Assembly: GCA_047495785.1 (NCBI GenBank) | Contig: JBLDXI010000103.1 | Location: forward strand, 124,001-188,000 | Source of the DNA: Lepidodermella squamata | Lineage: Eukaryota; Animalia; Gastrotricha | Reading direction: 5' to 3' | Length of the DNA stretch: 64,000 nucleotides | Shown here: positions 1 to 64,000 of the stretch, piece after piece | Position numbering within the stretch: the first letter of the stretch is position 1 | Layout: each line of letters opens with the position of its first letter | The notes under the pieces: model-generated | Seen by the model: only the letters and a program-made list of their open reading frames with translations | What the model was told of the DNA's origin: nothing | Databases searched by the model: none | Program-made: the position numbers and the translations under genes

Positions 1-1707
1 AAGGGCGAAAATGGTCAAAAGCACAAATCAGTCCATCGGCAGCTGCTGCGTGATATCCTGGAGAGTTTGAGTTGCGATGCATTGTTGGATGTTTGCAAGT
101 CTATGAGCGTAAGCGAGGCCAAGTCTTTTATCCATTTCCTATATGGCTTGGAGTGGGAAGATAATATCGGACCACCGGTAGACCATACTTTAATAGCCTA
201 TGGAACTCACAATTCTTATCGCCTGATCTCATGGATACTTTCAAGGCTGCTTGGGAATCAAGATCTCGGTCAAAACTACATAAAATGCATAGCAGAACAC
301 AATGATTTGGCGTTTCTGATGCAAATTTTTGACGACGATAAAATATTGATGCTGAAAAACGAGAGGGACAAAATCGTGAACTTCTTTTACGGGCACTTTT
401 GGAAATACCAAGCAAGAACGGCTTTGAATAACCACGGAAGCTGCAAAGAAACATCCGAGTTTATTAGATCTGTTTTAAAGCGTGATTTAACATCAGTGAA
501 ACGCCATTTCAACCCAGCTGAGGCAATCGTGGCTATGGAAATCGCAGCGCTACTGGGTGACTTGGAGATAGTAAGATTATTGGCCGAAAAATCCCCTGGT
601 GAGAACAACAGCAGAATCCCGCTTAGCATAGCCGCTCAAAATGGACACTTTGATGTTGTTAAATTCCTAGCTGAGGAAGCACCGGAATTAGTTTCAATGG
701 CTGACAAGGCCGGCACAACCCCGCTTTGGAGGGCAGCTCAAAACGGCCACATCGAAATTGTTCGTTTTCTAGCAGAGAAAGCACCAGCGACGGTTTCTGC
801 GGGTGATAACAAGGGCAGAACCCCTATCGGCATAGCGGCGAAAAATGGCCAAATCGAAGTAGTTCGATTCCTGGTAAAAGAAGCACCAAACATGGCTTCG
901 ATAGTTGACAACGCCGGTAAATCGCCCCTATGGAGGGCCGCTCAGAACGGTAACATCGAAGTTGTTCGATTCTTGGCAAAGGAAGCACCAGCCACGATGT
1001 CTACGGCTGATAGCAAGGGCAGAACCCCGATCTGCATTGCCGCTAAAAATAGCCGCATCATAGTTGTTCGATTTCTAGCTGAGGAAGCACCTGAAACGGT
1101 TTCCACGGGTGATAAGGTCGGTAGAGCTCCGATATGGGGAGCCGCTGAAAATGGCCACATTGAAGTTGTTCGATTCCTGGGGACAGTAGCACCAGCCATA
1201 ATGTCAAAGGCTGATAATTTCGGCAAAACCCCGATTTTGGCAGCCGCTACAAATGGCCAAATTGAAGTAGTTCGATTCCTGGGGAAAGAAGCACCAGCCA
1301 CGGTTTATATGGCTGATGAAAACGGCAGAACCCCGATGTGGGAAGCCGCTGGCGATGGCCACGCCGAAGTGGTTCGATTCTTGGCAAAAGAAGCACCTGC
1401 CACGGTTTTTATGGCCAATAACGACGGCTACACCCCTTTTGAGATGGCTGTTAGTTTTAACAGAATTGAAGTAGTTAGATTCCTAGCTAGAGAAGCACCA
1501 GCCACGGTTTTTATCGTTGATAAGTCCGGCAGAACTGCGCTATGGGAAGCCGCCTACCTAGGCCACGTCGAAATTGTTCGATTCCTCGCAGAAGAAGCAC
1601 CGTCGTTGGTTTCTGCGGGTGATAACAAGGGCACTACTCCTCTCGAGATAGCTCAGGTCTTTGGCCAACACGAAGTTGTGCGATTCCTGTCAGATTTCAA
1701 GCTTTGA
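1..1707 (+). CDS. Ankyrin-repeat protein, 5'-truncated (about 12 repeats of 34 aa)
   Basis: Frame is open from base 1 to TGA at 1707, so the TTG at 67 is not a real start. Repeated G-x-TP(L/I)xxAAxNGHxEVVRFL motif with 102-nt periodicity from about 520 to 1700. Confidence 0.9.
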   Translation, partial: KGENGQKHKSVHRQLLRDILESLSCDALLDVCKSMSVSEAKSFIHFLYGLEWEDNIGPPVDHTLIAYGTHNSYRLISWILSRLLGNQDLGQNYIKCIAEHNDLAFLMQIFDDDKILMLKNERDKIVNFFYGHFWKYQARTALNNHGSCKETSEFIRSVLKRDLTSVKRHFNPAEAIVAMEIAALLGDLEIVRLLAEKSPGENNSRIPLSIAAQNGHFDVVKFLAEEAPELVSMADKAGTTPLWRAAQNGHIEIVRFLAEKAPATVSAGDNKGRTPIGIAAKNGQIEVVRFLVKEAPNMASIVDNAGKSPLWRAAQNGNIEVVRFLAKEAPATMSTADSKGRTPICIAAKNSRIIVVRFLAEEAPETVSTGDKVGRAPIWGAAENGHIEVVRFLGTVAPAIMSKADNFGKTPILAAATNGQIEVVRFLGKEAPATVYMADENGRTPMWEAAGDGHAEVVRFLAKEAPATVFMANNDGYTPFEMAVSFNRIEVVRFLAREAPATVFIVDKSGRTALWEAAYLGHVEIVRFLAEEAPSLVSAGDNKGTTPLEIAQVFGQHEVVRFLSDFKL

Positions 1708-2140
1708 GAGTTGGGTTCCCCCGATGAACATCAAGTGTTGAAGTTCTAGAAGGGTTTCCCGCGTAATCACTATAAGCAATCACAAGCAATGAAGGTTGGT
1801 TGGTTAATGCAAAGGAGTCACCTGATAAGTCCAGGTGGAAATCGGTTAATCTTGGACTGGGTTGAATTGCTCTCACCAGTGCATTTATCACTTTGCGAAA
1901 CAGGTCATGAGCCATTTGTTCATACTTTTTTCCTATCCAATCCTATCCTATCCCAATATCCAATAGCTATCCAATATTTTCGAGTTTTTTCAAATAAATC
2001 AACATATAAATCCGGAAGCTTCAAGTCATTTCAACAAACTATCATTGATGACTGACTTAAGATATTTAATCCTCGAAATAAAGACGGTTTTGTCCAAAAT
2101 TATCCACATCAAACTGTTTCATAAAAGTATTTATGGCTTT

Positions 2141-4357
2141 TTAGAAAGATAGTTCATCCGACGGGTTGCATTGATTACGCGATGGAGTGTGGAGTAGGAT
2201 GCTGATGAATATGCTAACAGCGACCAGAAAAACCCAGAACAGCAATTGATCCAAATAGTGCGCAACCAACTGCCAATCAGCCACAGTTTTCTGAAAACAT
2301 ATAAAAAATTTCGAAAATACTACAAATTGAATACAATTGAATTGGTAACTGATTTCTGATAGAAAACAAGAAATCCGACATAAATTTCGATAGTTGACCT
2401 TGGACATTGATGCGCGCAAAAAAGGCCACCGAGCGCGTGACCTAATTTAAATGATTAAGGAGGAAACTCACGTGCGTCTCGCTTTCTTCGCGCATCTTTT
2501 TCATGAGTGAGTCGAGCGCCGAAACCATAACCGTCCGCTGCCCGGCCGTTTTCGCTAAATCGCTGATATTCAACGCATTTGCCAGATTTTTCGTCGCATT
2601 GTGCGACTTCTGCTTCTTGAACCTCTGATGCTGTTCGCGATTTTTGCCAGCGCAAACGTTGAAATACGACGAGCAGAGAAACAAAAATTGAACAGCAATA
2701 GGTGGGATTTTCGCAGATCGGCGCTTCAAATGCAGATTCATGACGAGGGTTGAGGCGACTGTTGTTAGAAACATTGTCGCCAGCATGAAGTTGAGGTAAA
2801 TCGATAAAAGTGGGATAGTTTCGCTTGATTTCGGCAGCTTTTTGCCGATTGAGAACATGTAGAGCACGGCGGTTAGCATGACGGTGATGCTGAACGAGCA
2901 TTTAACATTCGACTCGGGGGTTAAATGGAAGACTATCAGGGCTAAAACTGATACGATTAATATTGGCAATAATAGGCTGTAGTAGAAGTAAAGTGGACGT
3001 CGTTGTAGGGTGAGCTAGAAAAAATGCAAATTTATTAACAAATTCATTATAATTTAAAGTAAAAAAATACTCACGGAGAATATGACGACTGAAAATGTCT
3101 CATTTTCGCTGTAGATGTGGTTACCCATTTTGAGGCTCTGAAAAATTTTGAAATATTTAATCAATTTTTTTTAAATTTGTAAAATCTATTTTTAATACAA
3201 ACCGTTCCAGTGCCGAGTATTTCCCATTCTTCGTTTGAAACGTACATGTTCAAGTCGATGTCATTTGTCCGACTCTTGAGAGATATCATACTACCTGTAA
3301 AATTTAATCGATTATCGATTATTGATTTGTTCTTATTAAAATTCGATTTTATTTAATTATTCGTTGGAATTTTGCGTATTTTTTTAGAATTACAAACAAT
3401 AATTCTGCTTAATTTTTTTGAAATTTTCGGAAATTTATTCAATATTTTTGAAATGTTAAACATAATTACTGTTATACGCCCAAGAGCTGAAATAAATGTG
3501 GCACGTTTGGCAGTCCATCGGGAACCAGGTCAAATCGATTTTGCAGTGGCTAATAAATTTTCAGAAAATATTTGCAATTATGAAACGTTTATAAAGTTAC
3601 CTTTCGAGTTTAGCTGGGGACGAATAGAAAACTTCGCCTGTATAACTGACCATGGCTCTCGTGTCAAAAATTGGCAGCTTGAAGTCAGTTGCCCTGAAAA
3701 AGGATGAAAATTCACATTTTTCAGAATTTTCTCTTTATTTAATTTGACCCAAAACCTCGCAATTCTTTTGCGTAATTCTTTTTCAATTTATTTTTGTTTT
3801 CAATATTTTTGAAATTATCAAAATACTTGTTTTTCAATACTAAGATTTTGAATTCAAAAATAATTTAATTTTTAGACTTACGTATTATGAACTAAAATAT
3901 CCGGTTTCCAAATGAATTTAGAAGCGACGCGAAAAATTTCAATGCCGCTGAAATTGTCCGGGTTCCACCTGATTTGCTGGTCAATCCACGTCGCATCGAT
4001 CCATGTCGCGCTAACTAAAGTCTGTTGCCGTTCTTTCACCTCGAAAATGCGGCTCAGCGTGAGGCCAATGCTGATGTTTGTTCGAATTGAGATGTCGAGA
4101 ACGGGGCGAGTTTGATTTCTCGGTTCGCCATTAGGAAACAACAAGTCCATCAATCGCTGTTCATCAGTTCGCGGTCGCATGTCTGGAAAATTTTAGCAAT
4201 ATTCAGGATTTTTCTAGATTTTTCGGGACTATAGTTTACGAGGCAAAATTGTTGCCAACCGATTTTGATCTTCGGTGAAGTGAGTTTCGTGATACATCTG
4301 CTGGGAGAATGAGCGGTAAGCAAAACTTAAAATCAGAAAAATTGCCTGAAAATTCAT
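2141..4357 (-). CDS. Nicotinic acetylcholine receptor-like Cys-loop subunit, non-alpha type (about 8 exons)
   Basis: ATG at 4357 with signal peptide MNFQAIFLILSFAY. First intron 4239-4183 (GT..AG) keeps frame. Motifs RPV, W-x-D, IWKPDI; Cys loop CKIDLTWFPMDCQTC; FSSWAY; RRPLYFYY; M1-M3 at 2970-2730; M4 WQLVAHYLDQLLFWVFL. No vicinal Cys-Cys in loop C. Internal exon limits are approximate. Confidence 0.88.
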
Positions 4358-4873
4358 TTTTTTCAGCCTGAGAATATATAGGAAATTGTTTTTTAGGGAG
4401 GCGTAAAATCCGTCTGACAAGATAATTAAATTTAAATCCAGCCGAACAATAGCGCATATTATTTATTGTCTGTTGTGGGTAGGGCAATTTATGACTGTGC
4501 GTATTAAATTACCCCCTATAGGAATTATTGGGGTGTGGCTATTGATGGATAGAATTTCGACTCAACTCGGGACAATACTATCGAGTCAATAATCGTCAAC
4601 AACACATATTTTTTTGCGAAGCTAGAAATTTAAACAAAAATGAGGAAAACAAGATATAGAAAATATTGAAAATTTCATCTGTGAAAAGACAAAAATTGAG
4701 TTCATTATTCAATTTATTTGAATTCCAGTTCAAGCACAAGGGTGTTTCATAATTTACACTCAGGTTTTAAATTTCAGTTATAGACAACTTCATATAAATT
4801 ATTAGCAATCATGGATGTAACATTGCGTTATTCAAGTTTTTTTCATTTCGATTGAAGCGATTCAAATGAGAAT

Positions 4874-6576
4874 TTACTCGCGAACAGCGCCCTGGTTTCC
4901 AGGCTGAGGACGAGGACCAGTTTGCGGGCGGCGGGTGGTTGGGCGGACTTGCGGACGAGGACGAGTCGTCGGCTGAGCGATTGGGCGGCGGGTAGTGCGA
5001 CCTCCTTGAACAGGGGCAGTTGTAGTTTCTTCAGCCGGCGGAGCTTCAGTCGCAGCAGTAGTGGTCGGCTGGGCTGGCTGCTGGCCACCCGGAATGAGAC
5101 CAGCCGTCTGCAGCGCACCAATGTTGCCTTGAGCCAGGGCGGCGACTTCCTCGCCGGTGAGCACGGTGTTGCAGACGAGGACGTTGTCGATGTTGCCGGT
5201 GAAGGCGCCGAGGGCCTGGTCGTCGCCGACGACGTACGGGCAGTGGGCGAGGGCGAGCGGGCCGGCGGCGGGCGCGCTGCCGACGAGGGCGCCGTTGACG
5301 AAGAGCTCGGCGAGCTGCGCGGTCGCGTTGAACACGACGCAGACGGCCGTCCAGCCGCCGTTGGTCGCCGGCGCCGGGGCGGTGAGGTTGGCGGAGGCGC
5401 CCGAGTCGGAGCGCAGGCTCGCGAACACGTTGTCGGTGGGCGTGACGCCGGCGATGAGCGTGTACAGCGTCGCCGCGGCGTTGTTGTTGTTCGACAGCAC
5501 GCCGGCCGACTGCGTGCACTGGAACGGGGCGGCGACGTTGCAACTTTGAAAAGTAAACCAAGGTCTCAGTAGAGTCCATCGGTCATGTAATAGTCTTACC
5601 GGTATTCGAAGCACCACGAAGCACCCTCGCCTGTGCCGAGCTCGAACGTCTTGAGGCCGGGGATCTCGAGGCGGCCGGTGTTGACCTGCAGCGAGCCACC
5701 AGTGGTGCCAGTCGCCGAGGCGGTCACGTCGAGCTGGGCGTTGCCGTAGGCGAAGGTCGGGAAGCGGTTGACGGACTGGTCCTCGAGGGAGGTGTCGAAA
5801 GGCAGCCAGAGGGCGCACTGGCGGGCATTCGAGCCAGTGAGCGGCGGCTCGGGCGTCGTCAGCACGACGGAGCAGGCGCACTCGGCGAGGCTGAAGGCGG
5901 TGCCGGGCGCGCAGGGCAGCGTCGAGTCGCCGAGTTGGAACGCGTCTTCGCGGTCGGGCAGCGCCACCAGGGTGTTGCCGAAGGCGTCCGAGCACGCGCT
6001 CGCGTTCAGACTCGCTGGGGCGGCCGTGGTCTGGGGCAGGGCGAGGCAGAAGCCGGTGCAGGTCTCGTCCGGCACGCACGTGCAAGTTGCGACGTCGATG
6101 CGCTCGCCAGACGGGCAGCAGTTGACAGTCTCCTGGCCGGTGGCGCCACACGTGAAGTACTGGCGGCAGCCTTGGCCGGGCAGTTGGTAGCAGCCGGCAG
6201 CGGCGATGGTCGGGTTCGAGCACGGCGAAGGCTGGCACGGCACTGGGCCCTCGGCGCGGCACGTCAGGCGAGCTTCGTCCCAGAAGGTGCCCGGCTGGCA
6301 CACCTGGAAGATGGCCGTCGCCGTCGTCTCGTTCAGGTACAGGCACTGGAAGTACGAGTGGCAGTCGAGCGGGTTCGCGAAGAAGTCCTTCTGCGCGGCG
6401 CGCGACAGGCAGTCGAAGCAGTACGTGTTCGCGTCGAACCCAGGCGCAGGGTTAGGGTTGTTCGGAGCAGGTGGGCCGGCAACTGGGGCGCGGCGCGTTG
6501 TTGTGCGATCGCGGGCAAACGCCGCATTAAGACAACCGGCGATCACGAAAGCTACTACAATCGAATATTTGAGCAT
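4874..6576 (-). CDS. Secreted chitin-binding (ChtBD2 x2-3) + LamG-like protein, copy A; exons 6576-5600 and 5543-4874, 548 aa
   Basis: Signal peptide; NPLDCHSYFQC...CQPGTFWDEARLTC peritrophin-A pattern followed by two related Cys modules. LamG/ConA-like motifs LWLPFD..LEDQSVN, WTAVCVVFN, LFVNG, FTGNIDNV. Pro/Thr/Arg-rich tail. A 56-nt phase-2 GT-AG intron joins the two ORF-track frames. Confidence 0.85.
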
Positions 6577-6662
6577 TTCTCAAAATGAATCGAATCAAAT
6601 CGAAAAGATGAATAAAAAAGGAATAAACAGTGATTGATGATTGAATTGGGGATTAGGGGGAA

Positions 6663-6704
6663 TTTTATAGTAGAAAATCCTTCGCATTGCGAAGCTCTAA
6701 TTGG
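6663..6704 (-). promoter_or_regulatory. CCAATTAG + TATAAAA promoter of copy A
   Basis: TATAAAA about 90 nt upstream of the ATG with CCAATTAG about 30 nt further up. The same pair lies upstream of copies D and E. Confidence 0.5.
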
Positions 6705-7652
6705 AGCGCTTGTTTTTCGGTCGCATTATTCCCAGCCAACACAACTGATCAGCTGACTGCACTACGCAGGATGACTCATTTGGTAGTAATTTTAATTGGG
6801 AGGCCAATAGCGGGATCGGTTCAGTGCGCTATTGCTTTGCCAAAATATCGAATTCGCTGATCACTGATCACGCCTTGTTCTGCCTGAATAAAAAATGGAC
6901 TGAACGATTGTGCGTTACGTCTGGTTAGAATTTCATGTAGCTTGGAAGGCCAACTCAGCAGAAGCGTTTGTGTATTTCTAATGATTTGATTCATAACATA
7001 ATTTATCTAAGAATACATTGTTGATGTTGTTGACAGGCATTATGCGAGGTCAGCTCAGTTTCTTTTGGTATCAGCGATTAAAATACTTTCATATATTCTC
7101 TATTCAGTCGATTGGAAAGGATCCATATTCAAATCCAGTGCTGTGAGTTATCCTAGGTTTCATATCAAGGTACTTCGCACTCATGACGAATTTCCATTCG
7201 TTTCTCACAATTCTCGCGATTCATACGGCCCAATTTTCGACTATAACGTACTGGCAAACATAAAATGCCTGTCTCGTGCAAGGAAAAGGGATCAACATAA
7301 GCATAAAATGAACTTCAGAATTCTCTTGCCACCTTTTCATTATCCGGGTTTGACGCCAATAGTGGACTTAAAATCTATCACCGTGCGTGGTATTTGACGC
7401 AAATGTCAAAAACCAGTCAAATTGATTTATCAATATTGAGTGGCGAAAACGGAGTTGTGAGACACGCGAAATATTGACGTGGTTGGGTTTTATTTGCAAT
7501 TAAACTCGGACGGATAATTAAACGCGGACAGTTAATAAATAATGCGCTCAACCAGACTCGATTGTACCTATATTAAACGTGCAAATCAGTATCCGCCAGA
7601 TCATTTTTGAAGTCAAATGCTGGGCATTGCATAGGCTAATAGTATTTAGAAA

Positions 7653-8804
7653 ATGGGAGCATTACTTGTGGCCTTTCTAACGGTGATGACTGGCGGCGCA
7701 GCTCAGTACATCGGTCAAGAAATGATCGAAGCATGCAGCCACTTGTTACCTGGGGTCTATGCCCCCCTCTGCCCACTAGGAGATTACGGAATTCCTGGAA
7801 GGAAGTGTCAAGTGTTGAACGTCATGGCTAGCTTTCTACCACATCGCTTTCACGCTATAAGTGACGAAGATGAGACTACGGCATTGACGGGCGCTTTGAA
7901 TGTCGAATACGTAGCGCCCTGCAAGAACTACACAGGCCGGCCTCCTCTCAAGTCTTACATCGAACGAGATAAAGTATGGCTGCCTCATTTTCACCACAAA
8001 AACGCGATTTCAGACTTTGCAATGTCGGATGGATTTACTGAAAGGAATTTTCTCTACCGCGACTCGATAGCCAATGATTCGATCGGGGTCTATTGGCAGA
8101 AGGTTGGCGTTTTCACCTCACTATGCCCGATGGAGTTCGAACTATTCCCCTTCGACACCCAGTCTTGCACAGTATCATTCGTCCTTCAAGAGAATAGCAA
8201 CGCCGTAGTATTCGTCTCCAGCTCTGCTTCGGCAGTAGATGCTGATTTCATGAGCCCAGGGTTGCAATGGACCTTCCTCGGATGGAACAAAAGTGTCAGC
8301 TTCATCAATGTGTTCGGCAATCGCAGCGCCGCCCATTTCACCTTCAATTTTCGTAGAAAGCCAGACTTTTACATCAATAACCTCATGATTCCTTGTTTCA
8401 TCCTGTCGAGCCTCGAGATCGCCTCGTTCCTTTTACTGCCAGATATACCTGACAGGCCGGTTTTCACAGTTACCATCTTGCTGGCTATGACGTTTTTACA
8501 GGGCAGCATTTTAAGCCGAATTCCGCCGAAACCACAGCGCATTTTCCTGAGCAACTACACAGATCTGTGCTCGCTGTTCGCCTGGGCTTGTACCATTTAC
8601 TCACTAGCCTCGTGTGGCTTCACCAGAGCTTACAAGCCATTTTTCAAGAGACCGGTGGGACTCTGCCTGTTGCCTTGTGGCGGTAAAGCCGGAATGACCT
8701 TGGGTAGATTTATCGATTCGTTCGCACTCGGAGTGGCCATTGCTATGTTTGTCTCAATCAATGGCTACGCCCTATCGGTAGCTATCAGCGTCGGTCACAT
8801 ATAA
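7653..8804 (+). CDS. Divergent intronless Cys-loop ligand-gated ion channel subunit, 383 aa
   Basis: Signal peptide, VWLP, Cys loop CPMEFELFPFDTQSC, FRRKPDFY pre-M1, four hydrophobic helices, very short M3-M4 loop. Confidence 0.88.
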   Translation: MGALLVAFLTVMTGGAAQYIGQEMIEACSHLLPGVYAPLCPLGDYGIPGRKCQVLNVMASFLPHRFHAISDEDETTALTGALNVEYVAPCKNYTGRPPLKSYIERDKVWLPHFHHKNAISDFAMSDGFTERNFLYRDSIANDSIGVYWQKVGVFTSLCPMEFELFPFDTQSCTVSFVLQENSNAVVFVSSSASAVDADFMSPGLQWTFLGWNKSVSFINVFGNRSAAHFTFNFRRKPDFYINNLMIPCFILSSLEIASFLLLPDIPDRPVFTVTILLAMTFLQGSILSRIPPKPQRIFLSNYTDLCSLFAWACTIYSLASCGFTRAYKPFFKRPVGLCLLPCGGKAGMTLGRFIDSFALGVAIAMFVSINGYALSVAISVGHI

Positions 8805-9793
8805 GCCAGGCTTAATGGAAGAATAACCATGATGATTTGATCTATCACTGACTCGTACCATCCGTCCATCAACTTAAATTAGTTCTAGGTAGCTAGTTCT
8901 AGTTCTAGGTGCACGCCGATCTCTACCGATGGTGAATATGTTATCTATCACTTCAATGTAAATATTGTTGTATGATTTATTAAAATTCGGATAGTTACTC
9001 CATCGTCTTGTGTAATTCCTAGAGCAAAAAGCGATTCAGCTTGGTATTCTGGACCTTTCATCCCTTCAGGGGAAAATCGGTGTGCATATTGCGCAGTGTG
9101 TGCGATGAACTATAGGATCCTCTAGCTTGGGGTACTTTTTGGAATTTTGGTTCCGATTTTATCGGACCAAGGGTTCCTCCCCAGTCAAAAGTCTGTAGGC
9201 CTAGACTAGGCTCCTGGGCCTATTATAGGCCCAATTGAACCGAGCCTAGGTCAGGTCTTGGCCTAGGCTAGGCCTAACAACAAAGCTTTGAACATGGCCC
9301 GTGAATGCTGGGCCTGGTCTAGGCCTAGCCAATTTTCTTGAGCTCTGGAGGTTCAGTACCTCACGTTGGTTTTATATTGATTCAATGACTCATCTATCTT
9401 CACGGTGTAACTTCGTTCAAAATGTCCCTAGAATCGAAATTAGAATAAGTGCTGTGTTCATCAGCCATTAAAAACTTTACTTGGGTTACCTTTTACCTTT
9501 GGCAACAAAAAAAACAATAAATTGCAAACAATATTTACGGTTTGCCCTAAAAAATTGGGTTCGCCCTCGAAAACCTGTCAATCCGATAATTCTTAATTTA
9601 TGAAAATAGTTGTGGCCAATTTAGCAATTAATCGGCGCAACACGAAACAAAGCGAAACGTCGAGTATATTTGAAGGTCAAACAATTTGGAAAATAACTAA
9701 CTTGTATCGATCGCAAAGTGGTATCCATCTGAGGCTTTGCAATTGACTAATTTTAAAAGGTTTTCATAATTATTTAAATAGTTTTTGAACAGT

Positions 9794-11097
9794 TTACTCT
9801 GCTGATGTCATTTTGCTGACGTATACAGTAATTACGATGAAACCGAAGAGAAATGCCGATAAACCGGCGACTAAATCAATTATTCTGATCACTCTCATAC
9901 CACATTTGAATACATTATTTCGGAGCACTAAACGCTTCATCGATGCTATTTTCGCTACAGAACAAGTAGCCATCGTGTAAATCGTGATCACAACACAAAT
10001 TATCATTAGATAAATGACAATGTTGATCAAATAAACTTCCTCGGCAGTTCGAGGTATCAACGTGAACACAAGAGTCAGTACAACTGCCATAGCTAGGTTA
10101 ACAGTTACGCAAAACGTCGGCCGATCCGGGTGTTTAGGATCCATTAGTAAGCCAGCAACTTGCAGTAAGAACAAAGTCAAAGTTGGCAGGAAGACGTTGC
10201 CAACATAGTACTGATACTTTCTATCTAGAATTAGTTTCAAAGTCACGTGATCCGAGCCACCAGCATTGAAAACAGTTCCGTTGTAGTTAACATAGCTCCA
10301 TATATCATCAGATCGAAGCGGGGGGTATGAACTTTGAACGGATATTTCTCCGAGATTGATCGCAACTTCGTTCCTTGCGTTTTCATTCTCAAACTCGTAA
10401 TTGCACCAAGCGGTGTCGAATGGGAATTTCGTGTATTTGAAGCCAAAACACATCGAGGTGAACGGCCGAACGCAGTAGATAAGAAATTTGGGATCAGGTC
10501 CACGGAACGGCCTGATTTTCACCGTACTTTCTCTGAAACAAGGGATGTTTGAAAATATTTCAAGTCCCCTCATTGTTAAATTACTCTCTCAAAGGTCTCG
10601 AGTTTCCGATCGCATTGATATGCTGCATATCTGGCCACCATACGTCCTCTTTTGGTACCTCAAATTGTATGCGGTCCAGCAGTGCCTGTCGGATATTTTT
10701 GTAATCGGGAAGCAGATCTGATCGAATATCACGGCCGCATGGCACGTCCCAAAAAATGCGGAATGTCATCGCGACTGTCATGCTGTAATTAAAGCCTCTA
10801 GAGTAAATTTATGAAAGGGCATTCAAACCTCATAGTTGCATCATTGACTTCGGTTATTTGTAGAATTCTCGAAATTAGGTAACTTTGAATAGGGCTCGAA
10901 AAGTTGCTTGTCTGCAAATGGTTTGCAGCTGGTAAATTGCTAACCTTGGCCATAGGACAGAGCTGGAAAAATCGGTCTTGCAGCTCTTTCAATTTGATTG
11001 GGTCGCCGAGCAGTTGCACAAAGTCGCCATTACTTTGTGCTTGGGTCAAAGCAAATAGCAGAACGAATTTTGCGACTTTCATTATCAAAGGCATCAT
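9794..11097 (-). CDS. Divergent Cys-loop channel subunit; exons 11097-10829, 10782-10585, 10532-9794
   Basis: Two frame-restoring GT-AG introns (46 and 52 nt) join three ORF-track fragments. Motifs VWWPD, CFGFKYTKFPFDTAWC, LDRKYQYY; four TM helices. Confidence 0.85.
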
Positions 11098-12372
11098 TTT
11101 AGAAAATTAGTAATGCAAATGTTCTACTGTATTATTATTAACAAGTGATAATGGAATTCAGTGACATTTTACGGCTCAGAGATGTGCTTCAAACTTCAAA
11201 ATATACCAGTAAAAGTAAATTCAGAAAGTTCGCCTTTTCAAAGCTGTTAATTTTTTGTTTGCATCAGATAATTTGTCACGCTATGGATTTTCGCAATTTT
11301 TCCTCAACTCTCTGGGCTAGAGGCGTTCTAAGATGTGGTTAGGCTTTGCTAGTTGCTGGATATTCAGAAATTCAGCGTTAAAATGAAGCTAACGTTTACA
11401 ATTTAAACTGAAAGTAGGAAACTGGAAGGGCGGTGCTTTAAGATTTAAATGACAGTTTAATGTGGAGGTCTGATGCATGAAAAGTCGCGAACAAACGAAA
11501 AAACCAGTTCTGAGGAGTATGAAAATTTACTCTTGCCCCCTGAATTTCTTGAACTGTACTGAGAAATCGGCACAACAGAAGCTTTCAATTATAAACGGAC
11601 ATGCGTTTTATAAACAAAGATTATCAAAAATTGATGACAGTGAACGTTATATGTTAGAGATCAGCTGACTTTTAACTTGCCGATGCATCACTGAAGGCAC
11701 TCATCGTTCGCATACCTCATACATATTTTATTAATAAGGGATAATTCGCGGCGCACTCTTTGATTATCTGAGCGCGTTATTAGCATGAGAAACACTTTGG
11801 ATGGAAGCTGACATTTTCAAATCTGTTGGGAGTCTTTGCAACTGCTGTAGCACAAAATTGCTCGATGAGTTTTATTTTTAAACTTCAAAAGAAATGAATA
11901 ATGACAATGCGCAGGATCGATGAACTGTGTTTAGTCATTTTTTAAGGCCAAAATACTTTGATAACTGTAACTTTTTCTGATGGAATGCCTAATTTTCCCC
12001 GCTTTTAATTGAACATTTTTGTTGAATGTTGATCGATTTGGGTGATTTTGCTCAATTTTTCCAATTTTCAGCTAGGAGTTAAAGGCGTCAAAAATGTTGA
12101 CATTAGGGTGAAATTCACAGCCTGCTATTTTTTTCAAAAATTAATTTCACTGGATTAGGGAATTTGTTGGAATATTGTTCCAATAATGTTTACAAAATCC
12201 GTCTTTCAACCGCATCTGAAACTGACGCTCTTTTCGCCGGTCCGCATTAATAGCCACAAATATGCCAAGTCAACGGTTGTTTTGTTTCGCAGCGGCATTA
12301 ATGCGACTCCCGCGTTAATTTTTGAATCGACCAATAGCGTGCGAGCAAATAATTGATAATTGTTAGAGAAAA

Positions 12373-12670
12373 CTACATTGTAGGCCGGGTTTGCAGGGTC
12401 AAAGTACAACTCTAAAAATAGCGCGTGACGGTTAAAAATAGCACTACTCTGTAACGTTCTATGTGTAGCCTTATTTTTCAAATTTTTCAGATTTTTCAAA
12501 CTATTTTAGAAATTCCACTATTAAAATAACCCATCATACTCAAGATACTTATCCAATAATCTGGAGAATCTGGAGAATTTGAAAAATTATTCTAACAACT
12601 AACTGCATTATTTCAATAGCGTGAATCATGCTTTGGACTTTGACCTTACGAAACCCGGCCTACAATGTAG
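12373..12670. repeat. Inverted repeat (about 38-bp arms), probable degenerate MITE
   Basis: CTACATTGTAGGCCGGGTTT (12373-12392) is the exact reverse complement of 12651-12670. Similarity continues inward through GGTCAAAGT. Confidence 0.6.
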
Positions 12671-12947
12671 CATTTCAAGGCTTTTTAGTGACCGGAGGAA
12701 ACCACCGCGGATCCGTAAATGTGCTTATTGCATGGGATTGTACTTCAGGCTCGAGTAAGTCAATTGCAGGAGCGTACGAGAATAAATAAAGAAATATGAT
12801 GAAACCTAAATCATATCATGGTTCTTAGCGCATGCCGAATTAGCCTCGTCCGCGGTGCCCACGTCATGCCGACCTGTGCTTTTCCTCACATTCGTAGCGT
12901 CAATTTTTGACCTGACTTTGAAGTATTTCGAAATTGAAGCTTTCAAA

Positions 12948-15594
12948 ATGACATCCGTATTCTACGCGCTCATACTGCTCTGTACTATCAAAGTAATTTT
13001 ATCGCAAAAACCGAATCGAATGTCAATCCTGCTGCTGAACCCTATCACAGGCAATCCACCATCAACAGGTCTTGGCTGCTATATCGGGGCCAAAATCGCC
13101 GTAGACACAGCTAACAATCGATCCGACTTTCTACCCGATTATCACATTGAAATCCAACACGAAGACGAAGCTGCTGGGAGCCAAGCAACCCGTCAAGCTG
13201 TTAACTACTTCCGAAGCTTCGAAAATAGCAACAGATCCAATGAGATTCAGTCACCCATTATTATGGGTCCAATATTTTCGGGTGGCTGCAAAGCCATGGC
13301 ACCAGCTTTGCATCACTTCAACGCCCTAACTTTTTCAATATGCTCATCCCCATTTCTAGCGGATCGCTCGAAATACCCGAATCTCTACTTGATGCGATCG
13401 ACAAGTCGCGTCCTAACAATGGCACAGGTTATGTTCATCAAAAATATCGGACGTTGGCAGAGGTTCGGCATTATCACAAATCCTGGGTCTGTTTACGACT
13501 ACACAACAGCAGCGATTTTACAAGACATTGCGTTGTACTCGGCCAATCTAACGATTGGATATTTCGACATAGTCATGGACATGGATGATGAGTACATAAT
13601 GGCGTTGAAGATGAGTGACGTCAGGATTGTATCGGTTGTAACTTCGATTGCGAGGCTGGTCTTTCGGTTTCTGTGTCAAGCTCATAAATTCGGGCTAACT
13701 GGGCCGAGATACGTTTTTCTAATGATTGGGAGCACGTATTCCGACCCTTTGACCATGGCGGATCCTGTACTACCAGGATGCTCGAAAGCAACTTTTATCG
13801 AACAAATGAAAGTAAGTGACAAGCGGTATTTTTGAGCGGGAAAATATGGGCAGACTGTTTTTCAAAGATTTTTTGAATTTTAAGAAATTGAAAAAAATTC
13901 TGTAATTAGAAAATCTCAGCTGAACAATTTTGAAAGTTAAATTTTGAAAATTTGAAAATTCATTGGATCCATTTTAAAATTGATTAGTTTCACGACTATA
14001 ATTATTGTCGATTTACAAGTACTTCTTCTTTTTACAGTATTCCTACTGGATTGCTCCGATCATGTCTACCCTTGATGCTGATATCGTGTCTCCGTTGAAC
14101 CATACGCTGGCTAATTTCGATCAAATCTACGATCGATATTCAAACTACGCACCTCGCACGTTCGACTACGAGTGGCGCTTTTTGTGCTACGACAACATGA
14201 TGCAAACCCTCCTGGCGCTCGATAAATCCGAGAATCAGCTGAAGAACCTAAATCTCAGCCTTAAAAACACGAAAACTCACGCAGAACTAATCAGCCATCT
14301 CGTCAACCAAACTGCGATGAACATCGAATACTTCGGGCTGAGAGGCGGGAAGTTCAGCTATAATAAGCAGGGTGAGGTCGATGCTGACGTCCAAACCATT
14401 AGCTACTGGACCCCTCAGAACAAACTTCAATCCCTCTACACAGTTCACCAATTCTCAAACGCGTCAGGTTACACTTTAGGTAGCTATTGGTTAAGGAAAA
14501 ATCAGGGCATTAATTGGCTGACCAATGACGGCAAACCTCCAAAAGATCGGGTTGGGTTTATTCAGATCTTGGACGTAATTCCAACTTCAGTTCTATACGT
14601 GGTCATATCTGTATCCATCGGCCTTAATTTGGCCATTCTCGCTGGAATCGCGCGGGCTCTTTTAGCAAAAAACGAAGTCCAAACAACGGAAAGTTTTCGA
14701 CTGAATTATTTCGGGCTGATCGGATGTATCACAACGAGCTTGGCTGCCATCACTTTTTCAATAGATCAGCTTCAAGTTTCCGTATTAATTTGGTATCTTC
14801 GTCGCATTCTTCTAGCTTTGGGATTGTCGCTGATCTTCGCAGCTGTGTCTATTCGGCCTATCACGCTGTCGGTCAATATGAAAGTTAAATGGGTTCAGAT
14901 ACCAGGGCTTCATAGTACGACGTCATTCCGAGAAGAAAGTAACTCTCAGCGAAAAAATAGTAACTCTCAGCGGAAGCTTTCAACGACAAGAAGCCGCATA
15001 ATTCAGGTCAGGCCGTTTCAGGAATCTCGATCCTCTCAGCTGGAAAGTGTCTCTCAGATACGACCGGCTTCGTCAATACCCACCAATCCTAAACAAACCA
15101 TTGAAAACATGTTGATAATTGAAAAATTAAGCTTCAACTTAGCTGGCATCGTTGTTCTGCTTGACTCAATTCTAGTTGCGATCTGGCTTGGGCTTTCCAA
15201 TGTGTCTTGCGACCTTGCTAAGTTGTCATCTGTGCTTCAAGAAATGGCGGACATAGTTGTAGAAACTCGTCATATCAAATGCGAGTCTTCAACTGATGAA
15301 ACAGCTTGGATATACGCGTTGTGCGGCGTGAATGCGTTCTTATTGGTTTGTGGAGCAGTTGCATTGGTGAAATTGCGACACATTGCAAAGGCTAGAAAGG
15401 TAGACATTCCTCAGCTGCTCTTCACATCAGTCGCTGTTGTAAATTCAGTTTTGATTTTTCTGGCCGTTTTGCTTGTTACTGCGATTTTGCAGAACCTTGT
15501 GAATAGGCATGTCGCAATAGCTTTTTTCGGACTTATCTTGTCAGCTACAGCGGCTCTGACCTGGTTAGTGCCAACTTTTCAATTCAAAGAATGA
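12948..15594 (+). CDS. Class C GPCR, GABA-B-receptor-like; exons 12948-13811 and 14038-15594, about 806 aa
   Basis: Signal peptide; Venus-flytrap motifs AVDTANNRSDFLPDY, GPIFSGGC, SSPFLADRSKYP, FLCQAHKFGLTGPRYVF, YFGLRG; W...GKPPKD stalk with no Cys-rich domain; seven hydrophobic segments; phase-0 intron 13812-14037. Confidence 0.85.
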
Positions 15595-15950
15595 GTTTGT
15601 TCATTCCAAAATGAATTCAATAAGTCATTCATAACTGGTTTTTTTTCAAACAAAGGTCGACAGGTCCGCAATATCAGAATTTTAATTCAGCATATCGGTC
15701 ATGTAATGTGTGAGCTTATCGTATAAAATTATCGTAAAAGTTATGAACAAAACTTTTTATCAAAACAGTATACTCTTCAAAGAGTTATAACTCCTTCGAT
15801 TAAAACCCCAGCAAACAACGGTTGCTGGGCTTTTGGTGAAAGGACCTTAACCTGCAATGATATTTAAAAACGGATATTAACTTGGGGCAAAGCAAGCATT
15901 TCAAAATTCATTCCGAAGCCAGACTGCTGACTGATGAACTGCTTTTCCTC

Positions 15951-18251
15951 TGAATTCGAAATTCAACTGATTACTTAATATGCCATGTTCTGAAATCCAA
16001 TACAAGCTGTGGTACTGCATCATTCAAATTGAATTGGTCCCGATATTCCGATTTTATATGGTTGACCCAATTCGCGCCAGACGCAGCTGACCAACAAATA
16101 ATTAGCACTCATAACAAAGTTCATCCCAAATGAGACCCCTAATAAATAGGCCGGAGAATGGGATGAAGATCATCTCCAATCGATAATCAATCTCTCGCAG
16201 TATTAGCCTTTAGCGAACAAGCTGCTTAATAAGCTTCGGCAAATATCATCATGAAAACCGTTTTAGTAGCTTTCCTACTTGCTGGCTGCCTAGGCGCAGC
16301 TTTCGGTCGTGATCGCACTACAACGCGTCGCGCGCCAGTTGCGGGCCCACCATCGCCTCCTGCGAACCCGAACCCTCCACCGCCTGCGCCTGGGTTCGAC
16401 GCGAACACGTACTGCTTCGACTGCCTGTCGCGCGCCGCGCAGAAGGACTTCTTCGCGAACCCGCTCGACTGCCACTCGTACTTCCAGTGCCTGTACCTGA
16501 ACGAGACGACGGCGACGGCCATCTTCCAGGTGTGCCAGCCGGGCACCTTCTGGGACGAAGCTCGCCTGACGTGCCGCGCCGAGGGCCCAGTGCCGTGCCA
16601 GCCTTCGCCGTGCTCGAACCCGACCATCGCCGCTGCCGGCTGCTACCAACTGCCCGGCCAAGGCTGCCGCCAGTACTTCACGTGTGGCGCCACCGGCCAG
16701 GAGACTGTCAACTGCTGCCCGTCTGGCGAGCGCATCGACGTCGCAACTTGCACGTGCGTGCCGGACGAGACCTGCACCGGCTTCTGCCTCGCCCTGCCCC
16801 AGACCACGGCCGCCCCAGCGAGTCTGAACGCGAGCGCGTGCTCGGACGCCTTCGGCAACACCCTGGTGGCGCTGCCCGACCGCGAAGACGCGTTCCAACT
16901 CGGCGACTCGACGCTGCCCTGCGCGCCCGGCACCGCCTTCAGCCTCGCCGAGTGCGCCTGCTCCGTCGTGCTGACGACGCCCGAGCCGCCGCTCACTGGC
17001 TCGAATGCCCGCCAGTGCGCCCTCTGGCTGCCTTTCGACACCTCCCTCGAGGACCAGTCCGTCAACCGCTTCCCGACCTTCGCCTACGGCAACGCCCAGC
17101 TCGACGTGACCGCCTCGGCGACTGGCACCACTGGTGGCTCGCTGCAGGTCAACACCGGCCGCCTCGAGATCCCCGGCCTCAAGACGTTCGAGCTCGGCAC
17201 AGGCGAGGGTGCTTCGTGGTGCTTCGAATACCGGTAAGACTATTACATGACCGATGGACTCTACTGAGACCTTGGTTTACTTTTCAAAGTTGCAACGTCG
17301 CCGCCCCGTTCCAGTGCACGCAGTCGGCCGGCGTGCTGTCGAACAACAACAACGCCGCGGCGACGCTGTACACGCTCATCGCCGGCGTCACGCCCACCGA
17401 CAACGTGTTCGCGAGCCTGCGCTCCGACTCGGGCGCCTCCGCCAACCTCACCGCCCCGGCGCCGGCGACCAACGGCGGCTGGACGGCCGTCTGCGTCGTG
17501 TTCAACGCGACCGCGCAGCTCGCCGAGCTCTTCGTCAACGGCGCCCTCGTCGGCAGCGCGCCCGCCGCCGGCCCGCTCGCCCTCGCCCACTGCCCGTACG
17601 TCGTCGGCGACGACCAGGCCCTCGGCGCCTTCACCGGCAACATCGACAACGTCCTCGTCTGCAACACCGTGCTCACCGGCGAGGAAGTCGCCGCCCTGGC
17701 TCAAGGCAACATTGGTGCGCTGCAGACGGCTGGTCTCATTCCGGGTGGCCAGCAGCCAGCCCAGCCGACCACTACTGCTGCGACTGAAGCTCCGCCGGCT
17801 GAAGAAACTACAACTGCCCCTGTTCAAGGAGGTCGCACTACCCGCCGCCCAATCGCTCAGCCGACGACTCGTCCTCGTCCGCAAGTCCGCCCAACCACCC
17901 GCCGCCCGCAAACTGGTCCTCGTCCTCAGCCTGGTAACCAGGGCGCCATTCGCGAGTAAAAATTGTCGATACTTTTGAAAGAACTTTTGAATAACTTCTA
18001 TGATAATTTATTCCCACATGATTCTATGAACAGCTTTGATAAGCAGCTTGCTAACAATGATATGATTGATATGCTGAAATAAAATAATGATGTTGACAAA
18101 TCGAAGTCTTTTTTCCCAAATCAGGCCAAACCTGTCATTTAGCCAAGACTTTGCTGAAATCATTGCTATAGTTTGTCATATGAGTCATCGCCGTATCCTC
18201 GTAGCGATTATTCAAGCAGGGAAGAAAATGAATATTACGCTTGCCAGATAA
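15951..18251 (+). repeat. Left arm of about 2.3-kb inverted duplication (copy B with promoter and 3' flank)
   Basis: Reverse complement of about 20606-22905. The 3' flank appears identical; the 5' flank carries scattered substitutions. Confidence 0.9.
16251..17959 (+). CDS. Secreted ChtBD2 + LamG protein, copy B; exons 16251-17233 and 17290-17959, 550 aa
   Basis: Core matches copy A; different leader (MKTVLVAFLL...PPSPPANPNPPPP); same 56-nt intron as A. Confidence 0.87.
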
Positions 18252-18641
18252 TAAACTCTTGCATTTTTCTCGAATTCGGTTTTTTGTATTTCAATTGTCC
18301 AATCGTCTTTATTCCTCTTGTCCAATGCTGCTGAAGATGGTTGCTGGTCATACGCTCCTAGTGAACCGGGTAACACTTTCCAACACAAATAAAATGATAA
18401 AATGATTATCCTGGAACCTGAATTCTGAAACAATATCGAACCGGGAATGTAATATTCGGTTTCGCTAATCACACGCTCTTGCCAGGCTATTTATGCTATA
18501 CTTCAATTTTAAAAGAAAATCGTCAACGGAAAAATAAAATACTGCCATCTATTTAATCATGTCTTGCATATAATTTTAAAATTCGGCGAATATATAATGT
18601 TTAATTTCCAAACACTTGTTTTTCAATTTACATTGCATGTT

Positions 18642-19823
18642 TCAGTAGCGAACTTTCGACAGGACGAAGGTAGCATACGCCTGCAGACCAGCCAACCAGA
18701 TCACGAACACGAAAAAAGCCCCAGTGTCGACAAGTCGGCAAAACCTAACGTATTTAGGCTGGCCATGGCGGGTGTACACCAGAATTTTCCGACGAGCCTC
18801 ATCGCCGAAAATATCGATAACACCAGCCATTACCACGGAGTAAAGCGACACGAAAAGCGCCAACACGATTTCATTCATGATGTAGCTCGTCATGAAAACA
18901 CTTTGCGACGAACGGGGGGTAATTTCCAGCACGTGGTCGTGTTGCATGATGAACGCTAGCAGGATAGTTACGGCGTACTGCGCTCGTTTAGTCGAATCTG
19001 GCGGAATCAGTGAAGCAATGCTAATCAGCAGCGACAGTATCGCGTTGATAAAAATAATGCTTGTTGTGTAGTACCATGGCGATCTGTGGAGCTTAATGTA
19101 AAACGTGACTTCATCATAGCTGTGAGGCCCAAAGAAGTCGCGAATTGTTTTCGCCTCGAAGCCTCTGAAATTCCAGCTTGATGAGGCTGGAAAAACTATG
19201 CCTTCCATTTGCATAATCTGACTTTCGTTGCTGATTTCGAGATATTTCGAAGTGACAAAAGACGTAATCGTGATGGGGCAAGACTGCGAATCGAACGGGA
19301 AGTCGGCTAGATCAAGTTCGCAGCTAGTTAGCATATCCCCGACTATCAAATACTCGAACATTCCAGTCTCAGGCTGCAGCATCATCATTCTCGTCGTTTT
19401 CTCAGTCATCCCCGTACTAAGAAATGAGTTCCGATTGACGAGCTGTGGCTTCCAGTATTGCGTCTCATTAAGCATTATCGGCACCCCCTCCGTAGTGTAA
19501 TTTAGTTCCCGAGCGATCTGCCGAACGCAAGGCACGAAGTAATTCATTGACACCCCTGCTGTAATACTCATCGCTCCCTTCACATCGTCAATATCGCGAA
19601 ACCGGTCGACTGTGACGACGACCTTGACTTGGGTTGCAACTTGTTCATCTTCTTGCGGGCTCATGGCCTCGGTTGATAGGAGACATCTAGCTCGAATTTC
19701 GCGGCGGAAAATTGTTGAAATTGGCGGGTTGGTCTCCTCATCACTCTTGTTGCTGAACTCACATACTTGTCCCAAGCTAGTCCTTAGAATAGCGATTAAA
19801 AAAGAAATAGATAAAAGCCGCAT
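18642..19823 (-). CDS. Divergent intronless Cys-loop channel subunit, 393 aa
   Basis: Signal peptide, DIDD, YWKPQL, Cys loop CELDLADFPFDSQSC, LHRSPWYY, four TM helices, short M3-M4 loop. Confidence 0.88.
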   Translation of the reverse strand: MRLLSISFLIAILRTSLGQVCEFSNKSDEETNPPISTIFRREIRARCLLSTEAMSPQEDEQVATQVKVVVTVDRFRDIDDVKGAMSITAGVSMNYFVPCVRQIARELNYTTEGVPIMLNETQYWKPQLVNRNSFLSTGMTEKTTRMMMLQPETGMFEYLIVGDMLTSCELDLADFPFDSQSCPITITSFVTSKYLEISNESQIMQMEGIVFPASSSWNFRGFEAKTIRDFFGPHSYDEVTFYIKLHRSPWYYTTSIIFINAILSLLISIASLIPPDSTKRAQYAVTILLAFIMQHDHVLEITPRSSQSVFMTSYIMNEIVLALFVSLYSVVMAGVIDIFGDEARRKILVYTRHGQPKYVRFCRLVDTGAFFVFVIWLAGLQAYATFVLSKVRY

Positions 19824-20524
19824 TAGGAATTTAATAATAAATGACCATATATTTTTTCATTTTGAAGGGCTAAAGATCGATGTTAGTCGCAGTGGGTCAC
19901 ATAAAACAGTAAATTATTTACGTTTATCGCATTTCGGCTCTGAGTTTAACGCAGAATTTTCGAACTTTCCAATGAATTTGTGCCGTAATTTCATAAAAGG
20001 CTCTTATCATCGAACTCGAGGTGAAGTTCGCGAATTATAAGGCAATCGATTATGCACCCATCGACAGTTGGCTTCGCTCCCAATCCATCTATCCCAGCTA
20101 TCATACGTGATATTTAATGTGTCGTAGCAATTTGTGTAATAGCCTTTATTCTATGAATCACCCTTTCTCGTTGACTCCTAAAAGATTCCGAACAGTACCA
20201 AAACCAAAGCCAAAACCCTATCCCAATAGTATTCCATGAAAGCAAACGAGACTTTTCGATGCAAAATAATGGACAATGTTTCGGTGTCGTTAGCATGACG
20301 TCAGTTCCGCCTCGTTCAAGCATTTCAAAATTCAGGTTTCAGGAGGATAACTGCTACGAAAACGTTCATTTTTCGGGTAAATTCTACCCGCCATCCGTTG
20401 AACTGGCTGAGTACTATCATCAGCCACGATCGCCATGAGTGGACGAAAGGAATAAAGTAAAAATAAATATTATACAATTAATAACAGCCAATTCCTGTTA
20501 TACTCGCCAAATTGATCACATCGC

Positions 20525-20564
20525 TAGCGTCGTTAAATAACTCGGATTTAGGCTTGTTTACATC
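20525..20564. mobile_element. Truncated terminal fragment of the hairpin/MITE family seen at 22974-23088
   Basis: TAGCGTCGTTAAATAACTCGGATTTAGGCTTGTTTACATC matches the reverse complement of about 23048-23087 with three mismatches. Confidence 0.6.
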
Positions 20565-20605
20565 TATTTCAAGGTGATAGGTGACAAGTAAAAAAGCTTT
20601 TGTTT

Positions 20606-22905
20606 TTATCTGGCAAGCGTAATATTCATTTTCTTCCCTGCTTGAATAATCGCTACGAGGATACGGCGATGACTCATATGACAAACTATAGCAATGATTT
20701 CAGCAAAGTCTTGGCTAAATGACAGGTTTGGCCTGATTTGGGAAAAAAGACTTCGATTTGTCAACATCATTATTTTATTTCAGCATATCAATCATATCAT
20801 TGTTAGCAAGCTGCTTATCAAAGCTGTTCATAGAATCATGTGGGAATAAATTATCATAGAAGTTATTCAAAAGTTCTTTCAAAAGTATCGACAATTTTTA
20901 CTCGCGAATGGCGCCCTGGTTACCAGGCTGAGGACGAGGACCAGTTTGCGGGCGGCGGGTGGTTGGGCGGACTTGCGGACGAGGACGAGTCGTCGGCTGA
21001 GCGATTGGGCGGCGGGTAGTGCGACCTCCTTGAACAGGGGCAGTTGTAGTTTCTTCAGCCGGCGGAGCTTCAGTCGCAGCAGTAGTGGTCGGCTGGGCTG
21101 GCTGCTGGCCACCCGGAATGAGACCAGCCGTCTGCAGCGCACCAATGTTGCCTTGAGCCAGGGCGGCGACTTCCTCGCCGGTGAGCACGGTGTTGCAGAC
21201 GAGGACGTTGTCGATGTTGCCGGTGAAGGCGCCGAGGGCCTGGTCGTCGCCGACGACGTACGGGCAGTGGGCGAGGGCGAGCGGGCCGGCGGCGGGCGCG
21301 CTGCCGACGAGGGCGCCGTTGACGAAGAGCTCGGCGAGCTGCGCGGTCGCGTTGAACACGACGCAGACGGCCGTCCAGCCGCCGTTGGTCGCCGGCGCCG
21401 GGGCGGTGAGGTTGGCGGAGGCGCCCGAGTCGGAGCGCAGGCTCGCGAACACGTTGTCGGTGGGCGTGACGCCGGCGATGAGCGTGTACAGCGTCGCCGC
21501 GGCGTTGTTGTTGTTCGACAGCACGCCGGCCGATTGCGTGCACTGGAACGGGGCGGCGACGTTGCAACTTTGAAAAGTAAACGAAAGTTTTAGTAGAGTC
21601 CATCGGTCATGTAATATAGTCTTACCGGTATTCGAAGCACCACGAAGCACCCTCGCCTGTGCCGAGCTCGAACGTCTTGAGGCCGGGGATCTCGAGGCGG
21701 CCGGTGTTGACCTGCAGCGAGCCACCAGTGGTGCCAGTCGCCGAGGCGGTCACGTCGAGCTGGGCGTTGCCGTAGGCGAAGGTCGGGAAGCGGTTGACGG
21801 ACTGGTCCTCGAGGGAGGTGTCGAAAGGCAGCCAGAGGGCGCACTGGCGGGCATTCGAGCCAGTGAGCGGCGGCTCGGGCGTCGTCAGCACGACGGAGCA
21901 GGCGCACTCGGCGAGGCTGAAGGCGGTGCCGGGCGCGCAGGGCAGCGTCGAGTCGCCGAGTTGGAACGCGTCTTCGCGGTCGGGCAGCGCCACCAGGGTG
22001 TTGCCGAAGGCGTCCGAGCACGCGCTCGCGTTCAGACTCGCTGGGGCGGCCGTGGTCTGGGGCAGGGCGAGGCAGAAGCCGGTGCAGGTCTCGTCCGGCA
22101 CGCACGTGCAAGTTGCGACGTCGATGCGCTCGCCAGACGGGCAGCAGTTGACAGTCTCCTGGCCGGTGGCGCCACACGTGAAGTACTGGCGGCAGCCTTG
22201 GCCGGGCAGTTGGTAGCAGCCGGCAGCGGCGATGGTCGGGTTCGAGCACGGCGAAGGCTGGCACGGCACTGGGCCCTCGGCGCGGCACGTCAGGCGAGCT
22301 TCGTCCCAGAAGGTGCCCGGCTGGCACACCTGGAAGATGGCCGTCGCCGTCGTCTCGTTCAGGTACAGGCACTGGAAGTACGAGTGGCAGTCGAGCGGGT
22401 TCGCGAAGAAGTCCTTCTGCGCGGCGCGCGACAGGCAGTCGAAGCAGTACGTGTTCGCGTCGAACCCAGGCGCAGGCGGTGGAGGGTTCGGGTTCGCAGG
22501 AGGCGATGGTGGGCCCGCAACTGGCGCGCGACGCGTTGTAGTGCGATCACGACCGAAAGCTGCGCCTAGGCAGCCAGCAAGTAGGAAAGCTACTAAAACA
22601 CTTTTCATGATGATATTTGCCGAAGCTTATTTAGCAGCTTGTTCGCTATAGGCTAATACTGAAAAATTGATTATCGATTGGAGATGATCAACATCCCATT
22701 CTCCGGCCTATTTATTAAGGGTCTCATTTGGGATGAACTTTGTTATGCGTGCTAATTATTTGGCTGTAAGCTGCGTCTGGGGCAAATTGGCGCAACCATC
22801 CACAATCGGAATAACGGAACCAATTCAATTTGAATGATCCAGTTCCACAGCTTGTATTAGATTTCAAAACATGGCATATTATGTAATCAGCTGAATTTCG
22901 AATTC
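20606..22905 (-). repeat. Right arm of about 2.3-kb inverted duplication (copy C with flanks)
   Basis: Reverse complement of about 15951-18251. Confidence 0.9.
20898..22608 (-). CDS. Secreted ChtBD2 + LamG protein, copy C; exons 22608-21626 and 21567-20898, 550 aa
   Basis: Leader and tail as in copy B (T3S change); 58-nt intron as in copy D. Confidence 0.87.
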
Positions 22906-22973
22906 GAAGTAAAATCAGTCAATCCTAGCTTCGAAATGATCTTTCATCTGATGTATAGTTATTTTGTATAGCA

Positions 22974-23088
22974 TTAGCGTCGTTGAATAACTTCGTTGAA
23001 CGTCGTTGTTTACGTCAGTTCAAAATTGAAAGTGACATTTTGGAACTGACGTAAACAAGCCTAAATCCTAGTTATTCAACGACGCTAA
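22974..23088. mobile_element. 115-bp hairpin, MITE-like element
   Basis: Perfect 19-bp terminal inverted repeats TTAGCGTCGTTGAATAACT / AGTTATTCAACGACGCTAA plus an inner inverted pair TTGTTTACGTCAGTTC / GAACTGACGTAAACAA. Confidence 0.7.
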
Positions 23089-23687
23089 CGATATATCGAA
23101 GTTCGTCTTGTGGCTTGGAATTGAGTTTAAAATAAATTCATTCATCAAAATTCAAAATCGATATAAATCGATAGAACGAGCAAATGCACTAACGTCAAAA
23201 TTTTGCAGCAACCATGTGGAAATAACTGGAAATATCGCAGTCGTTACTAAAATTTCTAGAATTAAATTTTAATTTTCTTCAGTAGGTAATTTTGCTCGGA
23301 GCCCTTGGAAACTTAGCCCAGGAACTCGTGTGATTTAATCAATTCCCTTGGATATGTTTTTCAACAAATTGAGAGGAAGTTGACCGTAAAACGTAAAATT
23401 CGGCAGACAGGTTCACTGCTCGCCAAAAATACTAGAAAGCCCGTGCCCAGTTATCACTCCAAGTTGGCCTTTTTTGCCCATTTTGCAAGAATCAGCAACG
23501 GCACTTAAACGCCACATTTTAATTTATTATTTTACGCTGGAGGCATAATATCGATATCAACTTCGTCTTCATTACCAAATTTTGTTGAAAAATAACTCGG
23601 ATTTATCAATGTAGAATAATTTATTTCATCATAATTTTCAAATTCAGATTTTTCGATCTTAACAGAAAGGTTATTGCTCAGATGTTT

Positions 23688-26600
23688 TCAAGTACGGATA
23701 ATGCCTTGGTTGCCCTGAGGCCGTTGCGGCCGGCCGCCTGGGGGCTCGGTTGGAGGCGCAGCCGGCGTCGTAGTCTCAGGTTGCGGCGGCGCCGCGCCAC
23801 GCGACGGAATCAACCCCTCCGCCTGCAGCAGTGCCAAATTGCCAGCAGCCAACGCAGCGACCTCGCCAGTCGTCAACGGCAGGTTGCAAATCAGCACGTT
23901 ATCGATATTGCCGACAAACGCGCCCAGCACTTGATCATCGCCGACGACGTACGGGCAGTGGGCGACTGCGGGCGGGCCGTTCAGGGTGTCGCTCGCCAAC
24001 AATACGCCGTTGACGTAGAGCTCGAGCACAGAGATTTGCTGGTCGTAGACAACGCAGGCTGACTGCCAGCCGTTTGCGACCGGGGCGTTGATCATCATGG
24101 CGGATTGGTTGGTGCGCACGTTGCCTTGCAGGTTGTTCGTGCCGTTGATGCCGGCGATGATTGTGTACAGCGTTGCAGCGGCGCTGTTGCTGTTCGACAA
24201 AATACCGCCGTTTGTGTTGCACGAGTACGGAGCAGTTGTGCCACAGCTAAGTTGACAAGAAATAGAATAAAATTACAGTAGGACGAATTTTCTCAATTTT
24301 TTGAATGTGACCAGTTGAATCGGTAATACAGCCCCATAAGCAGGGTGCGATCTTGGATCCCCGAGCTGCCAGGGATGGAAAATATTTTTTGCTGCATTTG
24401 CCAAGATGACTAGTCATTTCGGCTAATCACCGAGCTAAGCGAGAAAATTTTGGAGATTTTCCGCTAAAACACGCTCCAGAACCAGAACCTAAGTTCTGGG
24501 ACACGTTGTTTTAAAAAATCTCAATCTGTAGGTCAATTTTTAAATCAAATATTTTGTAGGACAAATTCGAACAAGTCGAGTTTGAACAAAGGACCTTTCC
24601 GAACTTTCAGATGAATAGCTCTGTGGAAACCAAAAATATAATGAAATCGTCAATTTAATAATTTGAAGTTTTTCTAAAATTTCTCGAAAATAATAAAAAA
24701 TTTGGAAATTTCAAGTTAGGTTTCCCAAACTATATCGTAATGCAATCGGTGTAATATTATTGAACTTGATAATTGCTCGGGAAGCTTCTCCTTTTTAAGA
24801 ATCAGATCAATCGCCGATCAGCCGATAGCAAGCCTGAAGCAGAAAAATTCTACAAATTCTGCAAAAGTTGTAGATCGGAATTTGCGATAGAAAATAGCCC
24901 ATGGAATTTCAAAGACATTGAAATAATGATTAATCGGTAGATGTCAGTATCACAAGTACCACTAATACGCTCTGGAATTTTTTTGAGTATTTATAGTTGA
25001 GATCTTACCGGAAAGAGAAGCACCATGAAGCGCCCTGGGGGTTGCTCAGCTGGAAGCTCTTCAAGCCCGGAATTTCCAGCCGGCCATCATTGACGAACAA
25101 CGACCCGCCAGGGCTATTCACCGTATTAGCCGGGTCGAACTGAGCGTTGCCGTAGGCGAAGGTCGACAGCTGGTTGATGGACTGATCGGCTAGGCTGGTG
25201 TCAAACGGCATCCAGAGCGAGCACTGGCGCCCTGAGGAGGCGACGACGTCGGGCGCCGGCGGCAGGACCACTGAACAAGCGCACTCGATTAGGCTGAAGG
25301 TGGTACCAGGGGCACAGGGCAGGTCGTAGTCGCCCAGGCGGAACGCGTCCGGGCGGTCTGGGTTGGCAACCAGGATGTTTCCGAAAGAATCAGTGCAAGC
25401 CGTAGCGTTGCTCGTTGGCGCTTGGGTGACCTAAATTTGAAACACGAAAAAAGGGAATTCATTTTTGTGACAAAATTTGATTGAAAATTTTGAAATTGAA
25501 TTTGAAAATTGAACTTGAAAATTGAATTTGAAAATTGAACTTGAAAATTGAAAATTAGAAATTGAAATTTCGATTTTGAATTTTAGGTACTAATTTTGAA
25601 ATTACAGGGTTTTTTATTTTCAATTCAATTAAAAGAACTTGTTGAAAATTTCAATTTTTCAATTTCAAGATTTTCAATTTTCAAATTTTCAAATTTTTCA
25701 TTCAATTAAAATATCGAAGGGAAGATTAATGAATTTTGAATTCAAATTAAATTTTTTTTTTATTTTTCAAATTGTAAAGAATTATAAGGCATGTTTTACC
25801 TGAGGTAAAGCGAGGCAGAAATCTCGGCACGACAAATCAGCGACGCAATCGCACGTATTGGGCTGATAGCGGTAGCCAGTCGGGCAACAGCGAGTTTCAT
25901 TGAAGGCGCAGGTGAAGAATTGGCGGCACGATTGGCCGGGGATTTGGTAGCACCCGACGGCGGCGATGGCCGGGGTTTCGCAGGGTGACGGCTGGCACCG
26001 CACCGGGCCCTCGACTTGGCACGCCAGGATCGATTCATCGAAAAATGTACCAGGCGGGCAGAATTTCAACGTTGCTGAAGCATTGTTAGCATCCAGATAT
26101 TGACACTGAAAAAAATTCAAAAATTCAAATTCAAAAAAATGAAAAAGAGGAAAATTGAAATTGGTCATCACATAAAAAAAATGGAATAGGTAATTATTTT
26201 TCGGCGGAATTTTCGAATTTTCAATTTTACGAAACTTGCGAGTCACTTTTCTAAGATGGCCTTGAAAATGGATTTCAAGAAAATACGCAATATCTTCAGT
26301 TGCTGAAATAAGTTCTAATTTTTGGATTAAAAATCTCGAACATTGAGAGGAAAAAATTAAAATCTTTTAAAATTTAAAAAATCAATTTAAAAATTCAATC
26401 TGCCAAAATTTTTCAAAGTTAAATTTAAACGAGAGTTTGGATGACCTTAGAAATTATGATTTTTTTGGAATATTTCTTACCTGAAAGTAGCTGTGGCAGT
26501 CGAGGGGATTGATGAACAAGTCCTTGACGTTGGTTCGCATCAAGCAGTCGAAGCAGTAGTCATTCGCGTTGAACCCAACGTCATTTATCGGGACAGGAAC

Positions 26601-26699
26601 AGGCAGACCGGCCGTGGTCGTTCGTGGCCGGCCAAGCGTGAAGCCAACCAAGCATGACGAAGCGACTAGAAAAACTGCTAAAGAAAATAAATTCTTCAT
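23688..26699 (-). CDS. Divergent paralog of the ChtBD2 + LamG protein, copy E; exons 26699-26481, 26105-25800, 25430-25009, 24246-23688, 501 aa
   Basis: Colinear similarity (YCFDCL, NPLDCHSYFQC, CPPGTFFD, CSLWMPFDTSL, GRLEIPGLK, HCPYVVGDDQ). Three GT-AG introns give a continuous frame; the last sits at the same phase-2 position as the intron in A-D. Confidence 0.87.
25480..25705. repeat. Intronic degenerate (TTGAAAATTGAA)n tandem tract followed by its inverted counterpart
   Basis: Repeats at about 25480-25570 and complementary TTTTCAA repeats at about 25650-25705, inside intron 2 of copy E. Confidence 0.55.
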
Positions 26700-27249
26700 T
26701 TTGAAAGTATCAAATGCGACCAATTTCGCAATTTTTATAAGATAAAAGCAAATTTTATGAGCTTTATATCAATTTTTGCGTCTAATTGGCTAAGGCTCAG
26801 CAGCAATTAGAGTCGAGAATTTCCATGGCGTAATAATTTTGAATGAAACTGTTGACATCGCCAAGTTCATATAAGGCATTATTTCGACTTTAAAAAATTA
26901 ATGAAAATCTGAATTAAATATGTTTGCTAAATTTTACACAATTTGAATAAAAATTTCTGAATTTTTTACGATTTTCCGATTGATTGAATTCATTTAAATT
27001 TTTTATTTATAGACGCCCGAGCAGCACCGCCTTGTCCATAACCAGTTCGCCGATGAATTCAAAATATATTATTCCACTCATCCGCTGGTAAATGAAAGCC
27101 TATACCATAAAATGAGCCCAAACAAAACACAGGAAATACATGAATAACAATTGAGCAACTCCTAAACACATCGTCGCGGCTATTTTGAGGCAGCAACTGG
27201 GACATTACATCTGAATTAACAGCTAAATATTTTCAGACAAATTTCAACT

Positions 27250-28629
27250 ATGGGTGGAACACATTTTCACTCGGTTTTCGTTCTTGTAATTTTTCTATTC
27301 GGCGCTGTGAATGTTTCGAATTCTTTACGAATAAGGCGAGAGCATTTCAGCCACTTCAATACCGATGACCGAGCTGCGGTGCCTGTGCAACCCATGTGGC
27401 CCTCAATGGGCGACGAGAATTTCCCATTTCCGTGCAATAATAGGGACGCCATGCCGAAACACATCGAGGAGGTGTTTCATCTAACGAGCGATCCGCGAAA
27501 TGGCGTTGTTTGCTGGCACAAGCAAAAGCTGAGCGCTGACCAGATCGAAGTCCGCCTGTACCAGACATACGCTGGCTATCGCATCATAGGCGAAGAACGT
27601 AAAATTTCGTTTTTAAATTTTCAAATATTCGTGAAACTGCGCTCCTGTGCGCTGATTGGTGCGGCATTAGTGCGTGCGCAATAATTGCGTCGCGCGCTCA
27701 TTGGCCAGATTCGAAACACCATTTATTGCGCGCGCACTAATGCCAGGTGAAAAATCCGCGCACACTGGGTTATCGTTTCACGCGTTTGTCAAAGGTCAAA
27801 TTTCGAATACCTTGGCGGTTTTCGTACCGAAATTGAGATCACAAAAGTTCTCATTGGATGAAATATTTTTTCATCTTTTTCATCTTTTTTCATCTTTTCA
27901 TTTGATGCGACCTGAAAATTTCGGACTTTAAAAACAAATTATCCTAATTTTGAATCCTTACTCCCTTACACGAGCCAATATTCGAGATATTAATTTTTTT
28001 ATTTGTTATTCACAGCGTTGGTGGCGTATTACAATCCGAGAACAGGTGCGTGGTGGCATACTGCTGGAAGCCGAGCTGTCGATATTGAAAATGACGCACG
28101 TCGGCTGATTAGCGCCTCTATACCGCCTCTTCAGCCCTCAATCGATGCATGTCGCGCCGCCTTGAACATTCCTCAAAACGTAAATAAGTTGCTAATTTAG
28201 AAAATTATGATGTAGCTGGACTGAAAATCATAACAGTTCTAAATTTCAAATTTTAAATAAATGTTTGCACTTCGAAAAAAGGAAAAATAATTGGTTATTT
28301 AGGTTATGGCAGGAATTTCCAATTTATTATATTTTAATTTTTTTGAAAAAGGATGAAGTTGAAATTGATGTCAGCCGGGCTATTCGCTTAGTTAGCCGTA
28401 ACGAGCATCAGTACAACGATGGAACGCCAATGTCGGCCATTTTCGCCGATATCGTCACGCTTCACCGGCGCGGTCGTCACATAGCCGGGCGTCAGTGCAC
28501 GTTCGATGCAACTCGAGGAAAGGTGATTTCATTTTAATTTCAATGACTAAAAATTACTCTTAAAATTGACATTTCGCCAATTTTTAGATGCTTCAATACC
28601 GGATTCAACCGCGTTCGATCGAGGAATAA
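27250..28629 (+). CDS. Secreted 241-aa protein resembling an FTP + PepSY (M4/M36 peptidase propeptide) without catalytic domain; exons 27250-27598, 28016-28179, 28352-28522, 28588-28629
   Basis: Signal peptide; three GT-AG introns give a continuous frame. EVRLYQTYAGYRIIG resembles the FTP motif and FDATRGKML resembles the PepSY terminal motif. No HExxH. Confidence 0.65.
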
Positions 28630-28816
28630 CAGTTTAATACTGCATTATCGATTTACATTAAATTTGACTATAGTATTGTCTATAACAGATCCAGCTTTGA
28701 TTTGTTCCTGTTTTTAATCAAATAATAAAATTTAATTACGAAATAGCAAGATTTTGCAAATATAGGAAGAATTGGGTTATGCGAACAATCTGTTATTAGG
28801 GCTATGTGAGCGCGGA

Positions 28817-28864
28817 CCAATTAGCCTGATAACGCATCAAGAAATGTGATTCTTGACTATAAAA
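28817..28864 (+). promoter_or_regulatory. CCAATTAG + TATAAAA promoter of copy D
   Basis: CCAATTAG at 28817-28824, TATAAAA at 28858-28864, ATG at 28947. Confidence 0.5.
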
Positions 28865-28946
28865 GCGAAGAAATGAAACCGATAGAATCATCAACAGCTT
28901 AATAAGCATTTCTTCTCCATTTGATAATCAAGAAACGATTTCGATA

Positions 28947-30720
28947 ATGATCCGATCATCGATTGTAGTAGCTTTTGTGATCGCCGGTTGTCTTGATGCG
29001 GCGTTTGCCCGCGATCGCACTACAACGCGCCGCGCCCCGGTCGCTGGCCCACCTGCTCCGAACAATCCTAACCCTGCGCCTGGGTTCGACGCGAACACGT
29101 ACTGCTTCGACTGCCTGTCGCGCGCCGCGCAGAAGGACTTCTTCGCGAACCCGCTCGACTGCCACTCGTACTTCCAGTGCCTGTACCTGAACGAGACGAC
29201 GGCGACGGCCATCTTCCAGGTGTGCCAGCCGGGCACCTTCTGGGACGAAGCTCGCCTGACGTGCCGCGCCGAGGGCCCAGTGCCGTGCCAGCCTTCGCCG
29301 TGCTCGAACCCGACCATCGCCGCTGCCGGCTGCTACCAACTGCCCGGCCAAGGCTGCCGCCAGTACTTCACGTGTGGCGCCACCGGCCAGGAGACTGTCA
29401 ACTGCTGCCCGTCTGGCGAGCGCATCGACGTCGCAACTTGCACGTGCGTGCCGGACGAGACCTGCACCGGCTTCTGCCTCGCCCTGCCCCAGACCACGGC
29501 CGCCCCAGCGAGTCTGAACGCGAGCGCGTGCTCGGACGCCTTCGGCAACACCCTGGTGGCGCTGCCCGACCGCGAAGACGCGTTCCAACTCGGCGACTCG
29601 ACGCTGCCCTGCGCGCCCGGCACCGCCTTCAGCCTCGCCGAGTGCGCCTGCTCCGTCGTGCTGACGACGCCCGAGCCGCCGCTCACTGGCTCGAATGCCC
29701 GCCAGTGCGCCCTCTGGCTGCCTTTCGACACCTCCCTCGAGGACCAGTCCGTCAACCGCTTCCCGACCTTCGCCTACGGCAACGCCCAGCTCGACGTGAC
29801 CGCCTCGGCGACTGGCACCACTGGTGGCTCGCTGCAGGTCAACACCGGCCGCCTCGAGATCCCCGGCCTCAAGACGTTCGAGCTCGGCACAGGCGAGGGT
29901 GCTTCGTGGTGCTTCGAATACCGGTAAGACTATATTACATGACCGATGGACTCTACTAAAACTTTCGTTTACTTTTCAAAGTTGCAACGTCGCCGCCCCG
30001 TTCCAGTGCACGCAATCGGCCGGCGTGCTGTCGAACAACAACAACGCCGCGGCGACGCTGTACACGCTCATCGCCGGCGTCACGCCCACCGACAACGTGT
30101 TCGCGAGCCTGCGCTCCGACTCGGGCGCCTCCGCCAACCTCACCGCCCCGGCGCCGGCGACCAACGGCGGCTGGACGGCCGTCTGCGTCGTGTTCAACGC
30201 GACCGCGCAGCTCGCCGAGCTCTTCGTCAACGGCGCCCTCGTCGGCAGCGCGCCCGCCGCCGGCCCGCTCGCCCTCGCCCACTGCCCGTACGTCGTCGGC
30301 GACGACCAGGCCCTCGGCGCCTTCACCGGCAACATCGACAACGTCCTCGTCTGCAACACCGTGCTCACCGGCGAGGAAGTCGCCGCCCTGGCTCAAGGCA
30401 ACATTGGTGCGCTGCAGACGGCCGGTCTCATCCCGGGTGGCCAGCAGCCAGCCCAGCCGACCACTACTGCTGCGACCGAAGCTCCGCCGGCCGAAGAGAC
30501 CACCACTGCCCCTGTTCAAGGAGGTCGCACTACCCGCCGCCCCATCGCCCAACCGACTCGACGTGGCCCTATGACTCTGCCCACTCGATCTCCGCCCCAA
30601 GGTGGATCCCGCACTACCACTCGCCGCGCGCAAGCCGCCAATCCCACCACCCGCAACCCCCATGCTGGTCATGGCCCGCGTCCTCAGCCTGGCACCCAGG
30701 GTGTCGTCCGCGAGCATTAA
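28947..30720 (+). CDS. Secreted ChtBD2 + LamG protein, copy D; exons 28947-29923 and 29982-30720, 571 aa
   Basis: A-type leader (SIVVAFVIAGCL..PPAPNNPNPAP), C-type 58-nt intron, unique longer C-terminal tail. Confidence 0.87.
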
Positions 30721-31155
30721 TGTAAACTCGCAATATGAATACCGAGAACTTATGATAAACTAATTATGATCCATGATACTGTTGGTTCTTTTTAATTGAT
30801 AATTTATGAAGTATTCTTTCAAACTAAGTGATTTTCACCCATCGCTTTCCAGGTTCTTGAAATGAATAAATCTGAAATTCCAGAAGTTTTTTCGGACTTG
30901 TTTGGCCATCAAAAAATGGGGCATATAAATTTCCTCTGATGTCGTCGTAAAATTGATAATAACCCCCTGTACTATCTGGTGTATCCGCAGTGTAGTACAA
31001 TTTTTTTGAACACGAGTAGATAAAATAGCCGAGCCATTACTGCGTGCATTCATTTAGTTATGGGCGCAATAGCAAGATAAGAGAAATTTCAAAACATTTC
31101 TTTTTATTCAAGAGATAGTTACTCACCATTCTACCAAAATTGTTGCCAGAAATCA

Positions 31156-33654
31156 ATGTCCTGGAAACTGGGTCAAACCAAGGCCTCGATTCTTTTGATT
31201 TTCATCGCGATTTTCATTGAATTCGCAGTAGCTGCCTCGAATTCTCATCATCTGGGAGCGAGAATAATTTGGACCGATGCCAATAACAACACGAATGCGT
31301 CTTGCGGCCTCAATAACATCGACATCATAGCCCCGGCCGAGGTCAAATATTCGGAGAATACGTTGAGCTTCTTCCGATTTCAATCCCATGTCATCAGTTA
31401 CGTTTTTATTGCTGATAATTCCTCGGATTCGAAGGGTGATGATCCGCCGCCTTGTGTCCGAGCTGCTTTCGAGATCAACGTCGATAAGGATAGGTGTAAA
31501 GGAATCCTACAATTCAAGGATGGCGATCCTTACTACAGGTAAATTACTAACTAAAAATATCTCAAAAAAGAAAAATTAAGAAATTTCCCAATAAATTGTT
31601 TAGGAAATGAAAATAAAAATTGATGAAATAATTTAATTGAATTTATCAAAAAATCCCTAATGCTTGGAAAATTTCATAATTTCAGGATTTCCAAACATTT
31701 TAAAAATTATATTTTTTTCTGTTAATTTCAGATATTTTGAGCTAAATGCAGTGAATACAACGTATAACGTTACCATTGAAGCTCTTCAAATCGGTTCCTG
31801 CCTTCTCGATGCCAATATAACAGGTGAGGACGGCGATGGTGATATTGAAATTATCACCGAACGGGACGTGCTAATTCACGTCTTGAGAAAACCAACCGTG
31901 CTCGATCAGCTGTTTCAACTGCTAATGATGACGCTGATTATTTTCGGCAATGTCGCTATGGGCCTGAAAACGGATATTCGAGTGGTTATTGACACACTGA
32001 AACGGCCTGTTGGACCGGCTATTGCACTTGGAATTCAATTCGCCATACAGCCAGCGGTAAATTTAAGAAAAAATCATCCATGCGTGACCTGAATAGTTAT
32101 TCGCTTAAAACATTAAGTCATGCTAAAAAAATGAAAAATTGAAAAGGGACATTTCTTAAAAAGACATAGTATAAATTAAAAAAAAATTATATTTATCGAA
32201 AAATTCTCGAGGGCAAATAAGGCTTATAAATTAAAAACTTTGAGTCCCCAAAATACAAAAAATTCAAGGAAAATTAGGAATATTAAAAATATTGGAAGCA
32301 TTGCAAGAGACATTCATTTTTAGAGTTCATGAACTTTAAATTTCTGTAATTTTTTTGTGAATTATTTATTAATTAGGTCATATCTCAGATTAATCCCTAA
32401 ATGTGTCCCATTTTATTTCCCAATTAGAATTTTTTGCAGAATCGTGGCATTTTCTTTGATTTATCTAAACATTTTTTAATTAACTTATTAACTTTTTTCT
32501 GAATTACCTATTTTTGCAAAAATTAAAAAATTTTGACTATTTGAATTTTCTTTGATTTATTTTTTGAATTATTCGAATTTAATTTCTGAATTTTTCAAAC
32601 ATGTTTTAATTTTTTTAATTTTTTACAGATAGCTTTCGGCCTCATCAAAGCGCTGTCAATTTACCCTGAAATTGTCGCATTCGGCTTTTTCGTCGTCGGC
32701 TGCTCGCCGAGTGGAACCGCCTCAAATTTCCACACATTCCTACTCGGCGGCGACGTATCAATGGCAGTTGCAGTCACCCTGTGCTCAACCGTCCTATCAC
32801 TCGGCTTCTACCCACTTTGGATCTACACATTAGGCCGGTACATATTAGCCGACTCGCCTAACCAGGCCGAAATACCCTTCGAAAACATCATCATGACCCT
32901 GATGGAAGTTGTCGTACCAGTTTTCATCGGAATTATTTTAAAAGCCGTTAAACCGAAATTAGCCGCGTTTTTGTTGAAATGGTTCGTCCAGCCGTTTCTA
33001 GCCCTTGTCATCCTGTACTTACTAACCGCTGGAATCTACTCAAATTTCTACCTATTCGAAGTTGTTTCATGGCAAGTCATCTTCGCCGGTTGTGCCTTAC
33101 CATATTTCGGGTTTTTCCTCGGTTTCATCGCCGCGACTCTACTGAAACTACCCAAAGACAGCCGGATTGCTGTTATGGTCGAAGCTGGTCTTCAAAATTG
33201 CTACATCCCCGTTTTCATGCTTCGGGCGACCTTCGAAAAACCTGATTCAGACCTTGCCGCAGTCGGCCCGATCGGGTCGCTGCTTCTAGGCCCAGTTCCG
33301 TTCTACTTCATCGAAGTTTTCCTGTTATTTCGATCAATCTACCGAAAACGGCCCCGCTTCCAGAAATTTGTCGATAAAATTTGCTGCTGCTGTTGCCCGG
33401 CAGCCGTGCTGCGTTGTTGTTGCCCGCCAGCTGACGACGAGCCAGATGATGAAGTTCCGATTGTGATAGACGATGAGGGCAACACTGATGAGGTGTCGAT
33501 GAAAATCGACCCGATCGGTGCGAAGATTCAGGCCAGCTTCCGCTCGACTGTCAACTACGAGGCGTTCGATCAAAATCGACGCCGCTCGCAGTCGGCGCGG
33601 CCCCGCCCGCCTGACGAGCGGACGAAAGTTCTGTTTGCCAGCATTGGGGAGTGA
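31156..33654 (+). CDS. SLC10 family sodium/bile-acid cotransporter-like protein with N-terminal extracellular domain; exons 31156-31538, 31732-32056, 32629-33654, 577 aa
   Basis: Motifs MG...LKRPVGPAIALGIQF.IQP, GCSPSGTASN, LLGGDVSMAV, IPF..I, VPV.IG, PYFGFFLG, EAGLQN typical of SBF/SLC10 transporters. Introns restore the frame. Confidence 0.9.
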
Positions 33655-34716
33655 AATCAACATCATCAACTACTGTATATATGGCTAATTTATTATGCTT
33701 ATAATCAACGATTTGTTTTGAATAAAAAAATATCGAAAAATTCGAATGATTGACGCGATTTTTCTCACCAATTAGTCGATGCGTATTTAGGAGGAAGGTT
33801 TTGTTTTTGCTCTTTCAAGCTTATTTTCGCATGAAAAATTAACGCAATTCTGTCTAGAAAGAGGGACAATTTCGCCTTGGCTTGTTAATTGCCTGAAAAA
33901 ATGAATTTGAAGCTGTTCAGTGGCTGCTTCACTCCTTGGATTTTGCTGCTGATTGTCGATTTGGCAGATGGATATCGTTAGTCAATAATTTTCTACGATT
34001 TTCAACATACCTAATTCAATTATTTCCCACAATTTGTGTCGCTGAAGACATTTTTGATAGAAATGAAATTGTAAATATTTTAAGGTGGATTTTTCGAAAT
34101 TGCTTTCAAAATTTCCGCATTTTTGTTTAAGCTATTTCAATTTATGATCGAGATTTTTGCTTGCCAAATTGAGGTCACTTAGGGCTTCTTCACTACGCTG
34201 TGACCTCTCCTATCTTCTGCTCGCTACATGTAATAAAATTGGAAGCTGGCTCACATTTTGCGGCTCACTAATGTGGCGAAATCAGGTCACAGCGCACGTA
34301 ACACAGGCGATTGCATTTGACCTCAAAATTCTAACCACTTTATTTTAACTTGCATGCTAGAAATTAAGCTGTGTGTTGATTTGGCATGATAAAGCTTTTC
34401 GTTGGAATTTTTAGCAATTTCCTAATATCCTGATACACTCTTCCCTCTTCCCTGTCGTGAAAATACGTCTCCAGGTTGCTGAAAAGCATCTTGGGTTTTG
34501 ATCCATTGTTATCTGGCCATTGCTAAATTTTTAACTTTTAATTTCTAATTTTTGGATGATTTCTAAATTTATTGAATTCTCATAGTAATAATAAAGATTA
34601 TGAAGATCTCTAGATCCCTCGATTGCAAATCTTCGCTAAATTTGCATAATATATTTAGGTTTCACAAACTAGATTAAATGATTCAGCACTTCCAAATCCA
34701 GTATACCCAAACTATG

Positions 34717-35585
34717 GACTATACTTTTAACTACATTAAATTCACTTCTTTTCTCATTAAATTTCTTCTTTTTACATTTAAAACTTTTTCTGCCATTATC
34801 CACTCTTTTTTCACATTATAAATACTCTTTTTTCCATTAAATTCAAATTAAATCAGATGATACCGAAAAAAATATTTTTGAAATCGCCATCGTCTTCTGA
34901 ATCGGAATATGCCCTGGTTTTTCCTTATAAGCCATTTAGCAGTTGATGCCAGCTTAAAATCTTCATCGGAACCAGATAATTGCAGGTAATCAATGTCTTT
35001 CCTAACCCGAGCATGCAACTTGACATACGGTTTCGGCTGCTCCACCACTCCTTCACGGAATCCCTAGAAGCATTGGGACACCCCTGTCAGGGTTTCTCAA
35101 GACCAGGGTTTCACGTCGCATCCACTTGTATAAAAAGTCGTTTCCAATGACTAATTTTACTTCTAGTTTCATTCACTTGAATGGCAGCTTTCTCGGCTTC
35201 GTCAAGCCTTCCGAGAACTGGTTGTAGTAAGGTTTACTGAAGACCGTATCCCAGTCATGCTGAAAGCGAGATGCCTCTTCGTAAACAACCGCCGTACCTC
35301 GACCTGCTCTAACCTTCTCAGACCCATCGCTAGAAACGACTGTAGAAGAGCTCGAGAATAAAAGCTCGAGAATAAATAACCGAACAGGGCATATTCCGAC
35401 TCAGAAGACGATGGCGATTTCAAAAATATTTCTTTCGAGAGCCCCGGATTTAATTTGAATTTAATGGAAAAAAGAGTATTTATAATGTTAAAAAAGAGTG
35501 GATAATGGCAGAAAAAAGTTTTAATGTAAAAAGAAGGAATTTGATGGGAAAAGAAGTGAATATAATGTCGAATAAAGTATATTTC
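34717..35585. mobile_element. Non-autonomous Mutator-like element (MULE), 869 bp
   Basis: About 200-bp imperfect terminal inverted repeats (34717-34916 vs 35385-35585) starting with G and ending with C, flanked by the 9-bp direct repeat CAAACTATG (34708-34716 and 35586-35594). Confidence 0.8.
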
Positions 35586-35826
35586 CAAACTATGGTTTTT
35601 GAGTTTTCCGTTTTTCTTATAGGGGCACACTTTTTTAGCATGGTGACCCATAGATCTCCTTATTACATGTAATTTGCACCATGGTACCTATTAGTCCCAA
35701 TAGGAAGGTCAGTTCACGAGTTCTTGGGTCATATGGTACACATTATTAGGAAGGAAAAGTCAAAATTGCAAAATATCGGAAAAAATTAGGGGATGCAATT
35801 CTTAAATTTTAATCTTTTATCTTCAG

Positions 35827-38800
35827 GATACTGCCCAGCTGGATGGGTGGAGGTGAACAAAGCCTGCTTCACCGTCAACGAAACACCACTGACCTGGGCC
35901 AATGCGAACACAGCTTGCGCAAAATTAGCCCCGGGCGCTCAATTGGCGATCCACTACAACATCGCCCCGCCTCTCCTCAATCCCGACATCCCCGTCAAAT
36001 GGATGGGCTGGCGATGGAACGGAACCAATTGGCTGAGCCACGACAACTTCCTCCTGCCATACTACAACATAGGTACATACTTCTCATACCTAAATATCGC
36101 AAATTTCCGAATTCTGGTTATCTAGCTGCTTTGGTTGGCTCAGCGGGAATGTGTGCTGTTTACGACACGTCAGTCCCAGGCTATTCGACCGCTCCGTGTT
36201 CTTCAACCCTGCCAAGCTACTGCCGTTTCATTCTCCACGTTTCAGACGCGACTGGTATCGTTCACAAGGGCAATGTGCTGAATTTGCCTCTGACTCGAAT
36301 GTACGGTTTCCGTGATCTGTCCTACCTGGAAGCGGGCTTTCTACCCCTGAGTCCCAATTCGCTTGCCATCAATTGGCCACTCGACGCCAACGAGCTGCTG
36401 TTCCATTCAGGGAACACTAATACTTACGGAATCTGTGCTTGGTTCAGGGGATCTGCATTACGCTTCCTTAACGTGGATGGCCGTTACGACTCGAAATTTA
36501 CATTCACGAATCGTGTCAGCTACACTTTCGGGTTATCGATTACAGGAAGCGTAAGTTGCTATCAAAACTGAATATATCAGGAATTTCAGACGGATAATTT
36601 GATGTTCTTGCGATATATTCATTCTGATTGAATTAACCGGACGACAACCAAGACTAACCAAGAGAAACTTGGATTTACTCCCACATGCGCAACCTCCACA
36701 TGCGCAACCCTAGACTATTATTTAATATTATTATTAGTGCGCGCGCGCTTGTTTCACGCTATGTCACAGCAAATCAACAGGAGTCCAAGGAATGATTTTA
36801 CCCTTGATTTTACCAATTACACTGTCAATTAAACGATGGCAAAATAATTTTCATAATTTCCAGCTATTAAATGAATCATTATAGAAATCGCTCAGGTCTT
36901 CAAAAACCCATGACATGAATCACCTCCCGAGGCAGCTCCTGTAAATTTAGCGCGGGTTTACCAAGGGTCCTGAAATCTTGACATATTTTATTGTCCCTCT
37001 GATTATTTGAATCAGTTAGCGGGAGGGATTGAGGATGAACAACGGCAGTTGCCCTTGTCCATATTGTTTCATATTGTAAGGTGGTCATTTGAACAAGACA
37101 AATCCTAGAAGAACTTGAGAGCCATGTTATTTTCATAGGGAAGTGGTCAGTTTTTCAGCCATTACATTGACAAATTGGACAATGGGAGTGTGGCAGCAGA
37201 CACGAATGGCGTCGGATTATCGTTCATCGCAGACAACAAAACCTTTAATATAAACCTGCGATACTCGAATGAAACATCACCGAGATCTGCCCTATCAGTT
37301 CCTAACTGTTTCACTGCAAATATAAGGACGCGTTACGCCATTTACATCGACTCTACTTCGGTTATTATGCGAAGCAGTGTGCATGGCGTTTGCTTGAACC
37401 AAAGTATTGCCGTGGATGTCGCCAAGCTAGCCCTGCGGAAGGGTATCCTTATCGGTCCGAGTGGCATCATCTGTAATTTCATAATCAGCAAATCAGCGTC
37501 AGCGGTGTCTCATTTCGAGTGGGAAGCCGAACAATTGTGGAACACATTTGCAGCTGAGCAAGCCTCCGCAGCAGCGGACATTGGATATGACCTTAGCACT
37601 ACGGTTGCATTTTGGCCTCTCACTGAATACAGCCGGGGTAAGGCCGATTTTCCATCTCGTAAACATTTCTTAGCATTATCCAGCGGTCCGAGTACGGCGT
37701 TCAACAATTTTCGAATTTTGCAAAAAACGCAAGGGTCCCCAGCAAATTTTGGGCAGAAATGCTGGATTACCCCCCTCCGCTGAGAGTTGTACCGATTCGG
37801 ACCAGTGCGCGAAGTACGTGGGGGAATGGGGGTATCGCACCCTAGTTCATTTGGGCAAAAGGTGGAAAGCCCTAAAAAAATCACACATGGATGGGAAAAG
37901 GGGAGACCTTTAGTCATACAATTTGACCCCAAAAATATCCCATTTAATCGAGGATCCTACTTCGCGCACTGATTCGGACCACTGACATAATGAGTTCCCT
38001 TTCGGGCTAACAACCTCAGAAGTCAGAAGTCCCTTGAAGCTAACATTCCTCTTCATTTTCTATTCCAGCTAGGGCATATTACTGGGAATCGATGGAAGAC
38101 CCTCTACCGCCGCCGACCCAGGCTCTTAATTTCGAGTACAATACCTTCATCGGGCAACGTGTTCTTACGTCGAAACCAGGCGCCCAGATTGGCGTGACCA
38201 TATCTGGCACCGCTGAAAGTGCAATACTTGCCCGCGGCACGACGCCGTATCGCTACTCTTTCTTTATCACGCGAGATACGTCAGGCCCTCTGATCGAGTT
38301 TTACCAAAAAAACAACGGCTACGCATCATTCACGATTTGGCGAATCGCATCTAATAACTCGTTTGTAATAACTGTGTTGTCACCTTATGTTGACGTTGAC
38401 TATCGCATTCTCGAGTTTGACGCGTGCAAACTGCCGAACGTTTCTTCTTATTCTGGAACACGTGTAGCTTATCGAGTTATGATGTATTACGCGTACTCAC
38501 CGAGCCAATACCAGTGCTTCGTTGATGGTGTCCTTATGCAAACCATGAACTTCTCTACACTGTACCCAACAGCATTATATGGTGTGAGAATCGGCCAATC
38601 TGTCCTCAGCTCGCCCTACGGCCCATTTGTTTCCAGTCAAACAAAATTGAAATCGTTTTTTCAAGGCCAGCTGTTTTGCGTTCATCTCACTGACGTCTCT
38701 GTAAATCCGCATGCGAATTTTTGCAAGAATGTGACATCGAAAACGCCTTTGTATGGAGGTCCAAACAACATCCTATACAAGCCTGGCATGCTTCGGGCAT

Positions 38801-41800
38801 TTTGGCCACTTGGGAGAGATTTACGTAAGATTTTTGCCAGTTTGACCCACGTTGAAACTTCAAGATAACTTAAAATTCGGCAAATCCACAAAACAGGCAT
38901 TTAAGATTTCGAAGTCACATTAGCAGTCATGAATTTTTACAAAATTCCTTTAACCAAAGAATTTCTTCTTCATTAAAGAGGCTATGGATGTATCGGGTAA
39001 TCGAATGGATGGTGTTGACATAATGATGGCTTCACGAACCGGCCCGACAAATCTCCCTTATTCTGCCGCTAGATTTTACGCTGGCACAATTGGCAATCAC
39101 ATTGATTTTCTTCGGCCTGATTATTCCTATACTCTCGGCTCGAACGGCTCTGTTACTTATTCGTTCTGGATGTATGCCTACTCGACATATGACAGATTGA
39201 TACTTGCTAATCGTGCAATTTTCTCCCACGTTTTGCCATACAACCCGACTGTAAATGCAATTCCGGTTTCTAAAACTAGTTATAACATTTGTTTTGCCCA
39301 TCCAAGGCTGAGACGACTGGATTTCGGATGACTGCTATCGACAAATTTGAGTTCCGCCTTTTCATAGGAACGACCCTTGTCCAAACGCTGCAAGTCACCG
39401 CAGCTACGCAATTTCAATTCATCAACAGATGGCTATGGGTCGTAATTCAGTACGACATGTGGAAAAGTCAGGTCAAACTCGTTGTCGATGGGGTAACTGA
39501 TGTCGAAACAGTCGAACCGCGAAGTTTGACCACAACAGGCTGGCTTCAGATGGGCTTTCAAAATGGCCTGGTAATTAGATAATTTGTTTAGAAAATTAAA
39601 GCTTGTTTCTTTTTATGTACGAATCAGTCGTTTGACGGTGCATTGAGCTGCTTTTCAATCTACAGCTACGCCGTACCTGAGTGGGAACTCGCAAACGTTC
39701 AGAAAATGTGCAATGATACCTTGGATTATTTTTACGGAAAATGTAATCCTTTGGTGGTTGAATCATCTGAATTCAACCATTTTCTTACAGATAGCACTTT
39801 GTTTTCCTTTCCAAGCCGGCTTGTTGGCATTTGGCCTCTTAACAGAAAGTTCTTGGCAATGGACGTTGGTGGACACAAGATTCATTTTTCAGTACAATTT
39901 TGGAGAATTTTAATCTATTCTAATAATTTTATCCTTTTATTCAGATGACTTACGGTTCGAATGTAAACCAACTCGCAAGGTGGGTCACTGGACCGAATGG
40001 AAAGCGCGAAGCTGCCGTTTCTGTCGGTGGAAATATTTCAGGAAATGCTCTTGAAATGAGTTATTTGAGTGTATGCAGCCTCTCTTATTCGATTTCTGTT
40101 GCAATATTTTTTTTTTCATCAAGAATATGAACAGCAATTGCAACCCGGCGTTTACGTACGAGTTCATTTACAAGTTCGGAATGGTGAACGGTGACCATGG
40201 ATTGACCGTTTCATTCTACTTCCGATATGTGTAAGTCCTAATACCTAAGCTATATTCTAATCAATTTTGAAATCTGTACCACAGAAACACGAATGAGGAT
40301 TTCACGTACATGCGAAACACTGGCAATATTTACGTCCGAACTCGGAATAACGTCCTTTCCTTTTCATTCGGAACGCCCGAAGGCCCACTGGGTCCCCACG
40401 CAACGGCGTCATGTGTCATGCCGTGAGTTGAGCCAATATCTAGGTATTTAAAAGCTTAGAGTTCTATTTACGTTTTTCAGAATTGATAAATATGCCTCCC
40501 CATCTTGGATCTTTTTCACGGCAATCATCTACAACGCAAATGTCTCTGGTAACGCTTATATCGCCGCGAGCGTGTTCTTAAACGGCCAACCTCTCTGTAA
40601 CAACACTGCGTCTTCTAGAGCCACGGCTAACCTCTACGACAACTCACCGTATCTTTACGACAACATTTATCTTGGAAATTACGCTACTCCAAGCGGTAAT
40701 ACGACTATGGCCTGTGAGTCTTAAAACTGAGTTAATCGTCAATATCAATATTTTCATTTCAGGTTTTACGATCTTCGCCGAAATTATAACGGATCTATTG
40801 GCCCTGAAGGCTGATTGTGATCGAATAATTTCTGGGCAAGTGGACCATTTGCTTGCCCCTGTTGTTAAACCAGCCGTGTTATTGCCTCTCTCTGCCCACA
40901 CCCAGGGCGAAAACACAGCCCCCGATGGCATTCCGTTGAATGGCCGGTTTTCGGGTGTTACCTTCACGAAAGGTCCTACCGGGCTACCGTACGGGGCAAT
41001 GAAGTTCTCAGGCGACATCTACCAGTATTTTCTGGTGAATACATCGCTTGATGGCGGCATGGACTTTCAATCCCAATCTCGAAGCGCGACTTTTCTTTAC
41101 CAGATCAATCATGACCCCTTTTACAGCAACTACGAGTTAGCATTTGCTTATACGACAAAAACTGGGCTCACGAGCGCCTTTGCGCCGCAGCTTAATGGCA
41201 CATTGTATTTTCCGACGAAAGATGGGATAACAAAGGCCCCTAATACCGTGGTTCACGGTAATAATCTTGTTAACGCAAAGACTGGCGTCTGGCACACGCA
41301 TAGCTTCAGCTACGAAATCGGCGGTGATATGAGTTTGGTGACTTGGGACGGCAGAGTGTTCAACGTTATTGGAGAGAGGAAAACTTGTAACTCAGCGACA
41401 CTCAAAGCATCTGACGGCCACTTTTTACTCGGAAGCTCCCCAGCGGCTCCAGGTAAATATGTTGCGCTAGGAATTCTATTTCTTACCATAAACATTTCTG
41501 AAGTTGGATTCTCGGATGACAACTTTGGCCTTGTTGGTTCAATGTCGTGTTTCCAGTACTACGGCCGAGGATTAGGACCGTATGAAATCTCTCAAGCCTC
41601 AAAATGGTGCAATCACCCAGATTACATCGGCTGTTACTCGAACATAACTCAAACTCCGACGAAACGAATGATTGTCGATAGGTCTGGCATGACTGCCACC
41701 AAATGCAGACAATTTTGTGGTGAGATTTCCTGCTTTCTTGAAATGGACTCGAATCGTTTAAATTACAGGAAAGGGCGGCAATAGATATGCCGGAATTGAG

Positions 41801-44800
41801 GGTGGAGATACGTGCAAGTGTTTTGACGCTATTTCGTTCGCGAGATTCAAACTGGTCCAGAACAGTCTTTGCGGCATGTTTGTATCAGGAAATGCGGTAG
41901 AACTCGGAGGTGGGGCGGATTCTAGTGGTTACACTGCGCTTTACACATCCAGCTATTCCCGAAATGTCTCCCAAGATCTTGCGATTGCTGCGACTAGGAA
42001 TATTTGTAAGATATTTTACTTTATTTGAGAGGCGATGTTTCCATTTTGAGAAACTATTTCAGACTGCCCGCCGGGTTACTACAGCATACCTCCTAATCAT
42101 TACCATTGCTATGCCCTGCTTCAACCTGACACCTTTTTAGAATACAGCGTTTCAGAGGCGGCTTGTGAGGCTTCGTATGGTCCCTCGGCCCTAATTTACC
42201 CGGAAAGTGAGGAAGAAAACACGCTTCTCGACTCGATCAATACTTGGCGAATGTGGATCGGCTGTTCTGGTATCACGATGAATGCCGATGTTGGGGTCTG
42301 CCAGCGAGAAGATGGAAAACGGCTGCCCGCATATTACAAGTAATTACCTTCCCAAAACAGAACATCTTCAATAATAGCTGTAATTCTCTTTCAGTTATCG
42401 AAGTAATACAGTTGGAACAGCGGCCAACCCCCTTGAGGCTTATACGAATGATGTAATGGTAAACTGGGCGGTTGTAGCGACGTACACCGCAAAAACGGTT
42501 TGCAAAGCCCCACCACCTCAAACCTCTCGTAAGTTCTCCCCGTAAACCATAACCCGAAAGACAATAGAGACGAGGTAGGGGAGGGTAGACCGAATAGCTT
42601 TTCACTTTTCACTCTTTGCCTCTTTTGTGAAGTAGTAAATGTTCTGATTTATTGACTAGTCTGCCCCCGGTTTACGACACGAGCTTTTGGCAACTGCTAT
42701 TTATTTGTTTACGAGCCGAAATCTTTCGACGACGCGGACGCTTATTGCGCTCGCTATGCTGCTGGTGGGCGTCTGACGCCAGCAACAGTTCCGGCTAAAT
42801 TCTACCTTAACACACTCCTACCATTCAGCGCTAGTTCGTTCTGGATGGGTTTACGTTACACTAATCCGAGCACGGTGTCGCGCACTGACGGCACTGTCTG
42901 GGTGGCGGACTCCACATTTTTCGCCATTGACCAGCCAACAAGTGGCATCGACATGCGGGCGCCTTGTATCTACGCAGATGTTCGATCCAACTTTCAATTT
43001 CGAACAGCGCCATGTGAAGAACTGAAGACTTTCATGTGCGCTTTCCCACCAGTCCTCTCGCAATATGCTCTGAATGCTTCAGTTTACGGCGTTCCTCCTT
43101 ACGCTATGAGGACGTCTGCTACTGGGGTTTCGAACGCCCATCAAGGCGTGATTGGATCTTCGAGCTCGATTTGTACCACATCAACATCTGACTACGTCCA
43201 GGTCGACTACTCCTGGTCGGTCAGAATCCTATCTGTCACTATAGAGTGCATCCCCCAAGCCACGTTATGCCCTAATAGCTATCAGCTGAAGTACAGTACT
43301 GATGGAAAGGTTTGGACAACTTACCTCTGGCAAACTGCAACTTACTACTACGGTGTGAGTGGCACAAAACAGAGTATCACAGCTCCGTCAGCAAATTACT
43401 CAACATTGCTACCCCTCCTCGACAATACAAACAAAGTGATGACCCACATTTTCTCAACATTTTTGCAAGCCCGATACATTCGATTGGCATCGCTGAGTAC
43501 CACTGTTAAGAACTGTTTTCGCTTCAACTTTGCTGCGACGATAAGGGAAACAAGCACAGTGGCGGATTACGGCGTAGCTCGTCATTTCGGCCCTGTTGCA
43601 CTCATCGCTCGGGTCAATGCCGGCCGATTTGCCGATATTCGGCTCATGGTCCATCAATTTGGGTTTTCGCCCGTGCCTAGAATGACACTACCACCATCGC
43701 CCATTTCCTTATTCGACGACCCTGTTTACGTTCCGAGGATCGTTGGTACCCAGAAAATAACCATCATAGCAACGGACGCTGAGGGTTTCGAAGCTGTCAC
43801 ATCAGCGATGTTACCCCTTGAGACGAGGACTAGAGATTTGTTCATCACCACCTGCCCTTCGACGGCTGATGCTGGAACTACAATGAAATGCTTCGTTAGG
43901 GCGGTTGGCGGGTCGAATTTTACGATGACTACAACGTATGGAGCTCTACTTCAAGGCCAACGACAGTATACCTCTCAAGTGTTGGGTTAGTTCCCAAATA
44001 ATACCTGTTTCTTCATTAATTCTCGCAAATTTTCGAAATTTTCTGGAATTTTCAAACAAATTTCAAATTTGTAATCCAAAATCTGCGAATTTCCCAGAAA
44101 ATTTCCGGAAATCTGGAAAACCCTGGGGCATTGTTAATTTTGTATTCTTTTCGCTGCAGCTACGCGGCGAGAGTATGGTATCATTGAGACGGTCGAAACA
44201 CTTAAGATGGCATATCCATCGTGGGGCGCTGTAACTGCTCTGAACGTGAATTTCCCCTTTGACAAACATGCAACAGTATACGCGATCGAAGCTAGGTTTG
44301 TAGAGAGAATCTCATTCCCAACCCTTGGATTAACGCTCATTTTAGCTTGGATTTCCTTGGAAATGTCACGTTCTTCTTCATGGTTCCCGATTGCGCAGTT
44401 GGAACTACGTTTTGCATGCAAAGCTTCAGCTGCCTTAACAACACTTTGATCTGCAAGAACCAGCGACCTTCCCGGTTTTCCTTCAAATGTCAATCTGGCT
44501 ATAAGCCCTGTGAAGATGGGAAGTCGTGCTGTTCCTACACCCTAAACCCTCCAACAGTCCCTCCCTACAAGAACTACTACAACCTTACAAACGCTCCAAA
44601 CAGCTATAAAGTTGTTGCGAAGCATGAGGCGATATTTCAATCAACGGGCCGGCAAATTTACTACATACCAGCTGATGCGATTCAAGAGTACCCGCCTGGA
44701 ACAATCCTAGCCGCTGCCGTTCCAGTTGCTAACGCTTATGGAATGGCAAGGTTGAAGTTTTATAACATCACCGATATCCCGGTCTATACAGTCGCTGGTG

Positions 44801-47800
44801 CGACTGCAACAGTAAACACTTCATACCCGGCTACAGGAACGACTAAGAGAATCGGTCTACCTATGATTCGAGCGATAACTGTCGACTCTACTACCTTTGG
44901 CCTTCATATATCATGGCAAGGGAATTGCGGTCCTGTACCTTTCACGGCTTCTACTGTCGATTCAAATTGGCCTGATAACGTTTTGATTGCTACGACAAAC
45001 ATCACAATCAATTCAGACTGTTCTAGGCCTGATCTGGTTTCTCAGGGTTTCATTTACGCCCAAACTGTTGCAAAGTTCAATTTGACTCGCGTTTTCAACT
45101 GCTATTGCCGTTACGAGATCAAATGGAGCGATTCAGCGGCTGGTTACGTTCCTCTGACTTGGTCGGACCTGGACAATTTTGTTGAAATGCAGCGAGTTTT
45201 CCCTGATGCTGGGAAATACATCTTATACCTTAGAGTTTACAATTTTCTCAACGAGTCCTTTTTTAACGTGAGAAGATTTTATCGTCAAGGGCTATCTATG
45301 CCTACTCATTTTTATACTAGATCACGATAAGTGTTCTGAATTCGATATCGGAAATCGATGTCAGAACACCAAACTTCCCTGCTTCATCCGTAGATATTCC
45401 AGTTGCCGTTGAGGTTGTCGCATATACTGGAAGCTCTTTCGACGATGGTATGTTCTTTATTGTACATGAGGGGCCATTTGTTTAATGGTTTTTTAAAGGA
45501 ATGGTGAGAAATTGGTCGATTTCTTATGGGGATCATTCTGTTTACGAGAGCTTTGACATGCCGCGTGATATTGCTGAAAATGGGACATGCCAACCTGGCT
45601 GGACCTTGATCAGGTCGACTGGGCTTTGCTTGATGTTCGTTAACGTTTCACTAGCCTATGGAGATGCAGAGAACTATTGCGCCTCTATGGGCGCAACTTT
45701 GCCTTACCTTCCAGCGTCATTCGGCTTGAGTATATCTGATGTTAAAGCTTTAATGACAGCGCTCGGAGACACTGCTGCTATAATGTGGGACGGCGCTAGT
45801 AAGATGCGCAGCAAACCGGGCTTCACGATTACTGCTTCGAACGATGTTGCTAGGATCACCAACGCATATTTCTCATCAGCGCAGCTTTGCTACTCTTGGA
45901 CTCCCTATACTGCCACTATGTATGGGACTCAAGACTGCTCTGATAAATTCCGATTCTTCTGCCAACAGCCTATTCAAAGTAAGTTTGTCTTGCAATCGAA
46001 ATTTGATTCATTTCAATCAAATTGTCCCAGATTTCAAGCTATGTGGTCCAGAAGGCGAGCTGTGGTCAATTTACGGTGGTATTTGTTACAGGGCTTTTAC
46101 GGACAGAGCTGAGACGTGGTCAAACTCGGCTGACCGCTGCAGAGATATGGGAGGGCAACTGATGAGTCTCAGAGGCCCTGCAAGCGACGTCAAAGCTTTC
46201 GGAGATTACATTAAACAATTTGTAAATTCCAGTTTTCAATACAGCGTAAACTGCGCTCGCGGTTTCAATTATTCAAGAATTTGTTCCGATTTTTTCGGCA
46301 ATGTCTATCGTTATGATGGAACCCTGAGTACATTAACCCGGTTCACTTTTAATCTGAACACCAGCCAGTTGACTCCAACATCGGCATCAGCGTATGCGAT
46401 CTGCGAGCGGCCCTTCATGTCCCAAGCAAAACCCCGGCTCTACTTCAATCGATTAGCTAATCGGCGACTTATTCCATCGACGGATCCCGCCATCAACTGC
46501 CCACAGGGTATGGCACAGGCCGGTTCGACTTGCTTCGGCCTGGTGAAAGACCCGGAAACCTTGGAAGATGCTGCTTCGAAGTGCAAAGGTCTATTCGATG
46601 GATATTTGGCCCGATTAAGTAATTCGAGTGATAACTCCTTTGCAACACAACTCATTTCTGCCGGGGGTATTGCCGAAGCTTGGATTGGGTTAACCACTGG
46701 AGGGGTGTCAAATTCTTGGCTATGGTTAGATGGAACTGGACTACTCGCAGAACAGCCCTATCTTAATTGGGCTGGCCAGTCGAATCCCCTAACTTCGCCA
46801 AAGGTTAGTGGAGCTTCAATTTTAGCTTCAACTGGTAAATGGAGCGTTCAAGATTCTGCGGTTGCTAAACCTTATGTTTGCATGAGGAAGCCGTTACAGC
46901 AACGCGTTTTCTCAGGAAGTTGCGACAGTTACGCCAACAATCTGAGCCATCGAAACGGGCTGTGTTTGATGAGTCCAATGTTAAACAGCCCAGCAGCTGC
47001 TTCTGCGGCTAATAAGTCATGCTTGAACCTAATCGGCGGAAAATTGTTAGAGCCAATCACTGGGGATCAATGGCAACAAGCTGTTCGCTTTATCTTCGAA
47101 ACTGTTCAATGGAACGGGCCTACCGAACCTATTTGGACGGGACTGATTTACAACCAAATGGGAATAGTCAGCCCCATTGCTGATCAGGCTGTTTATGTGA
47201 AATGGCCGCTTGGTTACCAGCCTAATTTAGCTCTAGGCGGCTGTGTGGCTTTGTATCCTGAAGGTTACGCGAAACTTGCGCCTTGTAGCAACAGCTATCG
47301 TTACGCCTGCCAGGTGGCAGCTGTGAAATGCCCAATGGGTTGGCAAAGTTGGGGAGGAATGTGCTACAAGAGCTCAGAGGACGATACAACGCTGCAATCG
47401 TACACCGTGCCAGATGTTACAGGCAGTACCTGTCGGCTTTTGTTGGACTCTTATCCAACTTCGTTGGCTAGTGCCGCTGAAATCATTGGAATTCGCTCGA
47501 TTCCTTACGCAGGCTTGCCGTCCCGAATAGCAACAGGTCAAACACTACCGAGTAATAATAATCTTATAAAATCGGATAGTGGAAGGCCGATATATTCGCC
47601 AAATAAGCCGGTGAATGTAACAAGATACCGCCTCTACATCAACGAAACTAATCAAGTGGCTTATATCATTGATACGGACACTCCGCTTCCAATGCAAGTG
47701 GTATGCCAACGCCCTACAACGATCAACCCAGACGACTGTGCTCTAGCTTGCCTGACCTCGAGAGTCGAACCCTGCAGCACATTTGAGTATAGGGGCGAAA

Positions 47801-50800
47801 GCTGTCTGCTATTCAGCGAAGCTATAACGACCAATACTTATGGTATTCGCAACTCTAACGGCTACTCAGACCTATACACTTTGGATGAAGGAGCTAATCG
47901 ATGCTCTGATTCTGTGTTAGCCTCGATCCAAGGAATTCAGTACTCAGGGCGGGACAATGAGTCAAACCCTAGCAACGCACGTTACAGATCGGGAGGTAAA
48001 GGATTCGTCCCAGTTTCCTCTTCAGATTACCTCGAGGTAGAACTTCACTGTCAATTTTCGTTGATATCCCTAATTTTTTAAATTTAGATTCTGTTCCCTC
48101 ATCTGGTATCGCTATACAGTTTTACAATCGCAACGGTTACATCCAGTTTCGTGACTTCAATTCGATTCGAATGTGGTTATAGCCTGAACGACCCCTATGC
48201 ACCTTGTTTCCTAACTGAAGACAATAACTATCAAGTATTTCAAGTTCAACCGAAAGCGGACCCAACGATCATCGACTTCCCGAAATTCATCACAATCCGC
48301 CGCATTCGAGTCGTCCCAGTTACCTTTTCCGGCTGGCCGAATTACCAAATCGAGTTCTCAGGTTGCCAAACGATTCTAGGGGTAACAAGAAGGATTCACA
48401 AGTATTCCAAAGTTGGGACATATCAGGCCGAGTTGAGCACATCTTCCGGTCAGAGTTCTACAAGTTTTCTTGTGGCGGACGCTGTTGGTTTGCTAGACGT
48501 CAAATTGCCAGCTGCTTTACGGGTTGGCTCGGGTTACCAAATTCCTTTCAACTATAGTTCGACATCATTTGCTAGCGCTAATGCTTCATTCTTCGGCCAA
48601 CCTGTTCCGACAACTGTTTTCGCGAATAAGTCCGGGATTATCTCTATACCTAAAGAGCTAGTTGGCGCTTATGGGATTGATGGAAATGTTACCTTGAACG
48701 TATCATTGGATAACCCTATATCAGACCCAGTGACTTTCGACTTTGTGACATACGTCGAATTCCCAATAACTTGGCTGAATGTCACGTCAAATCAAACTGC
48801 CGAATACGGAGCATATCGCGCTGAGCCTGTCCGTTTCTATCTCAGCGGGTCGAATTGTTCAAGATGTAGCCTCAACATTACTTTCCAAACTCCATTTGGC
48901 TACACTAGTCGCGTGATTTATTTCCCCCTATTTTCCGACGCGAAAGTCTTCTCTGATGTCCTTTTCGCTTGGGATGCAGTTGGGTTATACTCCGTGAATT
49001 TTGTGATGAAGAATTTGGTTAGCTCAGCCTCGACATCGATAACAGTAGCTGTGGAAAGCCCGGCGAGAAATTTCTATTTTGAAACCACCCTAATCAATGC
49101 CCTACCGAAGTTTGGAGCTATTCCTCTTTCATGCGCTGTAGGCTATAGAGGAGATGCTATCGACTACCCGAAATGGCCGAGACAGCCAGATTACTCAATC
49201 ACAATGTGGGACGGGACTGTTATAGCTGGGAGATTCAGCGTTAACAACATCCCAAACTCCGGGTACCTGAACTTCAACATCTTTACCTTTCAACACATTT
49301 GGGGTGAAATCGGGAACTACCCCGTCGTAGTCACGTTTTCAAACGCGAATTCTAACTTCACAAAGATTTACTACGTCGAGTTTCAGCAGACCATTGCAGA
49401 GGTCCAACTCGCGCCGGTAACTCCTGAATTGGTTGGAACTGGTGGTTCGGCAAACATCTCAATCCAAGTAGTTTGGGGTGCGCCCTATCAATACATGATT
49501 AAATACGATGGCTATGAATCACCCTGGTCTGAAATGCTGAATGATACAGAAGTCATAGCTTCAATTCCATTCCCCGACCCTGGAGACTATAGACCATCAG
49601 TTACCCTGAGGAACTTGGTCAGCACGTATGGACCGATTCCTTTAAATGTGATGTATAAGGTCGCTATACCAATCAGCGACCAACTGTTTGTGGTGAAGGC
49701 TGATCCCAAGTTCGGCCAACTTGGACGAAACACAAACGGAGTAATGTCGTCCTCCTTAATCAATATTGGCGTATGGCGTAATAAGACTGAACCTTTTGCT
49801 GATGGCATGCGGGCCGTTGTCTATTACGGGGATGGCGAGATGTTGGACTTTGGCATGTTCTACTGCGATCCTGCCTATGAAGGAAATGTTAATGGCGAGT
49901 TGATGCAATGCTCAAATTTCCGTCATACTTACAAGTCATCAGGGAATTTTGAGCCGAAAGTAGTGGTGAAAAACGCTGTTTCAACTGCTGAATACTCTAC
50001 AATCGTCCCAATTTACTTCGAAATTCCTAACGATCTTGCCATTTCAATTTATTACCGCCTTGATAGCTCTTCGCCTTGGATGAGAGGGCTCGGACAGGAT
50101 CGGAACTACGTAATTGCTGGGAGTGAAGTTCTCTTCTCGTCAAACGCACCGATCGGTGCTCTGTTTCAAGTTTGTTGGGTTTTCGGCGATGGTTACTCAT
50201 CGGCTTGCCCGTCTGAGTTCACTCCAACACCATTTGAGGCCAGTCATACCTTCAAAAACGAAACAGCATGTGGAGCTTACAAGGAATCGTGTAGCTTCAC
50301 GGCTGTAATGAACCTCAGTAGTCCATTTCAGTGGACCGATGCTAAATTGGACTTTTACATCCAGAAATTGTCGAAAAACGTCAAGATACAAGTTCCGTAC
50401 ACTGATGCGATCAAACATGAGACATTCCTCAAGATCACTTTCGACGAACTCGGAACTGATGGTATGTGGCCTTAATTAGGTTAAATCAAATTATTTCAAC
50501 TCTGATTCCAGCTTGTGTTTTCGTCGATTTTGGCTCTGATTACGTGGATGATGCGCGCCGCATCCTCCGAGGCTCTGAGTACATGTGTGCGAATTTTTAT
50601 AACGACCTTGAATTACTCCGCACCTTGAGGCCCCTCTCAAAGACTGAACGCCTAACTAGAAAAATTACTCTTCCTGTTACATTTACCAGGAAGGGTGCTT
50701 ATACGGTAAAGGCTAGCGTTCGAAACATGGTTGATACCTACGATTGGGTTAGCTATCCTCAGGATATGCAGAAAGCAATTGTTATCACGAATGGGCCCTG

Positions 50801-53800
50801 TTCGAAACCTATAGTGAACGTTCAAAAGGTTCCCTTCTCACTTCGAGGCCAAGATTTACCAATTCAAGCATCCTTGAGGCGAAACTGTTCAACGACATTG
50901 AAAATCTCGCAAAACTGGACAATGGAATTTTCAGAAGACCAGGTTTCATGGGAAAATGTTACTACAACTCTCATCCCATCATCGCTGCGTAGCAATGTTT
51001 TCACCGATAAGGAAGGTATCAGCCAAATCAGAGACCTTTCACTGTACTTCGAAAAGGGCAAACTTCAAATCGGGTTCCATCGCTTTACTCTGGAAGTCGA
51101 TATGCCAGAAGAACCATTTTTCACCGAAAATATCCAGTTTGTCACGGAAATTCAACGGTCCTTAATCATGGCTCAGTTCAAGCCTAATGTGGCTTTTATA
51201 GACGTAGTATCTGGGGAAGGGAAAAGCCACATAATCGACTTCAAATCATCAATTTTCGACCCAGATTCTCCAGGACAGAATAATCTCAACATTTCGCTCT
51301 ACTGCAGGCGCGTTTGCGAAGGGCCCTGGCCTGAGTTTGAAGATTATGCTTCCGCATCGGCCTTTGTCAAAAATCCCCAGGCCTATTTCAAGCCGAAGAA
51401 ATGCGCCACGACGAGCGCTGTGGATTTCAAACTTAAAGCGGACCTACCAGGGTGTTTTATCTATGGTTGGCATGCTAATCAAGATGCGAAAACAGGATTA
51501 GTACCTGATACTGATCTATCTCCGTCTGTGAACCTACCAGCCCTTGTTCGATCTTTCACTGACCAGAATTCGCGAACTTACAATGTGACAGCCTATAAAT
51601 ATGATGGGAAATCGCTTAGTCTAAGCACTGAATTCATGTTCACGAATCAAAGCTACAACGTTTTAGCAGTGATTTTGGACGAAGCTACAGAACGATTCGC
51701 TGTCGTTAGCCAGTCGTTTGCCTTGAGTCCCGAAAAGCCTATCTCAGGCTTAGTAACGTAAGTTTGTCATTAAAAAATTCTTTTGACAGTTCTACGTCAT
51801 GCGTCATATAGAAACTTGGCCAACTGCGGGAGTAAATACAAACTGGGGTGTCTCGCTAATCCGAATGCGAGAATTTCATTCCGGCGAACTATTGAAAACC
51901 CAGTATCGGGACAAGTTTATTCTTACAACTGGTATTTCATTCCCATTCCCATCGACCGGTTTTCCGAGTTCGAAGACACCTTAACCACGGCTATGAACTC
52001 GCAAGCCGATCTCCTAGGTCTGGAAACTTTGCAAAACTGGTCTTCGCTAACATCTACAGGAAGATACGGGCCCGATGTTTCATTCAATGCAAATTCGTTT
52101 GGTGAAGAGACAAATGTTACGTTCTTCGCGCTGATTTCAGAGGTTAGTTTAGGGAGCAACTCGCGCCCTGGTAGATCAGCGGTCTTCGTGTACATCGACC
52201 AACCGCCGAATGTAACATCAGCCTCGTGCAACTACGAACCTGCCGATGGCATAGCACTAAAGACCTTATTTTCGAGTTATTGCCACGGATTTTCAGACTC
52301 GGACGATGCGGTTTTGAAGAAATTCATTTTCGCGGCATACAATTGCGAGAATTGCGATCCTATCTTCATTACACCGATAGCTCAAGTCTATCCTGAGTTG
52401 AAAATGGTCCAATTACCTGTTGGAGATCAGAACAACAACTACAGCGTTACAATACGAGTTTTCGCTTATGATTCTGTGGATGCGATGGCTTACGTCGATA
52501 TCACTGGTATCAGGGTTGAGCCACTACACGATTTGCTGTTTATTCAAAGCCAATTAAATCAGTTGACTATCATGGCTCCTAACTTGACTGCTGAGCTCCT
52601 TGTCAGCCAGCTGTTGCCTCTGATCGACGCCTTGAACTCTTTCTCAGTTACGGAACCTTATGAAGGAAATTGGACTATACTAAGTATTTCTAATTTCTAC
52701 CTCTTTCCTGAGATGATTATTACAATTTCTTTCTTAGATGACCCGAACAACCCTGAATATCAGTCTGAAGTGGATGAAGTCAATGCGGATTTCAGACGGT
52801 TCCAATATGAGATGAACTTCGTAACCAAGGTTGGATAGCTCGATTTAGTGTCTATTTGTCTCACAGTTGAATTTGATTAAGGCTCGGGAAGCTGCGATCG
52901 AGATGCTCCAAGAAGTCGACTCTTCAAAGCTGAACATTCAAGCGTTGAAATCGCTATTCTCCTTGACATCTCTGATCACTAATGTCCCGGAACAAATTAC
53001 GAGTATCAGCGCTCAGCTGTCTCTCATCAATGTCTTACAACCGGCAATAGTGAGGGTGTCGAACCTAACAAGTGATAGAAGTATCGACCCAAATGAGCTG
53101 GAAATGGTCTCCAGTGCTGGTGTTGCGGCTATGGGAATGCTGTACGAAGCTATCGAGAAAATGGCGACGTATTCAATGCCATCGAATCCTCTCGGCAACC
53201 TGTATACCACTACAACTCTTGTTCCTACAACTAGTGACGATTTCTTCACGGATCCCCCGACGACTCAGTCACCTGCTCTGTCCCGATTGATCAGCTCAAT
53301 GTTGAAGTTGAGGGATCAGGCGATGAATTTGGTTCTGAGTAACAAGGGGGTTAGTGAAAAGCGGACAGTGATTGGCGGTGAGACTTCGAAAATGTCTCTA
53401 TCAGCTGATTATATTCGAAATTTGGATGAAGGTTGGTTTAATCCGGCCCTTTTAATCACGAATTGTCATTTCATGTTTTTCTAGTTGAGATTCTGGTTGG
53501 TGACGATGACGATTGCGGAAGGTTCAAACTAGGCAACAAAACCGAAATATTCGGGCCATCATTCGGGTCCATGAGCAATAGTGCATTCGATGATGTCAAA
53601 ATACGGATCAAAGCCTCAATGGATTCTGGAAATATGTATTCCACAGTTCAGAAGAGCCCTACCCAAATCAACTCCCTGATTCAATCTCTTTCTTTGACCG
53701 ATGAGAATGGCAAGGAGATTGTAGTGAAAAATCTCAAACAACCAATTGAAGTTGTGATCGAATCGAAAAACAGCAGAACCCCAAACAAGATTCTTACTGG

Positions 53801-56800
53801 AGCCTTGAGTTATGCGACCTCGAGAACGATGAAGTTTATCAACCTCCCTGTTGTCGAAAACGCAGCTGTTTTCGTGTCTATTGATCAAATTTTCGATATC
53901 AGAACCTCTGAATTCGCTTCTAACACGTCCTGTAATCTAAATAAGCCAAATTGTTCCGATCCTTACTCGAACTTAACATTGTCAATTGGGAATCGAAATC
54001 TGACTGTTCATGAGCTGAATGGAACGAGCGAAGAGGTTGTTTTCTTCGTTTTCGTCAATCGAGATGGAATTTTCCCGCGGGAAGGGGTGGATGGAGCGAA
54101 TTTGGGCTGTATGTTGCCCCAGACCTTGATTCAAGAGCAAATCGAATCCATTAAAAAACCTCAAACAACTCTGAAGATTCCGATGAATACAACAGCTGGG
54201 AATATCACTACAACCTCATCCCCAACTACTACAGTAACGCCCGTCACCAACTCGAAGTTCACGCAATCTGGCTCCAAAAAGGTGTGCAAAAATAACCCAA
54301 CTTTACCGAGAAATTCCTGCTTCTTCAAAGATACTGATCTCTTGCTCAGGTTTGAACTCAAATGATTTGATCGATTTTACTCACATTATTATTCACTTTC
54401 TAGGAATAACTCGGCTAAACTCTTTGTGGGAATCAGAGCTCTGCCCATCCGGATGATAAGGCAGCTCATAACAGACCTATACAACGAGTATGGGTCAAAC
54501 TTCAATGCTTCGACTGTGATAAATCGAGCTATGACCCGATACCTCAATCAAACAGTTTCAGCCCTTATCAGCTACGAAAGTTACTCAGCTAGTTGCGTTT
54601 TCTGGGATCCTAGTCTTAGCGATTGGTCTTACGAGGGCTGCTATGTTGGCCAGTCTACAACAGCTGGTGGCAATCCTAGCCTTACCCAGTGTTTCTGCAA
54701 CCATCTCACGGCTTTCGGATCTAATTTCGACATCCCTATGAACACTTTCAACCCTGGAGATTCGGCATTCACTAAATTAGATCAAAACCCTGTCTGTTTC
54801 GCATTTGGTATCTGTATAATTTGCGTTTATATCACCCTTGTTATCTGGGCGAGGCGGAAAGATAGGGAAGATGAGGCGAAATGGGGGTCGTTACCTTTGA
54901 TTGATAACAAAGATAAGGATCGCTATACCTACGAGATAACAGTCTGGACTGGGCAGAGAAGAGGGGCTGGAACCACAGCCCGGGTTTCATTCATTTTGTC
55001 TGGGGAGGATAGCGAGACTGGCCCTAGAATGTTGGACGACGTGGATAGGCCAATACTGAAGCGGGGTAACGTGGATTCCTTCATAATGACTGTTCCTAAG
55101 TCATTAGGAAAGCTGACCCAACTCAGAATCTGGCATGATAACTCGGGGAAGGATCCGGCTTGGTATTTCGCTCGGATGATGGTTTATGACATTCAGCGGA
55201 ATCAGCAATTCTTCTTTGTTTGCGATCGATGGTTGGCGGTTGAGGAGGATGATGGAATGGTTGAGCGGGTCCTACCACCAGCGAGTCGGAAGCAACTAGC
55301 TACCTTTGAGCATCTTTTCTTCGTGAAGTCTCAGAGAAAGCTCACAGATGGCCACATGTGGATTTCCGTGTTCAGCCGACCCCCTAGATCAGCATTCACT
55401 CGAACTCAACGAATTACTTGTTGCTTATCTGTAAGATTCTTATTTTTCTGTTTCTAACTATTCATCCGTATTTTCAGATCTTGTATTGTACAATGTTGGC
55501 TAACATCATGTTCTTCGGAATTTCTCGTGATGGTCCAGGCTCTGTTCAACTCAAGTTAGGTCCTTTATCCATGAGTACTGACAAGATCAAAATCAGCATA
55601 ATTTCCTCGCTAATCGTTTTGCCTGTTAATCTTGTCATCGCTCAATTATTCCGGAAGAGTAGACGCCGCCTAACCGAGAGCGAGAAAGCTGTGAAAAAGC
55701 TAGTTGACGAAGCTAAGGCCAAGAAAACTCTCATAAGGAAAACCCCTTCGAATGAAAGCGCTATAATCCTCGTTGATGAGCCTAATGAACGGAGGAAACC
55801 CAAGAAAGGGAAGGCTAAGGAAAAGAAAGTTCCATTCACCCTACCTTGGCAATGCACGATCCTCGCTTACATACTGTCGTTTGTAACTGTTGGAGTTGCG
55901 TTTTGGGCTGTAGTCGAGTATGGCGGAGCTCTAGGCCCGGAAAAGGCCACTGAATGGCTAGCAGCTATGTGCCTCTCTCTAGTTACCGATATCTTACTAC
56001 TCCAACCGCTGAAAATCGTGGGTTTAGCAGTTTTCTACGCTTTGGTAATTAAAAACCCGACCAAGGATGAAGATGTAGAGGAACACATGATTCTTAGAAG
56101 TGACGAGAGTTACCTGCGGCCCCCGAAAAAAACTGAGTACGAACTAGCTCAGATTGAGAAACAGCGTCTTGAAGTTGAGAAAAAACGACTTCATTACGTA
56201 TATCTACCACCAGACCCTGACGAACTACGCCTAGCTCGAGATATCCGACTAAAGGAGCTAGCAATGTGGAGAGTTATCAAAGAAATTGCGTCCTATGTAA
56301 TTTTCCTCTATATGATCATGTTCGTGGCTTATAATAATGTGGATTCGTGGGGCTGGCAGTTCCAAACTTCGACTCGTTTGATGTTCTTCGAGGGAAAAAT
56401 CGGCGATTTAGCTGCTCCGCCTATCGATGCTTCATCATCGGGCGGGGGTAAGAGTGCGAAACATGCCCAGGCTGAAGATGCTGCTGGAAGGTCGGGTGAG
56501 GGGGCGATTTGGCAGATATCGTCCTATGACGGGTTTTGGTACTACGTCAACCATACAGTCCTACCCACTTTGTTAGACTCGTCTTGGTACAATGGCGATC
56601 CTGATGACCAAAGAGGTTCTTACACCAAAGATAAGGCCATCTATCTAACAGGGACGATTCGACTACGTCAACTGAGGGTCAAAAGTGACTCGTGCAGGGT
56701 TCAGAAGCATTTCAGGAAGACTAGCCCGCCATGCTCTCCGGAGTATTCGATTCTGAATCAGGAGACTCGAAATTTCACTGTAGGATGGGGGCAGGAGGCT

Positions 56801-58168
56801 TTTCTCAATAAAAATGGGACCATGGATTATGACATCTCACAATACCCAGGCTGGACCTATGCCAATACTCTGAAATCAGGGAGCAGCCCGAGTTACGGCT
56901 CAATGGCTCTTTATGACGGGGGTGGGTATATGGTCGATATTCCGAAGAGTCTCGAAACTGGGCGGAACTTCTTAACCCAACTCTACGAAAACAAATGGCT
57001 TGATGAGAAAACCCGGGCTGTTTTCATCGAATTCAACCTGTATAGTCCATCTCGCAGCCTTTTCGGAGTTTCTCAAACTATTCTCGAATTCCCATCCACC
57101 GGTGGTTGTTTGATCTACCCCTACATCTACACCCTCAAATTCCAGGCTTATAGTTCAAGCGGCGAGATTGTTGTCCTCGCGCTGCAGTTGGTAACATTGG
57201 CCGTGGTTTTCTTCCTATTTTTCCGAGAATGCCACAAAGCTAGAAAAGCTGGGCGTAAATATTGGACATCTTGGTGGTCGGTTTACGACTTTGCCCACCT
57301 AGCCTCATGCATATTGTGGGCCGGAATGTTTGCGGCTCGATTTTTCGTTTTCCAAATGTTTGCAGGCCGTTTTAAGAAACGGGCCTATACCTACACTAAT
57401 TTGGACCTTGTCGTACTCTATGATTCTGTAGTATCAGGGTTCGCAGCTTTCATAGTCGCGCTAGGCACGTTGAGGTTCATCCGACTTCTGAGGTTCGATC
57501 GAAGCATTATGCTGATGATGAAGACTCTTTCGAACTCGAGTAAGGTTCTCGCTAGTTTCTCCCTTGTTTTCGTTATTGTTTTCCTCGCGTTCACCCAACT
57601 CGGGTTCTTCACGTTTGGTAGCCATATCAAAGCATATTCGACTTTCCTAACGGCACTTGAGACACTTTTCGCGATGCAGCTCGGTGTTTTTGATTACATA
57701 ACGTTGAGACAAAGTTTCCCACTTGCTGGCCCGGTCTTTTTCACGCTTTATTCGTTGATTGTTTCGATAATTTTGACAAATTTCCTCATCGCTTTTATTG
57801 TGTATGCGTACCAAGAGGCGTGCTGTGATGAGCAGTTGTCACAGCAAGAACAGGCCGTTTTGATTTTCATGCTGGACAAATTCAAAAAATTCATTGGTAT
57901 CACCCAGAAACAGCCGCCTTCACTTGGAATCGATCGAAAATTCTTCTATTTCGAAAAAGGTAGTTTTAGCCATTTCTTAGAGTGGATTAAGCAATTTAAT
58001 TCCATTATAGCTGTTCGTGAATCCCATTTGGAGACATTTACCAAGCAAATGGACGAATTGTTGAAACGGCTTGATACTCATATTGAGAAGACCAAAACGC
58101 AGCATCACAGAATGTTCGATAAGAAAGTCATGGACAGGCAAAGCAATCATGTTTATACAACTGACTGA
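35827..58168 (+). CDS. Giant polycystin-1 / PKD1-like (REJ-GPS-PLAT-channel) protein, many exons; first (signal-peptide) exon not located
   Basis: In order: C-type lectin (GYCPAGW..CF..W..A...C), several LamG-like units (WPL...TGP), WSC (YIGCY..MT..KC..FC), more C-lectins, F5/8C, PKD-like repeats, REJ, GPS CVFWD..WSYEGC..CFCNHLTAFG, TM, PLAT (YEITVWTG..AGTT), FTRTQR, polycystin channel domain (RLRQLRV, YDGGGY, WLDEKTRAVFIEF), C-terminal coiled-coil-like tail. That all segments form one gene is inferred from short GT-AG gaps. Confidence 0.85.
37681..37984. mobile_element. Older hAT-like MITE hosting a nested insertion
   Basis: Left end CAGCGGTCCGAGT and right end ATTCGGACCACTG are imperfect inverted repeats. 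Flanking 8-mers GCATTATC / ACATAATG match at only 5 of 8 positions. Confidence 0.5.
37803..37971. mobile_element. hAT-type MITE, 169 bp, intronic
   Basis: Perfect 14-bp TIRs CAGTGCGCGAAGTA / TACTTCGCGCACTG and a perfect 8-bp target duplication ATTCGGAC (37795-37802 and 37972-37979). Confidence 0.9.
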
Positions 58169-58484
58169 AAAATCCTGATTTTTCTCCACTTATTCTAAGT
58201 AGAAAGCTTTATCTAATCATTACTCCCAATCTGAAACTAATGACGAAATGAAATTGTATACCATCGACTTCGGGTTCTGTTCATGCGATAAAGGTAGAGA
58301 TGAGGGAAATGAAAGATGAAAGAATACAAAATGTTGATATTGACTTTTTAAGCTTCGAGCTTAAGCCACCGTCCACAGTCCACACGAGCAGGTCACGCGT
58401 TTAACCACATTATTACCGCTAATCCACCATTAAACTCGCCATACAAAGGCATGCGTGCTACAGAGTCCAGACCCGCCACTAACC

Positions 58485-60386
58485 ATGATTTTCACTCTGC
58501 CTCTTGCCATTTTCTCGGTCATTGTTACCGCGTCCGCTTTAGATTTGAACCAATGTGGCGCTTCTTTTTCACCTAATGACCATCCATGGACAGCTAAACT
58601 GAACTTTTACGATAAATCTGCTTCGGTGATCCAACAATGCGGCGGTGTGTTGATCGATCAAAAATGGGTCCTAACAGCCGGCCATTGCTTAAAATCCGAA
58701 AATATCTCTCAAATTGATATCAGCCTGGGGCGGCCTAACTACGCCATAGAAACTTTGAATGAGGTCAAACGAACCTCAACCGAATTCTACGTCCATCCCG
58801 ACTATTCAGAAGGCCCCGATGGCTTTTACGACTTCGACTACGCCTTGGTTGCTTTGGATGCCGCGGTCCAGTTCAACTCAGCTGTTCAGCCAATCTGCCT
58901 CCCGAACTCTGATGAATGTGACCAGGAAATCGAGGAGTGTCAAACGGCTTCGAGCGTATCATGGCGCGTTTCTCCCGATACTTATTTCAACTTGCTAAAA
59001 TCGTCGAATCTTCGCTTAAATGCGCCTCAGATGTGCGAGAGAATGTTAGGCGGCTTGACTGACAATCAGATGTGTGCATCCGCGATTGAGCGGATCAAAG
59101 ATACCTGTAATGGAGATCGTGGAGGGGGCCCTTTAGTGTGCCGGAGTTCAGTGGATAGTAAAGCGAAGCTCATAGGTATTTCGTCCAATAATGACGACTG
59201 TCCTACAATGGGAAAACCGGAACTTTTTGCGAGAATCTGCAGCGCTATGGATTGGATCAGTTCAAGAAATACTGGTTCCTTAGCAGGTAGAAGCCAATAA
59301 TCAATGTTAAACTTATTTAATTTTTGATAAATTATTAATAATTTATTAATTAATTGATAATTATCAATCAAATTTTGATTGCTTCAGGTCTTTTTTCAAT
59401 GCCCAACTTAGGAACCTGCGCAGTGCCTTTCGATGAAGTTGGAACGTTCCGTTTCATGTCGAACGATAGCGATAGGTTCGACTCGATCGAATCAGGGAAA
59501 CGCCTACCTGTCAATACCACTCTGTCACTGAGATGCTTCAGCCAGCAAAGCAAATCTGAGAGCTTTTCAATTTGCAGACAAAATGGCAAATGGGACCCGG
59601 CAATTCCACCTTGCCTGAAGGTAGATTTTTGAATTACTGAAATTTCCGATATAATCCGGTTTAATTTTTACCCAGCAACAAATTGGTTTCCAATTGAGCT
59701 TTGCGGCGTTAACAGGAGATGCGGACAGGCTGCAACGATTGGTGACTCAATACAAAACATTTCAAGTTAACAATCGCGATGAATTCGCCACGAAAGTTTG
59801 CAAGATCGATGGCAAGAACGTGACACTACTATTCCGAGCCCTTCAATGCAATAGGAATGAAACGACAGTCATCTCCACCATCAAAGTCCTTTTGGCAAGT
59901 GGAGCAGATGTTAATCGATTGAACTATTTCGTGGATGTGGGCTCGAATCGATCGCTTGATCTTCCGGCGTTGCATTCCGCGCTGTATCTGAACCAAGGTT
60001 TGGCGGTTATCAAATTGTTGGTTGAAAATCGAGGCGATGCCGTTGGTAGGCAGGGAAGTGGTGAGAGGACTGCTTTGATGTTTGCGACTCAAAACTCAAC
60101 TATCGAAGTGATGACCTATCTATTGAAGTCTGGCGCAAATTCGACGTTGAATGCGCGGGATAAAGCTGGGTCGACTGCTCTGAAAATTGCGGTGGATGTT
60201 GAAGATGCGGATAAGGTGAGGTTTTTGCTGCAGAATGGTGCTGCGACTTCGATTGATGAGAACAACAAGTCCGGCTGGTCGGCTTTGATGGCAGCTGTTC
60301 GTGTATCGAGCGATGCGGAGTTGGTTGAGCTTGTTCGGAAGCTCATCATGATAGGTCGCATTCGAAATGGCCTATCGGCGACTTGA
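58485..60386 (+). CDS. Signal peptide + inactive trypsin-like domain + CCP/sushi + ankyrin repeats; exons 58485-59286, 59388-59620, 59676-60386 (3' end uncertain)
   Basis: CGGVLI..WVLTAGHC and DYAL are present but GDSGG is replaced by GDRGGG. Four-Cys sushi pattern (C..P...C...C..NGKW...PPC). Ankyrin motifs ALHSAL, TALMFA, TALKIA, SALMAA. Both introns are GT-AG and phase-compatible. Confidence 0.72.
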
Positions 60387-60763
60387 GAGTGATCGTCAAT
60401 TGGATATCGCAAAGATTGATTACATGAAGAGCTGTCCGTTAATAAATGTGAAAGATGGGGTAGATAGAATTGTGGTGAAATAGAACCTTTTGAAGCCCTC
60501 TCGTAATCTTCGCCTATTATAGCATACATACGACCTTTTTGCAGTGTTTCCTCGGCGCGATTTTGGACCCCGTGACCCTGAGTTATCAAAAGTCTGTTTG
60601 AAAGAAATCAAATATTGGAAAACCCCAACTTCGAAGATAATAGACCCCAGAAAACAAAGTTAATTTGTTGGTGTTTTTTATTTCTGAAGACCAACAGCAG
60701 CCTCATTCCTCATCCACTAAGCCCGGTAGCAAAGCTCTGCCTGTGAAGTTCAAGCTCTTTGAA

Positions 60764-61096
60764 TCAAATTTGTGATTTGATGGAACGCAGACAGATATTG
60801 CGGCAGTGTGCGAACGATCGGAATGACATGCCGCGGACTTCCTTGACGCGGCATGCGCTGTACTCAAGGACACATTCCTGGCGTTTAGCGTCGAATACGA
60901 TGAAGTAAGGAAAGTCGCCGCCGATCTCGCAATATAGATAAGTCGGCTCGTAGAGGCACCGCTCATCGCCACCGTTGTAAAGCCTGTCGTCAATTGGCAG
61001 GTCGGCCGGCAGCGGATCGTCTTTGATCAGCTTGACATCGTAGCAGCTTGCGATCGTAACCAGAATCGCTAGAGTTAGGAAACGGGCTGAAATCAT
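60764..61096 (-). CDS. Small secreted divergent Kunitz/BPTI-like protein, 110 aa
   Basis: Signal peptide MISARFLTLAILVTIASC; six Cys in the mature domain with FD....C..Y..C and F.S..HC..IC, which is Kunitz-like spacing. Confidence 0.65.
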   Translation of the reverse strand: MISARFLTLAILVTIASCYDVKLIKDDPLPADLPIDDRLYNGGDERCLYEPTYLYCEIGGDFPYFIVFDAKRQECVLEYSACRVKEVRGMSFRSFAHCRNICLRSIKSQI

Positions 61097-62120
61097 GATT
61101 TTAGGCTCGGAAAACAGCAAATAATTAACTGAATCAAAATGCTAAGAATGCAAGTTATGTTCGGCTGATATAATCAGATGAAGTAGCGTCTAATATATTC
61201 AGATACGTGAGAAGAATCTTGAGACGACACGTTTCCAAGTTTTCAAATACTCGCAACTGGTGCATGTCGAGCCATTTTGAATATACACTCAAATCGCCCC
61301 GCATTCCAGCCTATGTTTAGCCTAGTATCGCCTACGTGAGAAAAATCATGTGACGATGTTTCCAAATTTGCAAGTACTTGTTAACTGGCGCGTGACTAGT
61401 TTTCATCCAAATTTTCGAAAAAATAACTTTAGGGCTGAAAATTGCAGTTTAGGTTTATCTATAGGTACTGAATATTGAATATGAAAATGAATCTTTCATG
61501 GCGTCTGAACTGCGGATAGCTGATTTTTATACCATGGCTTAGCTGCCCCAATTGCATCAGCCTATTTCTAGGCAAACTCGGCATGAAAAGGGGAGAGATT
61601 TCTTGAAATTATTTCTTTCTACTATTTACAATTTACACACAAACATAGGCATGATTTTTCATAGTTTTCTGAGTTTTCAAACTGCGGGAAGAAAATTGCG
61701 AGCTTTGTGGCTAGCAGTTTGCGATCGAATCAGCCGACAAAGGTCCGCGTGAGCGTTGGCTAATAAACCAAAGCCAGCTAAAAAAGGCCTACTGGCGAAA
61801 ATTGCTAATAATTCGGGTTCATTATCCTATCCAAAATGTAGGATATTTGTTACTAATAAACCTAATTTCCTGGTGATATTTTCACCCCTCACATCGGCAT
61901 GGACAGCAATGCCCGTTGATCTGCGACATCGCACCCCTTGGTTCTCACCATATATGCTTGTGAAATTGGCCAACAGAAAGGGGGCGGTTTAGTATTAGTT
62001 TATTAGTTGAATTTTTAATGACATCGGAAATTTCCGGAATTCATTACATGCGACACATTCCCAGGTTATAGTCATCAATCCCTCCACTATTTTCTATTCA
62101 TACAATCCGTGCCTGCCGAA

Positions 62121-63556
62121 TTAGCTGTTCATCACTTGTCTGATCCATGCGATCAAGTTATCGGTCACACGGGCGCCAACAGAAAGCTTCTTCTCTCCAC
62201 ATGCTCCATCGCCGAAGCTCGTCAATCCGACGAGTGTCCAGCGCCTACCTGCTCCATTTATTGGCTTATCAATAGTAGCCCATGGGCCTCCAGAATCCCC
62301 TTTGCAAGTGCTGCGGTGCTGGGAAGCATCTTCGCATATCATCTAGGAAAATATGAAGGAAATACTCCATGATTTTCATGTCAATCAAAAACTCACTGTT
62401 CGATCGTCAACGCTGCTTCTGACCTGCTTGCATTTCTATAAATGTTCAAAACAGAGCCTAAGTTTTGATGATCATGCCACCATAATCCATAATATGAGAT
62501 ACGAAACGCGATTTTTAGATATTTGTGAGCTACGTCGATTACTCTTGGATCTAGGGATATCCCTTGCAACAAGGCGAAGCGTGGTGAAATGCTACTACTG
62601 AAAAACTAACTAAAGTAGGCATAAAATGCAAAGCGCGGTAATCGGAAATGCTCTAGTCATAATCACCGTCGTAAAACAACCTTCATCGGCATAATCGGAA
62701 CTGTTAGCTGCTGCAATCTAGGGCTTATGCTATTGTACCCGGTTCGGCCAAAGCCAGTCAACGTGATAGATGTATCGTAGTCGTAGTATGGTGTTCTTTC
62801 TTTAAACAGGCAAATCGGCGAATAATATTCGGTGAATTCATCCAGTGGAGCTGATAAAGGCGATATTCAGCAAATGGAGAAAACAATAAAAATATTCAAT
62901 TGTCCGCTTACCAATGCGAGCAAGTGCGTAGTCGTTGCTATGAGAGATACGTGGGTTGTACTCGGGGTGCTTGAAAAGCTTAATTGCTCTAATAGGCTTA
63001 AGAGTGGAGCCATCGCCGGACACAATCTTGTCATTGTACTTAAACTGAGCACCAAGATAAACTTCCAATTTCAAGACAGGCGATACTAAGCAGTGTGCCG
63101 CTGTCAAGATCCATTCTCGATCAATCAAAACACCGCCACATGAGTAAGTACCATCGCTAGTTTCCGTGCTGATAGCATCGAGGAGTAACAGCTATCAAGA
63201 AGTGGTTTTATTCCAACTTACAATAGTAGCGTTTGGTAAGGAAAGTCGGCAACATTGGCATCAGATCCACCGTTGATGTCTATCCGGTTTTCTCGCGTGG
63301 CTTTCCCGTAGCCACAGTAACGAGGGGAAAAGGCGTCCAGCCATTCACCCGGCCGCCGCGGTTCGATCGGCGCTGGTCCAGAAACTGTTTTTAGCAATCT
63401 TTCTGCCATCTCCAGCAGCTTAGCAATGCTTTCGATTTTCCCCGAATCTGACACGTTTCTCCGCGTGAACCGATCATCAGGATATCTGGGTGGCTTATGC
63501 CAACAACCAGCTAGATGTGGAGTAATTAAAAAAGCAGCAAAAATTAAAAGCATCAT
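62121..63556 (-). CDS. Secreted S1 (trypsin-fold) serine protease, multi-exon, catalytic triad intact
   Basis: Signal peptide, propeptide with CG, INGG N-terminus, FPYQ, CGGVLI..WILTAAHC, NDYAL, PICL, TGFG, STCKGDSGGP, GLTSFG. Confidence 0.88.
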
Positions 63557-64000
63557 AATTTTTCGAAATTTATATTAATAAGTATTAGAAATGCTGAAAG
63601 TTATATTCTGTACAAGCTTTATATAAGCCGATAAGTATTCCCTATTCAGTGAACCAGACTCGTCTCTACGTACCTGGAATAAATTGCGTGGGATTCAACT
63701 TTCGGATTAACTGGAAGAATAAGCGAGTCTGCAATATGGATCGAATTTTTAATGGGCATGTTAGAAAGGTCTCGTTGATGTGAATCACCTCCGCGGAAAA
63801 GGCAGCCTCGCGTGACTCAGATGTGTCCCAAGACTTGCCAAAATATGCAATGATCCGGAGTGACCGCTTGGCACCAAAATCTTAGCACTCAATGAATGTT
63901 GAGTGGATCTCATCCTCCGCAATGCGCATCAATACCAGAGCAATGCCAGAGCAATCACAATGAATACATGTTTCTAGCGCTTTTTCATGATTGACGAAGT

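Follow-up and report, generated by a model that had tools for sequence, protein, structure and literature searches.

The window analysed here, a stretch of 64,000 nucleotides from the gastrotrich Lepidodermella squamata (contig JBLDXI010000103.1), carries four copies of one gene, A to D, in alternating orientation, with positions and strands as the initial annotation had described them. All four (4/4) have a single intron and an open frame. The genes of the region are as follows.

4874..6576, minus strand: copy A, 548 aa (exon 1 6576-5600, intron 5599-5544 of 56 nt, exon 2 5543-4874), with an a-type leader and the common tail.
7653..15594: genes of the A-B spacer, namely two Cys-loop channel ORFs (7653-8804, plus strand; 9794-10573, minus strand) and a class C GPCR (12855-15594, plus strand).
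16251..17959, plus strand: copy B, 550 aa (intron 17234-17289, 56 nt), with a b-type leader and the common tail.
18642..19823, minus strand: intronless Cys-loop channel ORF of the B-C spacer, which a B-C crossover would flip.
20898..22608, minus strand: copy C, 550 aa (intron 21625-21568, 58 nt), with a b-type leader and the common tail.
23688..26699, minus strand: paralogue E, within the C-D spacer, encoding 501 aa with ~59% identity to A-D (introns 26480-26106, 25799-25431 and 25008-24247).
28947..30720, plus strand: copy D, 571 aa (intron 29924-29981, 58 nt), with an a-type leader and its own longer tail.

The proteins encoded by A-D comprise a signal peptide, CBM14 chitin-binding modules, a LamG domain and a Pro/Thr tail. 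For copy A both Pfam matches lie above the cut-off (CBM_14, E 1.9e-5; Laminin_G_3, E 4.3e-15), a VWA domain is absent from the Pfam scan, an N-terminal helix is predicted (5-19), and fold matches are to EHEP, Avr4 and Blo t 12. On this domain content A-D are members of the LamG3 class of the Pif/BMSP family, predicted secreted chitin-binding proteins, having in common with that class the signal peptide, chitin-binding domain, LamG and lack of VWA (PMC10543319). They are about 32% identical to a chiton protein, the only named relative examined.

Paralogue E was not mentioned in the initial annotation. It is sister to A-D (support 96/89) in a tree made up solely of relatives and this one chiton protein. 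E shares about 70% DNA identity with A-D, has long introns and is not homogenised. Its third intron occupies the same position as the A-D intron, which is conserved in distant relatives that also lack E's first two introns. At the relatives' loci L003-L007 there are tandem paralogues about 70% alike with GC3 of 0.38-0.46 and no homogenised inverted copies, and no orthologous cluster in another species was found among the relatives' loci examined. Run X2, at a depth of only 2-4, differs from the core by 3-6% over a portion in which A-D are identical.

Within A-D a homogenised core is flanked by diverged leaders and tails, and long perfect tracts join inverted neighbours.

5103..6450, minus strand: core in A.
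16383-17730: core in B.
22476-21127: core in C.
29073-30422: core in D.
17240..17323, plus strand: 84-nt island at which B and C differ by 6 events (intron and one silent site), carrying the A+B versus C+D signal.
4899..6450, minus strand: perfect A=B tract of 1,552 nt, covering the core, the intron and most of the tail.
21127..22476, minus strand: perfect C=D tract of 1,350 nt, covering the core with its intron.

The core begins at codon 43, the predicted start of the folded region, and fills alignment columns 505-1854 (1,350 columns), the first 850 of which are invariant across A-D. What had been annotated as an identical core of about 1.3 kb measures 1.35 kb with variation confined to the island, and the proposed grouping of intron alleles and the CAG/CAA site as A+B versus C+D agrees with all six events in the core (a 2-nt indel, four intron substitutions and the CAG/CAA codon). 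The leaders had been thought to pair A+D against B+C, as 35/35 informative leader events do, and the tail does set D apart from A, B and C. No site in the four-copy alignment groups A+C against B+D, and the informative splits are strongly blocked along the gene (runs test p 1e-5). The claim that no single tree fits therefore survives in part: leader and island conflict, whereas the tail split is one-versus-three and fits any topology, so that the tail says nothing on topology and the tree conflict comes down to leader against island. This conflict can be explained by a single conversion event.

Silent sites show how abrupt the change is. Between A and B, synonymous differences affect 14/28 leader codons and 0/426 core codons (Fisher 3e-19), and between A and D they affect 6/37 leader, 1/426 core and 20/67 tail codons. 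When core codons are compared with those of leader and tail, the identity of the paralogues, silent sites included, goes far beyond what the age of the copies allows. Permutation tests on runs of shared sites give 5e-5 for A-B and 1.5e-4 for C-D; the tract edges are sharp, and groupings conflict along the gene. B and C share perfect tracts of 981 nt and 928 nt, the latter extending 292 nt into 3' non-coding DNA, within a larger inverted repeat.

15938..18254, plus strand: left arm of the B/C inverted repeat, with a 5' flank about 12% diverged and with 16260-17239 and 17324-18251 identical to C.
20603..22919, minus strand: right arm of the B/C inverted repeat.
18271..18430, plus strand: degenerate extension of the B/C homology, aligned in reverse to a segment near 20495-20323 (z 10).
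20520..20572: one half of a 130-nt hairpin element that is present in full at 22967-23095; this insertion lies directly past the point where perfect B/C identity stops.

Flank homology had been assigned to B and C only, and it is indeed limited to them; it is uneven, however, at about 88% upstream, 100% over 292 nt downstream and then degenerate but significant. The degenerate homology beyond the perfect tract shows that this pair is an old one. Among A, D, E and B/C no other flank similarity stands clearly above shuffles, except for weak B/C-to-E 3' signals (z ~4). Capture of copy C by a transposon, between the two pieces of the hairpin element, is not supported, since B/C homology goes on past 20520-20572, and the half copy is therefore a later insertion.

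On these observations A-D probably belong to an old local family of secreted chitin-matrix genes of LamG3 type, whose identity is maintained by ectopic gene conversion acting passively. Recurrent conversion between inverted copies had been proposed in the initial annotation, and this part of the proposal is supported by the long, sharp-edged perfect tracts, by the contrast between 0-1 of 426 core codons and half of the leader codons, by the extension of a perfect tract into the non-coding DNA of the otherwise old B/C pair, and by a rise in GC3 confined to the tract. The reading is drawn from one haplotype. According to it, the intron and tail patterns would go back to two recent tracts, one between A and B and the other between C and D; core GC would have been raised over many rounds by mismatch repair biased toward G/C, and E would have left conversion after diverging. 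Indels and insertions are known to end conversion, and dosage favours it (PMC3924837); here the putative benefit is likely to be one of dosage, a single protein being supplied from promoters of three types that are unrelated to one another.

The annotation had named crossover beside conversion, and for the crossover and inversion half there is no positive evidence. Crossovers between inverted copies would flip the spacers and swap promoters and leaders against tails, with the flips segregating in populations. The geometry permits this, in that perfect identity of 0.86-1.55 kb links inverted copies 3-22 kb apart and, beside a 2.35-kb spacer, the two B-C arms match perfectly over 928 nt, and crossover resolution is a known outcome in palindromic pairs (PMC3924832). 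Furthermore, the source run's tail-allele depths of ~182 for D-type and 124 for A/B/C-type (5027, 5093) misfit a 3:1 ratio on both chromosomes; these depths, however, are unphased contig means and fit conversion equally well, and they hint at polymorphisms common to several paralogues. Against crossover, B and C each keep a B/C-type promoter and 3' flank and the flanks of A and D are private on both sides, so that A-B or C-D exchange is not needed. No inverted-type joint occurs among the listed source-run contigs, which cannot span the core. Had the 2.3-kb B-C spacer flipped, or the entire A-D interval, one haplotype would bear no trace of it. We regard an involvement of inversion as possible but rather unlikely. 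A programmed "system" finds no backing, as there is no recombinase-like gene among the scanned ORFs of the window and, among its repeats, no short crossover sites or shared short inverted sites flanking the copies. Improbable, too, is the combined proposal that in a gastrotrich the GC bias of ectopic conversion is strong enough to shift the amino-acid composition of a matrix protein, tracts differ between one animal's chromosomes, and alternating Pif/LamG3 quartets recur under selection with flipping spacers that re-pair promoters and tails.

GC3 is 0.92 in the core versus 0.45-0.55 at the gene ends (p 1e-20 or less), and the rise, which takes place within a single reading frame, coincides with the edges of the tract. 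Compared with E, the A-D core is shifted toward G/C at same-residue codons (58 vs 11, p 8e-9) and at codon positions 1-2 (109 vs 53, p 1e-5), and its four-fold sites hold 151 C, 96 G, 18 T and 4 A. The pattern fits GC-biased conversion, and converted regions elsewhere show a GC3 rise (PMC2720389). It should be noted that GC3 is also raised in the core of E (0.74, versus 0.56 at its ends) and of a relative, L001 (0.72 versus ~0.47), and part of the GC step therefore does not come from conversion. Non-coding DNA of the tracts is not GC-enriched (intron 0.39/0.33, B/C 3' flank 0.34; other short introns 0.37, a crude estimate). The core intron is only 56-58 nt long and is itself the part that escapes four-way identity.

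Alternatively, the GC-rich identical core could reflect optimal-codon selection in a very highly expressed gene together with recent duplication or a single sweep. The raised core GC3 of E and L001 and the unenriched intron favour this, as does the report that in Drosophila the paralogues that had undergone conversion were no richer in GC than members of the family that had not (PMC3924832). However, codon selection cannot leave 426 codons without a single difference next to a leader that is half saturated, nor does it account for a GC step at tract edges within one frame, for both C and G endings at four-fold sites, or for the shift at positions 1-2; recent duplication is ruled out because the flanks are unrelated. 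We therefore consider this explanation quite improbable.

It is very improbable that the pattern is an artefact of amplification chimeras, of collapsed or polished repeats, or of haplotypes joined head to head with A/D and B/C as alleles. The L. squamata assembly does derive from a single, highly heterozygous animal whose DNA had undergone whole-genome amplification, a chimera-prone method (PMC11660948), and a mirrored join of haplotypes would put the leaders in just this a-b-b-a order. No homology at DNA or protein level, however, links the A-B spacer to the C-D spacer or one outer flank to the other, and with spacers and outer flanks unrelated both a mirror duplication of an A-B unit and a head-to-head haplotype join are rejected. 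In the probable source run the 3' flank of A is present in two versions (~54 depth each, 59 substitutions in 419 nt), the second of which is not D's flank. Source-run contigs cover the core at a depth of 315-368 with no differences, that is 6-7 times one haplotype; the copies are therefore real. B/C homology fades with distance and is interrupted by an insertion, a pattern that no chimera would leave, the core also occurs in a second study's run at ~94-99.6% identity, and 13 kb reads are long enough to cross 1.7-kb repeats. Homogenisation through reverse-transcribed mRNA, to which the single intron of A-D against three in E, the mostly coding identity and the intron as the only differing spot in the core might point, is scarcely credible, and a retrocopy origin or cDNA-templated conversion is rejected, since the ancestral intron, conserved in distant relatives, is kept in all four copies and lies within the A=B and C=D tracts, and the B=C tract passes the stop by 292 nt.

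Bacterial shufflons and antigenic-variation cassettes are programmed inversion or cassette systems. The likeness of A-D to them is only outward, in exchangeable ends around a constant core; a recombinase and short crossover sites are lacking among the scanned ORFs and repeats of the window, and so are silent donors: each of the four copies is intact and they encode one and the same core protein, which leaves little room for generating diversity. In bivalves, Pif/LamG3 clusters have been described as products of reverse tandem duplication (PMC10543319), which we count as a likeness to the A-D cluster, although the gastrotrich host has no mineralised shell. The locus marks a probably high-demand, predicted secreted chitin-binding protein in a phylum with few such studies.

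As far as its sequence can tell, the locus is an ordinary case of concerted evolution of the Drosophila Amy/Hsp70 kind, by a textbook mechanism. Like Amy-p/Amy-d, Hsp70Aa/Ab and Ba/Bb, A-D are linked, mirror-oriented paralogues evolving in concert by apparent ectopic conversion that is mostly limited to coding DNA, with flanks that evolve independently and an arrangement in which crossover would yield inversions (PMC3924832). The mosaic mammalian pairs BMP8A/B, DDX19A/B and TUBG1/2, and the histone genes (Galtier 2003, cited in PMC2720389), likewise have higher GC3 in the homogenised part, for the pairs relative to the diverging part; tract introns of the mammalian pairs are GC-enriched (PMC2720389), unlike the short intron of A-D. 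The present host, moreover, is a small invertebrate, and E, as a control from within the cluster, reveals a shift at codon positions 1-2 as well. With converting and non-converting paralogues side by side, sharp edges and a GC step in one reading frame, the locus is a natural experiment suited to testing the GC bias of ectopic conversion in an invertebrate, a question left open by the Drosophila review (PMC3924832). In contrast to the Amy and Hsp70 pairs, it presents a chain of four converting copies, spaced at 3-10 kb and separated by genes for unrelated receptors; the cluster also contains a fifth paralogue that does not convert, and leader and tail codons fall outside the four-way tract.

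The mosaic along the four neighbouring secreted chitin-binding gene copies A-D is real, and ordinary ectopic gene conversion explains it well. Self-comparison of the window delimits a 1.6-1.7 kb unit in four copies with 96.5-98.2% identity, together with a diverged fifth paralogue, E (~70% identity), between C and D:

4874-6576, minus strand, copy A
16251-17959, plus strand, copy B
20898-22608, minus strand, copy C
28947-30720, plus strand, copy D
23688-26699, minus strand, paralogue E

Each of A, B, C and D is intact, with two exons and 548-571 codons, and Pfam matches above cut-off place CBM_14 in exon 1 and Laminin_G_3 in exon 2. The predicted structure of exon 1 comprises an N-terminal helix, a disordered stretch (residues 21-42) and, from about residue 45, small beta-rich modules that in the model match the chitin-binding folds EHEP, Avr4 and Blo t 12. 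LamG3-type proteins are defined by chitin-binding and LamG domains without VWA (PMC10543319), and under this definition the A-D gene falls into the LamG3 type within the Pif family. The intron acceptor is the uncommon AAG (5544-5546 in A and the matching places in B, C and D), confirmed at the sequence level by the reading frame and by homology with E and relatives.

Paralogue E is also intact, encoding 501 aa that are 59% identical to A-D, and the third (last) of its three introns occupies the A-D intron position, which is used in two distant relatives as well. In a tree with 15 relatives A-E form a single clade, with branch lengths of 0.58 for E and 0.21 for A-D. The first two introns of E, which neither A-D nor the relatives L003, L004 and L007 have, may be gains in E. 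The relatives' loci L004:546-2659, L005, L007 and L006:10001-12345 (compact-genome animal) carry the same module plus a further domain, either VWA before the module (a tandem pair, ~68% alike) or trypsin after it.

Aligning all four copies shows the core, the homogenised middle of ~1.35 kb, to be invariant over its first 850 columns; a variable patch follows, the 84-nt island (17240-17323 in B), and then 407 further invariant columns. All core variation (a 2-nt indel, four intron substitutions and one silent change) separates A+B from C+D, as the initial annotation had proposed for the intron alleles and the silent site. Its grouping of the leaders, the 5' coding ends, as A+D versus B+C is borne out by 35 of 35 informative events, and the tail, the 3' coding end, sets D apart as it had stated. 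Informative sites are clustered in blocks (p 1e-5), and none in this alignment unites copies that lie on the same strand (A+C or B+D). It is true that no single tree fits, but the conflict is confined to the leader versus the 84-nt island; the tail split is compatible with any topology and is thus no evidence of conflict.

The longest perfect tracts are 1,552 nt for A=B, 1,350 nt for C=D and 981 nt for B=C, and a further B=C tract of 928 nt runs from the island to 292 nt beyond the stop. Synonymous differences between A and B affect 14 of 28 leader codons and 0 of 426 in the core; between A and D the counts are 6/37 in the leader, 1/426 in the core and 20/67 in the tail. Protein constraint cannot produce this contrast between leader and core. 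An old ((A,D),(B,C)) background with two recent tracts, A-B and C-D, would suffice for the mosaic.

The flanks of the inverted B/C pair are evidence for conversion that is free of coding constraint. The 5' flanks diverge by ~12% across 320 nt, and the near 3' flanks match perfectly over 292 nt, past which a degenerate match runs on for ~175 nt (z 10), interrupted in the C flank by a fragment of a hairpin element. Conversion predicts this picture, an old duplicate whose perfect patch stops beside an insertion (PMC3924837). The hairpin element itself (130 nt with nested inverted arms, 22967-23095; half copy at 20520-20572) is probably a small non-autonomous mobile element.

Base composition follows the same tract. 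GC at third codon positions (GC3) is 0.92 in the A-D core versus 0.45-0.55 in the A-D leader and tail, 0.74 in the E core and 0.42-0.57 in neighbouring genes, stepping up at codon 43-46 and down near codon 455-470. Among same-residue codons of A and E, G/C is confined to A in 58 and to E in 11; in changed codons, positions 1-2 give a G/C count of 109 to 53, and core codons use both C and G endings. Such a GC3 signature has been attributed to GC-biased conversion (PMC2720389), which we consider the probable main cause of the core GC excess. However, the short core intron shows no GC richness, and a smaller core-versus-ends step exists in E and one relative too, so expression-linked codon bias probably contributes.

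Crossover between inverted copies, giving inversion, is a possible by-product rather than a demonstrated function. The geometry of the copies allows it, and inversion is described as an alternative outcome for mirror pairs in Drosophila (PMC3924832). However, after an A-B or C-D crossover the B/C promoter and the B/C 3' flank would no longer lie together, as they still do in both B and C; a B-C flip would turn just the 2.35-kb spacer and the Cys-loop gene in it, and it would take an outgroup to see an A-D flip. A scan of ORFs and repeats in the window found neither recombinase-like ORFs nor short sites shared at the copies. Four copies would alternate strictly by chance in one case out of eight, and with E included the strand order is - + - - +. 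Of the conversion and inversion 'system' originally suggested, conversion is supported by the perfect tracts and the silent-site contrast; a dedicated system is not supported.

Mis-assembly, a concern of the initial annotation, is countered by read-contig depth and by the surroundings of the copies. The published Lepidodermella squamata assembly (157 contigs, 43% GC, 3% heterozygosity) was built from a single animal, whose amplified DNA yielded 12 Gb of long reads (PMC11660948); sequencing run X1, searched as contigs, is probably its source and so not independent of it. In X1 the A 3' flank occurs in two versions (depths 54.1 and 53.7) and the core contigs, with zero differing letters, reach 319, 315 and 368, or 6-7 single-haplotype units, which, contig depth being a crude measure, agrees with four loci on two chromosomes and clearly exceeds two loci. 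A false head-to-head haplotype join is excluded, since spacers and outer flanks share no relation. D-type tail letters are found in X1, and at two tail sites they make up ~60% of summed depth versus 25% under the assembled 3:1 layout, only a hint of a different mosaic on the other chromosome. Contigs lose minor variants and, none spanning a whole copy, are unphased. Run X2, from a separate study, yields low-depth, unspliced contigs of essentially core only (~94-99.6% identity).

Local heterozygosity is very high in non-coding 4067-4481, where two equal-depth versions differ by 59 substitutions and 10 gaps in 419 nt. A Cys-loop channel ORF (7653-8804) draws many diverged X1 contigs of high summed depth (7876-8745), which indicates a family with multiple copies at other places in the genome. 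The window also holds an intronless ankyrin-repeat ORF (67-1707, plus strand; ~ten 102-nt repeats), a MITE-like inverted repeat (34720-35581; 197 nt, the arms 90% alike with 468 nt between them), a very large PKD1-like polycystin gene split by short introns (35800-58168, plus strand; C-type lectin, PAN, PKD and polycystin channel domains) and, at 58455-60386 (plus strand), a trypsin-like ORF with an ankyrin ORF after it.

The residual value of the A-D locus is that GC bias and inversion polymorphism could be tested cleanly on it. The nearest known parallels are the Drosophila Amy and Hsp70 palindromic pairs, in which concerted evolution is restricted to coding DNA (PMC3924832).

Follow-up and report, generated by a model that had tools for sequence, protein, structure and literature searches.

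Does a small gene of the gastrotrich Lepidodermella squamata encode the propeptide of a thermolysin-type metalloprotease, living on as a gene of its own? The gene lies at positions 27250-28629, on the forward strand, of a 64,000-nt stretch of contig JBLDXI010000103.1 (hereafter the window). The initial annotation read its product as a signal peptide followed by an FTP and a PepSY domain, the pair that forms the propeptide of bacterial M4 thermolysins and fungal M36 fungalysins, and proposed a horizontally acquired propeptide now secreted as an inhibitor of microbial proteases.

Structure of the gene, its product and its neighbourhood

The coding sequence of 726 nt is spliced from four exons, all on the + strand, with GT-AG borders at every intron and intron phases 1/0/0. 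Exon 1 (27250..27598; 349 nt, ending in phase 1) carries the signal peptide (27250-27324), two conserved cysteines (in FPFPC and VCW) and the first half of the FTP-like motif. Intron 1 (27599..28015; 417 nt, 38% G+C) is followed by exon 2 (28016..28179; 164 nt), which contains the second half of this motif, a linker and a PSIDACRAAL segment with the third conserved cysteine. After intron 2 (28180..28351; 172 nt, 23% G+C), exon 3 (28352..28522; 171 nt) supplies the fourth cysteine and FDATRGK, and intron 3 (28523..28587; 65 nt, 23% G+C) separates it from exon 4 (28588..28629), which consists of 13 codons and TAA. The exons are richer in G+C (45-54%) than the introns (23-38%) and the flanks (31-33%). 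The FTP-like motif (residues 98-135, 27541..28071; QIEVRLYQTYAGYRIIGEE / PLVAYYNPRTGAWWHTAGS) is thus split by intron 1, and the C-terminal FDATRGKML motif (residues 222-230, 28502..28593) by intron 3. The three introns within 27250-28629 confirmed the intron-containing gene that had been proposed, and we reproduced its spliced product, with the signal peptide, the strings quoted from it and a stop 11 residues past FDATRGKML.

This product is 241 aa long, followed by the stop, and contains four cysteines and no HExxH. Removal of the signal peptide is predicted to leave a secreted protein of ~217 aa, and the N-terminal hydrophobic core is typical for a signal peptide both in the window protein and in its metagenomic homologue on contig L001, described below. 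The four conserved cysteines probably form two disulfides. Between the signal peptide and FPFPC, the window protein has ~34 extra residues (25-58, encoded by 27322-27423). This N-terminal extension is missing in L001 and is therefore lineage-specific; it is probably also disordered.

Upstream of the ATG, by 13 nt, a polypyrimidine-AG acceptor read from the sequence (27230..27236, + strand) is a candidate spliced-leader trans-splice site, and a comparable AG acceptor is found 2 nt 5' of the ATG in L001. Candidate poly(A) signals lie downstream of the stop at 28657..28729 on the + strand (ATTAAA at 28657 and AATAAA at 28724). The content of sequencing runs in words of this region was also compared. 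Of the words of 27200-28700, 26% occur in run X1, a run guessed to be RNA that is not listed as containing intron 1; the DNA-like run X2 contains 59% of them, and 55% of the words of intron 1. This pattern is compatible with a spliced transcript, though not proof of one. Intron 1 further contains a near-perfect hairpin of ~82 nt (27663..27744, no strand assigned), present in a single copy in the window, with 25-nt arms that are 92% complementary and a 32-nt loop. Rfam gave only sub-threshold pre-miRNA-like matches for it (mir-95, at 24.8 bits where the cut-off is 67.5). The hairpin may be processed from the intron into a small RNA, or may have arisen as a small palindromic insertion.

The gene is flanked on both sides by genes for secreted proteins with CBM_14 (peritrophin-A) and Laminin_G_3 domains, one upstream (23691-26723, - strand) and one downstream (28947-30722, + strand). 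These two neighbours are divergently oriented paralogues, and additional copies occur elsewhere in the window. The lack of an HExxH domain in the product, already pointed out in the initial annotation, was borne out and extends to the surroundings: HExxH is absent from every stop-free stretch of at least 80 aa in the whole 64-kb window, and the stop codon of the gene is conserved in L001. Nor does the gene splice onward to a catalytic domain, the next gene downstream having its own ATG and signal peptide and encoding CBM_14.

A narrow family under purifying selection

An exhaustive HMMER search of 1.84 billion representative proteins, with mature exon 1 as the query, returned seven proteins. 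The sole true relative among them is P0003 (85 aa, E 1.3e-8), an ORF formed by exon 1 of a homologue that lies on L001, a 3.3-kb ENA metagenome contig. On L001 the coding sequence is split between two exons, at 604-856 and 920-1299; its product, of 210 aa, has 51% amino-acid identity to the window protein and keeps all four cysteines; the best-conserved part corresponds to window exon 3 (74% identity). Its single intron falls in the same codon (Pro) and in the same phase as window intron 1. Exon 2 of L001 is colinear with the window gene and unbroken across the sites of introns 2 and 3, neither of which it has, and this confirms the two corresponding joins in the window gene model. Gene copies ~96% identical in DNA are present on two more contigs, L002 and L003, beside the same intronless cytochrome P450 gene.

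Between the window and L001, pS is 0.85 (saturated) against a pN of 0.31 overall and 0.18 in the C-terminal part. L001 shares the stop codon with the window, and the conservation of sequence extends to QPRS, three residues short of the stop. The gene is real and is kept under purifying selection. Since intron 1 is shared and the synonymous sites are saturated, it is also an old, resident gene.

The family is very narrow, and comprises Lepidodermella squamata and one other eukaryote seen in metagenomes. A word-indexed protein search with the exon-1 ORF gave no match, and no additional relatives came from a word search of 5.8 billion clusters or from JGI metagenomes, GTDB genomes and plasmids, whether the query was a single piece or a profile of two sequences. 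No prokaryotic, fungal, plasmid or metagenomic (JGI) relatives beyond the two eukaryotic sources were thus found in the collections searched.

The six other proteins returned by HMMER (P0001, P0002 and P0004-P0007) were rejected as relatives, their scores being sums of many weak repeats. Three of these proteins (P0001, P0002 and P0007) are built of ~60-aa repeat units (…EEILTYIKSPRNGSVCYFSSKLDV…), each repeat having ~39% identity to window residues 64-97. This local similarity, of the form PRNGxVC…KL, is curious, though we judged it to be a repeat artefact.

The P450 gene adjoining the homologue is intronless, encodes 506 aa and lies only ~80 nt downstream of the homologue (L001 1377-2897, - strand; L002 983-2503, - strand). 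The L001 contig is very gene-dense, and its one intron measures 63-66 nt. Together with the AG acceptor near the ATG, this density and the short intron point to a small, compact eukaryotic genome. The CBM_14 neighbourhood of the window is not kept in L001-L003. A role in protecting the flanking matrix proteins, also put forward at first, is therefore unsupported, since the neighbour there is the P450 gene in place of a CBM_14 gene.

Likeness to M4 propeptides

We compared the family with curated models. The Pfam FTP model (PF07504) has a gathering cut-off of 21 bits. It gave no match, at E up to 10, with the window exon pieces or with a 56-aa peptide that runs across the exon 1/2 junction, and the single window exons and this junction peptide matched nothing in Pfam and NCBIfam as a whole. 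In L001, exon 1 scored 15.7 bits against FTP (E 0.014) and the 56-aa junction peptide 17.4 bits (E 0.0042). FTP is the only Pfam family matched by the homologue among 24,736 models (per-model p ~2e-7, with the score below the cut-off). The alignment spans profile positions 13-33, at the very motif named in the initial annotation, where the hairpin core v-R-x-x-Q-t-Y-x-G-x-p-V-x-G is represented by VRLYQTYAGYRIIG in the window and by VHLYQTYNGYRIVG in L001. For PepSY (PF03413), a domain of ~60 residues that combines a helix with a beta-sheet, neither window exon 3 nor the uninterrupted 125-aa piece of L001 gave a match in Pfam or NCBIfam. Verified bacterial M4 propeptides score 41-60 bits for FTP and 29-31 bits for PepSY in Pfam. 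A genuine divergent M4 enzyme (L009) reaches only 18.0 bits for FTP, and a genuine Streptomyces propeptide (L006) is also missed by the Pfam PepSY model. Sequence searches of the PDB produced chance matches only (ulvan lyase, Kelch, Skp1) and no solved M4 pro-enzyme, and ESM Atlas feature searches with exon 1, exon 3 and the C-terminal part of L001 gave nothing useful.

Structure prediction was limited to exon-bounded pieces. The model of the N-terminal 66 aa (pLDDT 66) consists of a short helix and a beta-hairpin, and that of the C-terminal 125 aa of L001 has a pLDDT of 37.5. The ESM Atlas's own model of this C-terminal part has a pLDDT of 0.41, and a structure search of the Atlas with it gave TM values of at most 0.37. 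Foldseek found nothing at E <=0.001 with the exon-limited models. A wide VIA-align search with these poor models gave a best Z of 3.3, which is noise by the tool's own calibration; its top rows contain many small BLIP-like, PepSY-like and cystatin-like alpha/beta proteins, and list no M4 pro-enzyme.

Propeptide profiles of our own were scored against the full-length spliced proteins of the window and L001. M4 genes were fished from plasmid records with a 40-aa thermolysin active-site segment that served solely as bait; the records were identified by their annotation, and 5 of the 14 propeptides were also checked with Pfam. With a whole-propeptide profile of nine propeptides, the window protein scored 12.8 bits and L001 16.3 bits, values reached by none of 1000 shuffles. 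With 14 propeptides the scores were 7.4 bits (E 2.2e-4) and 11.0 bits (E 1.7e-5), reached by none of 5000 shuffles and to be set beside 5.3 bits for the best of 458 window ORFs; p-values for the window are subject to a look-elsewhere effect, because the gene was picked for its motif, and the homologue is not independent of the window. Taken alone, the FTP block gave 5.0 bits for the window and 7.9 bits for L001, scores that 6 and 1 of 5000 shuffles, respectively, attain. For the PepSY block, the window scored -1.0 bits, attained by 896 of 5000 shuffles, and L001 0.4 bits, attained by 626. The terminal FDATRGKML does resemble the vDAxtGxvl end of PepSY, a resemblance that has no statistical significance by itself.

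The order and spacing of the motifs were compared as well. In hhalign, the two-member family aligned colinearly with the propeptides along 134-138 columns that extend from the FTP core as far as the terminal DAxxGxxL, with P 2e-4 and a probability of 45% for nine propeptides, and P 1.8e-3 and a probability of 15% for 14. FTP and PepSY occupy 57-102 and 119-194 in the L008 prepro region, and the corresponding motifs of L001 are located at ~64-104 and 123-201. Where the window and L001 differ at aligned positions, both remain compatible with the profile (+13 and +14 bits, permuted residues giving about -15 ± 7 bits), a figure inflated by conservative substitutions and by alignment optimisation. 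Profiles restricted to Gammaproteobacteria, Bacillus or Streptomyces gave 5.0, -1.4 and 1.7 bits for the window and 5.3, 3.7 and 5.6 bits for L001. A particular closeness to vibriolysin-type propeptides, which we considered, is unsupported, the bacterial subgroup profiles scoring similarly weakly.

As a control, genuine propeptides were scored with profiles from which their phylum had been left out, and gave 15.5-41.6 bits for FTP and 9.2-42.3 bits for PepSY. The same profiles gave 3.4-9.7 bits for FTP and -1.3 to 1.0 bits for PepSY with the window/L001 family. If the family descends from a propeptide, it would therefore have diverged far beyond the divergence of bacterial phyla among themselves, and its PepSY half would be beyond recognition. 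The two domain assignments of the initial annotation thus fared differently. For FTP the result is borderline: the homologue reaches 17.4 bits and the scores with our own profiles exceed those of shuffles, but the homologue stays below the cut-off and the window protein has no match. The PepSY assignment did not hold, with no match in Pfam or NCBIfam and -1.3 to 1.0 bits (p ~0.1-0.2) with our own profile. Judged by these scores, the likeness to propeptides is faint, and it is too weak to establish a borrowed protease inhibitor.

Possible origins, function and known counterparts

FTP and PepSY are mostly microbial modules, and this general knowledge would favour a gene from a bacterial or fungal contaminant, or one transferred horizontally very recently. 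The gene nevertheless contains three spliceosomal introns, one of them common to the distant homologue, and sits amid intron-bearing animal genes, and no prokaryotic or plasmid relatives were found in GTDB genomes and plasmids. We consider contamination or very recent transfer extremely improbable. Horizontal acquisition as such, as proposed at first, is neither borne out nor contradicted by the collections searched, and the shared intron and saturated synonymous sites indicate long residence. The layout of the protein stops exactly where a catalytic domain would be expected to start, as it would if the locus were only the 5' end of a larger gene, or what is left of a decaying M4 or M36 protease gene, with the catalytic exons at another place or no longer present. 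Against such a partial or decaying gene, the stop and the preceding QPRS are kept in L001 despite saturated synonymous divergence, poly(A) signals are present no more than 100 nt past the stop, the downstream gene has its own start and signal peptide, no HExxH ORF occurs within 64 kb, and pN is far under pS, contrary to what a pseudogene would show. This explanation is very improbable as well.

Two readings of the intact gene remain to be weighed. The protein may be secreted and lineage-specific, its fold having no relation to that of propeptides; VRxYQTYxGxxI and DAxxGxxL would then be chance or convergent beta-hairpin motifs, and the function would be unrelated to proteases, for example that of an extracellular matrix or cuticle-associated factor. 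The matrix or cuticle suggestion comes from the CBM_14 and Laminin_G_3 genes on both sides. We give this reading close to an even chance. It agrees with curated thresholds that neither the window protein nor its homologue reaches, with a PepSY part at the level of noise and an FTP part far under true cross-phylum members, and with the empty result from ESM Atlas features. It also agrees with a family whose only true relative in 1.84 billion proteins is an exon-1 ORF of one other organism; and with p ~2e-4 any proteome should yield a few matches by chance, and the gene was chosen by its motif. On the other hand, FTP is the single Pfam match of 24,736 models for the homologue (p ~2e-7), the three motifs are colinear with propeptide-like spacing in a protein that ends where a propeptide ends, and residues that differ between the window and L001 still suit the profile; a matrix role in particular is weakened by the CBM_14 neighbourhood not being kept in L001-L003. 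The FTP match, the colinear motifs and the fit of the differing residues argue for the other reading, in which an FTP-bearing metalloprotease, of the M4 thermolysin or the M36 fungalysin type, gave rise through its prepro region to this stand-alone and by now very divergent family. We hold this reading tentatively, at somewhat less than an even chance.

Under propeptide ancestry, the family would have retained the ancestral layout, namely a signal peptide, an FTP-type beta-hairpin, a P-x-I-x-A-C-R-x-A-L helix and a C-terminal DAxxGxxL hairpin, and the protein would end at the point where the catalytic domain once began. M4 propeptides chaperone and inhibit their enzymes in trans. By analogy with them, and with stand-alone propeptide-like inhibitors of other protease clans, the product may act as an inhibitor or chaperone. 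It would bind an M4-type protease outside the cell, and either keep the enzyme inactive or aid its folding. The partner could be a microbial protease or an M4 enzyme of the animal itself. A more specific proposal is a split system, in which domesticated bacterial-type M4 metalloproteases would be controlled in trans by a small, fast-evolving, stand-alone family derived from their propeptides. We think such a split system unlikely; if real, it would be the first propeptide-derived family of regulators or inhibitors for the thermolysin clan, and in an animal. Should propeptide ancestry prove false, the gene would still define a conserved secreted orphan family with a fold beyond current prediction, a result of modest interest.

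Among known systems, the nearest are the M4 precursors themselves, whose pro-forms have been solved for MCP-02 (3NQY/3NQZ), pro-elastase LasB (8CR3, 9GM4) and thermolysin (5A3Y). Like an M4 FTP+PepSY propeptide, the window protein has a signal peptide, a hairpin of the VRxxQtYxGxpV.G type, a P..s...A...A helix and a terminal DAxtGxvl; its total length equals that of a prepro region, and its profile and hhalign matches are weak but colinear. Unlike M4 precursors, the family has no catalytic domain downstream. It also differs from M4 propeptides in its scores (3-11 bits, against 15-42 for genuine members, with an undetectable PepSY part), in its four conserved cysteines and in its spliceosomal introns, and its likeness to them is one of sequence.

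A second comparison concerns dedicated inhibitors of M4 enzymes. Genes annotated as 'protealysin inhibitor emfourin' adjoin M4 protease genes on a Nostoc plasmid (L007, 3371-3676) and on a Hymenobacter plasmid (L018, 1606-1920). This pairing is how bacteria provide an M4 enzyme with an inhibitor protein of its own; insects likewise have a protein inhibitor of M4 proteases, the metalloproteinase inhibitor IMPI. As small blockers of thermolysin-type enzymes, emfourin and IMPI would share the function proposed for the window protein, but they differ from it in sequence and in domain type, and the Pfam and NCBIfam emfourin models gave no match with the window gene.

In the literature, we found no description of a stand-alone FTP/PepSY animal protein, nor of a propeptide-derived inhibitor of M4 or M36 enzymes. 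For other clans such proteins have been described: a stand-alone subtilisin-propeptide-like (I9) protein inhibits Plasmodium SUB1 (PMC6993865), and stand-alone cathepsin-L-propeptide-like (I29) proteins exist (PMC6010012). The I9 and I29 proteins belong to serine and cysteine protease clans, are clear by sequence and have measured inhibition, whereas in the window family the sequence likeness is faint and the inhibitory role putative. What the family may share with them is the concept of a propeptide module that has become an independent gene acting in trans. If its propeptide ancestry is true, it would be, as far as we could find, the first M4/M36 propeptide to persist as an independent secreted animal gene, offering a testable handle on how an animal controls thermolysin-type proteases, its own or microbial, in parallel with the stand-alone propeptide-like inhibitors of subtilisins and cathepsins.
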